Part shown: positions 1 to 61,389 of the stretch, in pieces
Layout: the number at the start of each line of letters is the position of its first letter
Numbering within the stretch: position 1 is the stretch's first letter
Source of the DNA: an uncultured Burkholderiales bacterium
GTDB lineage: Bacteria; Vulcanimicrobiota; Xenobia; Xenobiales; QWHO01
DNA: 61,389 nt
Direction of reading: 5' to 3'
NCBI GenBank assembly: GCA_964637145.1
Contig: CAZWUN010000002.1
Span: 1 to 61,389 of the forward strand
Notes under the pieces: model-generated
Databases searched by the model: none
Told to the model about the DNA's origin: nothing
The model's input: only the letters and a program-made list of their open reading frames with translations
Position numbers and translations under genes: made by a program

Positions 1-1129
1 GCAGGAGTGGAGCGAGATGTTCGCCCGCTATCGCCAGCAGTATCCCGACCTGGCCCGAGAGTATGACCAGTGGATGAGGCGCGAGTTGCCCGAGGGCTGG
101 GACAAGGGCCTGCCCGAGTTTCCGCCCGACCCCAAGGGGATGGCCACCCGCGAGTCCGGCGGGAAGGTGCTGACCGCCCTGGCCAAAGCCGTTCCCAACT
201 TGATCGGCGGCTCGGCTGATCTGGCGCCCTCCACCAAAACACTGATGGACAAGAGCGCCTTCCAGGCCGAGACTCCCTCGGGGCGCAATTTCCACTTTGG
301 CATCCGCGAGCACGCCATGGCCTCCATGATCAACGGAATGGTGGCTCACAAGGGCGTTTTCGCCTTCGGGGCCACCTTTTTCATCTTCTCCGACTATCTG
401 CGCCCGGCGCTGCGCCTGGCGGCTCTGTCCCACATCCCCAACATTCTGGTGTTCACCCACGACAGCATCGGGCTCGGCGAGGACGGCCCCACCCACCAGT
501 CCATCGAGCAGTTGCCAGCCCTGCGGGCCATGATCAACTGCAGCGTCATCCGTCCTTGCGATGCCAACGAGACGCGGGAAGCCTGGAAGGCAGCCATGCT
601 GCACCACACCGGACCGGTGCTGTTGGTGCTGAGTCGTCAGGCAGTGCCCACCCTGGATCGCACCAACCTTGGAGCCGCTGAAGAGCTGCACAAGGGAGCT
701 TACGTGCTGGCCGAGGCCGAGATCGCCTGGGGTGACGGCACCCAGCACGGCGAGCCGGAGCTCATCCTGGTGGCCTCCGGCACCGAGGTGGCGGTCTGCC
801 TGGAGGCCCGAAAGCTCCTGCAGGAGCAGGGCGTGCCCACCCGGGTGGTCAGCATGCCCTGCTGGGAGTTCTTCGAGCAGCAGCCTGAGGAATACAAAGA
901 GCACATCTTCCCGCCCAAGGTCAAGCCTCGGGTGGCCGTCGAGGCCGCCGCCGGGATGGGCTGGGAGCGCTGGATCGGGCGCCGGGGGGGCCAGGTTTGC
1001 ATGACCACCTACGGAGCCTCGGCGCCTTCCAAGACCAACATGGAAAAATTCGGGTTCACCGCCCAGAAGGTGGTCGACGAAGCGCTCTCCACCCGGGCTC
1101 GCTGGGGTATGTACGAGGATCCGCTCTAA
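1..1129 (+). CDS. tkt: transketolase, C-terminal portion (5' end lies outside the window)
   Basis: The frame of ORF 17..1129 stays open back to base 2. The translation carries transketolase motifs: GGSADLAPSTKT, FGIREHAM, THDSIGLGEDGPTHQ. Confidence 0.95.
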   Translation, partial: QEWSEMFARYRQQYPDLAREYDQWMRRELPEGWDKGLPEFPPDPKGMATRESGGKVLTALAKAVPNLIGGSADLAPSTKTLMDKSAFQAETPSGRNFHFGIREHAMASMINGMVAHKGVFAFGATFFIFSDYLRPALRLAALSHIPNILVFTHDSIGLGEDGPTHQSIEQLPALRAMINCSVIRPCDANETREAWKAAMLHHTGPVLLVLSRQAVPTLDRTNLGAAEELHKGAYVLAEAEIAWGDGTQHGEPELILVASGTEVAVCLEARKLLQEQGVPTRVVSMPCWEFFEQQPEEYKEHIFPPKVKPRVAVEAAAGMGWERWIGRRGGQVCMTTYGASAPSKTNMEKFGFTAQKVVDEALSTRARWGMYEDPL

Positions 1130-1146
1130 GAAAGGGGCTTAAGACG

Positions 1147-2283
1147 ATGGCAAATCCGCTGCAAGAACTGTTCGACAAAGGTGGCGTGAGCGTCTGGTAT
1201 GACTCGCTCAGTCGCGCCATGCTGCAATCTGGCTCGCTGCAGAAGATGATCGACGAGGACGGCCTGCGGGGCCAGACCTCCAACCCGACCATCTTCCAGG
1301 GCGCCATCAGCAAGGGGAAGGATTACGACCAGCAGAGTCTGGAGCTGGCCCGGCAGGGCAAGAGCACCGAAGAGATCGCCTGGGAGTTGATGATCAGCGA
1401 CGTTCAGGCTGCCTGCGACAAGTTCCGCCCCCTCTACGACAAGACCGCGGGCCAGGACGGCTTCGTCAGCCTCGAGTTGCACCCGGGTTATGCTCACGAG
1501 ACCGCCAAAAGCCTGGCTCAGGCTCGCGAGCTGCACGGGCGGGTGAACCGGCCCAACCTGATGATCAAGGTGCCCGGCACCAAAGAGGGGCTGCCGGTGG
1601 CCGAGGCCCTGCTCTTCGAGGGGGTCAACGTCAACGTGACCTTGCTCTTTGCGGTCCAGCGCTACGACGAGGTGATGGAAAGCTACATCCGGGCTATCGA
1701 GAAGCGCGTGGCCGAGGGCAAGAGTGTGGATCGGATCGCTTCCGTGGCCAGCTTCTTCGTCAGCCGCGTGGACAGCGAAGCGGACAAGCGCCTGGACAAG
1801 TTGGCTCAGGAGAAGCCCGAGCTGGCGGGTCGCATCGCTCCGCTGCACGGCCAGATCGCGGTGGCCAACGCGCATCGCGCTTACGCCCACTTCCAGAAGT
1901 CCTTCAGCGGGCCCCGCTGGGAGAAGCTGGCGGCCGCGGGAGCGCGCGTGCAGCGTCCCCTGTGGGCGTCCACCTCGACCAAGAACAAGGCTTACTCCGA
2001 CACCCTGTACGTGCGCGAGCTGATCGGTCCCCATTGCGTGAACACGATGCCGCTCGAAACGGTGGATGCCTGGCGTGATCACGGGGTGGTCGAGACCACC
2101 TTGACGGTCGAGAACCTGAAGAAGTATGAGGCTGCCCTCGCCGAGCTTTCGGCCCTGGGGGTGGACCTGGATGACATCTGCCTCAACACCCTCGAGGTGG
2201 AGGGCGTGAAGAAGTTCGCCGACTCGTTCGCCGAACTGCTGGGGGCGGTGGAGAAGAACGTCCACCAGTTGCAGCACTCCTGA
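1147..2283 (+). CDS. tal: transaldolase (long form)
   Basis: ATG at 1147 inside ORF 997..2283. Motifs: [24 protein letters not shown]. Lies between tkt and zwf. Confidence 0.93.
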
Positions 2284-3803
2284 TGAGTCCCGCCATCCTG
2301 GACAATCCTCTGCGCGAAGGCCTGGAGCAGACGCGCGCCTCCGACCCCTGCGTCATGGTCATCTTCGGCGCCTCGGGTGACCTGACCAGTCGCAAGCTCG
2401 TGCCGGCCCTTTACGAGCTGGCCGAGTCCAACCTGTTGCCGGCCAACTTCGCGGTGGTGGGCGTCTCGCGCACCAAGCTGAGCGACGAGGACTTCCGCAA
2501 CCGGGTCACCCCTGATGGGGTGGCCTCGCATACCAACTGGCACAACCTGGTCAAGAACTTCTCGTACCTGGCCGGGGAATACGATCAGCCGGCCACCTAT
2601 CAGGGGCTCAAAGCACGCCTGGACGAGCTTGACGAGACTCTGGGCACCAGCGGCAATCGGTTGTTTTATCTGGCAGTGCCGCCTGAGGCCTTCTCGGTCA
2701 TCTCCGATCAACTGGGCGCGGCCGGGCTGAGCGAGCCAGGCAAGCCCAATGCCTGGGTGCGCCTGATCGTGGAGAAGCCCTTCGGCCACGATCTCGATTC
2801 AGCCCGCAAGCTGAACCACGAGCTGCAGCGGGTCTTCGACGAGAGCCAGATCTACCGCATCGACCACTACCTGGGCAAGGAAACGGTTCAGAACATCCTG
2901 ACCCTGCGCTTTGCCAACGGGATCTTCGAGCCGCTCTGGAACCGTCGCTACATCGACAACGTCCAGATCACCGCGGCCGAGACGCTGGGCGTGGGCGAGA
3001 GGGCCGGCTACTACAACCAGTCCGGGGCTCTGCGCGACATGCTGCAGAATCACCTGATGCAGATCCTGGCTCTGGTGGCCATGGAGTGCCCCATCTCCAA
3101 CGGCGCCGACGACATTCGCGACGAGAAGGGGAAGGTGTGTCGGGCTCTGCGCCACTACACCCCGCTGGAAGTGGATCACAATGCCGTGCGGGGCCAGTAC
3201 GGCCCGGGTTTCATCGACGGTCAGAAGGTGCCGGGCTTCTTCGAGGAGCCCAAGATTCCGGCTGACTCCCGCACCGAGACTTACGCCGCGGCCCGCATCT
3301 TCGTGGACAACTGGCGCTGGCACGACGTGCCCTTTTTCCTTCGCACGGGCAAGCGGCTGGCCCGCAAGATGACCGAGGTCGCCCTGACCTTCAAGAAGGT
3401 GCCCCATCGCATCTTCGACAACGGCAGCGGCGAGCTCGAGCCCAACGTGCTGCTCTTGCGCATCGATCCGGACGAAGGCATCTCGCTGCGCTTCGGCACC
3501 AAGATGCCCGGCCTGACGACCCAGATCCGCTGGGTCAACATGGACTTCCAGTACGGCACTTCGTTCGCCCGGCCCTCGCCGCTGGCATACGAGCGGCTGA
3601 TCCACGACTGTCTGGTGGGCGACCCCACCCTGTTCACCCGGGCCGACTCCATCGAGGCCTGCTGGGCGGCTTTCGACCCCATCCTGGCCCGCTGGTCCGA
3701 CCCCGCCTCGGGAGCGGTGCCTGCCTATGAAGCCGGGTCCAGCGGCCCACGCGAAGCGGAAACCTGGATGGAAGACCAGGGTCGCTTCTGGAGGAAGCTC
3801 TGA
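2283..3803 (+). CDS. zwf: glucose-6-phosphate 1-dehydrogenase
   Basis: Motifs: [11 protein letters not shown] (NADP site), [14 protein letters not shown]. Its ATG overlaps the tal TGA (TGATG). Confidence 0.95.
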
Positions 3804-4978
3804 TGAAGCCGCAGGATGTGGCTCAGGCGCTGGTGGGCGAAGTGCATCCGGTGGACGTGAGCAAGACTCGCCAGGAGCTTTCGCGTCTGTGGGATGAGGC
3901 CATCATCCAGGGGGACCGCGACCGGATGCGCCTTTCCACTCTGAACCTGGTCACGGTGCTCACAGGCCCGGAAGAGCTTGCCGGCATCGGCGAGGACCTC
4001 AGGTCACTCTGCTCTCACTACCCGGCCCGGGTTTTCGCGGTCGTGCTCGACGCCGAGGCGACCGGCGAGATGGTCGGCTGGTACTCGGTCAACTGCAACG
4101 CCAATCAGGTTTATCAGGAGCAGCTGACGCTCTATCTTCCGGGCGAGACCGACCGGCAGCTGCCCAGCCTGCTGGCCCCGCTCTATCACGGCGACCAGCC
4201 GGTGTTCTTGTGGTGGCGGGGCAGGCCGGGCTTTGCTCATCCCCTCTGGGAGCGGCTGGCCGATCAGGCGGACCGCATCGTGGTGGACACGTCCCACGGG
4301 TCGGACCTGCTCTTGGAGCTCAACCGCCAGGTGCGCGATCCCTACCATCAAGAGCTGGCCTTCTCCGACCTGGAGTGGACCCGGCAGGCTCGCTGGCGCA
4401 ACCTGTTGGCAAGTCTTTACGACCGTTCCGGTTCCAGCGAGCATCTCAAGAAGGTGTCTCGGCTGGAGATCGGTTTCGTGCCCGGACCCGAGCGAGCCGA
4501 GTCGGCCCCCCTCTACATGGCGGGCTGGTTGGCCTCGCGGCTTGGCTGGTCGGTGGAGAAGCCGCTCACGGATGGGCAGGCCCTGTTCCGTTCCGGTGCC
4601 GGACGAGCCATCGAGTTCGTGCTCCAGAACGAGGAGGGGCCGGACGTGCTCCACAACCGCCTGCTCTACGTGCGTCTCGACGCCACTCCCGTCGGGTGTT
4701 GCTACGGAGTCTACCGCAAGCCCGAGAACCCGCGTGTCTACGTGTCACAGGTCTCGGGAGAGGAGACCGTGCACAACACCGTGATGCCGTCCGGCTTCGT
4801 GGCTACCAACACCCTTCTGCGCGGGGCCCCCAAGAGCGCCGAGAACGATGTTTTCATGCCTTTTGCCGAGCAGTTGAACCTGATCGCGGCCGAGCTCGAG
4901 GTTTTCACCCGGCAGTCTCTGTTCGAGCGTTCGCTGGCCTCAGCCGCCGAGATTCTGGGAGCCGGGGTAACCCGATGA
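3803..4978 (+). CDS. opcA: glucose-6-phosphate dehydrogenase assembly protein OpcA-like
   Basis: 391-aa ORF wedged between zwf and pgl, with start and stop overlaps on both sides. This is the position opcA occupies in tkt-tal-zwf-opcA-pgl operons. The call rests mainly on context. Confidence 0.7.
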   Translation: MKPQDVAQALVGEVHPVDVSKTRQELSRLWDEAIIQGDRDRMRLSTLNLVTVLTGPEELAGIGEDLRSLCSHYPARVFAVVLDAEATGEMVGWYSVNCNANQVYQEQLTLYLPGETDRQLPSLLAPLYHGDQPVFLWWRGRPGFAHPLWERLADQADRIVVDTSHGSDLLLELNRQVRDPYHQELAFSDLEWTRQARWRNLLASLYDRSGSSEHLKKVSRLEIGFVPGPERAESAPLYMAGWLASRLGWSVEKPLTDGQALFRSGAGRAIEFVLQNEEGPDVLHNRLLYVRLDATPVGCCYGVYRKPENPRVYVSQVSGEETVHNTVMPSGFVATNTLLRGAPKSAENDVFMPFAEQLNLIAAELEVFTRQSLFERSLASAAEILGAGVTR

Positions 4979-5670
4979 CACGCGACATCCAGGTGGTGCA
5001 GGATCTCGAAGCGGTGGCTCGGGGCGCCCTGACCCAGCTGCGCCGTCTGCTTGAGTCTTCACCGGAGGGCCCGTTTCGCATCGCGCTGTCGGGCGGCTCG
5101 ACGCCCCGGCGTCTGTATCAGCTGATGGCCGAAGCCTCCCTGCCCTGGGAGCGGATCCACCTGTTCTGGGGGGACGAGCGGTGCGTGCCCCCGGATCACA
5201 AGGACTCCAACTATCGCATGACCCGCGAGGCCATGCTCGACCGTCTCAAGCTGCCCGATACGCAGGTACACCGCTGGCGGGCCGAGCTCGACCCCGACGA
5301 GGCGGCGCGTCTTTACGACGCGACCTTGAAGACCGAGTTTGGCGCCGACTGGCCCCAATTCGACCTCATGTGGCTGGGGATGGGTGACGATGGCCATACG
5401 GCCAGCCTGTTCCCCGGCTCGCCCGCGCTCGAGCGCACCGATGTCGCGGCAGTGGCCAATTATGTTGAGAAGTTCGAATCTCACCGGCTGACGCTCACCT
5501 TTCCGGCCATCAACGCTTCCCGCCACGTGACCTTGCTGATCTCTGGCGCGGGGAAAGCCGAGGTCTTGCCGGAGGCGCTGCACAGCGACCACTATCCCGT
5601 GTCGCGCGTGCATGGCACAATGTCCACGCTGTTCTTGCTCGATCAGGCGGCTGCGGCCCAGCTGAGCTAG
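4975..5670 (+). CDS. pgl: 6-phosphogluconolactonase
   Basis: ATG at 4975 (ATGA overlap with the opcA stop) inside ORF 4210..5670. Motifs: LSGGSTP, LFWGDERCV, LGMGDDGHTASLFP. Confidence 0.9.
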   Translation: MTRDIQVVQDLEAVARGALTQLRRLLESSPEGPFRIALSGGSTPRRLYQLMAEASLPWERIHLFWGDERCVPPDHKDSNYRMTREAMLDRLKLPDTQVHRWRAELDPDEAARLYDATLKTEFGADWPQFDLMWLGMGDDGHTASLFPGSPALERTDVAAVANYVEKFESHRLTLTFPAINASRHVTLLISGAGKAEVLPEALHSDHYPVSRVHGTMSTLFLLDQAAAAQLS

Positions 5671-5681
5671 GCATGAAAAGA

Positions 5682-5701
5682 GCCGGCTCTTACGAGCCGG
5701 C
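5682..5701. terminator. 8-bp GC hairpin between convergent pgl and the XRE gene
   Basis: GCCGGCTC-ttac-GAGCCGGC. On the minus strand it is followed by TCTTTTC, so it fits the XRE gene better. Confidence 0.5.
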
Positions 5702-5733
5702 CCTTCTATGCTTTGCTACCCCGGGAGGTGAAC

Positions 5734-6171
5734 TCAGGCTTTGGCTTGCCGCGTCGGACGCACCGGCGCACGGCGTTTGGGCTTCTGATCGCGAATGGTC
5801 TTCACGTAAGCGTTCAGCATTTCGGCAACCTTCTTCTGTTCGCTGCCGGTCAGGTTGAATAGCTCTCGAATAGCATTGCGCAACTCTTTCTCGAGAACCT
5901 TCTCCGCTTTGAAGTTCTCCAGGCGCTCGAGGAGATCACGGACAGGAATCTTTTCAGGGGCGTAGCCTGCGACGAGCAGGGTGTGATCGACGTCGGACTG
6001 GATGGCCCGAGCAATTTCAAGGACTTTGTCTTTACGAGGCACGTAGCCGTCGCGTTCAATCAGAGTGACGTAGCTGGGATCAATTTTCGCAAGCTCGGCC
6101 AGCTTGCGGCGCGTGAGTTGACGGGCCTTTCTCTTATCTCTTACGTAGTTGGCCCACGCCTGGTTCCTCAT
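5734..6171 (-). CDS. XRE-family helix-turn-helix transcriptional regulator
   Basis: ATG at 6171 is preceded by AAGGAGG 12 nt upstream. The HTH segment is LTRRKLAELAKIDPSYVTLIERDG. Lys-rich, with visibly lower GC than its neighbours. Confidence 0.75.
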   Translation of the reverse strand: MRNQAWANYVRDKRKARQLTRRKLAELAKIDPSYVTLIERDGYVPRKDKVLEIARAIQSDVDHTLLVAGYAPEKIPVRDLLERLENFKAEKVLEKELRNAIRELFNLTGSEQKKVAEMLNAYVKTIRDQKPKRRAPVRPTRQAKA

Positions 6172-6586
6172 GGACGAGTGTGACCTCCTTAGGCAGGATC
6201 GGGCAGGTTGCTCAACTATGATAGCACAGCAAAGAATGAAATACAATCATCCTTGAAGAAAAGTTTACACCCCCCGACTTGCTGCTCAAATCCTCTGATA
6301 GTCTGGTTTTCCGGCTGATTGGTTGAAAGACTGTCGACCTCGCGGGGATGAATCGGATTCCGCACATACTTTCGTGGTTTTACGCGGTTCTAAGCACTTG
6401 CTCGGGGCCTGTACTCGAACAAGTGATCGAGAATGGATTTTCTCCATGGCAATACTTGTGGTACCGGTCCTGTCTTCGCTGAATTTCCAGGGCTGGAAGC
6501 GAGCGAGGGAGAAACATTCGACCACCGGCCCGGTCCAACCGGCCAACGGGGGAACAAACTCCCGCGGAAAGGAGCCTCCAACGCTC

Positions 6587-7420
6587 GTGCGCAAGTGCAT
6601 CCTGGCGAGTTTCTTGCTGGTTCTGGGGGTGCTCTCTCTCCCTGTCGAGAGTGCCGATATCGCCACCCCGGCGGCTGGAGTGGTGGCCATGTCGGGTCAG
6701 GTGCTGGTGACCCCGCCCGGAGGCCAGCAGCGGCGCTGCAATCCCGAGGAGGTTCTGGTCAGCGGTTGGAAGCTGGAAACGAAGGCGAACTCCAGCGCCG
6801 ACCTGCTGCTCTGGGACAAGAGCTCGATCCGCATCACACAGAACACCAGGATCACCATCGTGGACCTGAGCCAGACCGAGAAGGGCAATTTCATCCGACG
6901 TCTGGAGGTGTCGGTCGGTCGGGTCTGGGTCGACGCCCAGAAGGGCGGCCCACAGGACACTTTCGAGGTGAAAGGGCCCCAGGCCGTGGCGGCCGTGAAG
7001 GGCACCAGCTTTCTGGTCGACGCCGAGGCGCCCGCCGAGGGCACCGGCATCCAGGTCTTCGAGGGTGCGGTTCTCTGCAGCGGCGACGGGGTAGAGGATA
7101 CGGTCGAGCCCGGCGCCGAGTTCCTGGCTCCGGTGGGGGAGAAGCCCGTGGTGGCCTCCTTCAACCAGGATGAGTTCTTTCGCGACGACGACTGGGCCAG
7201 TCGCAACTGGAAGCTGCGTCAGGCTTTCGCCAGGTACATGGCGACCAGGCCCAAAGGTCCCGTGAATCTGCGCAAGATCGACCCGGCCGTCAAGCTCTGG
7301 ATGGCTCAGGAGATCAAGCGCCATCCGATCAGCTTCCGACGCAAGGTTCGGGCAAACTACCTGCGCCGCACCAACACGCTGCGCACTCCCGGCCCTCGCC
7401 CCGTCGGGCCGCGGCGCTGA
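6587..7420 (+). CDS. secreted FecR-domain protein
   Basis: GTG at 6587 after AAAGGAG, followed by a signal-like segment (ILASFLLVLGVLSLPVESA). The FecR-like pattern is G.VLV...L.SGWKLET..NSSADLLLWDKSSIRI plus VKGTSFLV. The upstream part of ORF 6323.. has poor codon bias. Confidence 0.65.
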   Translation: MRKCILASFLLVLGVLSLPVESADIATPAAGVVAMSGQVLVTPPGGQQRRCNPEEVLVSGWKLETKANSSADLLLWDKSSIRITQNTRITIVDLSQTEKGNFIRRLEVSVGRVWVDAQKGGPQDTFEVKGPQAVAAVKGTSFLVDAEAPAEGTGIQVFEGAVLCSGDGVEDTVEPGAEFLAPVGEKPVVASFNQDEFFRDDDWASRNWKLRQAFARYMATRPKGPVNLRKIDPAVKLWMAQEIKRHPISFRRKVRANYLRRTNTLRTPGPRPVGPRR

Positions 7421-7426
7421 CGGTCC

Positions 7427-9223
7427 GTGCGGGGGGTTTTCAGCCGCCAGACGCTCTTGCTGTTGGTTCTGGCGGCCGGCTCGCTGCTCTTGATCCAGGG
7501 GCCGCTGCACGGCCCGATTCAGGCCGCCGAGCTCTGGTTCTACGACCTGCGAGTGCGCGCCCAGCCCCCCCGCGAGCCTTCCTCCGAGATCGTGTATGTC
7601 GCCATGGACTCGCCCTCCGAGCAGGAGCTGGGAGCCATGCCCTGGGACCGCTCGGTGCATGCGCGCATGATCGAGCTTTTGACCAGGGCGGGGGCGAAGG
7701 TGATCGCTCTGGACGTCCTTTTCGCCGGCCGGCGCTCTCCCGAGGGAGACGCGGCCCTGCTCGAGGCCTGCCGACGCTCGGGCCGGGTGGTGGTGGCCGA
7801 GCAGTTCGAGGGGGACTGGCAGCCCATCCCGCTCCTGGAGGGATTGAAGCAGGTGGCCCGCACCGGCTCGGTCAGCGTCTCGTTCTCGCGCGACGAGCCG
7901 GTGCGATTCCTGCCGCTGGTAGGCGACCCGCGCGACGTGCGCAAGACGCTGACGATGTCGGTGGTCATTCTGGAGCAGGCCACGGGGGCGCAGTTCAGCC
8001 CCGAGAGCGGAGGGGAGACGGGCCAGTGGCTCAGCCGGACGGCCCGGCTCGGCTCGGAGGTCATCCCGCTGCTCAATATCGACGCCCGCTCTCGCAACGG
8101 GCTGGCTCTCAATCCGCCCGGCCTTCCCTTTGTCGAGAAGTCGTTCCACGAGGTGCTGAGCGGGAAGATCTCCCCGGAGGTCTTTCGAGACAAGATCGTG
8201 CTCATCGGAGCCAGGGACGATCCCAACGACCGCTTCGCCACCATCCGGGGCCCGGAGTTACCGGGGGTCCTGGCCGTTCACGCCACCGCGCTCGACACCG
8301 TGATCTCGAAAAAGTTCATCCGCCGGGTGCGCCTGGAGCTCTTTGGCATCCCCATCCACCCCTTCTCGCTGACCTGGGTAGTGGCCAGCCTCATCCTGGT
8401 CTGCGCCAGCTACCTGGGTCATCGCTACCACCCGCTGTGGGCTGTCGCTCTGGCGGTCGGTTTCACCTGTCTGATGGTGGGAGTGGCCTGGTGGGCCTTC
8501 AAAGCTCGCGGGGCGTGGCTCTTCATCACTCCCCTGGCGGTCAGCACCTGGTTCCCCCTGGCCGCCATCTTGCTCTACGACAGCATCTCCTCCCGGAGGG
8601 CTTTGCGGCGCTTCCTGCCCAGCCACACGAACCTCGAGGAGATCATCCGGCGACCCGAGGCCCTCGAGCGCCAGCACACCCAGGAAGCCACCATCATGTT
8701 CGTGGATCTGCGCGACTACACCACCCTCTCCGAGGGGCGAGACCCGGACGAGGTGCGCCGCCTGGTCTCCCAGTTTCACACCGCGCTGGGCCTGCTGGTG
8801 CAAAAGCACGGCGGCCACGTGTGCGACTTTCAGGGCGACGCCCAGATGGTGGCCTTCGGCCTGAACGGGGGCCAGCACGCCCGGGCGGCCCTCAACGCCG
8901 CCCGTGAGGTGCCCGCCCGCACCAGGGCTCTCAACGAGGCCATGGGGGCCGAGCTTTTCCGGGCCGGGGTGGGACTGTGCACCGGTCCGGTCTCGGTGGG
9001 CTACCTGCAGGCCGGCGGCAAGACCCAGCACACCGTGCTCGGCGATACCACCAACACCGCCGCCCGTCTCCAGTCGGCCGCTCGCGATCTGGGCGTGATC
9101 ACGGTGGTGAGTGCAACCACCGTCCAGAGCGCCGGTATGGCCGATGACCTGCGCGAGCTGCCTCCCGTCCCCTTGAAGGGGAAAGCCGAGCCCCACGCCG
9201 TTTTCGAACTGGTCTACGAGTGA
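7427..9223 (+). CDS. CHASE2 sensor-containing class III adenylate/guanylate cyclase
   Basis: N-terminal TM segment, then a periplasmic CHASE2-like region and a TM block. The cyclase core has ATIMFVDLRDYT, FQGDAQMVAFG and HTVLGDTTNTAARLQ. Confidence 0.85.
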   Translation: MRGVFSRQTLLLLVLAAGSLLLIQGPLHGPIQAAELWFYDLRVRAQPPREPSSEIVYVAMDSPSEQELGAMPWDRSVHARMIELLTRAGAKVIALDVLFAGRRSPEGDAALLEACRRSGRVVVAEQFEGDWQPIPLLEGLKQVARTGSVSVSFSRDEPVRFLPLVGDPRDVRKTLTMSVVILEQATGAQFSPESGGETGQWLSRTARLGSEVIPLLNIDARSRNGLALNPPGLPFVEKSFHEVLSGKISPEVFRDKIVLIGARDDPNDRFATIRGPELPGVLAVHATALDTVISKKFIRRVRLELFGIPIHPFSLTWVVASLILVCASYLGHRYHPLWAVALAVGFTCLMVGVAWWAFKARGAWLFITPLAVSTWFPLAAILLYDSISSRRALRRFLPSHTNLEEIIRRPEALERQHTQEATIMFVDLRDYTTLSEGRDPDEVRRLVSQFHTALGLLVQKHGGHVCDFQGDAQMVAFGLNGGQHARAALNAAREVPARTRALNEAMGAELFRAGVGLCTGPVSVGYLQAGGKTQHTVLGDTTNTAARLQSAARDLGVITVVSATTVQSAGMADDLRELPPVPLKGKAEPHAVFELVYE

Positions 9224-10431
9224 AGCGGTTCCTGCTGCTGGTTCTGCTGCTGGCGCTGGAAGCCTGGCCCCAGCTGCCCACCGTCAGCTACCTGGCCGTG
9301 CGCACCCGCGATGGTGCGGTGCTGGCCGAGCAAGACAGCGACCGGCTGCTGGTGCCCGCCTCCTCGCTCAAGCTGCTCACCGCCGTGCGGGCTCTGGGGA
9401 TGGAGCCTTTCCAGACCACCGTCTGGGCCTCCGAGCCAGTGCGCGACGGCGTTTTGCGCGGCTCGCTCATCTTGAAGGGGGGCGGCGATCCCACCCTCAC
9501 TCGCCAGAACCTGGCCCAACTGGCCCGAGCTCTGCACCGACAGGGTCTGCGCCGGGTGCAGGGCCCGCTGGAGGTGGACGCGGGTCCGGACCTGGGCCTG
9601 CCCTACGGCCCCGGCTGGGCCTGGGAGGATGCGAGCGAGCCCTTTCAGCCATTGATTTGCGGCCTGACCGTGGATGGCGGCCTCGTTCGCCTGGAAGAGG
9701 CCGAACTGGCCGGCCTCGCCATCGAGCGCGAGCCGGGCGAAGACCTCACCGTCCTGCGTCTGCCCGGTCGCCCGGCAACCCTGGTGAGAGGTTCGGCTCC
9801 CCCCGATCTCGAGCTGACGGTCGTGGAGCCTGACCTGTGGGCCGGAAAGCTCTTACGAAGCGCCCTGCAGGAGTGTGGAATCGAGGTGGGACCGGTGCAG
9901 CGCGGTCGGGCTCGAGGTGAGAAACTGGCAACCCACCGCTCGGCGCCCGTGCGCGAGATCCTCCGAACGGCTCTGGCCACCAGCGATAACCTGGTCTTCG
10001 AGATGCTCCACCGCCAGCTGCCCGCGGCCGAAGTGCCGGGCCGGGTGGTGGATGGCTGCGGGCTCTCGCGTTACAACCTGGTGACCGCCCGAACCCTGGT
10101 GGAGGCCCTGCGTCGCAACCGGGAGCTGGGACAGCTGCTGCCTCGTCCGGGCGAGCCGGGGACCCTGGAAAGGCGCTTTGCCGATTCGCCCATCAAGGCC
10201 GTGGTCCGCGCCAAGACGGGCACGCTGGGGGGCGTCTCGGCCCTGGCCGGGGTGCTCTATCCCGGCCAGGAGAACGAAGTCTGCTTCGCGCTCCTGACCA
10301 ACGGCAGCCTGGACCTCAAAGCCACCAAAGTCTGGGAGGAGCAGTTCCTGGAAACGCTGGCCTACCAGCGCGGATCCTCGGCCAGGATGCGGGTGGCCCC
10401 TTCCGCGTCCAGGGGAGGCGAGAACAGATAG
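9220..10431 (+). CDS. dacB: D-alanyl-D-alanine carboxypeptidase/endopeptidase (PBP4, peptidase S13 family)
   Basis: GTG start overlaps the cyclase stop (GTGA). Active-site motifs: SSLK (SxxK), SDN, KTGT. Confidence 0.8.
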   Translation: MKRFLLLVLLLALEAWPQLPTVSYLAVRTRDGAVLAEQDSDRLLVPASSLKLLTAVRALGMEPFQTTVWASEPVRDGVLRGSLILKGGGDPTLTRQNLAQLARALHRQGLRRVQGPLEVDAGPDLGLPYGPGWAWEDASEPFQPLICGLTVDGGLVRLEEAELAGLAIEREPGEDLTVLRLPGRPATLVRGSAPPDLELTVVEPDLWAGKLLRSALQECGIEVGPVQRGRARGEKLATHRSAPVREILRTALATSDNLVFEMLHRQLPAAEVPGRVVDGCGLSRYNLVTARTLVEALRRNRELGQLLPRPGEPGTLERRFADSPIKAVVRAKTGTLGGVSALAGVLYPGQENEVCFALLTNGSLDLKATKVWEEQFLETLAYQRGSSARMRVAPSASRGGENR

Positions 10432-11540
10432 CCCTGGGCTTCGCGGCAGCCCAGAGCGCGCAGCTCCTCGAGCTGCGCGTGGGTGGTCACCCCCTCGGCG
10501 ATGGTGCGCATCCCCATGGAGGCTGCCACCTTGAGCACCGAAGCGATCAGCTCGCAGCTCTCCTCGCACTCCATGTCGAAGATCAGGCTGCGATCCACCT
10601 TGAGGCATTCGAACGGAAACGACCGCAGACAGAGAAACGAGGAGGTGCCCATCCCGAAGTTGTCCAGGTGAAAGCCGATGTCGACGTCGCGCAGCCGTTT
10701 CAAGGAGCTCTGGCGGGTCTGGTCGGTCACCGCCTCCTCGCGCACGTCCAGGCGCACGTGACTCAAGGGTGCCCCCGACTCTTGCAGCACGGCCAGAAGC
10801 TCGTCGGTACGCTCCGAGTCGGTGAAGTGCTCCGTGCAGAGGTTGAGGCTCAAGCGCACCGGACGGTAGTCGCTCCAGGTCCGCAGCCGGGCCAGGGCGC
10901 TGCGCATCACCATCAGGTCGAGCCGGGTCATCAGGCCCGATTCGTCGGCCACCTTCAGAAACTCGGACGGCAACAGGATGCCGCGGCTCGGATGGGGCCA
11001 CCGGACCAGGCCCTCGAACCCGCACACCCGGCCCTGGGAGAGCTCCACGATGGGTTGGTAATAGACCTCCAGCTCGTTGCGATCCAGGGCCACCCCCAGC
11101 TCGCCTTCCAGCTCGATGCGGCCGGCAGCCTCGGAGTGCAACTCGGGGTCGGCCAGGAGCACGAGCTGGTCGGGACCCAGGCTGGCCAGGGTCGACTCGG
11201 CGTGCTCGAGCATGGCCAGGGCATCGGCATAGGGGGTGGAGCAGTGAGTGATGCCCATCCTGAGCTCGAGTCCGCGCTCGTCCGACTTTTGTCGCAGGCG
11301 TCGGGAGATGCGCAGCACGTCGCTGACGTGGCGGAGATCCTCGGCCACCACGGCGAAGCGGCCCTGGCCCAGGGGCAACAGGTCGTCCTCGCGTCGAAGC
11401 TGGCCCTCGAACTCGCGCTCGAGATCGGGGGTCAGATCGCCGGTCATGCTCACCAGCAGCAAGGCCATGCCCCGCGTCCGGCGGCGAGCCCTGGCCAGCC
11501 CCTGATCCAACCGCCGCAGCACCCGCTCTCGCTCTCGCAT
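10362..11540 (-). CDS. degenerate GGDEF - EAL domain protein (c-di-GMP phosphodiesterase-like)
   Basis: EAL-domain motifs: YYQPIV, GFEGLVRW, LSLNL, FHLDNFG, ECLKVDRSL, IAEGVTT, QGYLFS. The N-terminal half has GQGRF where GGDEF is expected. Confidence 0.85.
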   Translation of the reverse strand: MRERERVLRRLDQGLARARRRTRGMALLLVSMTGDLTPDLEREFEGQLRREDDLLPLGQGRFAVVAEDLRHVSDVLRISRRLRQKSDERGLELRMGITHCSTPYADALAMLEHAESTLASLGPDQLVLLADPELHSEAAGRIELEGELGVALDRNELEVYYQPIVELSQGRVCGFEGLVRWPHPSRGILLPSEFLKVADESGLMTRLDLMVMRSALARLRTWSDYRPVRLSLNLCTEHFTDSERTDELLAVLQESGAPLSHVRLDVREEAVTDQTRQSSLKRLRDVDIGFHLDNFGMGTSSFLCLRSFPFECLKVDRSLIFDMECEESCELIASVLKVAASMGMRTIAEGVTTHAQLEELRALGCREAQGYLFSPPLDAEGATRILAEDPRW

Positions 11541-13768
11541 CAGGTGACCTCGCTGGGGCGGCTTCGAACCACGGCTAAGAATCGGACATAAGTCCCCGGA
11601 TTGGCCAGGAAGAACTCCTCCATGTCGGCGATGGCGATGACGTAGGCCGAGGTGGTGGTCTCGGTGACCACGCTGACGGCGTGCCGCTCACCGTGGGCGC
11701 GCAATCGCCCCACCAGGGCCCCGTGGCCGGCCGTGACCGGATCGCTCCCCTCGGCCTCCAGGCGCACCCGCCCGTCACGAAGCAGATACAGGCAGCGCAC
11801 CCGGTCGCCCTGACGGAACAGGGGCCGCTCGGGAGGGATCTGGCGCAGCTTCATCAGCGGGATCAGGCTGGTCTTTTGCATGACCGAGAGCTTTTCCAGG
11901 AAGGGGTTGTCGTTCATCAGGGGCCAGGCATCGTGCAGGCGGCTCTCGGCCACCGCCAGCAGGGCGCTTTCGGCCACCGTGCCCCGGATGAAGCGGAAGA
12001 AGTCGGCCCGCTCCACGGCCAGAACCTCCAGGTCCGAGCAGGCCACGATGTCGGCGGTGCGCGACTGAGAGAGCATCAGGGCCACCTCTCCGAAGTAGTC
12101 GAAGCGGCCCAACGTGCTGAGAACCTTGCCGTCGCGGGCCACGTCGGCCTCACCCGACAGGATCAAGTAGAAGCGATCGCCCGGGTCTCCGCGATGCAGG
12201 ATCATCTGGCCGGCCTGAAACTGCTGCAGCCTGGCGATCCGAAGAAAGACGGCCGCCTTCTCGATGCCCATCTGCTGGAACAACTCCACTCCCGAGAGAA
12301 CGTCCAGCATCCGCTGGGCCAGCCACAGGTCAGGCGGGGGCACCTCCAGGACGAAGGTCTTGTCGACCCCGGTGGGGGCCATTCTCAGCCCGGAGCCCTC
12401 GGGGATGGAGGAAGCGTTCAGGTGGTTGAGATAGAGCCGCTCCTTGATGCTGTCGCTGAGCGCGTTCAGGACGCTGAGAGGGGTGTGCACCGGGGGGATG
12501 CCGGCCTCGTGGATGATGAGGTCCGCATCCCAGGAGAACCCGAGCAGCTCGTGCAGGCGAGTTTCCGAGAACAGATCTTCGCGATGCAGTCGCTGCAGTG
12601 TCTCGGCATCGTAAAGGGTGTCGCCCGAGTATGCCAGCTTCTTGCCCTGGAAGGAAACCTCCAGACCCAGCGTGGGGATGCTGTGGAAGTTGTAACGGAA
12701 AAAGAAGCTTCCTCCGGCGATGTTGACCGATTCAGCCACCCGGAAGGGGTGGAAATTGAACAAAAGCCGCATCTGCTGCCCGGTCAAGCCCAGCAGACCC
12801 TTGTACTTGCGCAGAAAGCTCTCCAGCACGGTGCGGGTGGTATGCAGATTGATGCGGCCTTCCTCCAGGATCTTCTGCAATGTGCCGCTGTCGTGGTCGG
12901 CGTGACAGTGGGTGAGGACCAGGTCGCTGATCATGCGCGTGTCGATCCCGTGCTTGCGCAACCAGCGGGTGGTGTTGACGGGCGGATCCACCAGCACGCC
13001 TCGCCCGTTGAGCCAGATGACGAAGCCGGTGGTGTCCTGCTTGGGATCGAAACCGTGACCGCTGCCGATGATGGTCAACCCGAAGAAGGGCGGTCGAAAT
13101 CGTTGGGCCGACTCGCCCGCGGGGGACGGGCGTGGAGGCGTGCGAAAGGTTGCCTCGCGCAGCTGACCCAGGCGCTCGAACCGGTAGCGGTCGGCTCCCG
13201 CGAGCCGGATCCGCACCTCTCCCAGGTCGACCTGACCTTGCTCGTCAAAAAGCCTGAAGTCGACCAGGTCTCTCAGGGTCAGCGGTCCGTCCTTGAAATA
13301 GGCCATCTCGGCTTTCATCTCGGGCAGTCGGTGGCCGGACGGATAATCGCGCTCGAGGTTGAGGCTGCGGGGTCCGAAAATGGACTCCTGGAGTACGGCC
13401 ACGATGGCCCGAAACCGGTTGCGTTGGCAGACCACGACGGTCTTCTGGCCCTTGAGGAAAAAATTGTAGTAGATCGGGAACTCGAGCTCGGCCATGCTGA
13501 TGCCCTGGGCCACGTCGAAGAGGCGCTCGGGTACCACGTAGAGGCGGGGAACTCCGCAGGGCAGCCCCATGGTGTCCTTGATCGTCTCGGGGTAGACTCC
13601 GATCTGGGCTACGAAGTCTCCCCAAACGAGCAGCAGGCCCCCCCGCGGAAGCTCCCGCTGGTCGAAGGCCTCTTTGACTGGCCGGCTCCCCTCCGAATTC
13701 AAGCGCCCCTGGTTTCGGCGGTGGCTCGGGAGATTCCCCTGGCCTGCAGAATTGGGAAAATCGTCCAC
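11540..13768 (-). CDS. MBL-fold metallo-hydrolase fused to two cyclic-nucleotide-binding domains
   Basis: THCHADHDSG (HxHxDH). The C-terminal region has one canonical cNMP-binding domain (FGEVALM...RTADIVA) and a second, more degenerate one. Its stop overlaps the EAL start (TGATG). Confidence 0.8.
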   Translation of the reverse strand: MDDFPNSAGQGNLPSHRRNQGRLNSEGSRPVKEAFDQRELPRGGLLLVWGDFVAQIGVYPETIKDTMGLPCGVPRLYVVPERLFDVAQGISMAELEFPIYYNFFLKGQKTVVVCQRNRFRAIVAVLQESIFGPRSLNLERDYPSGHRLPEMKAEMAYFKDGPLTLRDLVDFRLFDEQGQVDLGEVRIRLAGADRYRFERLGQLREATFRTPPRPSPAGESAQRFRPPFFGLTIIGSGHGFDPKQDTTGFVIWLNGRGVLVDPPVNTTRWLRKHGIDTRMISDLVLTHCHADHDSGTLQKILEEGRINLHTTRTVLESFLRKYKGLLGLTGQQMRLLFNFHPFRVAESVNIAGGSFFFRYNFHSIPTLGLEVSFQGKKLAYSGDTLYDAETLQRLHREDLFSETRLHELLGFSWDADLIIHEAGIPPVHTPLSVLNALSDSIKERLYLNHLNASSIPEGSGLRMAPTGVDKTFVLEVPPPDLWLAQRMLDVLSGVELFQQMGIEKAAVFLRIARLQQFQAGQMILHRGDPGDRFYLILSGEADVARDGKVLSTLGRFDYFGEVALMLSQSRTADIVACSDLEVLAVERADFFRFIRGTVAESALLAVAESRLHDAWPLMNDNPFLEKLSVMQKTSLIPLMKLRQIPPERPLFRQGDRVRCLYLLRDGRVRLEAEGSDPVTAGHGALVGRLRAHGERHAVSVVTETTTSAYVIAIADMEEFFLANPGTYVRFLAVVRSRPSEVT

Positions 13769-13816
13769 CCAGCTTCATCCCTGCGCGGCGCTCGTGTGCC
13801 TGGCGGCAGTCCTTAC

Positions 13817-14299
13817 TCAGCCGATGCCAGCCCTCTCCTCCATCTGGGCCTTCCATCCCGCCAGAGCGCCCAGCGCCAGGCCCATGCCGGCCACAGCGCC
13901 GATGCTCAGGGCGGTGGGCGCATTGCCGGTGGTGGCCAGGATGCCGCCGAGCAGGGCTGGCCAGATGACCGCTCCCAGGGCCCGGCGAGGATCTTTGTCG
14001 ATGGCGTAGTTGAAGGCAAAGCCGGCCGCGGCGCCCAGTGCCAGGCCTGGAAATCCGCCGAGCTGACCGCCCAGCATCGGCACGCTCATCGTGCCGAAAC
14101 CCACCACGGCGCCGCGCGGGATTGGGGGTAAGGCGCGCAGGAACCGGGCCACGGGAGTGCCCTGGTCGACTCTGTCCTGGGGATCGGAGGGGGCACCCGC
14201 CGAGGGGCTCGAGCTGGCGCGCGGTAGATAGGGGGAACTCAAAACTTGGGTGACTTGCATAGCGTGCCGGACTGTACTCGCTGGAGCTGAAAGAAGCAT
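13817..14299 (-). CDS. hypothetical Gly/Ala-rich membrane protein
   Basis: Strong GC3 bias. The C-terminal half is glycine-zipper-like hydrophobic sequence. The start is uncertain (14299 or ATG 14260). Confidence 0.55.
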   Translation of the reverse strand: MLLSAPASTVRHAMQVTQVLSSPYLPRASSSPSAGAPSDPQDRVDQGTPVARFLRALPPIPRGAVVGFGTMSVPMLGGQLGGFPGLALGAAAGFAFNYAIDKDPRRALGAVIWPALLGGILATTGNAPTALSIGAVAGMGLALGALAGWKAQMEERAGIG

Positions 14300-14337
14300 G
14301 AAACGGTCGAGGACCCGGGCGGCATCATAGTGGCAAC

Positions 14338-15108
14338 TCAGGCTGTCGGGGCGGACCTCACCACGTCCAACATTTCCTTGTGCAGCCGCACGTTGCTGGC
14401 CAGCATCGAGGGTCGGCGGATATCAAACGGCTTCCCCTCGAGATCGGTCAGCATGCCCCCGGCCTCGTTCACGATCAGGCTGCCGGCGGCCGTGTCCCAC
14501 GGAGCCAGGCCCAGCTCGTAGAACCCGTCGAAACGTCCGCAGGCCAGATAACACAGGTCCAGTGCCGCGGCGCCATCGCGACGCATGCCCCGCGCTCGCA
14601 GCGAAAAGGCCCGGAACAGCGCCAGGATTCGCTCAGGGTCGCGCCGGTAGTGGTAGGGGAAGCCGGTCACCAGCAGCGCCTCCTCCAGTCTCGAACGATC
14701 GCTCACGGCGATGGTCCGTCCGTTGAGCCGCGCCCCCTCTCCGCGCCGGGCGGTGAACAGCTCGTCGCGCAGAGGATCATAGACCACGCCCAGCTCCATC
14801 ACCCCGTTCACCTCCAGGCCGATGGAGACGGCCACGAACGGGTAGCCGTGGGCGAAATTGGTGGTGCCATCGAGTGGATCCACGATCCACATCGAGGCGG
14901 CCTCGGCCGTAAGGCCCCCTTCCTCGCCCAGAAAGCCGTGCTGGGGGAAAGATTCCAGCAGTCGGGCGCGGATCAGGGCCTCGCAGGCGGTATCGACCTC
15001 GGTGACCAGATCCACCGCCCCTTTGTGGCGCACGGTGACGGGGCCGGCGAAGGCATGGCGGATCAGCTCACCGGCTGCCCGGGCGGCAGACTCGGCAACG
15101 TTCAGCAT
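14338..15108 (-). CDS. suhB: inositol monophosphatase family protein
   Basis: Motifs: GEEGG, WIVDPLDGTTNF, WDTAAG. Confidence 0.9.
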   Translation of the reverse strand: MLNVAESAARAAGELIRHAFAGPVTVRHKGAVDLVTEVDTACEALIRARLLESFPQHGFLGEEGGLTAEAASMWIVDPLDGTTNFAHGYPFVAVSIGLEVNGVMELGVVYDPLRDELFTARRGEGARLNGRTIAVSDRSRLEEALLVTGFPYHYRRDPERILALFRAFSLRARGMRRDGAAALDLCYLACGRFDGFYELGLAPWDTAAGSLIVNEAGGMLTDLEGKPFDIRRPSMLASNVRLHKEMLDVVRSAPTA

Positions 15109-15158
15109 AGGCGCCGGCCCTTCGCGACAGGTCCGGCCCGCCCCCTCTCGCGAACAAG

Positions 15159-17186
15159 ATGGCCATGAATCCGGGAGCGCTGGTGGAGTACCTGCAGGGC
15201 AAGCGTCTGGCCTGCGCCATCTGTCTCAAGCGCGACAACAAGGACGTGCTCCACCTCTTGACCGAGGACAACCGCGAGGACAAGGTGGCCGCCAGCAAGG
15301 TGGTGTTCCACCAGCCCACCGGTCTCTCTGCAGAGCCGGCCCGCGAGCAGGCCCTCTCCTTCCTGCAGACTGCCTCGCGCCGGCGCCAGGAGGTAGCGGC
15401 CGAGATCCCCCTGGACGAGCTCTACGAGCTGCTCGCCGAGGACGCAGCCGATAGCTACGAGCTCAAGGAGCTGGCCGAGCTCTACTTCGGCGCCAGCTAT
15501 CAGCCCGAGGATCTCTCCGGCCTCTACCGCGCCCTGGAGGCCGACCGCATTTACTTCACCCGCAAGGGAGAGCGCTACCAGCTTCGCCCCCGGGCCCAGG
15601 TGGATGATATCCTCACCCGCCTGCGGGTGGAGGCCGAGAAGGAGCAGAACCGCGAGCAGATCTCGGGTTGGCTCAAGAAGCTGTGGCAGCGTCCCGAGGG
15701 CTCCGAGCCCACGGGCTATCCGGCCGAGTTCGAGGAGGCCGCCCGCCGCTACTTCACCTGGATTCGCGAGGTGGCGCTGTTCGGCACCGAGGCTTCCCGC
15801 TTCAAGGAGGTGCAGACCCTGCTCAAGCAGGCCGGCATCAGCGGCAAGGACGCCGCCTTCCGACTGATGCTCAAGGCCGGGCACTGGACCACTGACGAGA
15901 ATCTGCTCCTGCACAAGAACCGCGTGTCCATCGACTTTGCCACCGAGATGGTCGAGTTGGCCCGCGCTCTGAGCGCCGATCCGGCTCCCCTGCAGGATGC
16001 GGCCCGCCTCGACCTGCGCCACCTGGAGGCCTTCACCATCGACGACGCCGAGACCACCGAGATCGACGATGCCCTGACGTTGGAGCGGCTCGAGCACGGG
16101 GGCTACCGGGTGGGCATCCACATCGCCGACGCCTCGGCCTACGTTGAGCCGGGAAGCGAGATGGACCTGCTGGCCCGCGACCGGGGCACCGCCATCTACT
16201 TACCCGACCTCAAGGTGCGCATGCTTCCCCCGCCCCTCGCCGAGCACGCCTGCAGCCTGATGGCCGGCCACGATCGCCCGGCCTTCTCCTTTCTGGCCGA
16301 GTTCGACGCCTCGCTGCAGCTGGTGGGGACGAGCATGCACCCCTCACTGGTGCGGGTGCGCCAGCGGTTGACCTACCAGGAGGCCGAGGCCCAGCTGGCG
16401 GCCGGAGCCGACTGGCAGCCCATGATCGCCATCGCCGAGTCGCTGCGCGCCGAGCGCGAGTCGGGCGGGGCCATCACGGTCGGTTTTCCGCGCCTGAACG
16501 TGCGCTGCGTGCAGGGTGAGGTGGAGATCGAGCGCGAGTCGCCCACTACACCGGGCCAGGTGCTGGTGAGCGAGATGATGATCCTGGCCAACCGCCTGGC
16601 CGGCGAGTTCCTGGCCGAGCGGGACGTGCCCGCCATCTATCGCAGCCAGCCGGCTCCCGAGCAACCCTTGAGTCCGGACGATTTTCGCGACCCGGTGTCC
16701 CTCTTTCGCCTGCGCCGCTTCCTGCGCAAGGGGGAGATGGGGCTCGATCCGGCCCGTCACGCCGGACTGGGGCTGGACGCTTACCTGCAGGTCACCTCGC
16801 CCATCCGCCGCTACGGAGACCTGGTGCTGCAACGCCAGTTGAAGGCCGCTCTCCAGGGCCAGACCCTGTATTCGCGTGATCAGATGCAGGAAGTGCTGGC
16901 TCAGATCCAGCGGGCTTCGGAGACGGCCGAGATGCTCGAGCGCGATCGCCGCAACTACTGGGTCTTGCGCTACCTTGAAGCCCGCCGCGGCCACGAGCTG
17001 GACGCTCTGGTGCTGCAGAACGGCCCTGAGCGCAATCTGGTTCAAATCACCGAAGTGCTCTGGGAGACCGATTGCCCCCATCTACCCGGCCGGCCGTTCG
17101 CAGCCGGCGAGCGCCTCTTCGTGCGCCTCGAGCTGGTCTGGCCGCGCGAAGGCGTGGTGCGGGTTTCCCCCGTCGCTCCCGCCTGA
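15159..17186 (+). CDS. RNB-domain exoribonuclease (RNase II/R family)
   Basis: RNB motifs: FTIDDAETTEIDDAL, HIADAS, SPIRRYGDLVLQRQL. Confidence 0.88.
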   Translation: MAMNPGALVEYLQGKRLACAICLKRDNKDVLHLLTEDNREDKVAASKVVFHQPTGLSAEPAREQALSFLQTASRRRQEVAAEIPLDELYELLAEDAADSYELKELAELYFGASYQPEDLSGLYRALEADRIYFTRKGERYQLRPRAQVDDILTRLRVEAEKEQNREQISGWLKKLWQRPEGSEPTGYPAEFEEAARRYFTWIREVALFGTEASRFKEVQTLLKQAGISGKDAAFRLMLKAGHWTTDENLLLHKNRVSIDFATEMVELARALSADPAPLQDAARLDLRHLEAFTIDDAETTEIDDALTLERLEHGGYRVGIHIADASAYVEPGSEMDLLARDRGTAIYLPDLKVRMLPPPLAEHACSLMAGHDRPAFSFLAEFDASLQLVGTSMHPSLVRVRQRLTYQEAEAQLAAGADWQPMIAIAESLRAERESGGAITVGFPRLNVRCVQGEVEIERESPTTPGQVLVSEMMILANRLAGEFLAERDVPAIYRSQPAPEQPLSPDDFRDPVSLFRLRRFLRKGEMGLDPARHAGLGLDAYLQVTSPIRRYGDLVLQRQLKAALQGQTLYSRDQMQEVLAQIQRASETAEMLERDRRNYWVLRYLEARRGHELDALVLQNGPERNLVQITEVLWETDCPHLPGRPFAAGERLFVRLELVWPREGVVRVSPVAPA

Positions 17187-17211
17187 AGGAGTCCTTTCAA
17201 GATTCGGGAAA

Positions 17212-18912
17212 GTGCCGAGCGTGAATCCCGAGCGCGACAACAAGATTGCCGAGATTCTGATCAACGACAAGAAGCTCAAGAAGAAGCGTCTTGATCAGAT
17301 CTTGCAGGAGAATGCCGGCAGCGAGAAGCCGCTCGAGCAGCTGGTGGTGGAGGCCGGAGACGTCAGTCGGGCCGACCTTTTGAAGGTGCTCGAGTCGATC
17401 ACCGGGCGCCCCTCGGTGGATCTCTCCTGCATGCGGGTCAGCCCCTCGGTGGCCCAGACCGTGCCCCAGTCGATGGCCAAGAAGTTCAACCTGATCTGCC
17501 TCAAGAAGGGCGATGGCAAAGTGCAGGTGGCCATGGCCGACCCCCACGACACGTTTGCCATCGAATACGTGAAGATGCGCACGGGCCTCGAAGTGGAGGC
17601 CATGGTGGGCTTCATCGGCGACATCCTGAAAGCCCAGGAGGAGGCCTACAAGGTCACCATCCAGTACATCGACGCCTCCACTCCCACCGGGGCCCAGGCC
17701 GCCAAGTCCAAGGAGCGCGAGCGGGAAGAAGCCGAGCAGAGCGGCGAGAAGCCCAAGTTCATGTCGGCCACGCGCGAGAAGGCCAAGTCAGAGGACTCCC
17801 TTTTGCGCGGCTCGGTGGGCACCACCACCTTGAAGGTGAATCCCATCAGCCTGGGCCTGGGAACGGGGCCGGTGGCGGTGCGCAGCGCCCCTCCTTCCAA
17901 CGAGATGGAAGCCTACAAGCGCCTGCTGGAGATCGGCAACGCGCTGACTTCCACCCTGGACAGCAACCTTCTGTTCCAGCACATCTTACACGCCGCCGCC
18001 GAGCTGACCGGGGCGGAAGGAGCCTCGCTGATCTTGATCGGCGAGGGGGGCAATGACCTTTATTTCAAGGAATCGCTCGGTCCGCGCTCGGAGGATGTCA
18101 AGCGGGTGCGCTTCCCGCTCGACGAGCACTCGCTGGCCGGTTTCGCCATTCAGAACCGCAAGATGATGCGCGTCAACGACGTGCGCCGCGACCCGCGCCA
18201 CAGCAAGGTGGTGGACGAGGCGGTCCAGTTCACCACCCGGTCGGTGCTGGTCTGCCCGGTGGTCTATCGAGGCGAGCCGCTGGGGGTCATCGAGGCGATC
18301 AACAAGACCGACCCCGGTGGCTTCACCGAGGTGGACGAGAAGTACATGGAGGTGCTCTGCGGCCAGGCGGCCATCGCCCTGCAGAACGCCGAGACCATGG
18401 GCCGGTTGACCAACTTCTTCAACGAATCGGTGGAGATTCTGATCGAGATTCTGGAGAAGCACGATCGCATCAGCCGGCACCACCTGATCGAGGTGGCCCG
18501 CATCTCCACCGCCATAGGCCGCGAGCTCGGGCTTTCGCCTCCCGAGATCGAGCGCCTCTGCTATGCTGGACTGCTGCACGACATCGGCAAGGTGAAGTGC
18601 GCCGATCCCGACGACCCGGCTCACGCCGAGATCGGGGCCCGCATGCTCGAGCGGGTCAAGATCTTCCGCGAGGTCATTCCCATCGTGCGCCACCACCACG
18701 AGCGTTATAATGGCACGGGCACACCCGATGGCCTCAAGGAGGAGGAGATTCCCCGCCTGGCGCGCGTGCTGGCCGTGGCCGAAGCCTGGGTGGAGGCCGT
18801 GAGCGAAAAGGGCGCCGACCGCAACGCGCTGCTCACCAAGATGCGGGGCGAGTTCGGCACCCGTTTTGACCCGGCCCTGCGCCCGGCTTTCGAGAACGCC
18901 GTCGCTCGTTAA
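17212..18912 (+). CDS. MshEN(T2SSE_N)-GAF-HD-GYP domain protein
   Basis: The N-terminus resembles GspE/MshE N-domains (IAEILINDKKL...LDQILQ; AKKFNLICL). It is followed by a GAF-like middle region. The C-terminal HD domain has LLHDIGK and HHERYNGTGTPDGL, so GYP is replaced by GTP. The start is approximate (GTG 17212 or 17221); upstream ORF sequence overlaps the RNB gene. Confidence 0.8.
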   Translation: MPSVNPERDNKIAEILINDKKLKKKRLDQILQENAGSEKPLEQLVVEAGDVSRADLLKVLESITGRPSVDLSCMRVSPSVAQTVPQSMAKKFNLICLKKGDGKVQVAMADPHDTFAIEYVKMRTGLEVEAMVGFIGDILKAQEEAYKVTIQYIDASTPTGAQAAKSKEREREEAEQSGEKPKFMSATREKAKSEDSLLRGSVGTTTLKVNPISLGLGTGPVAVRSAPPSNEMEAYKRLLEIGNALTSTLDSNLLFQHILHAAAELTGAEGASLILIGEGGNDLYFKESLGPRSEDVKRVRFPLDEHSLAGFAIQNRKMMRVNDVRRDPRHSKVVDEAVQFTTRSVLVCPVVYRGEPLGVIEAINKTDPGGFTEVDEKYMEVLCGQAAIALQNAETMGRLTNFFNESVEILIEILEKHDRISRHHLIEVARISTAIGRELGLSPPEIERLCYAGLLHDIGKVKCADPDDPAHAEIGARMLERVKIFREVIPIVRHHHERYNGTGTPDGLKEEEIPRLARVLAVAEAWVEAVSEKGADRNALLTKMRGEFGTRFDPALRPAFENAVAR

Positions 18913-18952
18913 GGTGCGAGGCCTTTGGTCTTGACCGAGCGGCGGGCCTCGT

Positions 18953-20656
18953 TTACGGCCCGGCCGGAGCTGTGGCGCCATCCTCCCGCTTCTTGAGCGC
19001 CACGCCTCCGATGATCCAGTGGTCGCCGTCCTCGCCGAGGCTGGCCCCGCGGGGCGGCTCGTCCAGTCGGGCGGTCTCCAGGACCACCTCCACATCGAGG
19101 TCGTTGCCCTGGAGCAGCGGGACCAGGCGGTCGAGGCTCGCCTGGAAGTCGGGGGCGTCGGTCGCGTGCAGATGGCGCAGGAGAGCCAGGGCGCGCTCCG
19201 GTTCCAGTGCCGAGAGCGATTGGGTGACGTGCTCGGGTGCCAGGTCCTGTCCGTCCACCCAGGCACCGACCTCGCGCAGACCCGGGTCGGTGTCCCCAGC
19301 ACGCAGCGCCAGGCCGCGTACGACGGGGCTGTCCAGGCTGAAAGTCTTCCAGGAGCTCAGCGCCACCTCGGCCGAGTCGGTCTTCAGGCGGGCCAGGAAG
19401 AACGCGCGGGCGTCATCGGGTCGCTCGGCTTGCAGGACCGCGCCGAGGATGGAATTGGCCCAGCCGGACTCGCCCAGGAGCGAGCGCGCCTCGCAAATCT
19501 CGACGAACGTCGCGATCGCCTCAGCCCGATTCTGCGCCGGCAGCGACCGATAAGCGTCCAGACCATACTGGGCGCCGGCCGCCTTCACGAGCTGCCTCAG
19601 CTCCGCCGCCTGCTCGGGACGGTCCGGGTCGAGCGCCGCGTGCAGCGAGTTGGCCCAGCCGGACTCCCCCACCTGTGAGCGCCAGCCGCAAATCTCCTCG
19701 AACAGCGCTTTGCTCTTGGCCCGCTTCTCGGGGTTCTGGGGAAGTCTCTTGTATGCGTCCAGTCCGTACTGGGCGCCGGCCGCCCGGACCAGGTCCTTCA
19801 GCTCGGCCACCTGGTCGGGCCGGTCCGGGTCGACCGCCTGGAGGAGGAGGTTGGCCCAGCCGGACTCCCCCACCAGCGAGCGCCAGCCGCAGATCTCCTG
19901 GAACAGGGCGGCGCTCCTGGCCCGCTTTTGGGAGTCTTTCGGCAGGCTCTTGAAGGCGTCCAGGCCATACTGGGCGCCCGCGGCCTGGACGAGGCCCTTG
20001 AGCTCGGCCACCTGTTCGGGCCGGTCCGGGTCGACCGCCTGAAGGAGGGGGTTGGCCCAGCCGGACTCCCCCACCAGCGAGCGCCAGCCGCAGATTTCCT
20101 GGAACAGGGCCGCGCTCCTGGCCCGCTTCTCGGGCTCTTTCGGCAGGCTCTTGAAGGCGTCCAGGCCGTGCTGGGCGCCCGCGGCCTGGACGAGGCCCTT
20201 GAGCTCGGCCACCTGGTCGGGCCGGTCCGGGTCGACCGCCTGGAGCAGGGGGGTGGCCCAGCCGGACTCCCCCACCAGCGAGCGCCAGCCGCAGATTTCC
20301 TGGAACAGGGCCGCGCTCCTGGCCCGCTTCTCGGGCTCTTTCGGCAGGCTCCAGAAAGCGTCCAGGCCGTACTGCGCGCCGGCCGCCTGCACCAGGCCTT
20401 TCAACTCGGCCACCTGCTCGGGCCGGGCCGGGTCGAGCGCCGCGTGCAGCGCGTTGGCCCACCCCGACGCGCCCGCGAGCGAGCGCCAGCTGCAGATTTC
20501 CAGGAAGAGGTTGACGCTGGCGGCTCGGCGCGACGGATCGTGCGGCAGGCGCCGGAAGATCTCCTCGCCGTACTGCTGATTCGAGGCTGTCACCAATTGG
20601 CTCAGCTCCCCATTCTGGGGCGACACCGAGGAGCTGGCGATCGGACGCACAAACAT
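18953..20656 (-). CDS. hypothetical repeat protein (67-aa tandem repeats) with IIGGVALKKR C-terminal tail
   Basis: The ATG at 20656 (MFVRPIASS) leaves a 110-nt gap to the upstream TPR gene. It has 5 full and 2 partial copies of the unit ESGWAN.LLQAVDPDRP.QVAELK.LV.AAGAQYGLDAFKSLP....KRA.SAALFQEICGWRSLVG. I recognise no family. Confidence 0.75.
   Translation of the reverse strand: MFVRPIASSSVSPQNGELSQLVTASNQQYGEEIFRRLPHDPSRRAASVNLFLEICSWRSLAGASGWANALHAALDPARPEQVAELKGLVQAAGAQYGLDAFWSLPKEPEKRARSAALFQEICGWRSLVGESGWATPLLQAVDPDRPDQVAELKGLVQAAGAQHGLDAFKSLPKEPEKRARSAALFQEICGWRSLVGESGWANPLLQAVDPDRPEQVAELKGLVQAAGAQYGLDAFKSLPKDSQKRARSAALFQEICGWRSLVGESGWANLLLQAVDPDRPDQVAELKDLVRAAGAQYGLDAYKRLPQNPEKRAKSKALFEEICGWRSQVGESGWANSLHAALDPDRPEQAAELRQLVKAAGAQYGLDAYRSLPAQNRAEAIATFVEICEARSLLGESGWANSILGAVLQAERPDDARAFFLARLKTDSAEVALSSWKTFSLDSPVVRGLALRAGDTDPGLREVGAWVDGQDLAPEHVTQSLSALEPERALALLRHLHATDAPDFQASLDRLVPLLQGNDLDVEVVLETARLDEPPRGASLGEDGDHWIIGGVALKKREDGATAPAGP
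19455..20654 (-). repeat. in-frame tandem repeat, 201-bp period (one 195-bp unit)
   Basis: The unit marker TTGGCCCAGCCGGACTC recurs at 19455, 19650, 19851, 20052, 20253 and 20454. The three central units are near-identical at nucleotide level. Confidence 0.85.
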
Positions 20657-20765
20657 GCAGCTTGAACCTAGCGGGTCGGGGTGAAAAGTCTCTGAACGTG
20701 CGTCGAGATCGTGGGGCTGCTGGGGCCCAACGGCGCCCGCTTGCAAGGAGGGCCGGAAACATGGC

Positions 20766-22238
20766 TCAGGCCATGTCGAGCAGCTCTTGCAGGCTCTCGG
20801 CCTCATCAGGGGTAGCCCGGCCGCTCTTGAGGTAGGCCCGGCAGGTCTGGCGGGCCTCTTTCAAGCGGTTCTGCTCGATCTGGGTGCGGATCCGGCCTTC
20901 CACCGCCGGGAAGAAGGCCGACTGCAGCTCCAGGGCGCGGTTGTAGGCCTGCTCTGCCTCGGACGGGCGGTCGAGCTGCAGGCAGCACTCGCCCCTGTTG
21001 CACCAGGCCAGCAGGCTGTCGGGCGCCTCTTCACAGGCCCGCTCGAAGCTGATCAGGGCCTGCTCGAGCTCTCCCGCCCGGGCCAGCAGGGTTCCCCGGT
21101 TGAGCCAGGCCAGCATGGTGGTCGGACTTGCTTTGACGGCTCTGTCCAGGAGCGCCTGAGCCTCGTCCTCCTCTCCCAGGCGCATCAAGCATGAGCCCAG
21201 CGCGGCCAGGGCCACGCCGTCCCTGGGGTGCTCTGACATCGCTTGCCGATAAAGGGGAAGGGCCTGCTCGGGCGATTCTCCTTCCAGGAAGAAAGCTCGG
21301 GCCAGAGCGCGGGCCAGCAGCTCGGGAGCCCTGGCCAGGGCGCGGTACAGGCCCTGGCTGGTCAACACCCGAGAATCGCACGGAGCCAGCTCTACAGCCC
21401 GGTCGAGGCACTTGAGGGCCTCGTCCAGCTGCCCTCTGCGAGCCAGAGACCCGGCCTGGCCCAGCCAGCAGCGAGGGTTCTCAGGCGCGAGAGCCAGGGC
21501 TTTCTCCAGGCTGCGGGACGCGTCCTCGCTGCGATCCAAGAGTTCGAGGGCCCGCGCCTGCTCGAGCCAGTAGGGAGCGGCATCATCCAGCCGGGCCGCC
21601 CGGTCGAAGCGTTCCAGGGCTTCCTCGAGGTGGCCCAGGTCCAGCAGTCGGTTGCCCTGTTTGTGCCAGAACTCCGCCTGGATCTGGGGTTGGGTGATTC
21701 CCCTGGCCCGCAGGCCGGCCAGGTGCTCCGGCAGGCCTTCCAGGGAGAACCGGGTGGCCAATCCTCCCAACTCGGACCAGAGCCCCTGCAGTTGCCCCAG
21801 TGCGACCGCTTCTTGCAGCGCCCCCTCCGAATCGCCTCCAGATAGCTCCAGCGCCCGGGTAGCCGCCTGCCAGCCTTCCTCGAACCGGCCCTGCTCCTTG
21901 AGGATTCGGGCCTTCTCGGCCCACCCCTCGGGCTCTTGCGGGGCCAACCGGAGGGCTTGCTCGATGGCCTGGGCGGCCTGTTCCAGGGAGAGTTGTTGGC
22001 GGTGGGCCGCGGCCAGAGCGCACCAGGTATCGGCGCGCTCGGGATGGAACTCTCGGGCGCGCTCGAGCGACTCGAGCGCTTCGGCCGCCATGCCGCACGC
22101 GAGCAGGATCTGGGCCCGAGCCAGCAGCACCTCCACGTTCCCGGGCGACTTCTTGAGAGCTCGCTCAAGCACGTTCATGGCGCCATCCGGGTCGCCGCGC
22201 TCGAACTTGCCCATGGCCTGTTGGACGGGATCTTTCAT
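20766..22238 (-). CDS. tetratricopeptide-repeat protein
   Basis: 490 aa of repeated 34-aa A/L/E-rich TPR-like units (e.g. W..LA.....G....A...YRQAL...P). Confidence 0.8.
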   Translation of the reverse strand: MKDPVQQAMGKFERGDPDGAMNVLERALKKSPGNVEVLLARAQILLACGMAAEALESLERAREFHPERADTWCALAAAHRQQLSLEQAAQAIEQALRLAPQEPEGWAEKARILKEQGRFEEGWQAATRALELSGGDSEGALQEAVALGQLQGLWSELGGLATRFSLEGLPEHLAGLRARGITQPQIQAEFWHKQGNRLLDLGHLEEALERFDRAARLDDAAPYWLEQARALELLDRSEDASRSLEKALALAPENPRCWLGQAGSLARRGQLDEALKCLDRAVELAPCDSRVLTSQGLYRALARAPELLARALARAFFLEGESPEQALPLYRQAMSEHPRDGVALAALGSCLMRLGEEDEAQALLDRAVKASPTTMLAWLNRGTLLARAGELEQALISFERACEEAPDSLLAWCNRGECCLQLDRPSEAEQAYNRALELQSAFFPAVEGRIRTQIEQNRLKEARQTCRAYLKSGRATPDEAESLQELLDMA

Positions 22239-22269
22239 GGTCGGGTTCTTCGTCTTTGCCGGGTCGAGC

Positions 22270-23373
22270 CTACTTCCCCTGCATCCAGTCCAGCCAACCC
22301 GGGAACGCCTCCAGGAAGTCGGGAGGGAAGGCGTGCTGGCTGACTTTGGGGTAAAGCTTCAGCTTCACCTGAGCACCGGCTCGTCTGGCCCAGTCGGCGT
22401 CCCCGCGCGCGCAGGCCAGCGTGTCCGGATGCTCCTCCTCGCCCGCGACCAGGATGAAGCGCTGGTGCTTGCTCCCCGGCGAGGCCGTGAGACCGCTGAG
22501 CTGCCCTTCATCGCGCAGCCCAGGGGACATCGAGAGCGCTCCGGCATAGACCTCGGGGTAGGCTGCGGCCAGCTCGAATGCCATCTGGCCACCTTGCGAG
22601 AATCCGAACAACAGAACCTTGCCGAGGGTCAGCTTCTGCTTGAGCGAGCCCAGCCCCCTTTGCACCTGCTTGTGATCCTGCTCGCGGTCCTCGCTCCAGC
22701 TATAGGACTTGGGACCCAGCGGGCGCGTGCCGCTGACGCCTACGAAGGCAAGCCCCAGGCGGTTCGAGAGCGCTTGATAGTGCTCGTCGACGAAAGCTTC
22801 ATCGCCCCCCAGCCCGTGCAGTCCCACCACGGTGACGATGGGTCGGGCGGGGTCATACCCCTCGGGCAGCACGCAACGGACCCGCAGGAGGTCTTGTCGC
22901 CCATAGTATTCGTTGTAGGCGCGTAAGAAGGGCCCCACCTTGGACCAGCGGGGATCGCTCCGCAGACGCGCCAGGTCCGGGTCGCGCATCGCCCAGTCCG
23001 CGTCTACGCCCTCCTCGGCGGCCGCCTTCTGCAGCCAGTAGAAGGCGGCCTCCACCTGGTTGTCGCGCGCCAGCACGCAGGCCAGGTTGTAGCGCTGGTC
23101 GGCCCCCCGGCTGACGGCCCAGGCCAGGCACCGGGCCGCCTCGTTCCAGTCGCCTTCGGAGAGGAAGTAGGAGCCACCCTCGGCCAGCTCTTCGGCGCTC
23201 AGGCTCGAGAGGTCAATCTCTCCAAGATCCTTGCCTGGCAGAGGCGGGAGCTCCAACTGCAGGGGCGGCGTTGGCGCCTGCAACTGCGGGGTGGGCGCTG
23301 CTGGCATCGGGCTGGTGGGGGAGGTGCAGCCGAAGGTCAGGAGCCCCAGGAGTGCGATCAGGAGGGCGCGCAT
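22270..23373 (-). CDS. lipoprotein with TPR/Sel1-like N-domain and alpha/beta-hydrolase (carboxylesterase-type) C-domain
   Basis: Lipobox LLTFGC follows MRALLIALLG. The nucleophile elbow is GFSQGG. It is followed by a dienelactone-hydrolase/esterase-like C-terminus. Confidence 0.75.
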   Translation of the reverse strand: MRALLIALLGLLTFGCTSPTSPMPAAPTPQLQAPTPPLQLELPPLPGKDLGEIDLSSLSAEELAEGGSYFLSEGDWNEAARCLAWAVSRGADQRYNLACVLARDNQVEAAFYWLQKAAAEEGVDADWAMRDPDLARLRSDPRWSKVGPFLRAYNEYYGRQDLLRVRCVLPEGYDPARPIVTVVGLHGLGGDEAFVDEHYQALSNRLGLAFVGVSGTRPLGPKSYSWSEDREQDHKQVQRGLGSLKQKLTLGKVLLFGFSQGGQMAFELAAAYPEVYAGALSMSPGLRDEGQLSGLTASPGSKHQRFILVAGEEEHPDTLACARGDADWARRAGAQVKLKLYPKVSQHAFPPDFLEAFPGWLDWMQGK

Positions 23374-23424
23374 TCAGGCCAGGTTTCCGCCAATCTGCCC
23401 TGGGAGCCTGCCGGCCCGTTGCAG

Positions 23425-23565
23425 TCATCCCGGGAAGCCAGGCGGGACCTGGGATGCGATCCTCCAGACGGCCGTCAGTAAGCTGATCAGGGCGACGCCA
23501 GGCAGCAGCCAGTGGGAAAGTGGGACCCTGGCAGGCTTTTCCAGCAGGTTGATCTTCACGTTCAT
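23425..23565 (-). CDS. candidate 46-aa membrane peptide with PilN-like N-terminus (MNVKINLLEKP...)
   Basis: Below the ORF-track size cutoff and found by hand. AGGAGA lies 9 nt upstream of the ATG at 23565. One TM segment. Located 51 nt upstream of the lipoprotein gene. Confidence 0.3.
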   Translation of the reverse strand: MNVKINLLEKPARVPLSHWLLPGVALISLLTAVWRIASQVPPGFPG

Positions 23566-23755
23566 GGCAGAGTCTCTCCTGTGCTCGAGAATGCCGATTG
23601 GACAATGGGAAGAGCGGTTTTGTTCCCCGCTGCCGTCCCTGGCTGGAGCAGCCAGACAACGTTTGCCTGCGGAAGAGAGTCAGTCGGTCCAATCTGTCGG
23701 GACGGTAACCTTTTGGAAACAACCGTGCAACGCATGCGCAACGGGCCTGGACATC

Positions 23756-24121
23756 ATGGGAATCGTTATGATGACGATGATGAAACCGGTGAACGTCGGC
23801 AGCCTGCTGCTCGACAACAACTCCACGGGCCACGTTTCGCCCAACCTGCTGCGCGGCATGGCCGAGTGCGGCTATCCCGCTCCTTTGCGCAGTCTGATGG
23901 ACGCGCGCATCGACTACCCCGAGATCCTGCTCTGCTCCGGCTGGGACCGCGAGTCCACGCTGGACGGCGTGATCTACACCTACCAGGCCGACTGCGAGGA
24001 CGCCCTCCAGTCCATCGAGTACGGCCCCGGCACCACCCGCACCCTGCGCACGACCTGCTACGGCCTCACCCAGGTCCTGGTCCGTCACCCCGACGGCCGG
24101 ATGGAGGAGTGGTACGAGTAA
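23756..24121 (+). CDS. hypothetical protein (121 aa)
   Basis: ATG at 23756 inside ORF 23231..24121. Strong GC3 bias from that point on. I recognise no domain. Confidence 0.55.
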   Translation: MGIVMMTMMKPVNVGSLLLDNNSTGHVSPNLLRGMAECGYPAPLRSLMDARIDYPEILLCSGWDRESTLDGVIYTYQADCEDALQSIEYGPGTTRTLRTTCYGLTQVLVRHPDGRMEEWYE

Positions 24122-24129
24122 CTCGGGTC

Positions 24130-24159
24130 TTGCCAACCTGGCTTCGGCCTGTCTATAAT
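24130..24159 (+). promoter_or_regulatory. sigma70-type promoter for tRNA-Trp
   Basis: TTGCCA, an 18-nt spacer, then TATAAT. The -10 element ends 13 nt before the tRNA. Confidence 0.55.
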
Positions 24160-24172
24160 GGGGGGCGCAAAT

Positions 24173-24249
24173 AGGGGAGTAGCTCAGCTGGTTAGAGCGA
24201 CGGTCTCCAAAACCGTAGGCCGCGGGTTCAAATCCTGTCTCCCCTGCCA
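24173..24249 (+). tRNA. tRNA-Trp (anticodon CCA), CCA end encoded
   Basis: Hand-folded cloverleaf. Acceptor AGGGGAG/CTCCCCT, D arm GCTC...GAGC, anticodon stem ACGGT/ACCGT with loop CTCCAAA, and T arm GCGGG-TTCAAAT-CCTGT. Confidence 0.93.
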
Positions 24250-24254
24250 ACGAA

Positions 24255-24278
24255 AACCCGCCAAATGGCGGGTTTTTT
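24255..24278 (+). terminator. rho-independent terminator after tRNA-Trp
   Basis: AACCCGCC-aaat-GGCGGGTT followed by TTTT. Confidence 0.8.
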
Positions 24279-24481
24279 GCTGGGTGGCCTCCTCCGGTTA
24301 GGTGAGCAAAAATGAGCCAGAGTGACCCTTTTGATTGGCACACCAGGGGTGTGAGTTTCGAGTGTCCAGGGTATACCGGAAAATACCGTGAGCCCTCTTG
24401 CGCCCGTCCTGGAGGGCCTCCTGGACTTCGGCGAGTCATTTCACCCGGGGTCCGGCCGAAGTACGATCATCACGCTTTGGA

Positions 24482-25603
24482 GTGTGTCGCTTGAGGACTG
24501 AAAGAACGCTGAACCTCCTGCTGCTCTTGCTATGTCTGACAGCGGTTTTGCGCGCCGAGGACCCGCCCAATCGACACGTGGGCGTGCTCGATCCGGCCAC
24601 CGGAAAGCCGCTCGGGCACTACCTTCTGATGCGGTCCACGCACGAGGCGATCGATGCCGGAACGGAAGACCCGCATTTCGCTTACCTCTGGGAGTTCTGC
24701 TTTGGAGAGCGCCGCGGAGCGGACAAACCGGAGGTCTACGACAGACCCGACCTCAATGGGGGACCCGACAAGACCTATCTGGGCACGCTGCCGGGGGAGA
24801 TCTCGATCCTCTGGTTTCGCAAGGAGGGCAACTACGAGGTCGGCTGGGGGCCTCTCAAGGCGGTCGACGCCGGCGGTCGGCAGTGGACTCTGATTTCGCG
24901 GACCTGCTATTCCACCGCCGGACGCAGCGCCTACTTTCATCACCCGCGGCTCAGCGTGGCGGGCCCATTTCTCCTGGTCGAAGAGGACCAGGGCCTGCTC
25001 TGTAAGCGGATCCCCGACAACAAAGTGCTCTGGCGCACGGATCTGAAGTTCAACCACTACTGTCGCTGGAACTGGGGCGCCTGGTATCGCGACGGGGCGC
25101 TCTACCTGAGCAGCTCCAAAGGACTGGTGCGCGTGAATCCCGACACTGGCAAGCAGCTGTGGACCTGGCCCGACGCGGTCGAAGTCTGCGATCTGGACCT
25201 CTATCCGGATGGCCACCTCTACGTTCGATACCAGTATGGTCCCTCCGATGCCCAGTTTGCAAGCCTGCGCAAAGCAGCCCTGGATTACTACAACTGGCCC
25301 GGCGATTTCCGATTCTTCAGCCGGATTATCCCCTACAAGGACCGCCACTTCGCTTCCGTCTGGTGGCGGAAGGGGGAGCTCGAGGGGAACTACCTCAAGG
25401 ACGGCAGGCAGGCCCTCTGGGAGTGCGTGGACGGCAAGTGGTCCTTCATCTTCGATTACGAGGTCAAAGGCCAGAGCCAGGAAGAGCTGGATGCGCTCTT
25501 CGCCCGACACGGATTCTCCCCCCGGATGCGCAAGCAGCTCACAACCGACTCCTTGGAAACAGTCTACCGCTATCGGGGCAAGCCGCTGCCACCTCCCCGA
25601 TAG
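24482..25603 (+). CDS. secreted hypothetical protein, paralog of 48465..49472
   Basis: Signal peptide LNLLLLLLCLTAVLRAEDP. The start is GTG 24482 or TTG 24491. Colinear similarity to the 48.5-kb protein runs along the whole length. Confidence 0.7.
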   Translation: MCRLRTERTLNLLLLLLCLTAVLRAEDPPNRHVGVLDPATGKPLGHYLLMRSTHEAIDAGTEDPHFAYLWEFCFGERRGADKPEVYDRPDLNGGPDKTYLGTLPGEISILWFRKEGNYEVGWGPLKAVDAGGRQWTLISRTCYSTAGRSAYFHHPRLSVAGPFLLVEEDQGLLCKRIPDNKVLWRTDLKFNHYCRWNWGAWYRDGALYLSSSKGLVRVNPDTGKQLWTWPDAVEVCDLDLYPDGHLYVRYQYGPSDAQFASLRKAALDYYNWPGDFRFFSRIIPYKDRHFASVWWRKGELEGNYLKDGRQALWECVDGKWSFIFDYEVKGQSQEELDALFARHGFSPRMRKQLTTDSLETVYRYRGKPLPPPR

Positions 25604-25704
25604 AGACGGGCTCTCTCTGAAGTGGGATCCTGCTGGAAGCTGGGAGACTGGCAGTAAGGGGGCTTTTCAAGCTCCCTTCAGGCATCCGGAGTAGACTGGA
25701 AGGG

Positions 25705-28209
25705 ATGCACATTCTCGCTCAGAGCGCGGCCCGCACCCTGAGCTGGTTCGGGCCTCAGCGAGCCAGCTCGGTTGAGAGTCCCGACAGCGTGGTGCTGGGA
25801 GAAGAGCGCGCCACCGAGCCCAGGACCCTGGCCCCGGCCTGGGTGGCCGAGACGCCTCCCGTCCCGGCGCCGGCCCCCGAAGGCCGGGTTGCCATGGCTT
25901 TCCTGACCGGGCTTCGCCGCCAACTCATCGAGGGGAGCGCCACCCTGGACAAGCCCATGCAGGCGGAGCTGGCCAGGCAGGCCCACGGCCAGGGGCATCC
26001 CCTGGCTGCCCGCCTGGCCCGAGTGCTGCTCGACGACCACGCCCACTACGATTCCGCCCTGGAGATGTGGGTGGCCGAAGCGGGCGATCCGGTGGCCTAC
26101 CTCGAGGGACTGCACGAGAGGATGAGTGAAGACCGAGCCCGGCCTGAGGGGGCCTTCCCTCTCCACCTCGACGTCTGGGATCAGTTTCTCGATCACCTGA
26201 AGGAACGGCCCATGACGCCCACCGCTCTGCGCACTCTGGTGCACCTGTGGACCGGGCTCGAGGACCGCGCTCGGCTCCAGTTCGACAGCGATACGCGGGC
26301 CCAGGAGCCGGCCGAGGCCGACCTCAAAATGGCCGCGCGCTGCCGCGCCCAGGTGGAGGCCTGGGTGGGAAGCGGTCAGGCCCGGGTGGTGGGGGGCACC
26401 CTGGACCAGGTCAAGCTGGGCGCAGCTATCTCCGACAACCGGATCGAAGTCCATCCCAGCCCGCTGGATATCGCCCGCCTGGATCCGGCCGACCCCGATC
26501 CCACGGCTCGTCTGATCGCCGAGGGTCGCCTCGGACGCGACGGCGGCGCTCTGGCCTCGGCCCTGGGCGAGCTCATCAAGCAGCATCCCCGGCTCGAGGA
26601 GGGCGGTTATGTGAGCCGCAACCTGATCCCGCTGCTCCTTGCCGACCATGTCGGACCCAGCTACGCGGCCCGGTCGGCCCTGAGCAACCTGTTCGAGCGG
26701 CGCGCCGATCTGATGAGCCCGGTGCTGCAAACTCTCTGCCTGCAGCACCGCGGCGTTTATCTGCCCGAGCCGTTGGAGAAGACGGTCCAGTATGCCGGTC
26801 TCAAGCTCGGCTGGCGCCCCGATACCCCCGAGCAGGTTGCCTGGCTGGCCGGCAAGCTTTTCCAGTCGCGGGGCGGGCAGGAGGGCGACCACTTGATGCG
26901 CAGCTCCAGTGAGTTCACCCTGGCCGTTCAGCTTCTGAAGGATTGTCCCGCAGAGCTGCTGGCCACTCTCCCCCTTCCAACCAGCTTGCCCGAGGCTGCT
27001 CTCGACCATCTGCTCGAGGTCGGCAACGACGACCGGCTGCTCGACCTTTGGAACGGGGAGTTTGACCACGCCTGGCTGGTGGGCGAGCGGGGAGAATCGC
27101 TCCTGGCCGGGTTGGAGACGGCCTACCGGCAGGCCGGCAGCCTGGAGGATCTGCCCCCGCGCGCCCGGGCCACTCTGGCCATCTTGCACCAGGATCCGAC
27201 CAACCGGCCGCGGCTCTACGCCCTGCTCGAAGGAGACCTGGAGAGGCAGCCTGAGCACCGGGCCACCCGCCGGATGGTGGATGCGGCCCGCCTGCACGCC
27301 CTGGAGCAGGGACCCCAGCGACTGGGCCAGCTCTCCGGCTCCGAGCGTGGCCGCGAGCTCGAGCGCCTGTTGCGGATCAACTCCTTGCTGGGCGAGGAGG
27401 TGCCCGGATCGGGTCTGATGGAGCCTTACGAGAACCAGCTGGCCTCGGAGCGCTCGGCCCCCCTCCTGGCGGCCCTCGATCCGGCCGAGCGAAGCGCCCT
27501 GGGCGGGCCTGCCCTGGCTCGCTTCGAAGAGAGCTACCGCCAGGCCGGCTCGCTGGAGGAGCTGGGTCCCGAGGCCCGGGCCTCGCTCAGCCTGCTCGCT
27601 AACCTCTGGACGGAGCAGCCACAGCTCTCCCAGAAGCTGCTGAGCCTGCTCCGACCCGAGCTGGAAAGCGGCGCTGCCGGCGTGCCAGACGAGCTGGAAG
27701 CTCTCATCGATGGCTACGTGGCCGAAGAGACCGCTCGCGCGGTAGGCGGCTTTGCCGGCCAGGATCTGCCCGAGCGAGTGGCCAGCTACCAGACCGGCCT
27801 GAAGCTCGCCCGGGCCTCCTCCGATCGAAGAGACCTCGAGCGGACCCTCCGGGATGGGTTCTGTGCCCAGGCGGCGGCCCACCCGGTGCTCTCGAAGCTG
27901 GTCGATCCCGACGAGCTGGATGCCTCGCTGGAGGTGCTTCACGAGCTGATCCAGGACCCGGACGGCTGGGCCAGCGGGGCAGAGCGCTACCTGGAGCTGA
28001 CCGGCAAGCTCCCCGAGGACGGCATGGGGGTTTACCAGCAAGCCCGCGAGCTGCGCGGCCAGGGGATGCCCTGGGAGGCGGCCCGGGAGCTGGCTCTGCG
28101 GCGCCACCTGAAGGTGCCCGACCGCTCGCCTGGCGCGGCCGTCGAGCTTTCCCCGGGCAAGGTCACGGTGGGGGGCGTGGTGGTTCGCGAGCGTCGGCGC
28201 AACAGCTGA
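25705..28209 (+). CDS. large hypothetical protein (834 aa) with VTVGGVVVRERRR C-terminal tail
   Basis: GC3 bias and an acidic, helical composition favour the plus frame over the 849-aa antisense ORF. An internal duplication is visible (YRQAGSLEDLPPRARA / YRQAGSLEELGPEARA). I recognise no domain. Confidence 0.75.
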   Translation: MHILAQSAARTLSWFGPQRASSVESPDSVVLGEERATEPRTLAPAWVAETPPVPAPAPEGRVAMAFLTGLRRQLIEGSATLDKPMQAELARQAHGQGHPLAARLARVLLDDHAHYDSALEMWVAEAGDPVAYLEGLHERMSEDRARPEGAFPLHLDVWDQFLDHLKERPMTPTALRTLVHLWTGLEDRARLQFDSDTRAQEPAEADLKMAARCRAQVEAWVGSGQARVVGGTLDQVKLGAAISDNRIEVHPSPLDIARLDPADPDPTARLIAEGRLGRDGGALASALGELIKQHPRLEEGGYVSRNLIPLLLADHVGPSYAARSALSNLFERRADLMSPVLQTLCLQHRGVYLPEPLEKTVQYAGLKLGWRPDTPEQVAWLAGKLFQSRGGQEGDHLMRSSSEFTLAVQLLKDCPAELLATLPLPTSLPEAALDHLLEVGNDDRLLDLWNGEFDHAWLVGERGESLLAGLETAYRQAGSLEDLPPRARATLAILHQDPTNRPRLYALLEGDLERQPEHRATRRMVDAARLHALEQGPQRLGQLSGSERGRELERLLRINSLLGEEVPGSGLMEPYENQLASERSAPLLAALDPAERSALGGPALARFEESYRQAGSLEELGPEARASLSLLANLWTEQPQLSQKLLSLLRPELESGAAGVPDELEALIDGYVAEETARAVGGFAGQDLPERVASYQTGLKLARASSDRRDLERTLRDGFCAQAAAHPVLSKLVDPDELDASLEVLHELIQDPDGWASGAERYLELTGKLPEDGMGVYQQARELRGQGMPWEAARELALRRHLKVPDRSPGAAVELSPGKVTVGGVVVRERRRNS

Positions 28210-28225
28210 TCCGATGGAGGTCCCC

Positions 28226-29458
28226 ATGATCGACGAGTTGGAACGCCGCCTGGTTGCCTACTGCAGCCTCGACACCCCCAGCGATCCGGACACCCCGGAT
28301 GAGCAGATCCCGAGCAGCGACTGCCAGTGGGCCCTGCTCCGACTGCTGCAGACCGAGCTCGAGCAGATGGGCGCTCGCGAGGTGGAGCTGACTGAGCGCG
28401 GCTACCTGATGGCCACCGTGCCGGGCAACCGGCAGGGTCCTGTCATCGCCCTGTGCGCCCACGTGGACACCAGCTCTCAGTTCCGGGCCGTGGGGGTGAA
28501 ACCCCGGGTTCACCGACGCTGGGACGGCACTCCCATCGAGCTGGGAGAACACGTGCTGCGGGCCGAGGATTCCCCCTACCTGAGCTCGCGCCAGGGCCAC
28601 GACCTGGTTACGGCCAGCGGCGATTCCTTGCTCGGGGCGGACGACAAGGCGGGTATCGCTATCGCCATGACCACCGCCGGCCACCTGCTCGCGCACCCGG
28701 AGATCGCGCGAGGGGACGTGCGCCTGTGCTTTTCGCCCGACGAGGAGATCGGGCGGGGGGCCGGCCAGCTTCCCCTGGACAAGCTCAGGGCGGACGCGGC
28801 CTACACGCTGGATGCCTGCGAGGTGGGCGAGCTCTGCTACGAGACCTTTTCGGCCGACAGGGCGGTGATCACGATCACCGGCGTCTCGATTCATCCAGGC
28901 TTTGCCAAAGACAAGCTGGTCAACGCCCTGCACACGGCCGCCGACATCCTCAATGCCCTGCCGCGCGAGCTCACTCCCGAGGGGACCGAGGGGCGCCAGG
29001 GCTTCCTGCACGCCACCAGCCTGCAGGGCACCGCTCACCAGGCCACGCTGAGCTTCATCCTGCGCGACTTCGAGCTGGAGGGGCTGGAGGCTCATCGCGA
29101 GCTGTTGCGTCGGGCCTGTCGCGAGGTTCCTACCCGCTGTCAGGTCGAGCTCGAGTTCAAGGAGCAGTATCGCAACATGCGCTATCGCCTCGAGCAGGAC
29201 ATGCGGCCCGTGGAACTGGCCGCCGAAGCCTATCGGCGCTGTGGGATCGAGCCCCGCTTCGTGGCCTTTCGGGGGGGCACGGACGGGTCCATCCTGACCG
29301 CCAGAGGGCTGCCCACGCCCAACCTGTTCTGCGGCATGCAGAACTTCCACGGACCGCTGGAGTGGGTCAGCTTGCAGGACATGGCCCGGGGAGTCGAGGT
29401 CTGCCTGGAGCTGGTCCGATCGTGGGGCGAGCCTCAGGCCTCGACCAGCGGGCCGTAA
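28226..29458 (+). CDS. pepT: peptidase T (tripeptide aminopeptidase, M20B)
   Basis: GGAGG lies 5 nt before the ATG at 28226. MIDELERRLVAYCSLDTPS matches the PepT N-terminus pattern. Also AHVDTS, DDKAG and FRGGTDGS. Confidence 0.92.
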   Translation: MIDELERRLVAYCSLDTPSDPDTPDEQIPSSDCQWALLRLLQTELEQMGAREVELTERGYLMATVPGNRQGPVIALCAHVDTSSQFRAVGVKPRVHRRWDGTPIELGEHVLRAEDSPYLSSRQGHDLVTASGDSLLGADDKAGIAIAMTTAGHLLAHPEIARGDVRLCFSPDEEIGRGAGQLPLDKLRADAAYTLDACEVGELCYETFSADRAVITITGVSIHPGFAKDKLVNALHTAADILNALPRELTPEGTEGRQGFLHATSLQGTAHQATLSFILRDFELEGLEAHRELLRRACREVPTRCQVELEFKEQYRNMRYRLEQDMRPVELAAEAYRRCGIEPRFVAFRGGTDGSILTARGLPTPNLFCGMQNFHGPLEWVSLQDMARGVEVCLELVRSWGEPQASTSGP

Positions 29459-30300
29459 GCGTCCGGACGGCGATCACGGAAGAACTGCCAGGTGCGGCGC
29501 ACTTCCTCGATCATGTCCAGATCGAGCGTGGCCACCACCAGCTCGTCCTGATCCTCGCTGCCGCAGGCGATGATCTGCCCGCGCGGATTCACGAAATAGG
29601 AGCTGCCATAGAACTTGCCGATGTTCCAGGGGGCCTCGGTACCGACCCGGTTGATGGCCCCCACGAAATATCCGTTGGCCACCGCGTGGGCGGGTTGCTC
29701 GAGCTTCCACAGATGCTGCGAGAGCCCGGCCACGGTGGCGGAGGGGTTGTAGACGATCTCCGCCCCCGCCAGGCCGAGCGCCCGAGCGCCTTCGGGGAAG
29801 TGACGATCGTAGCAGATGTAGACGCCGATGGTCGCGTAGCGGGTCTTGAAGACCGGGTAGCCGAGGTTGCCCGGGCGAAAGAAGTACTTCTCCCAGAACC
29901 CGCTGGTCTGAGGGATGTGCGTCTTGCGATACTTCCCGAGATACGAGCCGTCCGCGTCGATGACGGCGGCGGTGTTGTAGTAGACGCCGGCCTGCTCGCG
30001 CTCGTAGACGGGGACGATCATCACCATGTCATACTGGCGCGCGATGGGCGCGAGTCGCTCGACGGTGGGCCCCGGGACAGGCTCGGCGGCGTCATACCAG
30101 CGCTTGTCCTGCCCCGGGCAGAAGTAGGGGCCGTTGAAGATCTCCTGCAGACACAGGATCTGAACGCCCTGCTTGCCGGCGTCGTGAATCATCGGCAGGT
30201 GCTTGTCGAGCATGGCCGCCTGAACTTCGGCGACCGGACGAGTCTCGTCGTTGATCGGGTTGGAGGCCTGGATGAGGCCGGAAAGGACCGTGCGCGCCAT
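29434..30300 (-). CDS. carbon-nitrogen hydrolase (nitrilase superfamily; beta-ureidopropionase / N-carbamoyl amidase-like)
   Basis: ATG at 30300 inside the 680-aa ORF 29434..31476. The E-K-C triad context is LQEIF, YRKTHIP, ICYDRHFPE. Confidence 0.88.
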   Translation of the reverse strand: MARTVLSGLIQASNPINDETRPVAEVQAAMLDKHLPMIHDAGKQGVQILCLQEIFNGPYFCPGQDKRWYDAAEPVPGPTVERLAPIARQYDMVMIVPVYEREQAGVYYNTAAVIDADGSYLGKYRKTHIPQTSGFWEKYFFRPGNLGYPVFKTRYATIGVYICYDRHFPEGARALGLAGAEIVYNPSATVAGLSQHLWKLEQPAHAVANGYFVGAINRVGTEAPWNIGKFYGSSYFVNPRGQIIACGSEDQDELVVATLDLDMIEEVRRTWQFFRDRRPDAYGPLVEA

Positions 30301-30361
30301 GGATTTGCTCCTCGACCTGGTGTGTGCAACGGCCTTCGTTCGTTCGCAGGTCTCTCCTCCG

Positions 30362-30616
30362 TTAGTCCGGGCCGGAGTGAGCTTCAGCCGCCATAGTTCT
30401 CCTTGAGTCCCTCGACCAGCTCCTGACAGCCCTTCTCTCGGCGGGGCTGTCCCAGGGGCGGGTGCAGTCGGAGAGCTCCTCCTGCAAACGCTCCCGGCGC
30501 TGGAGCTCCTGGGCCTCTTCGCGCTGCTCCTCGCGCAGTCTCTCCAGCTCCAACTGGCGCGGGTTCTGCGGGACGCAGGTCTGATTCTGGGGGATGGAAA
30601 TGCTCCCGATATCCAT
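30362..30616 (-). CDS. small charged coiled-coil hypothetical protein (84 aa as given)
   Basis: GGGAGG lies 9 nt upstream of the ATG at 30616. GC3 bias is good for about the first 55 codons, then it moves to another frame (see findings). Confidence 0.4.
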   Translation of the reverse strand: MDIGSISIPQNQTCVPQNPRQLELERLREEQREEAQELQRRERLQEELSDCTRPWDSPAERRAVRSWSRDSRRTMAAEAHSGPD

Positions 30617-30804
30617 CTGGATGGACCTCCCTGCGTTGATGATCCCATCCTGACTTCGGAAGCTGGCGCCGATCTGAAATCGTGTGAACGAGTTCGGAGC
30701 TTTTTCAGAGCCTCCGGATAAGGTGGAGGCATGCTGCCATCCGTCCAGGAGATGAAGAACGTTTCCCCATTGACCCTGCTTGCCAGGAGAGGAGATTTTG
30801 TGCC

Positions 30805-31365
30805 GTGCATCTCATGCCTCTGAGCGCCTCGAGCGCGCCACCAGAGCCCACCAGCCGGGAGCGTTTGAACAGCACCATCACGCATTTTCAGGCGCTGGTG
30901 GACCAGTGGGAGCCCGAGATCAAGACCGACCTGGAGAACTGCGAGAAATGGCGTTCGTCCGCCCTGAAGAATGATAAGCTGGCTGGTTGGGGCCTGAAGG
31001 GAGCCGTGGCCGGGGGCGTCCTGGCCATGGTCGGGGCGGGCGTATCGCTGGCCATGGGTCTCGGGACCCACGGCGTCTTTCCGGGGCTGGGGGTCTTCCT
31101 GGTGGGGATCACCGTCTGCCAGGTCGCCTGCATGCGCCGGGACAGCGCTCAGATGGAATATCAGATGACCTTTCCCAGCGTGAAGCACCGTCAGGAGCTG
31201 TTGAAGACTCGGGCCTATCCGCAGCTTGAGCAGGCCCGCGCGGCCCTGCTCAAGCAGGATACCGAGGAAATGACCGCCCTGGCGGATGGGCTCCGCCAGG
31301 TCGGCAACATCATGGAGACCAAAGACTCCCTGGTGGTGGGGGGAACCCTGATTCGCAAGCGCTGA
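30805..31365 (+). CDS. TM-hairpin hypothetical protein with DSLVVGGTLIRKR C-terminal tail
   Basis: AGGAGAGGAG lies upstream. The start is GTG 30805 or ATG 30814. A Gly/Ala-rich double hydrophobic segment sits mid-protein. Confidence 0.65.
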   Translation: MHLMPLSASSAPPEPTSRERLNSTITHFQALVDQWEPEIKTDLENCEKWRSSALKNDKLAGWGLKGAVAGGVLAMVGAGVSLAMGLGTHGVFPGLGVFLVGITVCQVACMRRDSAQMEYQMTFPSVKHRQELLKTRAYPQLEQARAALLKQDTEEMTALADGLRQVGNIMETKDSLVVGGTLIRKR

Positions 31366-31393
31366 AGTCAGGTGCAAGAGGGGGCAGACCACC

Positions 31394-32185
31394 TCACGGG
31401 TGGGGGCTTTGAGACACGGGCATCGCGCCTTCCCAGCGCCGGGGCACCACCACTCCACCCACGATGAGCGAATCACCTCGAGTTTCCAGGCTCGTTGATT
31501 CAGGCCCGTCCGTCAGCCTGGCCACTTCGCTCAGCTCCTGGATTGTCTGGCCCAGAGCCTCCCGGGCGGCTGGCTCCAGGAGGGGCTGGTGGAGCAGGTC
31601 CGCGATCAGTTCGTCGACCGTCTGGCCGGGCAGGCTCTGGAACCGCCGCTGCAGGGCGCCGATCTGGCGGGCCGTCTCCAGCGAGCCCTCGGCCACCAGG
31701 CGGGCTTCCCGAGCACACAGGCCCTCGAGCAGCGTCTCGCGACCGAGGACTGGTCGCTGAGGGAGGGCGCCTGCGGCGGACTGGCCACGCTCGATAGCCT
31801 GGATCAATCTCTGGCAGCCCTCGCGCTCACTTCCCTGTCGGTGCCAGCGGACCAGCAGCACGGCCGAGGTCGCCGCCCCCACGGCCCCCACCAGGGTGAG
31901 CGGCCAGAAGCCATAGCCCAGGCCGCAGCCGGCCACACCCAGGCCGAGAAGTCCGGTCCACAGGGGCAGAGTCTGATGATCAGGGCTTCGCTCCGGGATG
32001 GCCTCCATGCGCTCGGCAGCTGCGCAGTGCATAGAGTAGAGATCTTCGCCAGGCGCCTGGCTGAGGGTCAACCGGTCGGTCTCAGCCTGGCGGGCGCCCT
32101 CCAGGTCACCTTGCACGACCAGGGCTGTGCGGCGAGCCTGCAGGGCCTCGCAAACGGTCTGGCGGGAGGGGGAATGAATGTTCAT
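31394..32185 (-). CDS. TM-hairpin hypothetical protein with DSLIVGGVVVPRR C-terminal tail
   Basis: 263-aa ORF with a Gly-rich double hydrophobic segment (LWTGLLGLGVAGCGLGYGFWPLTLVGAVGAATSAVLLV). Convergent with 30805..31365. Confidence 0.65.
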   Translation of the reverse strand: MNIHSPSRQTVCEALQARRTALVVQGDLEGARQAETDRLTLSQAPGEDLYSMHCAAAERMEAIPERSPDHQTLPLWTGLLGLGVAGCGLGYGFWPLTLVGAVGAATSAVLLVRWHRQGSEREGCQRLIQAIERGQSAAGALPQRPVLGRETLLEGLCAREARLVAEGSLETARQIGALQRRFQSLPGQTVDELIADLLHQPLLEPAAREALGQTIQELSEVARLTDGPESTSLETRGDSLIVGGVVVPRRWEGAMPVSQSPHP

Positions 32186-32342
32186 GGCCCTTTCAGGCTA
32201 GGGCTTCCAGCGCAGGCCAAAGTTACACCGCCGCGCTAGATTGTGAACTTCACGCCCGGTCAGGCAAGGCCATTTTCGTGACGAGCGCATTGGACCCGGC
32301 TGCTCCGGGAGGAGGGCCCCAGCCGTGCCGGAAAGCGCATGA

Positions 32343-34121
32343 ATGAGCCCCGAGGCCTGGACTGTCTTGCTGGTCGTGTTCGCGGCCGTGGTGCTTTTCG
32401 TTTCCGAGCGCCTGGCCGTGGAGCTGGTAGCCCTGCTGGTATTGTGCGTCCTGCTCCTGAGCGGCATTCTGACCCCCGGCGAAGGCCTGGCCGGATTCAG
32501 CAACGAGGCCACCCTGACCGTGGGCGCGATGTTCGTGCTCAGCGCCGCTCTGTTCAAGACGGGCGCTGTCGATCGGGTCGGCGTCTGGCTGGCCCGTCAG
32601 CTCAAGAAGGGCTACTATCTTGGCCTTCTCTCCATGATGGGCTCGGTGGCCGTTCTATCGGCCTTCATCAACAACACAGCTGCCGTGGCCGTCTTCCTGC
32701 CCCTGGTGCTGGGCGCTGCCCGGCAGTCCGGGATCAGCCCCTCGCGCCTTCTGATGCCCCTCTCCTTCGCTTCGATGTTCGGCGGGTGCTGCACGCTGAT
32801 CGGCACCTCGACCAACATCCTGGTCAGCTCGCTGGCCGAGCAGCACGGCCAGCGCCCCTTCGGGATGTTCGAGTTCTCGGGAGTGGGGCTGATTCTGGCC
32901 GGGGCCGGCACGCTCTACATGCTGACGGTGGGGCAGCGCCTGATCCCTCAGCGGCGCCCCGCCGAAACGGAGCTGACCAGTGCCTATGCCATGGCCGACT
33001 ACCTGGTCGACCTGGTGCTGCTCCCCGATGGCCCCTCGGTAGGCAAGACGGTGGCGCGCTCGACCCTGGTGCGCAACCTGGACCTCGACATTCTCAGCCT
33101 GCAACGCGACGGTCGTCGCATGACGGTGGCTGCCGACACGGTGTTGCAGGCTCAGGATATCTTGCGGGTGCGTTGCTCGATCGAAGACCTCCGCAAACTG
33201 CAGGACCTGGAGGGAGTGGCTCTCTACGAGCAGCTGCAGTGGCCGGATCACGAGTTCGAATCGGACGAATTGACGCTGGTGGAAGCGGTGGTTGCACCAT
33301 CCTCCAATCTTGTCGGTCTGTCGCTGCGCGAGTCGCACTTTCGCAACGAGTTCGGGGGTACCGTGCTGGCCATCCGCCAGCGCGGTCGCCTGCTGCGGCA
33401 GAAACTTTCGGCCGTCTCGCTCAAGTCGGGAGACGTGCTGTTGATCGAGTTACGGCGTGAGTCGCTGCCGCACTTGCAGGGCAGCCGGGCTTTCGTGGTG
33501 CTGAGCGAGGTGGCCGACCCGGGCCTGCGCCGCCACAAGCTCTGGCCCGCGGTGCTGGTCGTGGGCGGGGTGGTGGTCACCGCCTCGCTCAACTTGCTTC
33601 CAATGGTCGTCGCGGCACTGGTTGGGGCGGTGGCTCTCCTCCTGCTGGGTTGCCTGGACACCGAGGATGTCTATCGAGCCATCGAGTGGAAGGTGCTCTT
33701 CCTGCTCGCTGGCGTGCTCTCGCTCGGGGTGGCCATGGAGAAGACCGGAGCCGCCAGGGCCCTGGCCAGCTTGCTGGTCACAAAGCTCGGCGCTCTGTCC
33801 CCCTGGCTCTTGTTGGCTGGTTTCTACCTGGCCACAACCCTTCTGACCGAGACCATGTCCAACAACGCCACCGCGGTCTTGATGGCCCCGATTGCCATCG
33901 CGGCCTCCGAGCAGGTGGGAATCGATCCTCGACCGCTGCTGGTGGCCGTGACCGTGGCGGCTTCGGCCAGCTTCATGACCCCGGTCGGCTACCAGACCAA
34001 CACGCTGATCTACGGTCCCGGCCAGTACACCTTCGGCGACTTCTTGCGGGTAGGCACTCCACTCAATCTGCTGTGTTGGGTGGTGGCCACGCTGTCGATT
34101 CCCTGGTTTTTCCCGTTTTGA
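32343..34121 (+). CDS. SLC13/DASS-type permease with two internal TrkA-C (RCK_C) domains
   Basis: Multi-TM N- and C-terminal halves flank two soluble domains of about 80 aa. The typical N-terminus is W.VL.V....L.VSE....E.VAL. Confidence 0.88.
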   Translation: MSPEAWTVLLVVFAAVVLFVSERLAVELVALLVLCVLLLSGILTPGEGLAGFSNEATLTVGAMFVLSAALFKTGAVDRVGVWLARQLKKGYYLGLLSMMGSVAVLSAFINNTAAVAVFLPLVLGAARQSGISPSRLLMPLSFASMFGGCCTLIGTSTNILVSSLAEQHGQRPFGMFEFSGVGLILAGAGTLYMLTVGQRLIPQRRPAETELTSAYAMADYLVDLVLLPDGPSVGKTVARSTLVRNLDLDILSLQRDGRRMTVAADTVLQAQDILRVRCSIEDLRKLQDLEGVALYEQLQWPDHEFESDELTLVEAVVAPSSNLVGLSLRESHFRNEFGGTVLAIRQRGRLLRQKLSAVSLKSGDVLLIELRRESLPHLQGSRAFVVLSEVADPGLRRHKLWPAVLVVGGVVVTASLNLLPMVVAALVGAVALLLLGCLDTEDVYRAIEWKVLFLLAGVLSLGVAMEKTGAARALASLLVTKLGALSPWLLLAGFYLATTLLTETMSNNATAVLMAPIAIAASEQVGIDPRPLLVAVTVAASASFMTPVGYQTNTLIYGPGQYTFGDFLRVGTPLNLLCWVVATLSIPWFFPF

Positions 34122-34186
34122 GGGCGGCCTTCATTCAATCTTTCCCAGCAACAGATCCTGGCGAAACTGTCTGGTATACTTCTACC

Positions 34187-35932
34187 ATGCGCCGCCGGGG
34201 CATCGCACTTGTCCTCGTCTTGATCATGACCAGTCTGCTGTTCATGATGGTCCTGGCTCTCTACGTCTCTTCGCGTGGCGGGCTGTTTGCCACCATGAGC
34301 CACCAGCGCCACCTGTCCGCTCTCTACGTGGCCGAGGCCGGCCTGGCCGACGCGATGGACGCGCTGGAGGCCTCCAACTTCGCGCTCACCTCCGGAGTGC
34401 TCACCGGCACGCTGCCCGGAGTCGGAGGTCGCTGGCAGGTCGAGTTCCGTGACAGCGGCCCCTTCCTGGAAAGCCACTCGGTCAACAATCTCGGGTCGGA
34501 TGCCGCTGCCGAGAGCTACCGCGGAGTCGGATCGGTGCGGGGTCGCTCGGCCCTGATCATTGTGCGCGCCCAGGTGGGAGACGCCGAGAGGGTGCTGGAG
34601 GCGTCCGTGACGCGCTCGTCGATGGTCTTGAACACGGGGCGCGCCATCCAGTCCGGGGGGACCCTGCGGATGTCAGGCAACGTCCACGTGGACGGGATCC
34701 GGTCGCTGGAGGATACTACCCCGGTGGGCGGCAACATCCACAGCAACGGAGCTGCCGGGCTGGTGGTCGAATGGGACGGAACGGGCAGCGCCGACATCTC
34801 GGGCTCGGTCACCTCGGTGGCCGCCGGTGGCGGGGCCATCGACCTGAACGGCTATCTTCCCGGCGGGGGAGTGGCCCCCGGAGCTTCGGTGGCCCCCTTT
34901 CCCGTGGTGAACATCGCCGGAACGGTGGCTGGCAAGAGCGCAAGTCCCACGCCCGCCATCCCTCCGGTGGGCGCGACCACCCTTCCTGGCGGCGACTTCT
35001 ACCTTCCCGCCGGCACGACCATCAACGGAGACCTGGAGCTCAACGGCAGCAATCTTTACGTGAACGGTCCCCTGACCGTCAACGGCAGCATCACGGGCAG
35101 CGGCTCAGTGTATGCCACGGGAGACACCTCCCTGAAGGGCAGCGCTTCCGTTCTGGCTGGCTCGGGGGAGCAGGTAGCCCTGTTCAGCGGGGGGGATCTC
35201 ACCCTGTCCGGTTTCGATGGCAACCAGTACCTCGACGCCCTGGCCGTCGTCGACCCGGCGGCCGACAGCTATCTCGACAACGCCCGCTTGACGCTCAACG
35301 ACATGAAGAGCCAGCTGAGTAATCCCGTCGCGAATCTCTTCGCCAATTCCAACGTCGACCGGATGAGGCGCACGCTGGGGCATTCAACCAGCACGACCTA
35401 TACCTACATGGCTCGACCGGCCGACTGCCTGGGGCAACTGGCCCTGCGCATCGAGGCCAACCAGCCGTTGCCAAGCCCGACTCGAGACTTCCTGCTCAAG
35501 AAGCTGGATGACCTGTCTGGCGCCTACAATCAAGGGCAACCCTACGGCAACCAGATCACCGGGTTCTTCGCCAACATCACCTCTCCGGATACTCCCGCCA
35601 GCGTGGTCGCGGACCACCTGGCCAGCGGACGCACCAACAATCTGGTCGACGCCATCAACGATAATGCTCAGACGGACCTGGCGGACGAATTGCAGCAGAT
35701 GCTCGACTGGATCGGTGACGAAGACCTGGGGAACGCCTACTTCCGTGGTCTGGTCTACTGCGACGGCTCCATAACCGCCAGCAATGACGTCACCGTGGTC
35801 GGATCGCTCATGGGTCGGGGTGACATCAATCTGCAAGACGGCGTCCGGGTAACCTTTGTGGAGGATCTGTTCCAGGATGCCACGGCTTCCAGCGTCGGGG
35901 GGCTCGTGGTGTCCAGCTGGATCGGTCGCTGA
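34187..35932 (+). CDS. PilX-N-like membrane-anchored protein with long Gly/Asn/Ser-rich beta-helix-like region
   Basis: ATG at 34187 inside ORF 33650... The N-terminus MRRRGIALVLVLIMTSLLFMMVLALYV resembles PilX/GspK-type minor pilin leaders. It is followed by repetitive G..V..G/NG motifs. Confidence 0.7.
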   Translation: MRRRGIALVLVLIMTSLLFMMVLALYVSSRGGLFATMSHQRHLSALYVAEAGLADAMDALEASNFALTSGVLTGTLPGVGGRWQVEFRDSGPFLESHSVNNLGSDAAAESYRGVGSVRGRSALIIVRAQVGDAERVLEASVTRSSMVLNTGRAIQSGGTLRMSGNVHVDGIRSLEDTTPVGGNIHSNGAAGLVVEWDGTGSADISGSVTSVAAGGGAIDLNGYLPGGGVAPGASVAPFPVVNIAGTVAGKSASPTPAIPPVGATTLPGGDFYLPAGTTINGDLELNGSNLYVNGPLTVNGSITGSGSVYATGDTSLKGSASVLAGSGEQVALFSGGDLTLSGFDGNQYLDALAVVDPAADSYLDNARLTLNDMKSQLSNPVANLFANSNVDRMRRTLGHSTSTTYTYMARPADCLGQLALRIEANQPLPSPTRDFLLKKLDDLSGAYNQGQPYGNQITGFFANITSPDTPASVVADHLASGRTNNLVDAINDNAQTDLADELQQMLDWIGDEDLGNAYFRGLVYCDGSITASNDVTVVGSLMGRGDINLQDGVRVTFVEDLFQDATASSVGGLVVSSWIGR

Positions 35933-35936
35933 CATC

Positions 35937-36368
35937 GTGTCGCGTCGCGGTTTTTCCCTGGTTGAGATGATGCTGGCCCTGGGCGTCGTGACGGTAGCCA
36001 TCCTGGCGCTGGTCTCGGTGTTCGTCTCGGGGGTCAAGATGGCAGCCCAGGCTCGCGACATCGCCGCCGCCAACGAACTTGCCCGTCAAGTTCTGGAGAG
36101 AACCCGCTTCAGCATCCGCACAGGCGGTCTGGCGGTGGTTCCTTCGGGGAGCTACACTTTCGACGGAAGAATTCCCGACCCTCAGGTCGGGGTCGCTCCG
36201 TTGGAGTTTCCGCCCCCTCCCTACCCCGGTCGGGCGGCCAACAAGCAGAATTACTCCATCGTGGTCTCCGGCTCGGAGATCACCCCCGGGCGCCTGAAGG
36301 CCATCCGGGTCGAAGTTCGCTGGGGCACGACCAGCCAGGTGGCCCTGGAGACCCACCTGCACCCGTGA
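35937..36368 (+). CDS. prepilin-type N-terminal cleavage/methylation domain protein
   Basis: A GTG at 35937 gives VSRRGFSLVEMMLALGVVTVAILAL, the class III signal (G|FSLVE). Confidence 0.75.
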   Translation: MSRRGFSLVEMMLALGVVTVAILALVSVFVSGVKMAAQARDIAAANELARQVLERTRFSIRTGGLAVVPSGSYTFDGRIPDPQVGVAPLEFPPPPYPGRAANKQNYSIVVSGSEITPGRLKAIRVEVRWGTTSQVALETHLHP

Positions 36369-36949
36369 CCGTTCCACGCGGACATACCCTGCTCGAGCAA
36401 CTGGTGGGGATGGGACTGCTTTCCGGCCTGATGCTGATGATGTTCTTCATCTACCAGTACGGTGCCAGCGCCTGGAAGAAGGGGGAGACCGAGACCGATC
36501 TCCTCCAGGAGTCACAGAAGTTGGTCGCGAGATTGCAGCGGGAGGCCGAGCGAAGCGTCTACGCCAGCGTCAGTCTCGACCCGGGGCCAGACACGGGCAC
36601 GGCGGTCGCCTTCATGAGCTGTTGGGACGAAACCACCAGTCGCTTTGACGTCGACCCGGCCACCGGCGGCCCCATGTGGCGCGAGTATTTAGTGTTCTAC
36701 TACGACAGCCCCAGTCGGGAAGTGCGCTGGAAGAAGATCCCCATTGCCCCAACCGCGGTTCCCGCACCGCTCGTGGGACTGGCCGGCGAGCGTAGCGGTG
36801 GACGGGTGCTGGCCCGCGACGTGGTTCGCTGCGATTTCCAGCTCACCCAGCAATTGCTGGGCCTGGAGCTGGAGATCGAGAAGAAGCGCTACGGCACGCC
36901 AACCCCGGAGCGTCTGCAGCTTCCGGTGCTGATCTACCTGCGTAACTAG
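36365..36949 (+). CDS. pseudopilin-like protein (degenerate prepilin leader)
   Basis: The GTG at 36365 overlaps the previous stop. RGHTLLEQLVGMGLLSGLMLMMFF resembles G-x-T-L-x-E plus a hydrophobic helix. Confidence 0.6.
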   Translation: MTVPRGHTLLEQLVGMGLLSGLMLMMFFIYQYGASAWKKGETETDLLQESQKLVARLQREAERSVYASVSLDPGPDTGTAVAFMSCWDETTSRFDVDPATGGPMWREYLVFYYDSPSREVRWKKIPIAPTAVPAPLVGLAGERSGGRVLARDVVRCDFQLTQQLLGLELEIEKKRYGTPTPERLQLPVLIYLRN

Positions 36950-37122
36950 TGTTGTTGGTGCGGCGCCTGGCTTCTGCCTGAGAGCGGCGCGGATGGAGGG
37001 TCCGAGCCCGCTGCCATGATGACGGGCCAGGCATTCGTGACAATCCGATGAGGGCCTGGATGCAGACTTTCATCGAAGATTCGGGTAGAGCTTCATGAAG
37101 ACCGTCTACAATCCAGGCATCG

Positions 37123-38619
37123 ATGTATTCGCTTCCTCTGGATGTGTTGCTTATCGGTCACCCCGGTCCGCTGCAAGAAGCTGCTCTGGAGTGTCTGCAG
37201 CGGCAGCAGGTCTGCGCCGTTCTGGCCTGTAGTCAGAACGATGCTCTGGCGGAACTGAAGCGGCGGCACTTTGATGCCGTTCTTTTGCAGGGGGAGCAGT
37301 CAGAGCTCGACCTCGCGATCGTCAGCGAGGTAGCCCGTCTCGGTCCTCAGGCGGCCGTCATCTTGCTCACGTCCGAGCCCTGCTACCAGTTTGGCCTGGC
37401 AGCAGTGCGGGCGGGGGCCGATGAACACCTGGCCCTGTCGCGGCTGCCCGAGGGCGAGGTCTATCGGTCCGTGCGATTTGCCGTCGAGCGAAGGCGGGCC
37501 GAGCAGGCCAACAGCCAGGCCCTGGCTCAGGTTCACCAGGCCCAGAAGATGGAGGCTCTAGGTCGGGTTGCCGCTGGAATGACCCACGACTTTCGTAACC
37601 TGGTGACCATCATTCTGGGCAACTGCCAGATCCTCAAGCGACTCTTACCCCCCGACCAGGAGCGGCTCTTGACGCCCGTTGACGAGATCTACCTGGCCGG
37701 GCAGAAAGCCTCCAATGTGGTCGGTCACCTCCTGCAATTCGCTCGCAACCAGAGTCGCGAGGCCAGCAGCCTGGATCTCAATGAGTTGGTCGGCGAGTTA
37801 CAGCCACTGGTTCGTCCCCTTCTGGCCAATCGCATTCATCTGGATCTCGAACTTTGCGAGTTTCCTCTCCCGGTGCTGGCCAACCCTACCTCCCTCGAGC
37901 AGATCATGATGAACCTGGTCGTCAATGCGGTGGACGCCCTTGCCAACGAGGGGCACCTGCATCTGGCCACCTCGGCTCTATGGCTCCAGTCGCCCTATCA
38001 TGGCTCCGGGCTCAGTCTCACCCGGCCTGCCTACGCCATGCTGACAGTGGCGGACAGTGGTTGCGGGATGGAGGCTGAGGTGCTGGCCCGCATCTTCGAG
38101 CCATTCTTTACCACCAAGTCGAGAGGGACCGGCCTGGGCCTGTCCACCGTGTTCACGCTGGCCAGGGAGATGGGAGGGGAACTGTCGGTTTCCTCCCAGC
38201 CCGGCGTAGGGACTGCCTTTCGCTTGCTCTTGCCAACCAGCGCTGCTGAGCCTGATCAGCCGCGCCCCGGTGGCGCTCGCACGGCTCTCATTCTCGATGC
38301 TGAGGTTTCCGAACAATTGACCTTGCGGCGACTGCTCGAGGGTCTGGGCATCGAGGTGATTGAAGCTCGGCACGCGTCGGAGTTAAAGCGGATGCTCAAG
38401 ATCAAGTCGGTGGATCTGGTGCTGGCTGACCTGAGCACGCTGCAAGGCAACCGGGGAGCCGGTCTGAAGACCTTGGCCGATGCCCGCACGGTATGGCTGT
38501 CCGAACTGCCTCCATTCATCTTGGAGGCGCGCGGCATCGACCTGTTGGGGGCCCCGGTGCTCGAGAAGCCCTTCTCCCGCTACCGAATTCTCAAGGCTCT
38601 TCAGGCTCTCAACCCCTGA
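37123..38619 (+). CDS. hybrid histidine kinase (pseudo-receiver - HisKA - HATPase_c - receiver)
   Basis: H-box MTHDFRNL and HATPase motifs (NLVVNAVDA, DSGCGM, GTGLGLS). The N-terminal REC-like domain has Q in place of the phospho-Asp (AVLLQGE). The C-terminal REC retains VDLVLADL and EKPF. Confidence 0.85.
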   Translation: MYSLPLDVLLIGHPGPLQEAALECLQRQQVCAVLACSQNDALAELKRRHFDAVLLQGEQSELDLAIVSEVARLGPQAAVILLTSEPCYQFGLAAVRAGADEHLALSRLPEGEVYRSVRFAVERRRAEQANSQALAQVHQAQKMEALGRVAAGMTHDFRNLVTIILGNCQILKRLLPPDQERLLTPVDEIYLAGQKASNVVGHLLQFARNQSREASSLDLNELVGELQPLVRPLLANRIHLDLELCEFPLPVLANPTSLEQIMMNLVVNAVDALANEGHLHLATSALWLQSPYHGSGLSLTRPAYAMLTVADSGCGMEAEVLARIFEPFFTTKSRGTGLGLSTVFTLAREMGGELSVSSQPGVGTAFRLLLPTSAAEPDQPRPGGARTALILDAEVSEQLTLRRLLEGLGIEVIEARHASELKRMLKIKSVDLVLADLSTLQGNRGAGLKTLADARTVWLSELPPFILEARGIDLLGAPVLEKPFSRYRILKALQALNP

Positions 38620-38636
38620 GCCGATCCGGAGCCAGC

Positions 38637-38666
38637 GCAAGCCCCAGACGAGCTGGTCGGGCTTGC
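38637..38666 (+). terminator. 8-bp GC hairpin downstream of the kinase gene (no U-tract)
   Basis: GCAAGCCC, a 14-nt loop, then GGGCTTGC. Confidence 0.3.
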
Positions 38667-38727
38667 TGTGCGAGCAGACCCCGGCCAGGCGAACGCTGCC
38701 CGATGCTACCAATCTGTTAGGATGTAT

Positions 38728-38743
38728 GCATATTATAATATGC
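38728..38743. promoter_or_regulatory. 16-bp perfect AT-rich palindrome containing TATAAT
   Basis: GCATATTATAATATGC is its own reverse complement. It sits in an AT-rich patch of about 65 nt inside a high-GC intergenic region. Confidence 0.5.
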
Positions 38744-38823
38744 CTACTTTAATGGATTATTCATCAGCCTTGCTGCCGTCTCTTCACAATGCGGCCTTAT
38801 CCTGAGCTTGGAGGTGAAGCAAG

Positions 38824-38946
38824 ATGATGCAGGGACTGGTGCTGATGATCCTGGTTGTCAGCCTGTTGCTGACCTTGCCCGCGACCTTCAGCTTCTCGAC
38901 TGTCAGACCGACTGTGCAGCCCTGGAGTGATCGCTTCGATCGGTGA
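38824..38946 (+). CDS. candidate 40-aa hydrophobic peptide (MMQGLVLMILVVSLLLTLPATFSFSTVRPTVQPWSDRFDR)
   Basis: Below the ORF-track cutoff. GGAGGTG lies 8 nt before the ATG at 38824. The stop is 12 nt before the PilZ gene ATG, which has its own GAGGAG. Confidence 0.45.
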   Translation: MMQGLVLMILVVSLLLTLPATFSFSTVRPTVQPWSDRFDR

Positions 38947-38958
38947 GAGGAGATAGCC

Positions 38959-39894
38959 ATGTTGAACTGGAGAACGCGCACCACTTTAATCGATATCCGA
39001 GGGGACAAAGCGACTGTTCTCTCCTCGCGCCCCGTGGACCGGGGACGTGAAGTGGTCCTGGATGGCAAGGCGCGGCTCAGAGTGGAAGTCTGTCGTCCGC
39101 ACCGAGGGGGGGGATACGTCCTGGCGGGTGTGGCCAGGGACGCGAATGGTCTGGCTCCGTCCCCGACCTCCCAGGAGGGGATCAGGCGCCACGAGCGGGC
39201 GACGCTGCGCAGCCGGGTCATGTCGGCCCAATTACCTGGCTACAGGGCTGTAACTCTTGATTGCAGCCTCAGTGGCCTCCTGCTCGAGACCGAAGGGCCG
39301 GTTCCGCCTGGGACCAGGCTGAACCTGGAAATCGAGTTGGAGTCGGTGGAGACCCCCCTGAAAGTAACCGGCCGCACGGTCTGGTGCGACCAGAAGATAC
39401 CCAAGCGATGGCTGGTCGGCCTGGAGTTGATTCAGCCGGACGCAGGTCTGATCGAGGTTCTCAAACAGATCACCGGTGACGCTGCAGGGGGCGCGGGGGC
39501 GGCAGGGATGGAATCGGATCACGGCTCCGCAGCCGGGGAGGCGAAACCGATGAAGCTCCCCCCTCGCCCAAGCACGCGCCGAGCCGAGTTGGTCGCCCAC
39601 TTGCGCCACTATCGATTCGAGCCTTCTTGCCTGAAAGTCGACCTCGTTCTTCCCCACGGCACGCTTCACTGTATTGAGATTCCCGAGCCCAGATCGCTGA
39701 GAGACAATCGCCCTCTGGCTGGCACTCATCTGAGTTACCTGGAGCTCGAGCAGGACGGATTCCAGGCTGTGTACCGTTTCCAAAGCCCCTGGAACGAGGT
39801 GGTTTTGGAGGTGACCGCCGCGCCTGGCTCCCAGGAGATCTGGCGAGGCCTGCCTCCTCTTCATCCGCGGCGAATTCGGCTGGCTCTCTCCTGA
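38959..39894 (+). CDS. PilZ-domain protein
   Basis: RRHER (RxxxR) is followed by DCSLSGL (DxSxxG). The C-terminal half is unclassified. Confidence 0.75.
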   Translation: MLNWRTRTTLIDIRGDKATVLSSRPVDRGREVVLDGKARLRVEVCRPHRGGGYVLAGVARDANGLAPSPTSQEGIRRHERATLRSRVMSAQLPGYRAVTLDCSLSGLLLETEGPVPPGTRLNLEIELESVETPLKVTGRTVWCDQKIPKRWLVGLELIQPDAGLIEVLKQITGDAAGGAGAAGMESDHGSAAGEAKPMKLPPRPSTRRAELVAHLRHYRFEPSCLKVDLVLPHGTLHCIEIPEPRSLRDNRPLAGTHLSYLELEQDGFQAVYRFQSPWNEVVLEVTAAPGSQEIWRGLPPLHPRRIRLALS

Positions 39895-39915
39895 GTTGAC
39901 GGGGGCTTTGCCTCC

Positions 39916-40797
39916 CTACCGCCCGCGCTCCTCCAGGTCGCTCACCAGCTTGGTCAGGATGGCATCGCTCGAGCGCCGTCGGGCCAGCTCGCGGGCCAGC
40001 TCCAGGGCGGGCGCGTAGAGCTCCTCCGCCAGGTAGGCGGCCAGCAGCTCGTTGAGGGGGGCCAGATCGTCCGGGTGGGCCTGCAGCTCCATCCTTGCCT
40101 CGCGGGCGAGGGCCTCGTAGCGCTCGGTCTCTTCGCTGGAGAGCACCCGCAGCGAGACCGGTAGGGGCTCGTTAGGGATGTGCGAGCCGTCGGCCCGGAA
40201 GGCCGTCAGCGAGAGCAGATAGCTCTTGCCCGGGGAGAGCTCGACCTGCATCCGGGCCGGCTCGGGAGGCACGCGTTGCTTGAGCACCCGCTTGAAGGTG
40301 CCCGCCTCCTCGATCATGACCTCCAGCTCGGGGAACCGCTCGCTGCTGACCCAGCGCAGCACCGGGCGGGAGGTCAGGCTGACCGGGTCGTTGACGAAGC
40401 GCAGCTCCCCCCGGCGCAGGCCCCCGATCTTGTCCAGGTTCAGTCCCCTGGGCAGGGCTGCCGAATCTGATCCCTCGGCGGGGCGCATCGTGACCGCCGG
40501 GGCGCCCTCGAGCACCTTCGCGCCGGTGGCCTCCAGGCGGGCCAGGCAGGGCCCCTTCAGGCGCTCGCGCAGGCCGCCCTGCACGAAGCTGAGGCTCAGC
40601 TCGGCCCCGGCGGGCAGCCGCAGCTCTTGACCGGCGGGCAGCATGCCAAAGAGCGAGATCCCATCGATCTTGCCCTTCAGGTCGCTCACCATGGCCACCG
40701 GGGGGGCTCCGGCCGCGACCAGCAAGAGCAGCACCAGCCACGAAACGATCGACCGCTGGAAAAGCCGCTCCTGTCGCGGCTGTGACTGTGGCTTCAT
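39916..40797 (-). CDS. membrane-anchored hypothetical protein coupled to the CHASE2 cyclase
   Basis: The ATG at 40797 (MKPQSQ...) overlaps the cyclase stop (ATGA). It has one TM segment (IVSWLVLLLLVAAG). The earlier part of ORF 39916..41109 is antisense-like. Confidence 0.65.
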   Translation of the reverse strand: MKPQSQPRQERLFQRSIVSWLVLLLLVAAGAPPVAMVSDLKGKIDGISLFGMLPAGQELRLPAGAELSLSFVQGGLRERLKGPCLARLEATGAKVLEGAPAVTMRPAEGSDSAALPRGLNLDKIGGLRRGELRFVNDPVSLTSRPVLRWVSSERFPELEVMIEEAGTFKRVLKQRVPPEPARMQVELSPGKSYLLSLTAFRADGSHIPNEPLPVSLRVLSSEETERYEALAREARMELQAHPDDLAPLNELLAAYLAEELYAPALELARELARRRSSDAILTKLVSDLEERGR

Positions 40798-42563
40798 GCG
40801 CCCTCCCGAGAGATCGCGTAGACGCGAACCTGCTTGACTCGACCTTTCACCGGGTGCTCGCCCTGATCCTCGATGCGCAGACCTGGAGTGGGCCCGGCGG
40901 CCTCGACGGTGGCCTGGCTGGCCAGGATGGCCACCCCCACCTTCTTGGTCAGATCCTGGATGCGCGCGCCCTGGTTGGCGTTGTCGCCCACGGCCGTGTA
41001 CTCGCTCTTCTGGTCGTTGCCGATGGTGGCCAGCAACATCTCGCCCGTGTGGATGCCCACCTTGAGCCCGTAGAAGCCGGGCTTGCCGCGCTGGGCCAGC
41101 TCGCGGCACCGCTCCACCATGGCCACCCCCGTCTGCAGGGCCGCCTGGGCGGGATTGGGGTGGGCCAGGGGAGCCCCGAACAGCACCATGAACTGGTCCC
41201 CCACGAAGCGGATGATGGTGCCCCGGTGGGCGAAGATCACCCGGGACATCTCCTGGTAGTGCTCGTCGAGCATCCGGGCCACCACCACCGGGTCCTCCAC
41301 CTCACAGACGGTGGAGAAGTCGTTGATGTCCGAGAACAGCACCGTCACGACGCGGCGGGAGTTGAGCTGGGAGCGGCGCAGCCCGGGGTCGGCCAGCATC
41401 TCGTCGAGCACCTCGGGGGCCACGAAGCGCTCAATGGCCCGCTCGAACTCGATGCGCTCGCGCTCTACCGAGCGCAGGCGGGCGGCCGTGGCCAGCACCA
41501 GGCAGAGAGGCTGCGACAGGAAGATGGGGGCCAGCTCCAACCAGCGCCCGGCCAGCACGAAGAGGAGATAGCCTCCCAGCAGCGCCCCCAGGCTGACCGC
41601 CAGCCAGACCAGGAAGACCCGGGCGGCGCGCCAGAAGGTGGCGGCCAGGGCCAGTGCCAGATTGGCCAGAAACAGGGCTCCGAGACCCACCCAGGGTGGC
41701 ACCGGGAGCAGCTTCTGGCCGGTCAGCAGCGTGTTCAGGGTGAAGGCCTGCACCCAGAGGCCCGGCATGGAGTGGCGCCGTCCATCCGAGGCCGGCCGCA
41801 GGCTGAAGGGGGTGTCGGCCAGGTCCTGATCGGAGCGGGCCAGCGTGCCCACCAGCACGACCTTGCCCGCGAAGGCGCGGCGCAGAGCCTCGGGGGACAT
41901 CTCCAGCACCTCTTCCAGGCGGTAGCTGGCGAAGTGGCTGCCGCTCTGGTAGTTGATCATGACCAGCGGCTCGCTGGCCCGGACGCGGGCGTGCCGCTCG
42001 GCCAGCAGGGCCGCCAGGAAGGGCCAGCTGTCGCGTCCCAGGGCCCGGTGGGGGAGGGGTTGCACGGCCTGGGACCGGGCCACGCCGTCGAAGTCGCGGG
42101 TCAGGTTGGCCAGGGCCAGGTTCTCAGCCCCCAGCGCGGCCACCACCTCGTCGGCCGGGTGAACCAGCGTCTCCCCGTCCAGGGCGGCGATCAGGACCAG
42201 CTTGCCGCGGTGCTGCACCGCCACCCGCGCAAAGTCGGCGAAATCGGCCGGCTCGACGTGGGTGGGGATGACGTCCAGACCCACCACCGTGGCCCCGTTG
42301 TCCAAGAGCTTTCCGGCCAGCCGGCCCCAGAGGCCGAGCCAGAAGACCGGATGGCGTTCGAGGGCCCGGTAGCTCCTCTCGTCGAACTCGATCAGGGCGA
42401 TGGAGGGATCCACCCGGACGGCCTGATCCGAGCGCCAGACGAAGCGGGCGTCCAGCAGCGTGAGCTCGAGACGGCGCACCAGGTCGGTGGTGCGCAGCAT
42501 CCAGAAGACCGTCGTGACCAGGGCCGCCACGGCCAGGGCGGTCACGGCAGGGCGGATCGGCAT
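40794..42563 (-). CDS. CHASE2 sensor-containing class III adenylate/guanylate cyclase
   Basis: ATG at 42563 (MPIRPAVTALAVAALV...), then a CHASE2-like region and a TM block. The cyclase core has VTVLFSDINDFS, RFVGDQFMVLFGAP and YTAVGDNANQGARIQ. Confidence 0.85.
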   Translation of the reverse strand: MPIRPAVTALAVAALVTTVFWMLRTTDLVRRLELTLLDARFVWRSDQAVRVDPSIALIEFDERSYRALERHPVFWLGLWGRLAGKLLDNGATVVGLDVIPTHVEPADFADFARVAVQHRGKLVLIAALDGETLVHPADEVVAALGAENLALANLTRDFDGVARSQAVQPLPHRALGRDSWPFLAALLAERHARVRASEPLVMINYQSGSHFASYRLEEVLEMSPEALRRAFAGKVVLVGTLARSDQDLADTPFSLRPASDGRRHSMPGLWVQAFTLNTLLTGQKLLPVPPWVGLGALFLANLALALAATFWRAARVFLVWLAVSLGALLGGYLLFVLAGRWLELAPIFLSQPLCLVLATAARLRSVERERIEFERAIERFVAPEVLDEMLADPGLRRSQLNSRRVVTVLFSDINDFSTVCEVEDPVVVARMLDEHYQEMSRVIFAHRGTIIRFVGDQFMVLFGAPLAHPNPAQAALQTGVAMVERCRELAQRGKPGFYGLKVGIHTGEMLLATIGNDQKSEYTAVGDNANQGARIQDLTKKVGVAILASQATVEAAGPTPGLRIEDQGEHPVKGRVKQVRVYAISREGA

Positions 42564-45500
42564 GGGGGCGAACTTCGCAGGAACGATCCCGGTTGCCTGC
42601 GGGAGGTTGCACTTGCTCCTCGTGATCCTCATTCTGATCGGCTGGCTGGCTCTGCCGGGGATGGCCGAGCCTCCCACCCTGATTTTGCAGGATGGGCACA
42701 CCGACAGGCTGGCCTGCCTGACCTTCGACCCTGCGGGACGCTGGCTGGCCACCGGCTCGGTGGACCAGACCGTCAAGCTGTGGGATCTCGAGGCCGACAA
42801 GCTGCACTGCACCATCCACCTCGAGGACGCTCCCCTGGCGCTGGCCTTCAATTCAGGTGGGCAGCTGGCCGTGGGCACCCGGAAGGGCGTGACCCTTTAT
42901 GACAGCAGCAACGGTCTGGCCCTTAGCCCTGGCCCGGCAGCGGCTCTGCGCAACCCCGCGGCTCTGGCCTTCCTGAACTCCGACCTGGTGTTGGGCATTT
43001 CCGAGGACGCAACCGGGCCTCGGGCCAACGTGGCCGACCTCAAGCGGGAAGGGCGAATCGGTCTGGGCTGGCCGCTGCCGAGCATCACGCCGCAGGCGAG
43101 GCTGGCGCCAGCCGGGCTGGCCCTCAGCCCGGACGGCAGGTATCTGGCCATCGCTTATGTCGAGCTGGCCCCTCGCGAGCTCAAAGCCACCGACCGCTTC
43201 GTGGCGGTCTGGGACGTCTCGGCCTTCGGTCGATTCTCGGGCCCGCTGGTGGGGGACGACTTCCAGGCCCGGCCGGAAGTGCTTTCCCTGTTGGGAGACG
43301 GCCGGCCTCTGGCCCGCATGGCCCTGACCCCGAGGCCAGGGATCGACCCCAGCTTCGACCTGCGGCTCAGCCTGGCATTCAGCCCCGACAGCCGCAGGCT
43401 GGCCGTGGCCGATCTGAACGAGGTGGCCCTCTTCGACCCCGCCAACGGCAGCAAGCTGGCTTCGGCTCCCGGTGCCTGGCGGCGGATCGCCTGGGGCAAG
43501 GCGGGTATTCTGGCCACGAACTTCCTCAACACCAGCAGTCAGCCCAGGCTGGCCTGGCTGGGGAGCGATTTGAAGGGGCAGGTGCTTGTCGCCGAGCGCC
43601 CTCCCTATGAAGGCGAAGAGCTGGCTCTGGCAGCCCTGCAAGGAACGGAAGGGAATATGGCCGACACCTTCGGCTACAGCGCTGTGGCAGCCAGTCTCAA
43701 GACCACTCTGTTCGCGGCCTGTCAGGGAGAGCAGTGCGAGCTCTGGGAGGGGGCGCAGCTGACCAGAAAACTGACCGGCAGGTCCCTTTGTCTGAGCGCC
43801 CTGGCTCTCAGTCCCGACCGCCGCCTGCTGGCGGTGGGAGGCTACGGTGCCGTGGTCGTCTGGGACCTGGAGCGGGGCAAGCCGGTCTACCGCTTCGGCC
43901 AGTTGGGAGGCCTGGAGGTGCTCAGCCTGGCCTTCTCGGCCGACGGCCGGATGCTGGCGGCCGGAGAGTTCACCAAGATTGGGGCCGCGCGGCTCAGAGT
44001 GTGGGAGTTGTCGGGCCAGATCCTGGTGCTGGAGCAGTCGAAAGCCGCTCCGCCCGCCTTCACCCGGCAGGCCGATGGGAGCATCAACGGGCGCCGAACC
44101 GATACCGGCTATCTCAGCCTGGCTTTCAGTCCCGATGGCCGCTGGCTGGGGGTGGGCGAGATCGGCGGAAGCCTGTCGCTGGTTGCTCTGCCGGGGGGTC
44201 AGACGCGGCTGCTGAAAGGGGAGCAGGAGGACACCTGGCGGGGCGCAGTGGGGAGCCTGGCCTTCTCGCCCGACGGGCGGCGTCTGGTGTCTTCCACCAA
44301 CGGTGGGGAAGTGGTCGAGTGGGAGATCCCCTCGGGCAAGGCGCGCACCCTGATGCCCCAGACCGACCGTTTCGGCCGGAGCAGTCTGGCCTTTGCCCGA
44401 GATGGCACGCTGGTGACCAAGACTCGCAAGCAGGGGCTGGTCGTCTGGAAGCCCGGGGCGGCCCCCAGAGTGGTGGACCCGGAAGACAACCCCGCCGTGC
44501 TTTGCTCGGTCGACTCCGGTACCGCTCTACTGGCTGGCGAGCAGGTGACCGAGCAGCGGGATCTGTCCACCGGCAAGAGGCTCTTCTCGCTCAAACTGCC
44601 CTACCCGACGGCGCGCGCCTTCCTGCGCGAGGGGGTTCTCATCGCTCCGGACTCGCAATCCTCGGTGGGCTTCTGGAAGGCGCCCGAAGGAAAGCTGCTG
44701 GCCTCGGCCATCATGCTCGACGAGGGGGGGCAGTGGCTGGTGGCGGCTCCGGACGGCTTGTTCGACGGCTCCTCCGAGGCCTTCAAGCAGATCCAGTGGC
44801 GGCTCGGCGGCCAGCTCTACGCCCTGGACCAGTTCTACAACGACTTCTTCGCGCCGGGACTTTTGACCAGGCTGCTCCAGCCCGGGCCGGCTCCCCAGCC
44901 CGCCCAGGCCCTGAGCAGCCTGAAGGTGGCCCCTCCCGAGCTGACCATCCTCAAGCCCCAGGCCGGCGATTCGGTGAATGAGGCCAGCCTGACCGTGGAG
45001 GTCAAGCTCGAGGATCGAGGCGGGGGAGTCTCGCTCGTGCGTCTTTTCCAGAACGGCCATCGCGTGCCGGACGAGCGCATCCAGGTAGAGGGCGGTGTGG
45101 CCCGGGCCCGGGTCGACCTCGAGGGCGGCGTGAACACTCTGCGGGCCACGGCCTTCGATCGGGAGGGCAAGGTGGAGAGCCGGGGGGATACGGTGCGAGT
45201 CACGTGCCTCGCCCAGGGCGCAAAGCCCCGGCTGCACGTGCTGTCCGTGGGGGTCAGCCGCTACCAGGACAGCCAGCTCAACCTGAGGTCGGGCCGCGCG
45301 GACGCCGAGTCCATCGCGCAAGCCTTCAAGCCGGGGAGCCTGTTCGAAGAAGTGAAGGTGACCTTGCTGGTGGATGACCAGGCCAGCGTGGCCGGAGTTC
45401 GCAAGGCCCTGCAGGATCTGAAGGCGGGAGCCGCCCCCCAGGACACGCTGCTGGTCTTCCTGGCCGGCCACGGCCAGGTGCTGGGGCAGACCTTCTACTT

Positions 45501-45987
45501 CGTGCCTCACGAGGGGAAGGTGGCCACTCCCGAGCAGATCCAGGCCAGTTGCCTCTCTTCGGTCGAGCTGGCCGAGGCTCTGACCCGGGTGGCCGCCACG
45601 CGCCAGTTCGTGGTGCTCGACTGCTGCCACTCGGGGGCGGCGGCCACCAGCATGAACCAGGCTCTCTCCGCCGGACTGGTGCGAGCCCAGCAGGATCTGG
45701 CCCGCCAGAGCGGGGTATTCCTGGTGGCGGCGGCATCGACCGATCAGGCGGCGCTGGAGGCCGGAAAGCTCGAGCACGGCTTGCTGACCTACTCGGTGCT
45801 GAGCGGCCTGGGCGACGACAAGCCCCCCGGAGCGCCGGTGAACTCTCGCGGCCTGGTGACCGTGAACGGATTGCTCTTGTTCGTGTCGGGCGAGGTGCCC
45901 CGGCTGGCCGAGGAGTACTTCGGCCAGCCACAGGATGTGGTGCAATACAGCAGCGGGCAGGATTTCCCCCTGCGCCGCGTGCGCTAA
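42562..45987 (+). CDS. WD40-repeat protein with C-terminal caspase-like (peptidase C14) domain
   Basis: The N-terminus has a hydrophobic segment. Many WD40 units follow (GHTDRLACLTFDPAGRWLATGSVDQTVKLWD, ...). The C-terminal domain has HVLSVGVSRY, FLAGHG (His) and LDCCHSG (Cys). The start is uncertain (ATG 42562 or TTG 42613). Confidence 0.85.
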   Translation: MGANFAGTIPVACGRLHLLLVILILIGWLALPGMAEPPTLILQDGHTDRLACLTFDPAGRWLATGSVDQTVKLWDLEADKLHCTIHLEDAPLALAFNSGGQLAVGTRKGVTLYDSSNGLALSPGPAAALRNPAALAFLNSDLVLGISEDATGPRANVADLKREGRIGLGWPLPSITPQARLAPAGLALSPDGRYLAIAYVELAPRELKATDRFVAVWDVSAFGRFSGPLVGDDFQARPEVLSLLGDGRPLARMALTPRPGIDPSFDLRLSLAFSPDSRRLAVADLNEVALFDPANGSKLASAPGAWRRIAWGKAGILATNFLNTSSQPRLAWLGSDLKGQVLVAERPPYEGEELALAALQGTEGNMADTFGYSAVAASLKTTLFAACQGEQCELWEGAQLTRKLTGRSLCLSALALSPDRRLLAVGGYGAVVVWDLERGKPVYRFGQLGGLEVLSLAFSADGRMLAAGEFTKIGAARLRVWELSGQILVLEQSKAAPPAFTRQADGSINGRRTDTGYLSLAFSPDGRWLGVGEIGGSLSLVALPGGQTRLLKGEQEDTWRGAVGSLAFSPDGRRLVSSTNGGEVVEWEIPSGKARTLMPQTDRFGRSSLAFARDGTLVTKTRKQGLVVWKPGAAPRVVDPEDNPAVLCSVDSGTALLAGEQVTEQRDLSTGKRLFSLKLPYPTARAFLREGVLIAPDSQSSVGFWKAPEGKLLASAIMLDEGGQWLVAAPDGLFDGSSEAFKQIQWRLGGQLYALDQFYNDFFAPGLLTRLLQPGPAPQPAQALSSLKVAPPELTILKPQAGDSVNEASLTVEVKLEDRGGGVSLVRLFQNGHRVPDERIQVEGGVARARVDLEGGVNTLRATAFDREGKVESRGDTVRVTCLAQGAKPRLHVLSVGVSRYQDSQLNLRSGRADAESIAQAFKPGSLFEEVKVTLLVDDQASVAGVRKALQDLKAGAAPQDTLLVFLAGHGQVLGQTFYFVPHEGKVATPEQIQASCLSSVELAEALTRVAATRQFVVLDCCHSGAAATSMNQALSAGLVRAQQDLARQSGVFLVAAASTDQAALEAGKLEHGLLTYSVLSGLGDDKPPGAPVNSRGLVTVNGLLLFVSGEVPRLAEEYFGQPQDVVQYSSGQDFPLRRVR

Positions 45988-45998
45988 GGAGGCTCACG

Positions 45999-46424
45999 AT
46001 GCAAGTCCCGGTGGAAACGGTTCGGGTCCCCCTCAAGGCCGTGCCGATGTTCTCGGCCCTCAGCCTGGAGCAGCTGACCGAGGTGGCTCAGCACTCCAAG
46101 ATCAAGAAGCTTCATGCGGGAGAGCGCCTGCTCACCCAGGGCGAGACCGGCTCGGAGTTCTACGTGGTGCTGGCCGGCTCGCTCAGCCTGACGGTGGACG
46201 GCAAGGCTCTCTCCACTCTCAATCCGGGCGACCACCTGGGCGAGATGGCCCTGCTCGAGGACATCCCCCGCCAGGCCACCGCCGACGCGCTCGAGCCCTG
46301 CGAGCTGTTGACCCTGGACCGCCCGGCGCTGCTCGCGCTCCTCAAGAGCTCGGACTTCTCGCTGGGCCTGTTGCGCGGCATGGCCCGGCGCCTGCGCGAG
46401 TTCGGCGAGAAGGCGGCCCGCTGA
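45999..46424 (+). CDS. stand-alone cyclic-nucleotide-binding domain protein (141 aa)
   Basis: AAGGAGG lies 6 nt before the ATG at 45999. CNB pattern: F..L....L.......K...AGE.L..QGE.G..FYVVL.G...L...G, then GDHLGEMALL...PRQATADA. Confidence 0.85.
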   Translation: MQVPVETVRVPLKAVPMFSALSLEQLTEVAQHSKIKKLHAGERLLTQGETGSEFYVVLAGSLSLTVDGKALSTLNPGDHLGEMALLEDIPRQATADALEPCELLTLDRPALLALLKSSDFSLGLLRGMARRLREFGEKAAR

Positions 46425-46428
46425 CGCT

Positions 46429-47322
46429 TTGGGCTGCCTGACCAAGAAGCTGGTCTCGCTCGACCTGATCAAGCCCCCTCGGTTCGTGGCCGAGAACGTC
46501 CACTACGAGACGCTGATGGGCAGCCAGGCCTACGGTGTCTCCAGCGACAGCTCCGACTGCGATGTCTACGGGTTCTGCATTCCCCCACGGGACGTGGTCT
46601 TTCCCCACCTGGCCGGGGTGGTGCCGGGCTGGGATCAGAACGTGCCCACCTTCAACGACTTCCAGCAGCACCACATCGACCTGCCCGGCGAGCGCAAGTC
46701 GTACGACCTCACCATCTACTCCATCGTGCGCTACTTCCGCCTGTGCGCCGATGGCAACCCCAACATGGTGGACAGCCTGTTCACGCCCGCTCACTGCATC
46801 CTGTTCATGACCCCGGTGGGCCAGCGGGTGCGCGAGCAGCGCAAGCTGTTTCTGAGCAAGAAGTGCTGGCACACTTTCAAAGGCTACGCCTTTGCCCAGC
46901 TGTCCAAGATTCGCACCCGCACCGATCCCAAGAGCGAGGCGCGCAAGAAGACGATTCAAGACCACGGCTACGACGTGAAGTATGCCTACCACCTGGTACG
47001 CCTGCTCAACGAGGTGGAGCAGATTCTGCTCGAGGGCGACCTCGACTTGCTGCGCGGCAACGACCAGCTCAAGGCCATCCGCAAGGGAGACTGGCCCCTG
47101 GAGGCGGTCTTCGCCCACTTTGACGAGCGCATCAAGACGCTGGAGAAGATCTATCCCGACTCCACCGCCGTGCCTCACAGCCCGCCCGAAGAGGCGCTCA
47201 AGGAGCTCTTGCTCGAGTGCCTCGAGCATCACTATGGCTCACTGGCGAAAGTGGTGGAGCGGCCCAACCGGGAGAAGGTCATGCTGGAGAAGATCCGCCA
47301 GGTGCTCGACGGGGAGCTTTAA
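46429..47322 (+). CDS. predicted nucleotidyltransferase (pol-beta fold, RlaP/PF10127-like)
   Basis: GSQAYGVSSDSSDCDVYG matches the GS..YG...SD.D NTase motif. The family assignment is from memory. The TTG start at 46429 is uncertain. Confidence 0.7.
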   Translation: MGCLTKKLVSLDLIKPPRFVAENVHYETLMGSQAYGVSSDSSDCDVYGFCIPPRDVVFPHLAGVVPGWDQNVPTFNDFQQHHIDLPGERKSYDLTIYSIVRYFRLCADGNPNMVDSLFTPAHCILFMTPVGQRVREQRKLFLSKKCWHTFKGYAFAQLSKIRTRTDPKSEARKKTIQDHGYDVKYAYHLVRLLNEVEQILLEGDLDLLRGNDQLKAIRKGDWPLEAVFAHFDERIKTLEKIYPDSTAVPHSPPEEALKELLLECLEHHYGSLAKVVERPNREKVMLEKIRQVLDGEL

Positions 47323-47323
47323 A

Positions 47324-47358
47324 GGCGCCCCCGAAGGACAGGCAAAACCGTCAACACT
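47324..47358. repeat. copy 1 of a 35-37 nt intergenic motif
   Basis: GGCGCCCCCGAAGGACAGGCAAAACCGTCAACACT matches 50688..50724 at 32 of 35 aligned positions, with a 2-nt indel. Confidence 0.6.
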
Positions 47359-47372
47359 GAAAGCTTAACACA

Positions 47373-47525
47373 TCAGGCTCTGGTTTTGAGGGCCACGCCC
47401 CCGACCAGGAGCTTCTGGGCGACGGTCGCAATGGCGCCCCCCAGCGGCCCGTTCACCAGCCTGGCGACCTGGTTGCTGGCGGCCTGGTGGCCGTCAGCAA
47501 CCAGGTCGCTCAGCGGCACGGCTAC
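47373..47525 (-). other. 50-codon in-frame extension downstream of TAG, ending LLVGGVALKTRA
   Basis: Hand translation gives VAVPLSDLVADGHQAASNQVARLVNGPLGGAIATVAQKLLVGGVALKTRA*. 44 of 50 codons end in G or C. It is in frame with 47526..47927. Confidence 0.55.
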
Positions 47526-47927
47526 CTAGATCTGTCCGGTGGCGCTCTTCAAAGTGGCCCGCTCGCTGACGATGCGGACGACCGTGGCCGGCTCGGAGAA
47601 GAACGGATCCTTGCCCAGGTCGGAGGTCTCGGTGGGGACCACCCTTTGCTCCTTGAGCCTGTGCACGGGGAGGGTGGGGGGAAACAGGCTGTCGGCCACC
47701 CGCTCGGCAACCTTCTCGGCCATCTGCGAACAGACCACGAAGACCTGACCCTCCTGGTTGACCAGCCGGAGCATCTCGCGCCCGTTGACTGTCTCGACGC
47801 GCTCGACCTGACAGACTCCGGGCCCGTCGGTGACCGAGCGCACGCGATCAAGCTCACTGGACGGCACGGACCTCGAGGTCAGGTCGAGCGTGACCTGGTC
47901 TCGGGTTGGCCCCTGGGGAGCAGTCAT
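47526..47927 (-). CDS. hypothetical protein (133 aa up to an in-frame TAG)
   Basis: Strong GC3 bias. I recognise no domain. The frame continues after the TAG (see 47373..47525). Confidence 0.6.
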   Translation of the reverse strand: MTAPQGPTRDQVTLDLTSRSVPSSELDRVRSVTDGPGVCQVERVETVNGREMLRLVNQEGQVFVVCSQMAEKVAERVADSLFPPTLPVHRLKEQRVVPTETSDLGKDPFFSEPATVVRIVSERATLKSATGQI

Positions 47928-47961
47928 AGGAGCCCGGTACTCGGGCGCCGAAAACTTCTCG

Positions 47962-48459
47962 ATGGCTCGTTCTAAGAAAGGCCTGGGCGGATTTCGTCCC
48001 GAGAGCTTTGCTCCCCGCGAGCGCCGTTCCGAGGAGCCACCGCCACCGCCTCCGCCCTCGCGTTCCGTCGACCCGGCCCTGATCGGCGCCGCCGCCCGGG
48101 TGATCGGCTGGGGCGTGGGCCAGTGGAAAGAGTCCGCTCGGCAGGCCCGTGAGCTCGAGACCGAGTTGTTGCGTATGGCTCAAGATCGTCTGGGGATTTT
48201 GACCGTCAATGATGCCGTGCGTGAGCTCGGGGCGGCCCGAGCCGCCATCGAGAAGCAGCTCGCCGCGCTGACTCATCGGGGTTGCTGTCGTCACGGGATC
48301 TCGCGCAATGGTCAGGAGATCTTCGTCTTCGATGAGTTCCTTCCGAGGCTTTACGCCTGCCACCATTGCGACGGCGAATGGGCCGAGGAGCGGCCCAGTT
48401 GCCCCGGGTGCGGCGCTCCGCTCCACGAGCGGGTGTGCGCTCCTCCTCTGAGAAATTAG
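47962..48459 (+). CDS. hypothetical protein with C-terminal zinc ribbon
   Basis: ATG at 47962 inside ORF 47830... It has a Pro-rich linker and then CHHC...CPGC. Confidence 0.6.
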   Translation: MARSKKGLGGFRPESFAPRERRSEEPPPPPPPSRSVDPALIGAAARVIGWGVGQWKESARQARELETELLRMAQDRLGILTVNDAVRELGAARAAIEKQLAALTHRGCCRHGISRNGQEIFVFDEFLPRLYACHHCDGEWAEERPSCPGCGAPLHERVCAPPLRN

Positions 48460-48464
48460 TCTGT

Positions 48465-49472
48465 TTAAGGGAGTTTCAGCAAGCGACGACGCATGGTAGG
48501 GGAGAGCTGGTGGCGGGCGTACAGGGCATCCAGCTCGGCCTCGCTGATCCCGCCCGGGTGATCGAGAACGAAGCTCCAGCGCCCGTTCACGCGTTCCCAG
48601 ATGGCCCAGCGGCCCTGCTGCTGGGTGCTGCCAAAGTAGAGGTCGCGGTAGGGCACCCAGGCCGCCCAGGTAACTTTGGCGCCGTATTGCTCCTGAGAGG
48701 CCTGACGCAACTCCTGCCCTAACTGCCGGGGGGCATAGATATAGCCAACGTAGAGGCGCCCGTCGTCGTAGATGCGAAGGTTTTCCACCTCGCCTGCTCC
48801 GGCCCACTTCCACAACACTTTGCCGCTGGCCGGGTCGATGCGGGCCAGTCCCCCCTCCAGGTCGGCGAAGACGCATCCACGCTGGTAGAAAGCTCCCCAG
48901 GGGTAGCGGCAGTGCGCGAAGTGCCAGGTCGCCTTCCAGAGCGTGGATCCGTCGGCCCACTTCATGCAGGTCACGCCTTCGGCGCTGTCTGTGAAGAGGT
49001 AAGGCCCGGCCACGGTGAGGCGGGGTTTGTGAGCGGCCAGGCTGCGCCCGCTCGAGTGAAACTCGGTGCGCACCAGGGGGTGAAAGTGGTCATTGCGGAT
49101 CAGGCCAAACATGCCTGGCCCCTCGTATCCCTCGTCTGCTCGGAAAGCAAACTGCGTGCCGTCACTGAGCAGACCTCGCCCGGTCACGGCCTGGCCGATC
49201 TGCCACTTGCCGCCGTAGGGCTTGGTGGCGGCATCCTCGTCCTCGAAGCCGACGATGTAGACCTTCTTTTCATGGCCGCAAAAACGGCGTGAGTAGGGGA
49301 AGTGAGGAGCTTCGACTCCGTCCAGGACCTCTTGCTGCAACTCTTCGTCCAGCCGGTAGTGCCCCAGAACGCGTCCCGATTCAGGGTCGAGCACGGCCAG
49401 AAAGGAAATGCCCGGGTCTTCGGCCCGAGCCAGGCCGAACAGCAGAAGCGCAACCAGGAGGACCCTCCCCAT
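48465..49472 (-). CDS. secreted hypothetical protein, paralog of 24482..25603
   Basis: Signal peptide MGRVLLVALLLFGLARAEDP. An alternative start lies at 49559. Colinear similarity with the 24.5-kb protein. Confidence 0.7.
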   Translation of the reverse strand: MGRVLLVALLLFGLARAEDPGISFLAVLDPESGRVLGHYRLDEELQQEVLDGVEAPHFPYSRRFCGHEKKVYIVGFEDEDAATKPYGGKWQIGQAVTGRGLLSDGTQFAFRADEGYEGPGMFGLIRNDHFHPLVRTEFHSSGRSLAAHKPRLTVAGPYLFTDSAEGVTCMKWADGSTLWKATWHFAHCRYPWGAFYQRGCVFADLEGGLARIDPASGKVLWKWAGAGEVENLRIYDDGRLYVGYIYAPRQLGQELRQASQEQYGAKVTWAAWVPYRDLYFGSTQQQGRWAIWERVNGRWSFVLDHPGGISEAELDALYARHQLSPTMRRRLLKLP

Positions 49473-49689
49473 GAAAGCCTTGTTCAGCACCTGAACCGTG
49501 CTTCCTGGCCGGGTCTGCGCATCCCACCTTCGGAGCCATCCGAGGGTCGATTTGCTCAAAGATGCTCCTTTGGCCGGGTCCCGTTCCCGGGAACCGCGAG
49601 CGTACCCCGCAAGTTCCGTCGAGGCGGTTTCCAGAATCGTTCAGCCCCGTTCCCTACGCTGGTGTCGCAAGCAAGTGATAGGAGCGTCG

Positions 49690-50660
49690 ATGCCAGGACC
49701 TCGCAGCGATTTTGAGCGCGTAGACTATGAGCAGCCCCACTTCATCCGGATGCGAGCGATCCTGGAGGCTCATCCGGAGATCAAGCAACTGTTCGGGCCC
49801 GACAGCCGGATTGCCGCATGGACCGTTGCGCTGGTAGGCGGGCAACTGGCCCTGGGCGCCTGTCTCGAGGGGCGTTCTTTCTGGATGATCCTCGTCACCG
49901 CCTATGTCATCGGCGCCGTGGCCAATCACGCCCTCTGGGTGGTGATCCACGAGTGTGCTCACCGCCTGGTGTTCCGACGTGCCCTGGGCAACCGCCTGCT
50001 CTGCCTGCTGGCCAACTGGCCCCAGGTCGTCCCCGGAGGGATCCCGTTCTGCAAATACCACCTCTTGCACCACGCCTATCAGGGCGAGCAAGACTTCGAC
50101 GGTGACCTGGCGGGCGAGGACGAGGCCCGGTGGGTGGGCAACAGCACGCTCCGCAAAGCTTTGCTGATGCTGCTCTTCTCCTTCGTTCAGGGCACGATTC
50201 GCCCGGCCATCTCAAGCGGGTCCGTCTCTGGGATGGTTGGTTCGTGGCCAATATTCTCAGCCAGCTGTTCTTCCTGAGCGTCTACGCCCCCCTGGCGGGC
50301 TGGGGAGCAGTGCTCTATCTGTTCTTGTCGTTCGTCTTCAGCATTGGCCTGCATCCTCTGGGAGGCCGCTGGATCGCCGAGCACTACCTGCATCACGACC
50401 TGCAGGAGACCTATTCTTACTACGGTCCGCTGAACAAGCTCAGTTTCAACGTGGGCTACCACAACGAGCACCACGACTTCATGCAGGTTCCCTGGTGCCG
50501 ACTTGGGCAGGTGAGGGCCATCGCCCCGGAGTTCTACCAACCGCTCTACGCTCACCCATCCTGGCCCGCCGTGCTGAAGCGCTTCATCTTCAGCCCTCAA
50601 AGCACTCTGTACGATCGGGTGGTGCGAGCCCGGCAACCTTCCGACCGACCGGACCTTTAA
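49690..50660 (+). pseudogene. sphingolipid delta-4 (dihydroceramide) desaturase-like fatty acid desaturase, split by a 1-nt frameshift near 50203-50210
   Basis: ORF 49498..50277 carries the DEGS-type N-terminus DFERVDYEQPHFIRMRAILEAHPEIKQL and His boxes HECAH and HLLHH. ORF 50130..50660, in another frame, carries GLHP, ETYSYYGPLN and HNEHHDF. Confidence 0.8.
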
Positions 50661-50687
50661 AGTGAAGTGCTCGACAGACTTGTATGG

Positions 50688-50724
50688 GGCGCCCCCAAAG
50701 GATAGGCAAAACCTTCAGAACACT
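50688..50724. repeat. copy 2 of a 35-37 nt intergenic motif
   Basis: GGCGCCCCCAAAGGATAGGCAAAACCTTCAGAACACT. Like copy 1, it lies in a convergent intergenic gap just after a plus-strand TAA. Confidence 0.6.
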
Positions 50725-51210
50725 TCAGGTCAACTCCAGCTTCACCGTCAGCAGGCCCGGCTCGAACCCCAGTGACTCCACCGAGACGTGCAGAGGCTCG
50801 ACCCACTTCTGGCGGGCCATCCACTCGTTGACGCGGCGCAGCGAGATGCTGATTCGGCCGGCCTTCTTGCCCTGAAAGGTGACCTGCTCCACGCTCAAAG
50901 TGTCCGAAGGCAGCCCGGCCGCCACCAGGCGCGGTCCGGCCTGCTTGAGCACCTGGTCGGTGATCACCCCCCACAGCATCTTGGTCAACTGGCCCATCAG
51001 GTTGCCGGTGATGTTGCCGCGGATCTGATCGAAGGGCAGGTAGAGCACCAGCTCGCTGCCCTCCACGGTGGGCACGGCCACCAGCGAGGCGGCCCCGATG
51101 GGGAGCTTGCGGTTTAGCACGAAACAGCCGTCCTGGTAGCTGGCCGAGAGATCCTGCACCCGGTCGAGCAGCACGTTGACGTGGGGCTCGGTGAGGGCCA
51201 GCTCGATCAT
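50725..51210 (-). CDS. hypothetical protein (161 aa)
   Basis: The ATG at 51210 (MIELALTEPHV...) overlaps the upstream stop (ATGA). The earlier part of ORF 50725..51510 is Arg/Gly junk. Confidence 0.6.
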   Translation of the reverse strand: MIELALTEPHVNVLLDRVQDLSASYQDGCFVLNRKLPIGAASLVAVPTVEGSELVLYLPFDQIRGNITGNLMGQLTKMLWGVITDQVLKQAGPRLVAAGLPSDTLSVEQVTFQGKKAGRISISLRRVNEWMARQKWVEPLHVSVESLGFEPGLLTVKLELT

Positions 51211-51524
51211 GTCAGGCGAAGGCTCAGGCTCAGGCCCTGAGGACCGAGCGAGAGCTGATCCACCGAGACCCCCGGCCAGTTCTCCAGCTTGAGCTTGAGC
51301 TCGGGCTGCAGGATGCGCACCGGATCCACCTTCAGCTTGCCGACCTTCAGCTGGCCCTGCTCCAGCTTCACCTGGGGAGCGAAGGCGGCCAGCAGCTTCT
51401 CCAGCGTCTCGGGGTCGATGTTGAGGGTGCTGATGCGGGCCTCGGGCACGGCCACGGCCGTGCCGCAGCGGGTGCAGAACTTCTTGCCGGAGGCCACCGG
51501 AGCGCCGCACTGAGGGCAGGTCAT
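51207..51524 (-). CDS. N-terminal zinc-ribbon protein (105 aa)
   Basis: An ATG at 51524 gives MTCPQCGAPVASGKKFCTRCG. The C-terminus resembles the end of the downstream protein (L.L.L.LT). Confidence 0.65.
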   Translation of the reverse strand: MTCPQCGAPVASGKKFCTRCGTAVAVPEARISTLNIDPETLEKLLAAFAPQVKLEQGQLKVGKLKVDPVRILQPELKLKLENWPGVSVDQLSLGPQGLSLSLRLT

Positions 51525-51581
51525 GCCCCCCTGTTCGGGCTGCCGCAGGGGGGCACCCTGCCGCTCGCGAAACTCGCGCCC

Positions 51582-52199
51582 ATGTTCAGCCTGGAATTGG
51601 ACAAGCACGAGTACGACCCGCGCCAGATCGTGCGGGGGGTGTTTCGCTTCGCGCTCGAGTCGGCTCGCCCCAACCTGCGGGTGGCCGTGGGCCTGACCGC
51701 CACTCGCGAGGGGGAGATGGTCTACGAGACCTCCCGCACCCTGGACGGCCCGCGCGAGCTGGCTTCGGGCAACTACGCCTTCGAGCTGCGCCTGCCCGAG
51801 GACGTCAAGGGCCCCGGCCTCTTCAAGCGGCTCAAGCAGGCCATCGGCCGCGCTGCCTCGGCCCCGGTCAAGTGGGAGGTGTGGGGCATCCTCGACCGCG
51901 AGATCGTGTGCAAGAGAGCCTTCGAAGTGGTGCTCGACGAGGAGGAGGAGGACCAGCCCACCGAGGCTCCCCCCGCCCGCTCGTCGGTGCTCAGCCGGCT
52001 CAACCTCGAGCCCCCCGACTACGCCCCCTCGGGGCGTCTGGAAGAGGAGGCTCCCGCCCGCAAGAAGGCTGCTCCCGCCAAGAAGGCCGCCGAGCCCTCG
52101 GCGCTGCCCAAGCGCACCGTCTTCTGCCCCTCCTGCGGGGCCCGCGAGGAGGATGCCGAGAGCGACTACTGCGGACGCTGTGGCAAGGCCTTGCACTGA
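51582..52199 (+). CDS. hypothetical protein with C-terminal zinc ribbon (205 aa)
   Basis: Plus-frame coding bias. It has an acidic/Lys-Ala linker and then CPSCGAREEDAESDYCGRCG. Confidence 0.65.
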   Translation: MFSLELDKHEYDPRQIVRGVFRFALESARPNLRVAVGLTATREGEMVYETSRTLDGPRELASGNYAFELRLPEDVKGPGLFKRLKQAIGRAASAPVKWEVWGILDREIVCKRAFEVVLDEEEEDQPTEAPPARSSVLSRLNLEPPDYAPSGRLEEEAPARKKAAPAKKAAEPSALPKRTVFCPSCGAREEDAESDYCGRCGKALH

Positions 52200-52240
52200 G
52201 CTGGTATAATCAGCTTACCGCGACCTCACCTCAGAAGCGT

Positions 52241-52312
52241 ACATACGTAGCTCATCGGTAGAGCACTCGACTGATAATCGAGAGGTAACTGGTTCAAGTC
52301 CAGTCCTTTGCT
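52241..52312 (+). tRNA. tRNA-Ile(GAU)-like gene with defective acceptor stem
   Basis: The D arm (GCTC-ATCGGTA-GAGC), anticodon arm (CTCGA-CTGATAA-TCGAG) and T arm (ACTGG-TTCAAGT-CCAGT) are canonical. Acceptor ACATACG/CCTTTGC pairs at only 4 of 7 positions, and no CCA is encoded. Confidence 0.45.
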
Positions 52313-52333
52313 TCTGGAACTTGCGCGGGAGAG

Positions 52334-52364
52334 AAGGCCGGCCCTCGGGTCGGCCTTTGTTTTT
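52334..52364 (+). terminator. rho-independent terminator after the tRNA-like gene
   Basis: AAGGCCG, a 10-nt loop, CGGCCTT, then TGTTTTT. Confidence 0.7.
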
Positions 52365-52416
52365 GCAACTGGCCCTGTCAGGCAGGAGTTGGCCGCTCGG
52401 CTTCGATCCTATCCGG

Positions 52417-54150
52417 ATGCAAGCCTACCACGACTCCAGCGAGCTCTACTGCACCCCCCACAGCGACCGACTCGAGCTGAGGCTCGAGGCAGACGGGGTG
52501 GAGCAGGCCTTCGTGCGCACCGCTCCCGATGGCGAGGAGGTGATGCTGCCCATGAGCTCCGACCTCACCGCCGTGCTCCCCCTCTCGGCGCCTCGCCTGG
52601 GCTATCGCTTCTACCTCAAGACGGCCGAGGGAGCCTTCTGGCTCAGCGCCGCCGGGCTGACCCGCCACACCCCGACCGACGCCACCGACTTTCGCTACCT
52701 CTCCCGCTTCGAATCGCCCGCCTGGCTCGAGGACGCCGTCTTCTACCAGGTCTTTCCAGACCGGTTCTACGATGGCGAGAGCGAGAGCAACGTGCAGAAC
52801 GGAGAGTACCTCTGCTCGGGGAAGCCGGTGATCGCCCGGGCCTGGCACGAGCTCCCGCAGGCCAGCACCGGCTGGCACGAGTTCTTCGGAGGCGACCTGC
52901 CAGGCCTGGAGCAGAAGCTCGACTACCTGCAAGAGCTCGGCTGCAACGCCGTCTACCTCAATCCCATCTTCACCGCGCCCTCCTCCCACAAATACGACGT
53001 GGCCGACTACCGCGAGGTGGATCCCCACCTGGGCGGCGACCGGGCCTTCGCCTCGCTCATGCAGGCGGTGCATCGCCAGGGGATGCGCCTGATCCTGGAC
53101 GTGGTGCCCAACCACTGCGGCGAGACTCATCCCTGGTTCGTGCAGGCTCTGCAGGACAAGAACGCCCCGACCGCCGAGTTCTTCAGCTTCCTGCGCCACC
53201 CCGACGAGTACGAGTGCTGGCTGGGGGTGAAGTCGCTGCCCAAGCTCAACTACCGCAGCGCCCTGTTGCGCGAGGAGATGATCTCGATCCTGCGCCACTG
53301 GCTGCGCCCGCCTTACCGGCTGGACGGCTGGCGCCTGGACGTGGCCAACATGCTGGCCCGTCAGGGGGAGAGCCAGCTGGGCCACAAGATCGGTCGCGCC
53401 CTGCGCCGGGCGGTGAAGGCCGAGAACCCCGAGGCTTATCTGCTGGGCGAGCACTTCTTCGACGGCACTCCCCACCTGCAGGGCGAGGAGCTGGACGCCA
53501 GCATGAACTACCGCGGCTTCACGGTGCCCGTGCTGCACTGGCTGTCGGGAGGCGACCTGGCCTTCCACCAGAAGGCTCCCCACGGGGAGGGACGAGCGCT
53601 GCCCACCGCGGCCCTGGTGGCCCAGTGGGTGGCCTTTTTGAGCGCCATCCCCTGGCAGGTGGCCCGCCTGCAGTTCAACCAGCTGGGCAGCCACGACATG
53701 CCCCGCATCCGCTTCTTGCTGGGCGAGGATCTGGACAGGGTGGAGGCCGCCATGGTGTTGCTCTTCACCTTCCCGGGCGTGCCCTGCGTGTACTACGGCG
53801 ACGAGGTGGGGATGAGCGGGGGGCGCGACCCTCACAACCGGGCTCCCATGGTCTGGGAGGCTGAGCGTTGGTGCCAGCGCACCCGCGCGCTGGTGTCGAA
53901 GCTCTGCGGGCTGCGGCGCAGCTCCTCGGCCTTGCGGCGGGGCGGCTTTCGGGTGCTGCACGCGGGAGAGAATCGGGTGGTGCTCGAGCGGCGCTCGCTC
54001 GACGAGCGCCTGGTTGTGGACGTGCGCCGGGGAGCGGCCGAGGCGGTGGATCTGCCCGGCCTGTCGCTGGTCGGCTTGCTCGGGGGGGAGCGGCTCAGCG
54101 GGAGGCTGCCGGCGGCGAGCCGGGCGGGGGGGGAAATCTACCGCGCTTGA
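52417..54150 (+). CDS. GH13 alpha-amylase family enzyme (maltodextrin glucosidase / neopullulanase-like)
   Basis: ATG at 52417. Motifs: FYQVFPDRF, GGDL.G...KLDYL..LG.NAVYLNPIF, DVVPNH, GWRLDVANM, GEHF. Confidence 0.9.
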   Translation: MQAYHDSSELYCTPHSDRLELRLEADGVEQAFVRTAPDGEEVMLPMSSDLTAVLPLSAPRLGYRFYLKTAEGAFWLSAAGLTRHTPTDATDFRYLSRFESPAWLEDAVFYQVFPDRFYDGESESNVQNGEYLCSGKPVIARAWHELPQASTGWHEFFGGDLPGLEQKLDYLQELGCNAVYLNPIFTAPSSHKYDVADYREVDPHLGGDRAFASLMQAVHRQGMRLILDVVPNHCGETHPWFVQALQDKNAPTAEFFSFLRHPDEYECWLGVKSLPKLNYRSALLREEMISILRHWLRPPYRLDGWRLDVANMLARQGESQLGHKIGRALRRAVKAENPEAYLLGEHFFDGTPHLQGEELDASMNYRGFTVPVLHWLSGGDLAFHQKAPHGEGRALPTAALVAQWVAFLSAIPWQVARLQFNQLGSHDMPRIRFLLGEDLDRVEAAMVLLFTFPGVPCVYYGDEVGMSGGRDPHNRAPMVWEAERWCQRTRALVSKLCGLRRSSSALRRGGFRVLHAGENRVVLERRSLDERLVVDVRRGAAEAVDLPGLSLVGLLGGERLSGRLPAASRAGGEIYRA

Positions 54151-54234
54151 GCAGGGCGATGGCGACTGTGGGCTCGGCCAGGCACGAACACAGAAGGTCA
54201 GCGTTGGTCACCTTTTAGGGCCAGATAGCGAACA

Positions 54235-55499
<1,265 letters not shown>

Positions 55500-55503
<4 letters not shown>

Positions 55504-56228
55504 GCGCGGTGCTTCAAGAGGCCTTGCAGGTCGGCCTGCCACTCCTGCGGCGCCTTTTCGAGCACCGCGCCGGGGTCGGGCGAGGCCATGACCAGGAAGT
55601 TGTAGTCGGCCCGGGTGAAGGCCCGCTCGAGCAGGGCCGCGGCCAGCTCGGGAGCGAGCACCTTCGCGCCGGTGACCCGGAGCAGCTCGCGGGCCGGGAA
55701 CAGGCGTTTGCGGGGGTCGGTCTGGCTCTCGAAGGCAGACTTCGCCTCTTCGCTGACGAAGTCGAGCAGAATGGCGATGTGGGGCTGGTCCTTGGGCCGG
55801 TTGACGCGCAGCTTGTTGCGCAAGAGGTCGAACGGATCGGCCACGGGCACCGCCAGCTCGGGATCGAGGTGAAAGTAGCGCGCTGTGCGGAACACCGCTT
55901 CGGGCTCGGGCAGGCCCAGGCTGCCGGTGAGGATGTTGATCTCGTGGCCTTCCCACTCCACAAAGGCCACCGGGATGGTGCGGGGCTGGGGGCGCTTGCG
56001 GATGATCATGCCGCAAGTTGCAGCCCAGTCCAGGGCCGCGTTCAAGGTCTGGCTGGTGGTCAGGATGTCGAGATCGCGAGACATGCTCTGCTGCTTCATC
56101 AGTGCAGCGTAAGCGCCCACCGCCATGCCGCCGATGACGCTGTACTCCAGGCCCTGCTCTTGCAGGCCGCTCAGGAATCCGAGGAAGTCTCGTAGAGTAT
56201 GTAGTGAATCGTCGGCGGTGGCGGGCAT
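55500..56228 (-). CDS. hypothetical protein, possible nucleotidyltransferase fold
   Basis: ATG at 56228 (MPATADDS...). YSVIGGMAVGAYA...RDLDIL resembles a minimal NTase G[SG]-x-D.D pattern. The assignment is weak. Confidence 0.5.
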
Positions 56229-56377
56229 ATCTTGCAGAATTCGATGTACCGCTGGTGAATTTCCTCGGGGCTGGCACCTTCCGGCAGCTTGGTGGGATCC
56301 CAGACATCCCATGGATTGGGATAAGGCAGAGGCAGGCCCTGCCGTTTGGCTTCGGCGTTGGCCTCGCGCTGGGCCAT
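56171..56377 (-). CDS. candidate small protein (68 aa; 78 aa from GTG 56407)
   Basis: Terminal segment of ORF 56171..57253, lying after the bgl stop. Moderate codon bias. Overlaps the next gene start by 58 nt. Confidence 0.3.
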   Translation of the reverse strand: MAQREANAEAKRQGLPLPYPNPWDVWDPTKLPEGASPEEIHQRYIEFCKICPPPPTIHYILYETSSDS

Positions 56378-56403
56378 GGCTCGCGCTTCTTGCTCGGGAG
56401 TCT

Positions 56404-57654
56404 TCACACCGGCATTATAGCACGCCCGAAGCTGTCGTGGTACCAGCGCCCGCTGGCCTTCACGGTGCGCTTCTGGCTCTCGTAGTCGACGTGCACCAGC
56501 CCGAAGCGTTGGCGGTAGCCCCAGGCCCACTCGAAGTTGTCCAGCAGGCTCCAGCAGAAGTAGCCGCGCAGGTCGGCCCCCGCGTCGCGGGCCTTGAGTG
56601 CCTCGCGGATGTGCCCGTCGAGATACTCGATGCGGCGCACGTCGTCGCGCGGCTCGTCCAGCGCGCATCCATTCTCGGTCACGTAGAGGGGGAGGCGATA
56701 CTCGTCCCACAGCCAGCTCAGCATGCGAGAGAGCGCCTCCGGCCAGACCTCCCAGCCGATGTCGGTCTTCCAGCCCGGCCCGTCCACCAGCTTTACCCCT
56801 GCAAACTCGTCGGTGGGGTCGTCCTGGACAATCTGGCGGAAGTAGAGGTTGACCCCGATGAAGTCGAGCGGCGCGGCCACCGGCTCGGGCATCTCCCACA
56901 GCCCCTCGGGATAAGCGCCCCGCAGGAGCGGGCGCAGGAACCAGTCGTTGTTGAAGGCGTGTTGGCGGGCCGCGGCCCCCTCGTCTTGCGGGCTGAGGGG
57001 ATAAGCGGGCGCGAAGCTGAAGGCCGAGCCCACCTCCAGGTTGGGATACTGCCCCTTGAGGGCGTTTAGAGCCCGGGCGTGGGCCAGATTGACCTGGTGG
57101 GACACGGGCACGAACAGCCCGGTCTTGCCGGGGGCGTGGATCCCCTCGTGGTAGCCGAGCCAGGTGAAGACCCAGGGCTCGTTGAGCACCATGAAGTGGC
57201 CCACCCGATCCCCCAGTCGCTCGGCCACCAGCAGCGCGTACTCGGTGAGCCAATCGGCCATGGATGGGTTTTGCCAGCCGCCCTCGTCCTCCAGGGCCTG
57301 GGGCAGATCCCAGTGATACAGGGTGACGAAAGGCTTGATGCCGGCCTCGAGCAGACCGTCCACCAGGCGGCTGTAGAAGTCCAGCCCGCGTGCGTTGACC
57401 TGCCCGGTGCCCTGGGGCAGGATGCGCGGCCAGGAGAGGCTGAACCGGTAGGCTCCCAGCCCCAGCTCCTTCATCAGGGCGATGTCCTCGCGCCAGCGGT
57501 GGTAGTGGTCGCAGGCCACGTCCCCGGTGTCGCCGTTATGCACCTTGCCGGGGGTGTGCGAGAAGCGATCCCAGATCGACTCGCCTTTGCCGTCCTCGTT
57601 CCAGGCGCCCTCGATCTGGTAGCTGGCGGTGGCCGCTCCCCAGAGAAATCTCAT
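56404..57654 (-). CDS. GH1 beta-glucosidase
   Basis: Motifs: [14 protein letters not shown], the acid/base LNEP and the nucleophile YVTENG. Its ATG overlaps the kinase stop (ATGA). Confidence 0.92.
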
Positions 57655-59360
57655 GCGCTGGCGTACTGCTCCAGCACCCGCCTGAGGTCCTCCATCCGGA
57701 TGGGCTTGTCGAGATAGTCGTTCATCCCCTGGCTGAGGCAGTGCTCGCGGTAGCCCGTGGTGGCGTGGGCTGTGAGAGCCACGATGGCTACCTCGCTGCC
57801 GCTCTCGCGCACCTGGCGGGTGACCTCGAGGCCGTCGATTCCCGGCATCTGGATGTCCATCAGCACCAGGTCGAAGCTCTCTTTTTCCAGCAGAGCCAGG
57901 GCCTGGTGACCGTCCGAGGCCAGCACCGGACGGTGCCCGAAGCGCTCGAGCATGCGAGCGCAGACGCGCTGGTTGACGGGGTTGTCCTCGGCCACCAGCA
58001 CCTTGAGCGAGCGTCCGAGCCTTTCGCCCGCGGGAGCGGCAACCGGGGCGCTGCTCTCGGCCAGCTCCAGCGGCACCCGCAGCACGAACTCCGAGCCCTG
58101 GCCGGCCTGGCTGGTGGCGGTCAGGTTGCCTCCCATCAGCTGGGCCAGCTCGCGACAGATGGCCAGCCCCAGCCCGGTGCCCCCCTGCTCGCGGGTCATG
58201 GAGTCGTCGCCCTGCACGAAGGGCTCGAAGATCTTGTCCAGCTTCTCAGGGACGATGCCCTGACCGGTGTCGCGCACCGACACCCGCAACTCGCCGGACC
58301 ACTCGGCGGCGAGGGTCACCGTTCCCTGGAGGGTGAACTTGAAGGCGTTGTCGAGCAGGTTCAGCAGGATCTGGCGCAGCCGGTCGCGATCGCCCTTGAC
58401 CCGGGCCGGGAGCTGATCGCTCAGCGAGAGCTCCAGAGCCACCCCCTGGCTGTGGGCCCGGGCCACGAAGAAACTGTGCACCTCGTGCATGAACTCGCGC
58501 AGCTCGAAGGGACCGGGATGGATGGTGAAGCGCCCCGACTCGAGCTTGCTCACGTCCAGGATGTCGTTGAGCACCCGCAGGAGCGAGCTGGCCGAGTCGC
58601 GGGCGTCGCGCAGGTAGGAGCGCTGCTGATCGCTGAGCTGGGTATCCAGGGTCAGGTCGAGCATGCCCAGCACGCCGTTCATGGGGGTGCGCAGCTCGTG
58701 GGAGGTGTTGGCCAGGAAGCGCGACTTGGCCTGATTGGCCTCCTCCAGCTCGCGGGTGCGCTGCTCGAGCTCGACGATCAGGTGGCGCGAGGTGCGCAGA
58801 GCGCTGGCCGCCCTCTGGCGCAGCCGCTCGGCCGTCAGGGCGCTGAGGCAGAGATAGAGCCCGCTGAGGTAGATGATGAGGGCTTTCTGCACCGCCGCCG
58901 GGCCCTGCACGTGGTGGCCGGCCATGCTGGCAAAACCCAGCATCAGCACATAGCAGGCCAGGTTGAAGTGGGCGAAGGCCAGGGTGCGGCGGGGCCCGGC
59001 CGGGATCTGGTCGGCCACGCGGATGATCAGGAGGAAGATGTACCAGCTCTCCTCCACCCCGGTCAGGTAGATGGTCAGGCAGTAGATCAGCACGTCCAGG
59101 TAGAGGAACAGGACGCCCAGGCGATGCCAGCGGTAGAGGATGAGCCAGCTGACGGCGGCATAGCCCAGCGAGAGGGTGGGGAAGAGCCAGGTCCAGGTGG
59201 GCCAGGGGTCGGTGGGATGCAGGCGGACGAGCAAGACCATGAAGAGCATGCCGATCATCCGGTAGAGGGGGATCTCTACCACGTGCAGCCTTCGGCTGGC
59301 CCGCCGCTTGCGCTCGGCGGCCCTGATCGGGTCGAGCTCGAGGCGCTCTGGCTCGGTCAC
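57651..59360 (-). CDS. hybrid sensor histidine kinase / response regulator with polytopic membrane N-domain
   Basis: The GTG at 59360 overlaps the CAP gene stop (GTGA). Motifs: H-box SHELRTPMN, HATPase ([22 protein letters not shown]), and REC ([24 protein letters not shown]). Confidence 0.88.
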
Positions 59361-59821
59361 TCCAGGTCGGCGCTGAACACCTGGGTCACGTAGACGTCGG
59401 GGCCGGAAACATAGATGCCGATGCCCAGGGAGGTGAAGTCCGGGCTCAGGATGTTGGCTCGATGGCCTGGGCTGTTCATCCAGGAGGCGAGGGCTCGGGC
59501 CGGAACGTCCTCGGGAGAGCGGCCCGAGCTCATGTAGATGTTCTCGCCGATGGCCATGGAGCGGGCGCCGACCGACTCCACCCGTTGGCGCGGAGTGGCT
59601 CGGCCCGGGGTGGGGGAGGTGTGGGAGAAGTAGCCCAACTCGCCCATCTCCTGAGAGTGCAGGCGGCCAGCCTGCACCAGCTTCATCTCGGCCTTGAGGG
59701 CCGGCAGTCCAGCCGAAATTCGCTCGCGATTGGTCAACTCGAGCACTTTGGTTTCGATGGGTGTGGGCGAGTCGGCCAGCAGGGGCAGGGTCAGCAGCAG
59801 AGCCAGCAGCATACGCGTCAT
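59357..59821 (-). CDS. secreted CAP/SCP (YkwD-like) domain protein
   Basis: Signal [19 protein letters not shown] motifs: TNRER...[24 protein letters not shown]. Confidence 0.8.
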
Positions 59822-59899
59822 ACCTGAGGGTTCGAGGCTGACGAAGCGGCAACCTTTGCGTAACATTCGGCCCTTTACCCCCTGGACGGCGGGCGTGAG

Positions 59900-60919
59900 T
59901 TGGAGGACATGCAGGTCCACGTCCTCAGCCGGGACGCGGTGATGAAGACGGTCTACGAACGGGCCGACCGACTCAAGAGCTCCGAGCTTTCCGACCCGGG
60001 CAGCGCCGCTGCTCGGGATGTCGTGCTGCGCGAGGCCTATCGGATGGAGCAGATTCCCGGGGCCGACACGACCGCCATGCACGGCGAGCTCGCCAGGCTG
60101 CGTCAAGAATCTCGCTCCGACGGCCGGAAGGCTATCCTCGTGGGGGCCGGCCTGGCGGCCGCCGGAGTGGCAGTGGGTCTGGCCCTGGGGCCCAGCCTGC
60201 CCATGGCCGGCACCATCGCTCCCATCGTGGGGGTGGGCTCAGCCGCAACGGCCTTTCTGATTGGCTATGGCGGCTTCCATAACGATCGCTTCTATCAAGA
60301 GACCGGCGAGATGCTCGATCGCTGGACGCGCGTGGCTACGGCCCCTCCGCTGGCCCCGGGGGAGTGGCTCAAGACCCTGCCGGCGGCCACACCCAACGCG
60401 CCCGCCACGCGCCAGGAGGTGCTCGAGCTGATGCAGGCCTCCCGCGGCTACCTGGCCGCCAACCTCGATCAGCCCGGCCATGCCGCCGCCCTGACCGAGG
60501 TGGAGCGCGACCTGGCCGGTCTCTCGGCTCGCCCCGAGGAGAAGCTGAGCGATGTGCGCGCCAACCTGGGCGCCGAGCAAGCGGCGCTGCGTAAGCAGAT
60601 GTTCAAGGTGGGCTGCGGGGCCGTCGGGGGAATGATCCTCGGGCTGGTCGGCCTGCCCTTCCTGGGCGCTACCGGCATCGCCCTCGGCTTCGGCGGCTCG
60701 GCCGCCCTGACCACGGTGGGGCAACTGATGCTGCGGCGCGAGAAGAAGATCCTGACCCTGGATCGGCACCTGGCGGGGTGGGAAAGGCAGCTCGAGAACC
60801 TCAAAGCGATCTCCTCGGAGGTCCACCAACTGGCCAATCCTGGCCAGACCGTCGGGGTACAGCGCCAGGCCGGCTACCTGGTGGTGGGCGGGGTACGCGT
60901 GCCGGTGGCGGCGGGGTGA
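59900..60919 (+). CDS. hypothetical membrane protein with two TM hairpins and [15 protein letters not shown]-terminal tail
   Basis: 339-aa ORF. The start is uncertain (TTG 59900, ATG 59909 or ATG 59942). It has two Gly/Ala-rich double hydrophobic segments. Confidence 0.65.
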
Positions 60920-61070
60920 GCGCTCTGTTGGTCGCTTAATCACGGGTCTGCTGATCCACCGGAGGAACCTCTGAACGCTCGTCCCGCGCAATGGATTCAC
61001 AACCGGTCGAACTTCGTCGCATCGCCCGAGCCAGGTTTCGAAACGCACGGTCAATTCGATCTGGTCTACA

Positions 61071-61105
61071 GCGCGCATTGATATCCTGAAGTTATCAGTG
61101 CGCGC
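61071..61105. other. 13-bp stem / 9-nt loop inverted repeat in intergenic DNA
   Basis: GCGCGCATTGATA-tcctgaagt-TATCAGTGCGCGC (one G-T pair). No flanking T-tract on either strand. Confidence 0.6.
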
Positions 61106-61177
61106 AACTGTAGAAACCAAACCACCTGGGCGCCTGTGCGGAAGGCCATCCTCGCGAACCTGGTGAAGATATGTCGG

Positions 61178-61285
61178 ATGAAGCTGAAGACTCGCTACCA
61201 GATTTTCCTCTTGGTCCTGGTGTTGGGCGCAGCCGGGGTGATGGTCACGGTCGGCATGGCCTATCTGCTGATCTACGGGCCGTAA
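61178..61285 (+). CDS. candidate 35-aa single-TM peptide (MKLKTRYQIFLLVLVLGAAGVMVTVGMAYLLIYGP)
   Basis: Below the ORF-track cutoff. GC3-rich and hydrophobic. No clear RBS. Confidence 0.35.
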   Translation: MKLKTRYQIFLLVLVLGAAGVMVTVGMAYLLIYGP

Positions 61286-61298
61286 GGGCCTTGCCAAC

Positions 61299-61327
61299 TT
61301 GACCGCTCTCACATCTTTCCCTATAAT
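61299..61327 (+). promoter_or_regulatory. sigma70-type promoter for tRNA-Ala
   Basis: TTGACC, a 17-nt spacer, then TATAAT. The -10 element ends 15 nt before the tRNA. Confidence 0.55.
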
Positions 61328-61342
61328 CAGGTCATTCTGCTC

Positions 61343-61389
61343 GGGGGAGTAGCTCAGCTGGGAGAGCGTTGCGTTCGCAATGCAAAGGT
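61343..61389 (+). tRNA. tRNA-Ala (anticodon CGC), 3' part outside the window
   Basis: GGGGGAG-TA-GCTC-AGCTGGGA-GAGC-G-TTGCG-TTCGCAA-TGCAA. The window ends in the variable loop. Confidence 0.85.

What the first reader, a model, noticed from the sequence alone, without database searches (positions are those of the whole stretch)
18953..60919. Six unclassifiable proteins share one C-terminal tail: hydrophobic-hydrophobic-G-G-V/T-x-hydrophobic-basic
**Observation.** Read directly from the translations, six protein ends share one tail:
- ...GDHWIIGGVALKKREDGATAPAGP* (18953..20656, minus strand)
- ...SPGKVTVGGVVVRERRRNS* (25705..28209)
- ...ETKDSLVVGGTLIRKR* (30805..31365)
- ...ETRGDSLIVGGVVVPRRWEG...* (31394..32185, minus strand)
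- ...AQKLLVGGVALKTRA* (47373.., minus strand)
- ...[17 protein letters not shown] (59900..60919)

The bodies of these proteins are otherwise dissimilar: a repeat protein, an 834-aa orphan, TM-hairpin proteins and a small soluble protein. None matches a family I recognise.

**Interpretation.** A shared short terminal element on unrelated bodies is how sorting, secretion or processing tags behave. This tail has no downstream TM helix, so it differs from the PEP-CTERM, GlyGly-CTERM and LPXTG classes. A net-positive extreme C-terminus is also reminiscent of type IV secretion signals. Function as a tag is pure inference.
Basis: partly seen in the sequence, partly recalled or inferred. Interest (0 to 1): 0.8.

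Follow-up and report, generated by a model that had tools for sequence, protein, structure and literature searches.

The report
Lineage-specific shared C-terminal protein tag
About ten families of otherwise unrelated, unannotatable proteins from the uncultured bacterial class Candidatus Xenobia share a roughly 35-residue C-terminal module (flexible linker, then hydrophobic-Gly-Gly-Val-x-hydrophobic-basic) and lack export signal peptides; this is how an address tag behaves, but the partner that reads it is unknown.

Summary
All six tails are at the stated coordinates. A strict motif scan finds 5 hits in protein tails against 0.0005 expected.

An exhaustive profile search of 1.84 billion proteins found 11 genuine matches. 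All end 0-8 residues from a C-terminus, and every one that could be traced comes from close relatives (MAGs labelled Candidatus Xenobia / Eremiobacterota).

Scanning related contigs added four more tail-bearing bodies. A homologue search added a distant T1 relative with an AG variant of the tail.

Orthologues keep the core invariant despite synonymous changes and faster-evolving bodies.

No tail protein matches Pfam, NCBIfam, PHROGs or PADLOC, and the tail profile matches no PDB sequence. None has an N-terminal signal peptide.

Two corrections: T5 is interrupted by an in-frame TAG, and T4 carries a stop-loss extension.

Best reading: a new, lineage-specific C-terminal docking/targeting signal, closest in format to encapsulin targeting peptides and type IV secretion signals. 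No receptor, shell or secretion machine was found, so function remains inferred.

The parts
18953..20656 (-). T1: 567-aa protein with about 4.8 tandem 201-bp (67-aa) repeats at 19554-20510. The tail module is at 18953-19099 and the core WIIGGVAL at 18995-19018.
   Evidence: (P0007). No family match. The homologue P0031 (41% identity) keeps the tail as RWIIAGVPVKKRET.
25705..28209 (+). T2: 834-aa orphan. The tail module is at 28081-28209 and the core VTVGGVVV at 28162-28185. An internal tail-like stretch ARVVGGTLDQVK lies at 26383-26409.
   Evidence: The orthologue P0015 (67% identity) keeps RVTVGGVVVRERRRS.
30805..31365 (+). T3: 186-aa TM-hairpin protein. The tail module is at 31249-31365 and the core LVVGGTLI at 31330-31353.
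   Evidence: Its cluster at 90% identity or more has 9 members, including proteins labelled Ca. Xenobia and 'bacterium CPR1'. The tail is identical in six related contigs.
31394..32185 (-). T4: 263-aa TM-hairpin protein. The tail module is at 31394-31549 and the core LIVGGVVV at 31445-31468. A TGG at 31433-31435 replaces the orthologues' TGA stop and adds 13 residues.
   Evidence: The AlphaFold2 (AF2) model puts the tail in three short strands with pLDDT below 50.
47373..47927 (-). T5: small soluble protein split by an in-frame TAG at 47523-47525. The tail module is at 47373-47492 and the core LLVGGVAL at 47388-47411.
   Evidence: The uninterrupted orthologue P0013 aligns across the stop. NCBI calls only the 48-aa piece (P0005).
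59909..60919 (+). T6: 336-aa protein with two TM hairpins, a duplicated T4-like module. The tail module is at 60797-60919 and the core LVVGGVRV at 60878-60901.
   Evidence: Five orthologues at about 82% identity and a paralogue at 41% keep LVVGGVR[VI]PVA. The AF2 model shows the same three-strand tail.
24398..25603 (+). PQQ_2/BamB-like beta-propeller with a signal-peptide-like N-terminus, directly upstream of T2. This is a possible but unproven associate of the tail genes.
48465..49559 (-). Paralogue (36% identity) of the propeller above, also with a signal-peptide-like N-terminus, upstream of T5.

Best explanation
The tail is a lineage-specific, modular C-terminal recognition signal, an 'address tag'.

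**Anatomy.**
- The last helix of each body ends in a loose E-V-x-x-L.
- A Pro/Gly-rich linker of 6-10 residues follows.
- Then comes a segment of about 20 residues predicted as three very short strands: h-x-E/Q-x, turn, (D/G)-x-h-h-h, small-small (GG, rarely AG or GS), V-x-h.
- A cluster of Arg/Lys closes the module, followed by 0-16 unconserved residues.

**Where it sits (inferred).** The carriers have no signal peptide. The hairpin proteins would most simply place both ends on one side of the membrane, so the tails are most likely exposed in the cytoplasm.

**Proposed mechanism (inferred).**
- One common partner binds the extended hydrophobic-Gly-Gly-hydrophobic stretch in a groove or by strand addition.
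- The basic cluster contacts an acidic patch on that partner.
- This recruits a defined client set of helical-repeat proteins, soluble orphans and Gly-rich TM-hairpin proteins to one destination.
- I think the most likely destination is a non-Sec export or translocation route. Within the overall confidence, about half goes to export and half to docking on an intracellular scaffold or shell.

**Shown:** modularity, C-terminal restriction, purifying selection on the core, lineage restriction, absence of Sec-type signals, and predicted flexibility.

**Inferred:** that a receptor exists, what it is, and where the clients go.
For: - **Statistics.** The motif is enriched only at C-termini: 5 hits against 0.0005 expected, with internal hits at background.
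- **Exhaustive search.** A tail profile run against 1.84e9 representative proteins gave 19 hits. Eleven are genuine and all end 0-8 residues from the C-terminus. The other eight are unrelated repeat proteins.
- **More bodies.** Scanning related contigs found further tails on new bodies:
  - a 229-aa protein ending GVQVGGVLLKRRTP;
  - a 551-aa repeat protein ending AIIVGGVRVKVRAS...;
  - a 744-aa protein ending DKLAIGSVPVRLRKRT;
  - a 246-aa hairpin protein ending RLVVGGVVLGRRG.
- **Selection.** The core is invariant among orthologues despite 4-12 synonymous codon changes per 30 codons; the replacements fall in the linker. T6 bodies are 82% identical where neighbouring housekeeping genes are 92-96%. 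A 41%-identical paralogue keeps the tail.
- **Carriers.** No family match was found in Pfam (all eleven tail-bearing proteins) or in NCBIfam, PHROGs and PADLOC (the six in the window), against 31 of 37 other genes in the window (Fisher p = 1.5e-4 in the window, 5e-7 with the loci).
- **No signal peptide.** None of 13 tail proteins has an N-terminal hydrophobic region. The best 10-residue Kyte-Doolittle (KD) mean hydropathy in the first 45 residues is at most 1.3, against 2.3-3.5 in exported controls.
- **Structure.** Two independent AF2 models (T4, T6) give helix, coil, then three 3-4-residue strands. The tails have pLDDT below 50 and are not packed on the body.
- **Format.** Linker + hydrophobic-G-hydrophobic + terminal K/R is how encapsulin targeting peptides bind their shell (NTGGDLGIRK, PLTVGSLRRGG, DGSLGIGSLKG; PMC7925596).
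- **Clustering.** Tail genes cluster: six in 42 kb here, adjacent pairs in L003 and L004, three within about 11 kb on CAYYHB010000043.1. One slot holds different tail proteins in different genomes. This fits a co-functioning and diversifying client set.
Against: - No candidate receptor, secretion system, shell protein or dedicated protease was found in the window or in 14 related loci. Only type IV pilus / type II secretion (T2SS)-like pseudopilins and two exported beta-propellers lie nearby.
- Complete genomes could not be searched, so co-occurrence is untested.
- The AF2 models are low-confidence and rest on alignments of only 3-4 sequences.
- T6 lacks the basic cluster.
- A stop-loss extension in T4 and a nonsense codon in T5 show that the tail is not under absolute constraint in this genome, unless these are assembly errors.
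- Membrane-hairpin proteins are awkward clients for either export or encapsulation.
Confidence: 0.45

Rival explanations
1. Cross-beta (amyloid-like) self- or hetero-association motif. The tails zip onto each other, so tail-bearing proteins co-assemble or template one another. For example, repeat proteins would act as sensors and Gly-rich hairpin proteins as membrane effectors, with no separate receptor.
For: - The core L-I-V-G-G-V-V-V is nearly the C-terminal segment of human amyloid-beta (LMVGGVVIA). MVGGVV and GGVVIA are known steric-zipper peptides (my knowledge, not tested here).
- AF2 predicts three short strands separated by G-containing turns, a format like one rung of a BASS (bacterial amyloid signalling sequence) or HET-s motif.
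- BASS motifs also sit at the C-termini of membrane-targeting effectors.
- Tail genes often lie in adjacent pairs.
Against: - The defining N-terminal copy on an adjacent NLR, STAND or TGP sensor is absent. There are no N-terminal hits in the window, the loci or 1.84e9 proteins.
- Proline occurs inside the third 'strand' at variable positions (VVVPRR, VRVPV, GSVPV, AGVPV), whereas in the BASS11 motif of Bab/Agp a proline substitution abolished function.
- There is none of the N/Q pattern typical of BASS, RHIM or PP motifs.
Confidence: 0.15
2. A small, autonomous C-terminal mini-domain with a purely structural or oligomerisation role (for example a beta-hairpin cap or dimerisation element), inherited and shuffled among lineage-specific proteins without any addressing function.
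For: - The similarity extends about 35-57 residues, beyond a bare peptide motif.
- The strand pattern is predicted consistently.
Against: - It matches nothing in Pfam or NCBIfam, and the tail profile matches no PDB sequence.
- Confidence is low and there is no packing in the AF2 models.
- The linker is variable and Pro/Gly-rich.
- Strict confinement to the extreme C-terminus of unrelated bodies is not expected for a generic structural domain.
Confidence: 0.12
3. Peripheral membrane anchor. The short hydrophobic wedge (hhhGGVxh) inserts into the bilayer interface and the following Arg/Lys bind anionic lipids, holding the proteins at the cytoplasmic membrane.
For: - Six to eight hydrophobic residues are followed by a basic cluster in most tails.
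- Several carriers are already membrane proteins.
Against: - The precise conservation of GG-V and of upstream polar positions (E/Q, D) exceeds what a lipid anchor needs.
- It would be redundant for the hairpin proteins.
- T6 tails have only one basic residue.
Confidence: 0.1
4. Processing or degradation signal. A protease or unfoldase recognises the tail, either by cleavage near GG or at the basic residues, or as a C-terminal degron that sets the abundance of the client set.
For: - The position is C-terminal.
- Variable residues after the basic cluster resemble a removable extension.
- A Lys/Arg-type protease candidate (a WD40-caspase protein, 42460-45987) is encoded in the same region.
Against: - A conserved 35-residue module is elaborate for a degron.
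- No protease co-occurs with the tail genes in the other loci.
- The region upstream of GG is predicted helical, not a ubiquitin-like beta-grasp.
Confidence: 0.08
5. A true encapsulin family-1 cargo-loading peptide: the carriers are packed into an encapsulin shell encoded elsewhere in the genome.
For: - The format matches closely: linker, then L-x-[IV]-G-[GS]-[VL], then K/R.
- Compare PLTVGSLRRGG with KVTVGGVVVRERRR (T2) and DKLAIGSVPVRLRKRT (L001).
Against: - No Linocin_M18/HK97-type shell gene was found in the window or the loci.
- The widely conserved GSL motif is absent.
- The carriers are orphans, none of them a recognisable enzyme of the DyP, ferritin-like or haemerythrin type, and four families carry TM hairpins.
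Confidence: 0.05
6. Chance, low-complexity sequence, or a repeated DNA element that happens to overlap gene ends.
For: The genome has high GC content (about 66%), which favours Gly/Val/Arg-rich peptides.
Against: - Expectations from shuffling are 0.0005 (strict) and 0.12 (core) against 5-6 observed.
- Codons differ among tails.
- Orthologues show synonymous-only change in the core.
Confidence: 0.01

Closest known systems
Encapsulin family-1 targeting peptides (cargo-loading peptides)
   Same: - Short C-terminal peptide after a flexible linker.
- Two hydrophobic anchors separated by glycine, followed by Lys/Arg that contact an acidic patch.
- Carried by several different proteins, whose genes can be dispersed.
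   Different: - The core is GG-V-x-h rather than G-S-L.
- About 15 further conserved residues lie upstream.
- No shell gene was found.
- The carriers are orphans and include membrane-hairpin proteins, not enzymes.
C-terminal type IV secretion signals (for example the Arg-rich tails of Agrobacterium VirE2/VirF)
   Same: - Unstructured C-terminal region, usually net positive.
- Found on signal-peptide-less, lineage-specific, effector-like proteins, some with weakly hydrophobic TM hairpins.
   Different: - Those signals are compositional and poorly conserved; this one has an invariant hydrophobic-GG-V core.
- No type IV secretion or coupling-protein gene was seen.
Bacterial amyloid signalling sequences (BASS1-11) and fungal HET-s-type motifs
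   Same: - A roughly 20-residue strand/Gly-turn motif at the C-terminus of small helical, membrane-targeting proteins and other effectors.
- Found in clustered genes.
   Different: - There is no matching N-terminal copy on an adjacent NLR or TGP sensor.
- There is no N/Q signature.
- Proline occurs inside the motif.
- The same motif is shared by many proteins in one genome rather than by specific pairs.
Tripartite C-terminal sorting signals (PEP-CTERM, GlyGly-CTERM, MYXO-CTERM, LPXTG)
   Same: - A short signature shared by many unrelated proteins of one genome.
- Lineage-restricted, with a basic cluster at the end.
   Different: - No TM helix follows the signature.
- There is no N-terminal signal peptide.
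- No curated NCBIfam model matches.
- No sortase, exosortase or rhombosortase was seen.
Amyloid-beta C-terminus (LMVGGVVIA)
   Same: Six of nine identical residues with T4's LIVGGVVVP; a strongly beta-prone, aggregation-prone sequence.
   Different: There is no evolutionary relation. Here the segment is flanked by acidic and basic 'gatekeeper' residues and embedded in a conserved module.

Membership tests
PEP-CTERM / GlyGly-CTERM / MYXO-CTERM / LPXTG sorting signals | The signature motif is followed by a hydrophobic TM helix and then a basic cluster. | tested here: not met
   Only 3-16 mostly charged or polar residues follow the core. No hydrophobic window lies after GG.
PEP-CTERM / GlyGly-CTERM / MYXO-CTERM / LPXTG sorting signals | An N-terminal Sec signal peptide on the substrates. 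| tested here: not met
   The best 10-residue KD hydropathy mean in the first 45 residues is at most 1.3 in 13 tail proteins, against 2.3-3.5 in exported controls. This is a heuristic; no SignalP was run.
PEP-CTERM / GlyGly-CTERM / MYXO-CTERM / LPXTG sorting signals | A match to the curated C-terminal signal HMMs (NCBIfam/TIGRFAM). | tested here: not met
   There was no hit to any such model even at E <= 10.
Encapsulin family-1 targeting peptide | A C-terminal peptide after a flexible linker, with hydrophobic-G-hydrophobic anchors and a terminal K/R. | tested here: inconclusive
   The format is present, but the widely conserved GSL is replaced by GG-V. One variant has IGSV.
Encapsulin family-1 targeting peptide | An encapsulin (HK97-fold, Linocin_M18) shell gene next to the cargo or elsewhere in the genome. 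| tested here: not met
   No such gene appears in the window's Pfam scans or in the precomputed Pfam gene tables of the 14 related loci, a few of whose genes were also scanned (and the locus tables). Whole genomes were not searchable.
Encapsulin family-1 targeting peptide | The cargo is a soluble enzyme (DyP, ferritin-like, haemerythrin and so on). | tested here: not met
   All carriers lack any family match, and four families have TM hairpins.
Bacterial amyloid signalling sequences (BASS) | The motif lies at the C-terminus of an effector protein. | tested here: met
Bacterial amyloid signalling sequences (BASS) | The same motif lies at the N-terminus of an adjacent NLR/STAND or TGP sensor. | tested here: not met
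   The profile found no N-terminal copy in six-frame ORFs of the window and loci or in 1.84e9 proteins. No NB-ARC or NACHT gene is in the window.
Bacterial amyloid signalling sequences (BASS) | Fibril formation and prion-like templating. | not testable with these tools
   This needs peptide aggregation and seeding assays.
Type IV secretion C-terminal signal | A disordered, net-positive C-terminal region of about 20-50 residues. | tested here: inconclusive
   Five of the six tails are net positive after the core; T6 is not. The tails have low pLDDT.
Type IV secretion C-terminal signal | A type IV secretion system and coupling protein in the genome, and demonstrated translocation. | not testable with these tools
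   None appears in the window or loci. Complete genomes and assays were unavailable.
Type IX secretion C-terminal domain | A 70-100-residue beta-sandwich C-terminal domain plus an N-terminal signal peptide. | tested here: not met
   The module is about 35-40 residues, there is no signal peptide and no Pfam/NCBIfam match.
Ubiquitin-like / ThiS-MoaD proteins with a C-terminal GG | A beta-grasp fold immediately upstream of the GG. | tested here: not met
   The region upstream of the tail is helical in both AF2 models, and the bodies are unrelated.

The most novel reading that the evidence does not exclude
The tail is the export signal of an undescribed, Xenobia-specific protein translocation route. 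That route would move signal-peptide-less, fast-evolving, cassette-variable clients (helical-repeat proteins and weakly hydrophobic Gly-rich hairpin proteins that look like translocated membrane effectors) out of the cytoplasm. This would make it a new class of conserved C-terminal secretion signal in an uncultured phylum.
Probability: 0.2. Interest if true: 0.85.

Novelty: new variant of a known kind. Interest (0 to 1): 0.6.

Why it matters
**What it adds.**
- Short shared terminal tags have repeatedly led to the discovery of sorting enzymes, secretion systems and protein compartments.
- This one is sharply defined and absent from Pfam and NCBIfam, and it matches no PDB sequence.
- It is confined to Candidatus Xenobia (Eremiobacterota), a class known only from metagenomes, and it marks a set of otherwise uninterpretable orphan proteins.

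**What it makes possible.**
- A concrete handle (a profile and a regex) to enumerate the client set in every Xenobia genome.
- A way to look for the co-occurring machinery.
- Direct tests with peptide pull-downs or reporter fusions.

**Caveat.** If the tag turns out to be only a lineage-specific structural cap, the interest is modest.

Tried and rejected
1. **Family libraries.** No library gave a hit to any tail or tail-bearing body: Pfam for all eleven, and NCBIfam (E up to 10), PHROGs and PADLOC for the six in the window.
2. **PDB by sequence.** A tail-profile search found only spurious designer 'Pizza' propeller repeats.
3. **PDB by fold.** Foldseek with the T6 model gave nothing (best E 0.27).
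4. **Word-indexed homologue search.** With the tail profile it returned only the 48-aa T5 fragment, so it is unsuited to short modules. The exhaustive HMMER search replaced it.
5. **Locus search with tail alignments.** A degenerate DNA pattern was judged to give around 1e4-1e5 chance hits and was not run.
6. **BASS / NLR pairing.** I looked for N-terminal copies and found none.
7. **Encapsulin reading.** No shell gene was found.
8. **Ubiquitin-like GG reading.** Rejected because the upstream regions are helical and unrelated.
9. **DNA repeat or terminator artefact.** Rejected on codon variation.
10. **Conserved neighbours as receptor candidates.** The two signal-peptide-bearing PQQ_2-like propellers precede T2 and T5 only in this window and are absent from the other loci. 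The TPR protein next to T1 has no tail-like N-terminus.
11. **Literature.** Searches for the accession numbers and for Xenobia found nothing on this motif.

Full report
**1.

Translating the stated coordinates reproduces all six ends. A six-frame scan with [LIVWMF][IVTL][IV]GG[VT].[VILM] gives seven hits in 61 kb. Six lie 3-16 residues before a stop codon. The seventh lies inside a transmembrane (TM) segment of a CitMHS transporter at 33555-33578.

I shuffled residues within 46 called proteins 2000 times:
T5 escapes this regex because it has L at position 2.
- The bare core [IV]GG[VT] is expected 0.12 times; 6 were observed.
- Internal occurrences (2) match expectation (1.5).

The enrichment is therefore specific to C-termini. 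The codons for the shared residues differ among the tails, so this is protein-level similarity and not a repeated DNA element.

**2. Corrections to the description.**

- **The shared element is longer.** BLASTP and alignments show similarity over about 30-57 residues. The pattern is the end of a helix (often S-E-V-x-x-L), a Pro/Gly-rich linker, h-x-E/Q-x-x-(D/G)-x-h-h-h-G-G-V-x-h, then basic residues.
- **T5 is interrupted.** A TAG at 47523-47525 separates a 133-aa ORF from the tail ORF. The 159-aa orthologue P0013 is continuous and aligns across the stop at 37% identity. NCBI annotates only the 48-aa piece.
- **T4 is extended.** Its orthologues end at ...GGVVVPRR followed by TGA. The window has TGG at 31433-31435, which adds 13 residues.
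- **Some bodies are related.** T3, T4 and T6 are distant paralogues of one Gly-rich TM-hairpin family, and T6 is a duplicated module. The window therefore holds four unrelated body types, not six.

**3. Source organism.**

The window is a whole NCBI contig of 61,389 bp at about 66% GC. It carries ordinary chromosomal genes: tkt-tal-zwf-opcA, RNase II, two CHASE2 cyclases, EAL, a GAF/HD-domain protein, PilZ, histidine kinases, GH1 and an amylase.

Labels on related sequences point to one lineage:
- T6 orthologues at 82% identity lie in MAGs titled Candidatus Eremiobacteraeota KLAP168 and Candidatus Xenobia AMX-MBFR-33. A third MAG is titled 'uncultured Burkholderiales', which is probably mislabelled.
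- Members of the T3 cluster are labelled Candidatus Xenobia and 'bacterium CPR1'.

By inference, the organism belongs to class Xenobia of phylum Eremiobacterota (WPS-2).

**4. Distribution of the tail.**

An exhaustive HMMER search with a tail profile against 1.84 billion representative proteins returned 19 hits at E <= 1e-3.

| Group | Count | Nature |
|---|---|---|
| Genuine | 11 | T1, T3, T5b, plus orthologues, paralogues or fragments related to T1, T2, T4, T5 and T6, and one new 191-aa hairpin body (P0010) |
| Not genuine | 8 | Unrelated repeat proteins, such as LPDNLTVGG repeats |

In every genuine hit the match ends 0-8 residues from the C-terminus. No hit is N-terminal.

Scanning the contigs that encode these relatives with the profile added four weaker tails on new bodies, and a separate homologue search with T1 added a fifth variant:
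- A 229-aa protein ending GVQVGGVLLKRRTP, divergently adjacent to a T6 paralogue.
- A 551-aa helical-repeat protein ending AIIVGGVRVKVRAS..., immediately downstream of the T2 orthologue.
- A 744-aa protein ending DKLAIGSVPVRLRKRT.
- A 246-aa P0010-like hairpin protein ending RLVVGGVVLGRRG.
- A T1 homologue at 41% identity with RWIIAGVPVKKRET.

The two small residues are therefore usually GG but can be AG or GS. In total there are about ten families on at least seven unrelated body types. Every one that could be traced to a labelled contig lies in this lineage.

**5. Evidence of selection.**

- In T6, five orthologues and a 41%-identical paralogue keep LVVGGVR[VI]PVA. The tail is among the best-conserved parts of the alignment.
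- Between orthologues, the 30 codons around the core carry 4-12 synonymous changes. The replacements are confined to the linker.
- T6 bodies are 82% identical, whereas the adjacent GH1, amylase and aminotransferase are 92-96% identical.

**6. Nature of the carriers.**

No tail-bearing protein matches Pfam, and the six in the window also match nothing in NCBIfam, PHROGs or PADLOC, whereas 31 of 37 other genes in the window have a Pfam hit. Fisher p is 1.5e-4 in the window and 5e-7 when the loci are included.

None of 13 tail proteins has an N-terminal hydrophobic region. The best 10-residue Kyte-Doolittle (KD) hydropathy mean in the first 45 residues is at most 1.3, against 2.3-3.5 for evident exported proteins.

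The carriers fall into three kinds:
- Helical-repeat proteins. T1 has 4.8 copies of a 201-bp repeat.
- Large or small soluble orphans.
- Proteins with one or two weakly hydrophobic, Gly-rich hairpins.

**7. Structure prediction.**

AlphaFold2 models of T4 (4 sequences, mean pLDDT 54) and T6 (3 sequences, mean pLDDT 65.5) agree on the tail. The last helix is followed by about 8 residues of coil and then three strands of 3-4 residues:
- T4: residues 234-236, 239-242 and 245-248.
- T6: residues 316-319, 322-325 and 328-331.

In both models the tail has pLDDT below 50 and is not packed on the body. Confidence is low, so I use this only as support for a flexible, extended, beta-prone appendage. Foldseek of the T6 model against the PDB gave nothing significant, and a profile search of PDB sequences found nothing real.

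**8. Genomic arrangement.**

Tail genes are scattered among housekeeping genes but they cluster:
- Six lie within 42 kb in this window.
- L003 and L004 each hold an adjacent pair.
- T3, a P0010-like gene and T6 lie within about 11 kb on CAYYHB010000043.1.

One slot is variable. Between T3 and the CitMHS gene the window holds T4 on the minus strand. Six related contigs hold a different, P0010-like tail protein on the plus strand at the same place. The flanks are 87-91% identical in DNA but the slot cannot be aligned. This is cassette-like replacement.

Two paralogous PQQ_2/BamB-like propellers (36% identity), each with a signal-peptide-like N-terminus, precede T2 and T5. The pairing is not seen in the other loci.

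No secretion system, sortase-like enzyme, encapsulin shell, NLR/STAND ATPase or dedicated protease was found in the window or the loci.

**9. Interpretation.**

The data fit a portable C-terminal recognition module read by a common partner. They cannot name the partner. The comparisons below are ordered from closest to least close.

- **Encapsulin targeting peptide (closest mechanistic analogue).** It has a linker, two hydrophobic anchors hinged by glycine, and terminal Lys/Arg binding an acidic patch. Examples are NTGGDLGIRK, PLTVGSLRRGG and DGSLGIGSLKG (PMC7925596). The shell gene, the GSL signature and enzyme cargo are all missing here.
- **Type IV secretion signals.** The absence of signal peptides, the orphan and fast-evolving carriers, the weakly hydrophobic hairpins and the basic C-termini also recall type IV secretion effectors. 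No such machinery was seen.
- **Amyloid signalling (BASS).** These motifs share the C-terminal position on membrane-targeting effectors, and the core is strikingly like the amyloid-beta C-terminus. The defining N-terminal copy on an adjacent sensor is absent, and prolines occur inside the motif.
- **Tripartite sorting signals.** These are excluded because there is no TM helix, no signal peptide and no HMM match.

I give 0.45 to a docking/targeting signal, split roughly equally between export and intracellular docking. Smaller weights go to self-association, a structural mini-domain, a membrane anchor and a processing or degradation signal.

**10. Verdict.**

This is a real, statistically secure, lineage-specific C-terminal module that no searched library describes. 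It is a new variant of the known kind 'shared terminal address tag'. Its function is unproven. Interest is moderate to high (0.6): it gives a direct route to unknown machinery in an uncultured class, but nothing yet shows that the machinery is novel.

Noticed in passing
window 47523-47525; 31433-31435; 49498-50277 with 50130-50660: Three small lesions lie in one contig. A TAG splits T5. A TGA-to-TGG stop loss extends T4 by 13 residues. A fatty-acid/sphingolipid desaturase is split into two overlapping ORFs, apparently by a frameshift. These are either assembly errors in the MAG or ongoing gene decay.
   Followed up: partly
window 24398-25603 (+) and 48465-49559 (-): Two paralogous PQQ_2/BamB-like beta-propellers (36% identity) have signal-peptide-like N-termini (...LRA/EDP) and a shared C-terminal helix (EELDAL[FY]ARH..SP.MR). 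Each lies directly upstream of a tail gene (T2, T5). The pairing was not found in the other loci.
   Followed up: partly
window 30301-32342 versus L009 8977-11362 (and L010-L014): This is a cassette-like locus. The flanks (CN hydrolase, T3, CitMHS) are 87-91% identical in DNA. The window has lost the His_Phos_1 gene that overlaps the T3 start in six relatives. It carries T4 on the minus strand where the relatives carry a different, P0010-like tail protein on the plus strand.
   Followed up: yes
window 26383-26409 (T2 residues 227-235): T2 has an internal tail-like stretch, GQARVVGGTLDQVK, that is conserved in the T2 orthologue as GQAVLVGGSLDQVR. It may be a relic of a fusion of two tail-bearing modules.
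   Followed up: no
window 7427-9223, 10362-13768, 17197-18912, 38959-39894, 40794-42878: The contig is unusually dense in cyclic-nucleotide signalling genes: two CHASE2 adenylate/guanylate cyclases, an EAL protein, a protein combining two cNMP-binding domains with a metallo-beta-lactamase domain, an MshEN-GAF-HD-domain protein and a PilZ protein.
   Followed up: no
window 42460-45987 (+): A 1175-aa protein combines WD40 beta-propellers, Ig-like domains and a C-terminal caspase (Peptidase_C14) domain. It lies in the middle of the tail-gene region.
   Followed up: no
window 34127-36949 (+); L002 4510-8603: Clusters of type IV pilus / type II secretion-like pseudopilins (N_methyl motif, DUF7305, a 690-aa propeller-bearing pseudopilin, T2SSF_N) lie within 2-4 kb of tail genes in two unrelated contexts. 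This may be coincidence.
   Followed up: partly
L009 and L010, 1-6781: A mobile element with a primase-polymerase-like gene, a resolvase and a phage-type integrase sits next to the Na+/H+ antiporter-CN hydrolase-T3 region in two relatives. It is absent at that position in the window.
   Followed up: no
L008 and L009 (contig CAYYHB010000043.1): This record is titled 'uncultured Burkholderiales bacterium', yet its proteins are about 81-97% identical to those of this window and it is collinear with the window and with MAGs labelled Xenobia. The taxonomic label is probably wrong.
   Followed up: partly
window 19554-20510 (-): T1 contains 4.8 tandem copies of a 201-bp unit (87% matches) that encode a 67-residue helical repeat with no family match.
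   Followed up: partly
L001 4583-10648: A 2021-aa DUF4781 protein lies immediately downstream of the T4 orthologue in a relative. The T4 gene therefore sits in a different neighbourhood there than in the window.
   Followed up: no

Follow-up and report, generated by a model that had tools for sequence, protein, structure and literature searches.

Genes A and B, which face each other in the window (the whole 61,389-nt stretch of DNA analyzed herein), belong together with gene C to a very large one-genus family whose sole defining feature is a module of approximately 45 residues at the C-terminus, hereafter called the tail. More than 100 otherwise unrelated proteins of the genus have the tail, most likely as a previously undescribed address label that directs them to export or to a target. 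We propose that it is a C-terminal signal, specific to this lineage, through which an effector-like repertoire is exported or targeted and that the hairpin proteins are the membrane-inserting members of this repertoire; we assign this reading a rough probability of 0.4. The results obtained correct the preliminary description of this DNA on two points: the convergent genes do not form a unit, and the tail is not specific to hairpin proteins.

Genes A, B, and C

Gene A (30814..31365, + strand) encodes a protein of 183 aa that was predicted by a Kyte-Doolittle scan to be a hairpin membrane protein. Its reading frame is open from a GTG at 30805 (30805..31365, +; 186 aa); orthologues start at the equivalent of the ATG at 30814, hence the length of 183 aa. 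The scan detected a Gly/Ala-rich double hydrophobic segment at 30994..31137 (+; ORF residues 64-111), which consists of the adjacent segments 64-88 and 89-111 and is followed by CMRRD. The tail module at 31228..31362 (+), a predicted helix plus beta-meander, has the C-end ...TEEMTALADGLRQVGNIMETKDSLVVGGTLIRKR. The tail profile matched 31276-31362 with 25.5 bits, and the C-terminal tail reads ...METKDSLVVGGTLIRKR up to the stop codon. Orthologues of A were found in all four sister genomes, with nucleotide identities of 86-87% in G001-G003 and 65% in G004. The dN/dS ratio was 0.11-0.17, and A is under purifying selection. Its sole paralogue within the genome is C209.

Gene B (31394..32185, - strand) encodes 263 aa and was also predicted by the Kyte-Doolittle scan to be a hairpin membrane protein. 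Its Gly/Ala-rich double hydrophobic segment at 31844..31969 (-; residues 73-114) comprises residues 73-93 and 95-114 and is followed by RWHRQ. An AF2 model placed the hairpin between two helical bundles, with helices at 73-84 and 94-138 at low confidence in the hairpin region. The tail module is at 31436..31573 (-; C-end ...IQELSEVARLTDGPESTSLETRGDSLIVGGVVVPRR), the tail profile matched 31436-31522 with 32.7 bits, and the tail, which reads ...LETRGDSLIVGGVVVPRRWEG..., was modeled with strands at residues 233-236, 239-242, and 245-248. It is followed by an extension of 13 codons, WEGAMPVSQSPHP (31397..31435, -), which arose by stop loss: the window has TGG where homologues read TGA. All three B homologues (83-87% identity) lack these 13 residues and end in ...VGGVVVPRR before the stop codon. 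B is likewise under purifying selection (dN/dS 0.18-0.20). Its paralogues are C10 and C217, and a search for related loci with B as the query gave no match.

Gene C (59909..60919, +) encodes approximately 336 aa with two predicted hairpin modules and a tail. Its frame is open from a TTG at 59900 (59900..60919, +), and the ATG at 59909 is the likely start. The tail profile matched 60833-60907, and the relatives detected by BLAST are C100, C219, C321, and C367. Pfam, NCBIfam, and PDB sequence searches with A, B, and C returned nothing meaningful.

The three ORFs are present as the preliminary description had claimed, each with Gly/Ala-rich hydrophobic hairpins and a ...L(I/V)VGG... tail. The layout that it gave was recovered, in the form of a helical bundle, a Gly/Ala-rich hairpin, a basic cluster, a second helical bundle, and the tail, as were the two hairpins of C, for which the Kyte-Doolittle scan detected double hydrophobic regions at residues 76-124 and 234-277. 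Homology among the three beyond the tail was borne out only in part. Outside their tails, B and C proved homologous in an hhalign comparison (probability of 90%, E = 1.4e-6). In contrast, profile comparisons of the tail-less proteins revealed no similarity between A and B (4%) and a marginal one between A and C (53%). A, B, and C represent three different hairpin subgroups, with B related to C.

Convergent arrangement of A and B

A and B were said to face each other with 28 nt between their stop codons, and the coordinates agree (31366..31393). This short distance and the similar layouts of A and B are what a dedicated two-gene unit would show, for instance the two subunits of a heterodimer or two genes whose 3' ends overlap and mediate regulation, in which the convergent layout itself is functional. 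However, the pairing is not conserved: it was absent from all sister genomes and from the contigs of B homologues. No B adjoins the A orthologue in G001, G003, or G004, the A orthologue in G002 has a different tail-bearing hairpin gene beside it in tandem rather than in convergent orientation, and B homologues are placed upstream of unrelated large genes. Moreover, the spacer is short because B gained its stop-loss extension, without which it would measure 67 nt. Neither a terminator-like site nor a stable structure was found in these 28 nt (RNA fold z = 0.47, nothing unusual), and, as described above, A and B have no profile similarity once their tails are removed. We consider a two-gene unit to be highly improbable and conclude that the convergent arrangement is a local accident.

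Sequence and predicted structure of the tail

The tail has the consensus g(V/I)xvExxxxx(V/L)x(V/I)GGVR(V/L)xx(R/K). Its predicted architecture is an amphipathic helix, a Pro/Gly-rich linker, and a three-strand beta-meander in the order g(V/I)xvE, turn, (V/L)x(V/I)GG, and VR(V/L)xx(R/K). In an AF2 model of a 102-sequence alignment, the helix spans positions 3-23 and the strands 31-34, 37-40, and 43-46, and the GG is predicted to form the turn that joins strands 2 and 3. All five models agreed and the mean pLDDT was 77, with a strand confidence of only 64 to 72. Downstream of the GG, there are only V-R-V-x-x-R/K and 0 to 15 polar residues and no transmembrane helix. No Pfam or NCBIfam model and no PDB sequence matched the tail, and a Foldseek search of the PDB with the tail model yielded nothing significant.

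A tail profile of 30 columns was applied to 59,809 ORFs of the genome with a cut-off of at least 15 bits. It detected 105 domains, 99 of which ended within 15 residues of a stop codon, and this occurrence is far beyond chance. Conservation acts at the protein level: each conserved residue was found with all of its synonymous codons. GC3 is the same as the genome average. A DNA repeat or mobile element as the source of the tail was ruled out because all synonymous codons occur at conserved positions.

The number of residues trailing the tail varies from 0 to 25, and a few copies are internal; therefore, a binding module fits these data as well as a signal does. The tail may be a docking module whose beta-strands bind a common hub inside the producer. 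It would tie many proteins to a single scaffold or compartment, among them hairpin proteins that reside in the producer's own inner or intracytoplasmic membrane, with no export. We regard this as possible but doubtful. The tolerance of trailing residues and of rare internal positions suits it, and one strand face is entirely hydrophobic (V-x-V-G-G-V-x-V), as in strand-complementation tags. However, binding would not need the strict C-terminal position observed in 94% of cases.

Distribution and carriers of the tail

The tail forms the C-end of approximately 100 ORFs in this genome, which is 66% complete, and sister genomes have 78 to 128 matches each. It was absent from 16 genomes of the neighboring family (f2) and from 187 of the 201 genomes in a sample of the phylum; g3 is likewise tail-less, whereas the relatives G040 and G109 have ~10 copies. 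Among 1.84 billion representative proteins, only 53 clusters matched, and the match was C-terminal in every case. Thus, the near-identical tails that had been described for A and B are real in A, B, and C; however, they are not peculiar to the A/B pair. Further copies in the window were identified with the tail profile in a repeat protein gene (18953..20806, -; C-end ...DGDHWIIGGVALKKRED...), in a gene for a soluble protein of 834 aa that matched no NCBIfam family (25705..28209, +; C-end ...PGKVTVGGVVVRERRRNS), and in a stranded remnant of 50 codons that still encodes the tail (47373..47525, -; ...QKLLVGGVALKTRA).

With tails removed, the carriers fell into at least 54 mutually unrelated BLAST groups. 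Giant helical-repeat proteins are among them, as are PQQ/BamB-like beta-propellers; small proteins that have one or two Gly-rich hairpins are a minority, and one carrier is possibly CHAT-like (a weak, sub-threshold match). No Pfam domain was detected in 16 of the 18 carriers of the genome that were tested. The tail does not set hairpin proteins apart: hairpins occur in only approximately one quarter of the carriers, and approximately three quarters of the roughly 100 have no hydrophobic segment. Compared with the segments of ordinary polytopic membrane proteins of the same genome, those of the hairpins have a lower hydrophobicity (mean KD19 of 1.80 vs 1.99) and a much higher Gly content (21% vs 9%).

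Sec- or TM-like N-termini, called with our own heuristic for a hydrophobic h-region rather than with SignalP, were present in 1 of 90 carriers versus 149 of 840 other genes (18%; p = 1.5e-6). An N-terminal signature, M-x-I/V-x-P/S/T with no acidic residue, was detected in 21 of 83 carriers and in 105 of 3439 other genes (p = 3e-13). The paucity of Sec signals is also in line with docking inside the producer, as is a hairpin topology that would leave the soluble domains and the tail in the cytoplasm; in contrast, the carriers resemble a fast-evolving orphan repertoire and not the parts of one machine.

Cytoplasmic synthesis of the carriers would also suit a C-terminal degron or quality-control tag, through which an AAA+ protease or adaptor holds the repertoire at low levels, and the motif is short, C-terminal, and basic-ended. 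However, the degrons known to date are much shorter and do not form folded helix-plus-meander modules of approximately 45 residues, no specific adaptor was seen, and there is no reason for more than 100 unrelated proteins of one genus to have a degron in common. We judge this explanation to be improbable.

Search for partner machinery

We searched the genus for a machine that may read the tail, and no partner was found. VirB4 of T4SS (PF03135) was not matched in G001, G003, or G004, TssC/VipB of T6SS (PF05943) was not matched in the genus, and a multi-domain EssC/EccC ATPase of T7SS was not found in G001, G003, or G004, in which the FtsK genes are single-domain only. A single full-length FHIPEP gene is present in G001 and likewise in G003, in both cases within a flagellar-type cluster (FlgBC, FliFGIJKMP, FlhBA), and neither genome gave a match to flagellin. 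This flagellar-type export cluster is also found in tail-less relatives, and no tail gene is located near it. Secretins were present in the screen of G001 and G003 and were not assignable to a system.

The surroundings of 90 tail genes (272 neighbor genes) contained no recurrent chaperone, ABC, transporter, or other neighbor family. Around single-copy tail genes of related genera (g8, G040), the neighbors were limited to TPR giants, pentose-phosphate genes, and a DUF4388-like gene, indicating that there is no machine at these loci. The absence of a secretion machine linked to the tail agrees with the docking module; however, a candidate hub was not found near tail genes either. Export through a double-glycine leader and C39 (PCAT) was rejected: the tail motif is C-terminal and of beta type, and the C39-like proteins of the genus are all small and stand alone, and their presence does not track the tail.

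The encapsulin shell (PF04454, Linocin_M18) was matched in G001 and had no match in G000, G002, G003, and G004; it is also encoded by one tail-less relative. Encapsulin targeting peptides of the LTVGSLRR type are similar to the tail core h-x-h-G-G-h-basic, with a short C-terminal run of hydrophobic-x-hydrophobic-Gly-(Gly/Ser)-hydrophobic-basic residues, and this likeness raises the idea of a cargo-loading peptide. Alternatively, the tail may be an extracytoplasmic sortase-type signal of the PEP-CTERM, GlyGly-CTERM, or MYXO-CTERM kind, in which the pattern is similarly many-to-one (PMC3237569). However, the Linocin_M18 shell was detected in just one of the five genomes of the genus and also in a relative without tails; it does not co-vary with the tail, which does not fit cargo loading. 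Most of the genomes with more than 100 tails yielded no shell gene, and the carriers include membrane proteins and proteins of 1,600 aa. Regarding the sortase-type signal, the tail has no transmembrane helix, and its carriers have no Sec signal, which such signals need. Both versions are very improbable and largely refuted.

Comparison with known systems

PEP-CTERM/exosortase, GlyGly-CTERM/rhombosortase, MYXO-CTERM, and LPXTG/sortase resemble the tail in that a short motif at the extreme C-terminus is borne by dozens to hundreds of unrelated proteins. Strongly lineage-specific expansion and basic residues at the end are also common to both. In contrast, the motif of sortase-type signals is accompanied by a transmembrane helix and a basic cluster, and the signals are borne by Sec-exported proteins and handled by a dedicated membrane enzyme, whereas the tail has no TM helix, a Sec signal in 1 of 90 carriers, and no partner enzyme that was found.

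HlyA-type T1SS signals and the Arg-rich tails of VirB/D4 T4SS substrates share with the tail a C-terminal position, the absence of an N-terminal signal peptide, positive charge, an amphipathic helix that leads into a short terminal element, and large repeat-protein substrates. As in T1SS substrates, the carriers have no N-terminal signal, and the candidate signal is in the last ~50 residues. However, T1SS and T4SS signals are poorly conserved in sequence, whereas the tail is a sharp motif. VirB4 was not detected in the genus, neither ABC or MFP genes nor any other transporter family recurred among the 272 neighbor genes, although a dedicated transporter may be encoded at a distance, and no RTX domain was detected in the 18 carriers scanned.

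The hairpin members had been compared with chlamydial Inc proteins and translocators. Inc proteins and translocators insert as helical hairpins with their soluble parts on one side. The bilobed hydrophobic domain by which Inc proteins are recognized, two segments of ~20 aa with a short loop, was detected in A, B, and C by the Kyte-Doolittle scan. Similar to Inc proteins and T3SS translocators, such as SseD, the hairpin members have a bilobed, Gly-rich, marginally hydrophobic double segment between helical domains and belong to a lineage-specific expanded repertoire without Sec signals. An effector-like analogy agrees with the data in these respects; however, family membership was not supported. 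The Inc model NF052432 (TC0500_fam_Inc) gave 14 bits with A against a cut-off of 240 and no match with B or C, and the translocator model NF052420 (translocon_SseD) gave 16 bits against a cut-off of 130. Furthermore, the only export core detected was of flagellar type, the organism belongs to another phylum, and Inc proteins have no common C-terminal motif. ClyA-family alpha-pore-forming toxins (YaxA, AhlC, XaxA, and MakA), in which a helical bundle has a hydrophobic hairpin head, took the top Foldseek ranks for the B model against the PDB. None of these matches was significant (E of at least 0.64, TM below 0.3), and we regard the likeness as generic only.

Proposed role of the tail

We prefer a label for export or targeting because the carriers are without Sec signals, C-terminal placement is required, and the repertoire is a fast-diversifying set of orphans. 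The tail would most likely act as a one-step export or targeting signal, with one common partner reading it as an address label. The marginal hydrophobicity of the hairpin members may keep them out of the producer's own membrane. They would then enter a target membrane, or a specialized membrane of the producer, in the form of helical hairpins, with the tail and both soluble bundles on one membrane side.

A more specific and tentative version, which we consider unlikely as it stands, is that the tail is the substrate signal of an undescribed protein-delivery route, either the flagellin-less flagellar-type export apparatus of this genus or a wholly unknown system. Such a route would serve more than 100 orphan substrates per genome, including Inc-like membrane inserters, in a lineage that is uncultured and may be predatory or host-associated, and the separate N-terminal signature M-x-I-x-P...RP would form a second part of the code.

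Even if the tail serves docking only, a 45-residue motif on 54 unrelated groups in one genus represents an unusually rapid modular spread. If, on the other hand, the tail does label proteins for export or targeting, it identifies in a single step all of the secretome or effector repertoire of a large-genome lineage that is uncultured. The labeled repertoire would comprise more than 100 proteins, approximately 2-3% of the genes, nearly all of them without a known domain. The tail peptide or its profile is a handle for fishing out the machinery that reads the tail. The hairpin members would then be the first Inc- or translocator-like proteins beyond the usual host-associated phyla.

Results

The three hairpin-plus-tail genes of the window, designated A, B and C, occupy 30805..31365 (plus strand, 186 aa), 31394..32185 (minus strand, 263 aa) and 59900..60919 (plus strand, 339 aa), respectively. 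These positions, the tail sequences quoted for the genes and the 28 nt (31366..31393) between the A and B stops agree with the preliminary description. The same applies to the paired hydrophobic segments. In a Kyte-Doolittle scan, adjacent Gly/Ala-rich hydrophobic segments were located at residues 64-88 and 89-111 of A and at 73-93 and 95-114 of B, each pair being followed by a basic cluster, while C has two Gly/Ala-rich double hydrophobic regions. The most likely start codons are the ATG at 30814 for A, which is conserved in orthologues, and the ATG at 59909 for C, based on a comparison with paralogues. Purifying selection acts on both A (dN/dS 0.11-0.17) and B (0.18-0.20). A and B are real genes.

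The convergent arrangement of A and B is absent from all four sister genomes of the genus. In a DNA search of these genomes, A orthologues showed 86-87% identity in G001-G003 and 65% in G004, and B adjoined A in none of the four. In G002, a different hairpin-plus-tail gene takes the place of B downstream of the A orthologue and on the same strand (755-1507 and 1508-2362, respectively, minus strand of locus L019 on contig C43). It encodes 250 aa and ends in ...ERGGRLVVGGVVLGRRG. This replacement suggests that family members turn over at a single site in the manner of cassettes. Only three homologues of B were found among 5.8 billion proteins (83-87% identity), and unrelated large co-directional genes lie 3' of them on their contigs. 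The homologues terminate in ...VGGVVVPRR followed by TGA; the corresponding codon in the window is TGG, and the frame reads on for 13 codons (31397-31435, minus strand). Since this change from TGA to TGG adds 13 codons, the short A-B spacer is partly due to the loss of the B stop codon. No terminator-like site or unusual fold was detected in the 28-nt spacer. The A-B pair is not a unit.

The window also carries a beta-ureidopropionase/nitrilase-like gene (29434-30300, minus strand), the product of which has its best named relatives in Kofleriaceae and 'Deltaproteobacteria' MAGs (86-90% identity). Such identities may stem from lateral transfer or simply from strong conservation of the enzyme. 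Since identity is 71-81% even in Bacteroidota, the enzyme is a poor lineage marker.

When every stop-to-stop ORF in the genome was scanned for the motif, 94 were found to end in h-x-(V/I)-GG-V-x-h-x(0-4)-(R/K), approximately 85 of which clearly form one family. A profile built from 85 tails detected 105 domains at a threshold of at least 15 bits in this 66% complete assembly, of which 99 end no more than 15 residues from the stop codon and three are internal. Six tail carriers are encoded in the window. In proteins matched by the HMM only, the second Gly is sometimes N, S or P. Four tail motifs are internal to long ORFs (contigs C309, 2281-2364; C124, 460-540; C370, 1520-1594; C10, 12777-14981), with C309 having one internal and one terminal copy; these may be fusions or stop losses similar to that of B. 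We excluded a repeated DNA element as the origin of the tail because conservation is at the protein level: every synonymous codon is in use at the conserved Gly, Val and Arg positions, and the carriers have the average GC3 of the genome.

Upstream of the strands, many tails start as an amphipathic helix of E-V-x-x-L-A type. The AF2 prediction from 102 tails comprises a helix (3-23) and strands at 31-34, 37-40 and 43-46, with GG forming the turn that joins strands 2 and 3. The mean pLDDT is 77 (64-72 in the strands), and five models agree. Nothing resembling the tail was found in Pfam, NCBIfam or PDB sequences, and a literature search returned no description of such a motif.

The sister genomes contain at least 106, 78, 112 and 128 tail matches. 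Between one and three copies occur in two further genera (g8 and g9), and approximately ten in two genomes of another family of the same class. No matches were obtained in 16 genomes of the neighbouring family f2 or in the small-genome genera of family f3, and the tail is absent from 187 of the 201 genomes sampled across the phylum. This sample comprises few families, one of which dominates, as would fit a small phylum. Among 1.84 billion representative proteins, a 50-column tail profile gave only 53 matches at E <= 1e-3, all at the C-terminus; those inspected were orthologues or fragments of the same proteins. We concluded with high confidence that the tail is a genus-restricted C-terminal module of approximately 45 residues on more than 100 unrelated proteins, with A, B and C among those that bear hairpins.

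After removal of their tails, 102 carriers fell into 54 BLAST groups. The two largest have 19 members each. One consists of large helical-repeat proteins, and the other of proteins of roughly 250-540 aa, both scanned members of which match PQQ_2/BamB-type beta-propellers. The smaller groups include one of five proteins to which C belongs, one of three with B as a member and a pair of which A is one, followed by approximately 44 singletons. No Pfam domain was identified in 16 of the 18 genome carriers scanned, and P0030, a carrier retrieved in the search of representative proteins, matched CHAT only weakly (21.2 bits; cut-off, 24 bits). Hydrophobic segments are present in approximately one quarter of the carriers, mostly proteins of 180-340 aa.

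A lack of homology among A, B and C beyond the tail would count against the preliminary description. Profile-profile comparisons without tails supported such homology for B and C (90% probability, E = 1.4e-6, alignment from residue 1 through the hairpin), but not for A and B (4%); thus, these two share no detectable homology beyond the tail. A and C scored 53%, and C and a pair of carriers from contigs C63 and C358 scored 91%.

The AF2 model of B (pLDDT 71, pTM 0.62; only one of five models was good) places a low-confidence hairpin between two confident helical bundles (8-62 and 149-225), with the strands after them. Foldseek yielded no significant match; the top, insignificant matches were alpha-pore-forming toxins. 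A helix-capping motif, (A/T)PG(E/D)(S/T)(L/V)xxM, precedes each hairpin and, in B-type proteins, is repeated in the second bundle. In B, both bundles contain it as PG(E/D)T(L/V)xxM. The motif occurs at residues 44-53 and 185-194 of B, at 51-60 of C and in paralogues on contigs C10, C217, C100, C219, C367 and C63, and marks a duplicated three-helix module.

Discussion

Machinery that might read the tail was sought in the genus without success. No VirB4, TssC or EssC-like genes were found, and encapsulin is present in only one of the five genomes. C39 peptidases were rejected because they do not track the tail. Moreover, the neighbourhoods of 90 tail genes revealed no recurrent partner, and the loci of single-copy tail relatives contained only TPR giants, a DUF4388-like gene or pentose-phosphate genes. 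One full-length FlhA/SctV gene is present in each of G001 and G003. In G003, a flagellar-type export/basal-body cluster on contig C27 (loci L015, 12349-20000, and L016, 1-17400) encodes FlgB, FlgC, FliF, FliG, FliI, FliJ, SLT, FliK, a rod protein, FliM, FliP, FlhB and FlhA; neither G001 nor G003 has a Flagellin_N match. This cluster is an intriguing candidate for the reader, but relatives that lack the tail are equally equipped and no tail gene lies inside it.

Several other genes were noted in these searches. Immediately 3' of flhA in G003, three genes of 81 aa each lie in tandem, together with a Gly/Pro-rich gene of 533 aa; all of them share a C-terminal ERWKI..ET...Q..TVNQA domain without a Pfam match. 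Between 6 and 17 stand-alone proteins per genome of the order match the FlhA/SctV profile solely over its cytoplasmic C-terminal half (positions approximately 325-656); examples are in G001, G003, G004, G007, G013 and the genome of the window (contigs C220, C111, C263, C30 and C352). The tail-less relative G007 has a 1400-aa EssC/EccC-like ORF with three FtsK/SpoIIIE domains (G007:C12:493882-496125), to which nothing corresponds in the window's genus.

By our own heuristic, Sec- or TM-like N-termini occur in 1 of 90 carriers versus 149 of 840 other genes (p = 1.5e-6). This depletion excludes sortase-type extracytoplasmic sorting, and leaves a cytoplasmic role or one-step export. The former is assumed by the main rival explanation, in which the tail is an intracellular docking module; we consider this less likely than our best reading. 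In the latter, the tail labels an effector-like repertoire for export or targeting, and we assign this reading a probability of roughly 40%.

Two further features of the carriers provide clues to the mechanism. The N-terminal signature M-x-(I/V)-x-(P/S/T), without Asp/Glu in the first ten residues, is found in 21 of 83 carriers versus 105 of 3439 other genes (25% versus 3%, p = 3e-13). Within the window, A, B and C begin with it at 30814, 32185 (minus strand) and 59909, respectively. It is often accompanied by ...R-P-x-x-A 10-20 residues in, and a longer form, M-Q-I-x-P...R-P, is also present on approximately 40 tail-less genes, such as MQIQPTSFATPLSAARP. According to empirical rules, the N-termini of Pseudomonas syringae type III effectors carry Pro or an aliphatic residue as the third or fourth residue, are Ser/Pro-rich and lack early acidic residues. 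The carrier signature resembles these rules, a likeness that may serve as a lead. Furthermore, compared with TM helices from polytopic proteins encoded on the same contigs, the hairpin segments are less hydrophobic (KD19 1.80 vs 1.99, p = 3e-5) and far richer in Gly (21% vs 9%). Low hydrophobicity and a high Gly content keep T3SS/T4SS membrane effectors out of the membrane of the producer. The analogy to Inc and translocator proteins drawn in the preliminary description is acceptable for the hairpin members in the sense of 'works like', but fails as a statement of family membership.

A predatory lifestyle has been proposed for related large-genome Eremiobacterota of a different family (PMC9259500). 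Such a lifestyle would fit an effector repertoire.

Follow-up and report, generated by a model that had tools for sequence, protein, structure and literature searches.

Several stop-codon recoding signals have been described, including the bacterial SECIS for UGA, the PYLIS hairpin that follows the UAG of Methanosarcina mtmB, and the viral stimulators of UAG read-through. They are recognised by an in-frame stop, a stable stem-loop within about 20 nt of it, and a conserved in-frame extension. Young pseudogenes arising by nonsense mutation, which enter annotations as an 'internal stop' or as two adjacent hypothetical proteins, have another set of features: a sense codon in the orthologues, a downstream part that is homologous and codon-biased, a position in an accessory, variable locus, and independent lesions in sister genomes. 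A third group of described systems consists of C-terminal sorting or targeting tags, such as PEP-CTERM, GlyGly-CTERM and the encapsulin cargo-loading peptides (e.g. ...LTVGSLRR).

The locus studied here lies in a window of 61,389 nt, by which we mean the whole stretch of DNA that was analysed. It shares the listed features of the recoded genes, but its stop and hairpin are not conserved, TAG is a normal terminator here, and recoding machinery was not found in the window. It also shares the features of the young pseudogenes, from which it differs in that its C-terminal piece has not decayed yet and both of its indels are in frame. Our analysis indicates that it is probably a young pseudogene, in which a nonsense mutation has recently hit an accessory gene that is dispensable and decaying. 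The positions of all features are collected in Table 1.

Table 1. Features of the split gene, its surroundings and the tail-bearing ORFs (window coordinates unless another contig is named).
Feature	Position	Strand	Remarks
Gene 5′ part, 133 sense codons + TAG	47526..47927	-	Identical to P0001; alignment, AF2 models
In-frame TAG	47526..47528	-	Homologous codon AGG in L001, AAG in KLAP168-type genomes, CGG in P0007; Arg residue in P0004
Extension, 50 codons + TGA (stranded C-terminus: last strands of domain 2, linker, tail)	47373..47525	-	
48-aa ORF from GTG (P0003)	47373..47519	-	Separate protein in NCBI-derived record; GTG within lower stem of hairpin
Tail motif LLVGGVALKTRA	47376..47411	-	Identical in L001; near-identical in distant homologues (VIGGVALKQR, VLGGVALRQR)
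Near-perfect palindrome, 46 bp	47464..47509	.	21-nt arms, 20/21 complementary, 4-nt loop; encodes SDLVADGHQAASNQVA
Variable island, 3.4 kb, between RlaP and 261-aa gene	47331..50721 (L011 6901-7696; L005 8427-9183)	.	
Sphingolipid/fatty-acid desaturase, two overlapping frames	49498-50660	+	Split near 50205..50215
Tail-bearing membrane protein	59864..60919	+	Stop-to-stop coordinates
Tail-bearing ORF (...SLIVGGVVVPRRWEG...)	31394..32197	-	Stop-to-stop coordinates
Tail-bearing ORF (...SLVVGGTLIRKR)	30688..31365	+	Tail kept in KLAP168 orthologue
Tail-bearing ORF (...KVTVGGVVVRERRRNS)	25621..28209	+	Stop-to-stop coordinates
Tail-bearing tandem-repeat protein (...HWIIGGVALKKRED...)	18953..20860	-	Stop-to-stop coordinates

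On the minus strand, an ORF opens with the ATG at 47927 and ends after 133 codons in ...SATGQI, followed by the TAG (47528..47526). Past the TAG, the same frame continues for 50 sense codons (VAVPLSDLVADGHQAASNQVARLVNGPLGGAIATVAQKLLVGGVALKTRA, starting with VAVPLSDLVADGHQ and ending with LLVGGVALKTRA) up to a TGA at 47375..47373. The original prediction had described this arrangement of ORF, TAG and open frame, and re-deriving the coordinates reproduced it, with the TGA at 47373. It had also remarked on the coding look of the extension, which our analysis bears out: GC at the three codon positions is 0.78/0.48/0.88, the same pattern as in real genes of the window, so that 44 of the 50 codons have G or C at the third base. 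At the G+C of the window (66%), an open run of 50 codons past a stop is by itself unremarkable. At least 53 open codons follow the stop in 6 of the 32 genes checked; none of these six runs has a composition like that of the extension. No promoter-like or terminator-like sites were found in 47150..48150.

Relatives were sought among 5.8 billion proteins by word-indexed search and among 1.84 billion representatives by exhaustive HMMER search; a second profile search was run as well. Combined, the protein searches gave a family of six entries in total. Two of them, P0001 (133 aa) and P0003 (48 aa), are the window's own 5′ and 3′ pieces in NCBI-derived records. The other four cover the site of the TAG: P0002 (141 aa, 84% identical), which comes from a Logan contig (L001) and has the junction ...GQI-R-LSVPLSDLKRWRADGHQ...; P0005 (57 aa), from KLAP168-type genomes, with ...GQI-K-LSVPLRDLKRWR...; and two intact distant homologues, P0004 (159 aa; ...GEV-R-DISILHLKRL...) and P0007 (160 aa, about 35% identical; ...GEV-R-DLSILHLKRV...). 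Thus Arg or Lys stands at the TAG position in 4/4 relatives covering the site, and all of them run on in frame. Where DNA exists, the site codon is AGG (P0002/L001), AAG (P0005/KLAP168 type, 37 index blocks) or CGG (P0007); AAG to TAG is one substitution, a transversion. The original prediction had proposed looking for a sense codon in orthologues, and had named orthologues ending at the same position as the outcome that would speak against it. These three codons, plus the Arg of P0004, supply the former, and the relatives read through to the tail. Nor is the split itself conserved, the gene being fused in L001, P0004 and P0007, while the KLAP168 remnant has another start and a damaged motif.

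A further match, P0006 (2890 aa, 13 matched repeats), was dropped from the family as spurious, being a low-complexity repeat protein. Protein-pattern scans of genome-contig and metagenome-contig collections found no relatives, and a 20-nt DNA pattern scan of metagenomes returned chance matches and one already known KLAP168-type contig only. Searches of Pfam and NCBIfam with the ORF, the extension and the fused protein gave nothing meaningful.

Against L001, dN/dS is 0.21 upstream of the TAG (88 aligned codons) and 0.195 downstream (50 codons); over the last 29 codons there are 8 differences, all of them synonymous. Homology and purifying selection both extend across the junction. Because the relatives read through the site and dN/dS is equal on either side of it, the extension is taken to be the gene's real C-terminus: by these sequence comparisons, the 50 codons past the TAG are real coding sequence that was formerly part of the upstream ORF. 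A downstream frame with no coding signature, the other outcome that would have counted against the original prediction, is therefore not what the dN/dS of 0.195 and the codon bias indicate. Over the whole gene, dN/dS is 0.20-0.32, as against 0.05-0.12 for RlaP and the 165-aa neighbour, i.e. 2-6 times higher. The window-specific substitutions in the tail number 3-4 and every one is synonymous, although gene-wide dN/dS is above that of the neighbours.

The window belongs to a Candidatus Xenobia (Eremiobacterota) bacterium. Its closest relatives were identified by the neighbouring RlaP in a scan of species-representative genomes. They are Candidatus Xenobia bacterium AMX-MBFR-33 (97% protein identity), followed by Candidatus Eremiobacteraeota bacterium KLAP168 (95%) and Vulcanimicrobiota bacterium AS-MICRO-3CA.307 (84%). 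An intact copy of the gene was found in 0/4 of the closest sampled relatives (L001, KLAP168 type, AMX-MBFR-33 and AS-MICRO-3CA.307). In L001, both flanks are syntenic, and 173 bp are missing, which comprise the first 46 codons and the entire intergenic region; the ATG of the gene and the start codon of its divergent neighbour (CAT) now overlap. In the KLAP168 type (37 index blocks), only a 57-aa ORF remains; a TAG stands in its frame seven codons before the DPFF motif, and two frame-keeping deletions (27 nt and 6 nt) have changed LLVGGVAL to LQGVAV, destroying the GGV motif. In AMX-MBFR-33, 47331..50721 is replaced by about 0.8 kb, and only an 18-aa trace (PGFDEPASVVRIVSGQAT) is left. No trace of the gene was detectable in AS-MICRO-3CA.307. 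As a separate observation, the overlapping start codons of the divergent genes in L001 (360-370, CCATGG) leave both genes without an upstream region, which is either real or a contig artefact.

The gene belongs to a variable island that also contains the divergent 165-aa zinc-ribbon gene, a PQQ-like 364-aa gene and a frameshifted desaturase; KLAP168 has a PIN-domain gene in place of part of it. The two frames of the desaturase match Pfam profile positions 2-106 and 126-246, respectively, and the split probably comes from a 1-nt indel at ...CGCCCGGCCATC.... An independent Logan assembly of run DRR784963 (L031) reproduced it. In the remaining 58 kb outside the island, a non-systematic look noticed no disrupted ORFs, and the long ORFs examined were intact. 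The rest of the window is ordinary chromosome, with tkt, tal, zwf, opcA, an S13 carboxypeptidase, RNase II, two CHASE2 cyclases, a WD40-caspase protein, an alpha-amylase and histidine kinases. We also observed an ORF at 35853-36368 (+) whose N-terminus is like that of a type IV pilin or pseudopilin (...RRGFSLVEMMLALGVVTVAI...); it lies in a lower-GC stretch at 34-40 kb together with several ORFs without a Pfam match.

Within the extension, 16 nt 3′ of the TAG, our analysis revealed a palindrome that is the longest in the window (all other stems are ≤14 bp). A 121-nt RNA containing it folds with z = -4.2 against shuffles, compared with z = -1.05 for the L001 equivalent, and the hairpin energy is -65 kcal/mol. 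The palindrome is lineage-specific: it is absent from L001, and one arm is deleted in the KLAP168 type. It coincides with a 9-nt loss, in which the conserved KRW has gone, a 3-nt gain and several substitutions, all in the window lineage only. At the TAG itself, a 9-nt stretch carries another four window-specific substitutions, for which no donor sequence was found elsewhere in the window. Both indels past the TAG preserve the frame.

Since the closest relative lacks the palindrome, and the 9-nt loss and 3-nt gain fall at the same place, it probably originated by a quasi-palindrome template-switch mutation. Quasi-palindrome-associated template switching is a known mechanism from work in E. coli (PMC7202029). 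As in those cases, a clustered complex change has made a near-perfect 21-bp inverted repeat from a non-palindromic stretch (PMC7202029). Unlike in E. coli, both arms here differ from the relatives and an intermediate sequence is lacking; a single template-switch event is not reconstructable with certainty for the former reason.

To place the stop within the protein, we used AlphaFold2 (AF2) models of the homologues. The P0007 model (mean pLDDT 63; 71-80 over residues 91-120) has two small beta-barrels (strands 8-39 and 66-117) followed by helices, and its Arg107, homologous to the TAG, is in strand 106-110. The P0002 model is weaker (mean pLDDT 51, local values about 60-70), with the homologous residue in strand 86-91. 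The 133-aa part corresponds to small beta-barrel domain 1, with ~20 extra residues relative to the distant homologues, and roughly the first half of domain 2. Because the homologous residue is in a beta-strand in both models, the TAG is predicted to truncate domain 2 and not to mark a boundary between domain and tail; it would lie inside a strand, not at a linker, and the 133-aa product would be a truncated domain. The original description of the TAG as dividing a 133-codon ORF from a tail-bearing extension thus stands as regards the frame and the tail, but in these models the cut falls within a strand of domain 2 and leaves no complete unit. When the P0007 model was submitted to Foldseek, tandem KOW, Tudor and SH3-like barrels came up, all of them as weak matches (E ≥ 0.018), which we treat as a lead on fold class, not on function.

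Taken as a nonsense mutation, the locus would have had the following history. A single gene would have encoded a protein of ~185 aa, made up of two small SH3/Tudor/KOW-like beta-barrels, a helical linker and a clade-specific C-terminal tail. At a conserved Arg/Lys codon (A[A/G]G), a point mutation would recently have created the TAG. Translation would now stop inside a beta-strand of the second barrel, a misfolded 133-aa fragment being the likely result, and the last 50 codons would be untranslated, or translated at background level only. These stranded codons would still look like coding sequence because there has been too little time for decay. The gene would be dispensable in the Candidatus Xenobia lineage, with independent loss under way in the sister genomes. 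Three elements of this history are inferred: a TAG genuinely present in the DNA, a truncated product without function, and a young event. Support for a pseudogene comes from the sense codons of the relatives, the lesions in sister genomes, the second broken gene in the same island, the loss of KRW and the ordinary use of TAG as a stop; the synonymous-only window-specific changes in the tail and the frame-keeping indels past the TAG would fit continued translation too. Among the four options listed in the original prediction, recent nonsense mutation is accordingly the one favoured by our analysis; a sequencing error and an independent 48-aa peptide are less likely, and the lack of conservation of the TAG and hairpin argues against programmed read-through.

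Gene fission, in which the 133-aa product would be accompanied by re-initiation at an internal GTG to give a free 48-aa tail-bearing peptide, is in our opinion unlikely. The GTG (47519), with its first base 6 nt past the TAG, opens a 48-aa ORF that the NCBI-derived record has as a protein of its own, and three window-specific substitutions cluster just downstream of the TAG, beside an AGG five bases upstream of the GTG. The window-specific tail changes, all synonymous, and the in-frame indels fit this reading, as does a short open C-terminal ORF kept in the KLAP168-type genomes. However, the cut lies within a predicted beta-strand rather than at a linker, a separate tail ORF starting here occurs in no relative, and the KLAP168 remnant starts elsewhere and has lost GGV. 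The GTG is, moreover, paired in the lower stem of the -65 kcal/mol hairpin. An AGG of three bases says little for a ribosome-binding site. That no convincing site precedes the GTG had been noted from the start, and the AGG is all that we found; since the neighbouring genes are also without a clear Shine-Dalgarno sequence, this feature does not discriminate.

An artefact, with the TAG produced by an error of base calling, consensus or strain mixing in a metagenome-assembled contig and the gene really intact, is quite unlikely. A single assembly shows the TAG, on one contig without a replicate across the site. Run DRR784963 gave two Logan contigs identical to the window (100%) over 44117..47493 and 48361..51090, which leaves a gap in coverage (47494..48360, 0.87 kb) that includes the TAG; this assembly breaks on both sides of the stretch, and the break at 48361 could reflect strain heterogeneity. 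But the 6.1 kb of flanking sequence is identical, desaturase frameshift included, and therefore the assembly is locally accurate. Moreover, the TAG sits by a complex indel in a cluster of four window-specific substitutions in 9 nt, which resembles real divergence and not one miscall, and long ORFs examined elsewhere in the window are all intact. Exact-product look-ups of P0001, P0003, the 165-aa neighbour and the antisense ORF put no second copy of the TAG on record, and a 335-aa variant of the PQQ-like gene was not on record upon the same kind of look-up. With respect to the breaks themselves, the first Logan contig ends mid-palindrome. The second, from the same strain, breaks at 48361 inside the 165-aa gene, where there is no repeat or palindrome; strain heterogeneity or low coverage in 47494-48360 may be the cause.

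A live locus, in which the derived TAG and hairpin would act jointly as a read-through signal or as a termination/re-initiation device, is very unlikely. If true, the tail would be conditionally attached to or released from a beta-barrel protein, which would be a new recoding switch in Eremiobacterota. The least probable reading is programmed recoding, with UAG read through or decoded (e.g. as pyrrolysine) with the aid of the hairpin to give 133-aa and 184-aa products: the TAG and the 21-bp-stem hairpin (z = -4.2) are adjacent and both derived in the window lineage, relatives have Lys or Arg at the site, conservation of the tail persists, and a stop with downstream structure resembles, by analogy, SECIS, PYLIS and viral read-through signals, but neither TAG nor hairpin is in any relative, the hairpin is more simply explained by a quasi-palindrome template switch, and that change deleted conserved residues, and the gene is on its way out in sister genomes. 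Because the TAG and hairpin are unconserved and TAG is a normal terminator here, programmed read-through is disfavoured. TAG is the stop of 5/38 curated genes of the window, including the S13 D-Ala-D-Ala carboxypeptidase (dacB-like) that had been cited originally as an example, and it also ends an EAL protein whose domain reaches the C-terminus. ARAGORN found no tRNA-CUA or suppressor tRNA in the window, only a tRNA-Trp and a doubtful tRNA-Ile, and no pyl domains were found in the 47 scanned ORFs. The tRNA-Ile(GAT) call (52241-52312, +) is at the very start of the stop-to-stop frame of the alpha-amylase and may be either a real tRNA located upstream of that gene or a false call.

The tail in which the extension ends was said to occur on five other proteins, and all five carriers were located. 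Using the motif [LIVMT][LIVM]GG[VT]x[LIV]xxR, scored within 20 residues of the C-terminus, we found the tail on 6/40 curated window ORFs, the split gene included. There were 3 internal matches in 18,044 coding residues, and the C-terminal enrichment has a binomial P of about 2e-6. The tail has the form ...[GD]xxhhhGG[VT]xhxxR, and its carriers are unrelated, soluble as well as membrane proteins. It is present also in KLAP168 and AS-MICRO-3CA.307 (L005 18185-18838(-); L013 10072-11388(+)). No model of Pfam or NCBIfam matched the tail-bearing proteins, and a tail-only profile found nothing among 5.8 billion proteins, being too short. The tandem-repeat carrier at 18953-20860 (-), of 635 aa, has about six copies of a ~62-aa repeat (...AELKGLVQAAGAQYGLDAFKSLPKEPEKRARSAALFQEICGWRSLVGESGWANPLLQAVDPDRPEQV...) and no family match.

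Like PEP-CTERM, GlyGly-CTERM and the encapsulin cargo tags, this tail is a short motif (hhGGVxhxxR) at the extreme C-terminus of unrelated proteins in one clade. It differs from these tags in that no transmembrane helix follows the GG, some carriers are membrane proteins, and its motif is unlike the encapsulin GSL core. No shell, sortase or rhombosortase genes were found among the 47 scanned window ORFs. An encapsulin or microcompartment cargo tag was considered and rejected, as a shell gene is absent from these ORFs.

With nonsense mutation as the preferred reading, the 133-aa and 48-aa 'hypothetical proteins' in the annotation are two pieces of one disrupted gene, and the annotation should merge them or mark them as a pseudogene. 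Close Candidatus Xenobia genomes have lost this accessory gene along four different routes, and the locus also shows a probable template-switch mutation in natural DNA. More interesting as a lead, though a separate finding, is the hhGGVxhxxR tail, a statistically solid, uncharacterised C-terminal motif on unrelated proteins across a poorly known phylum.
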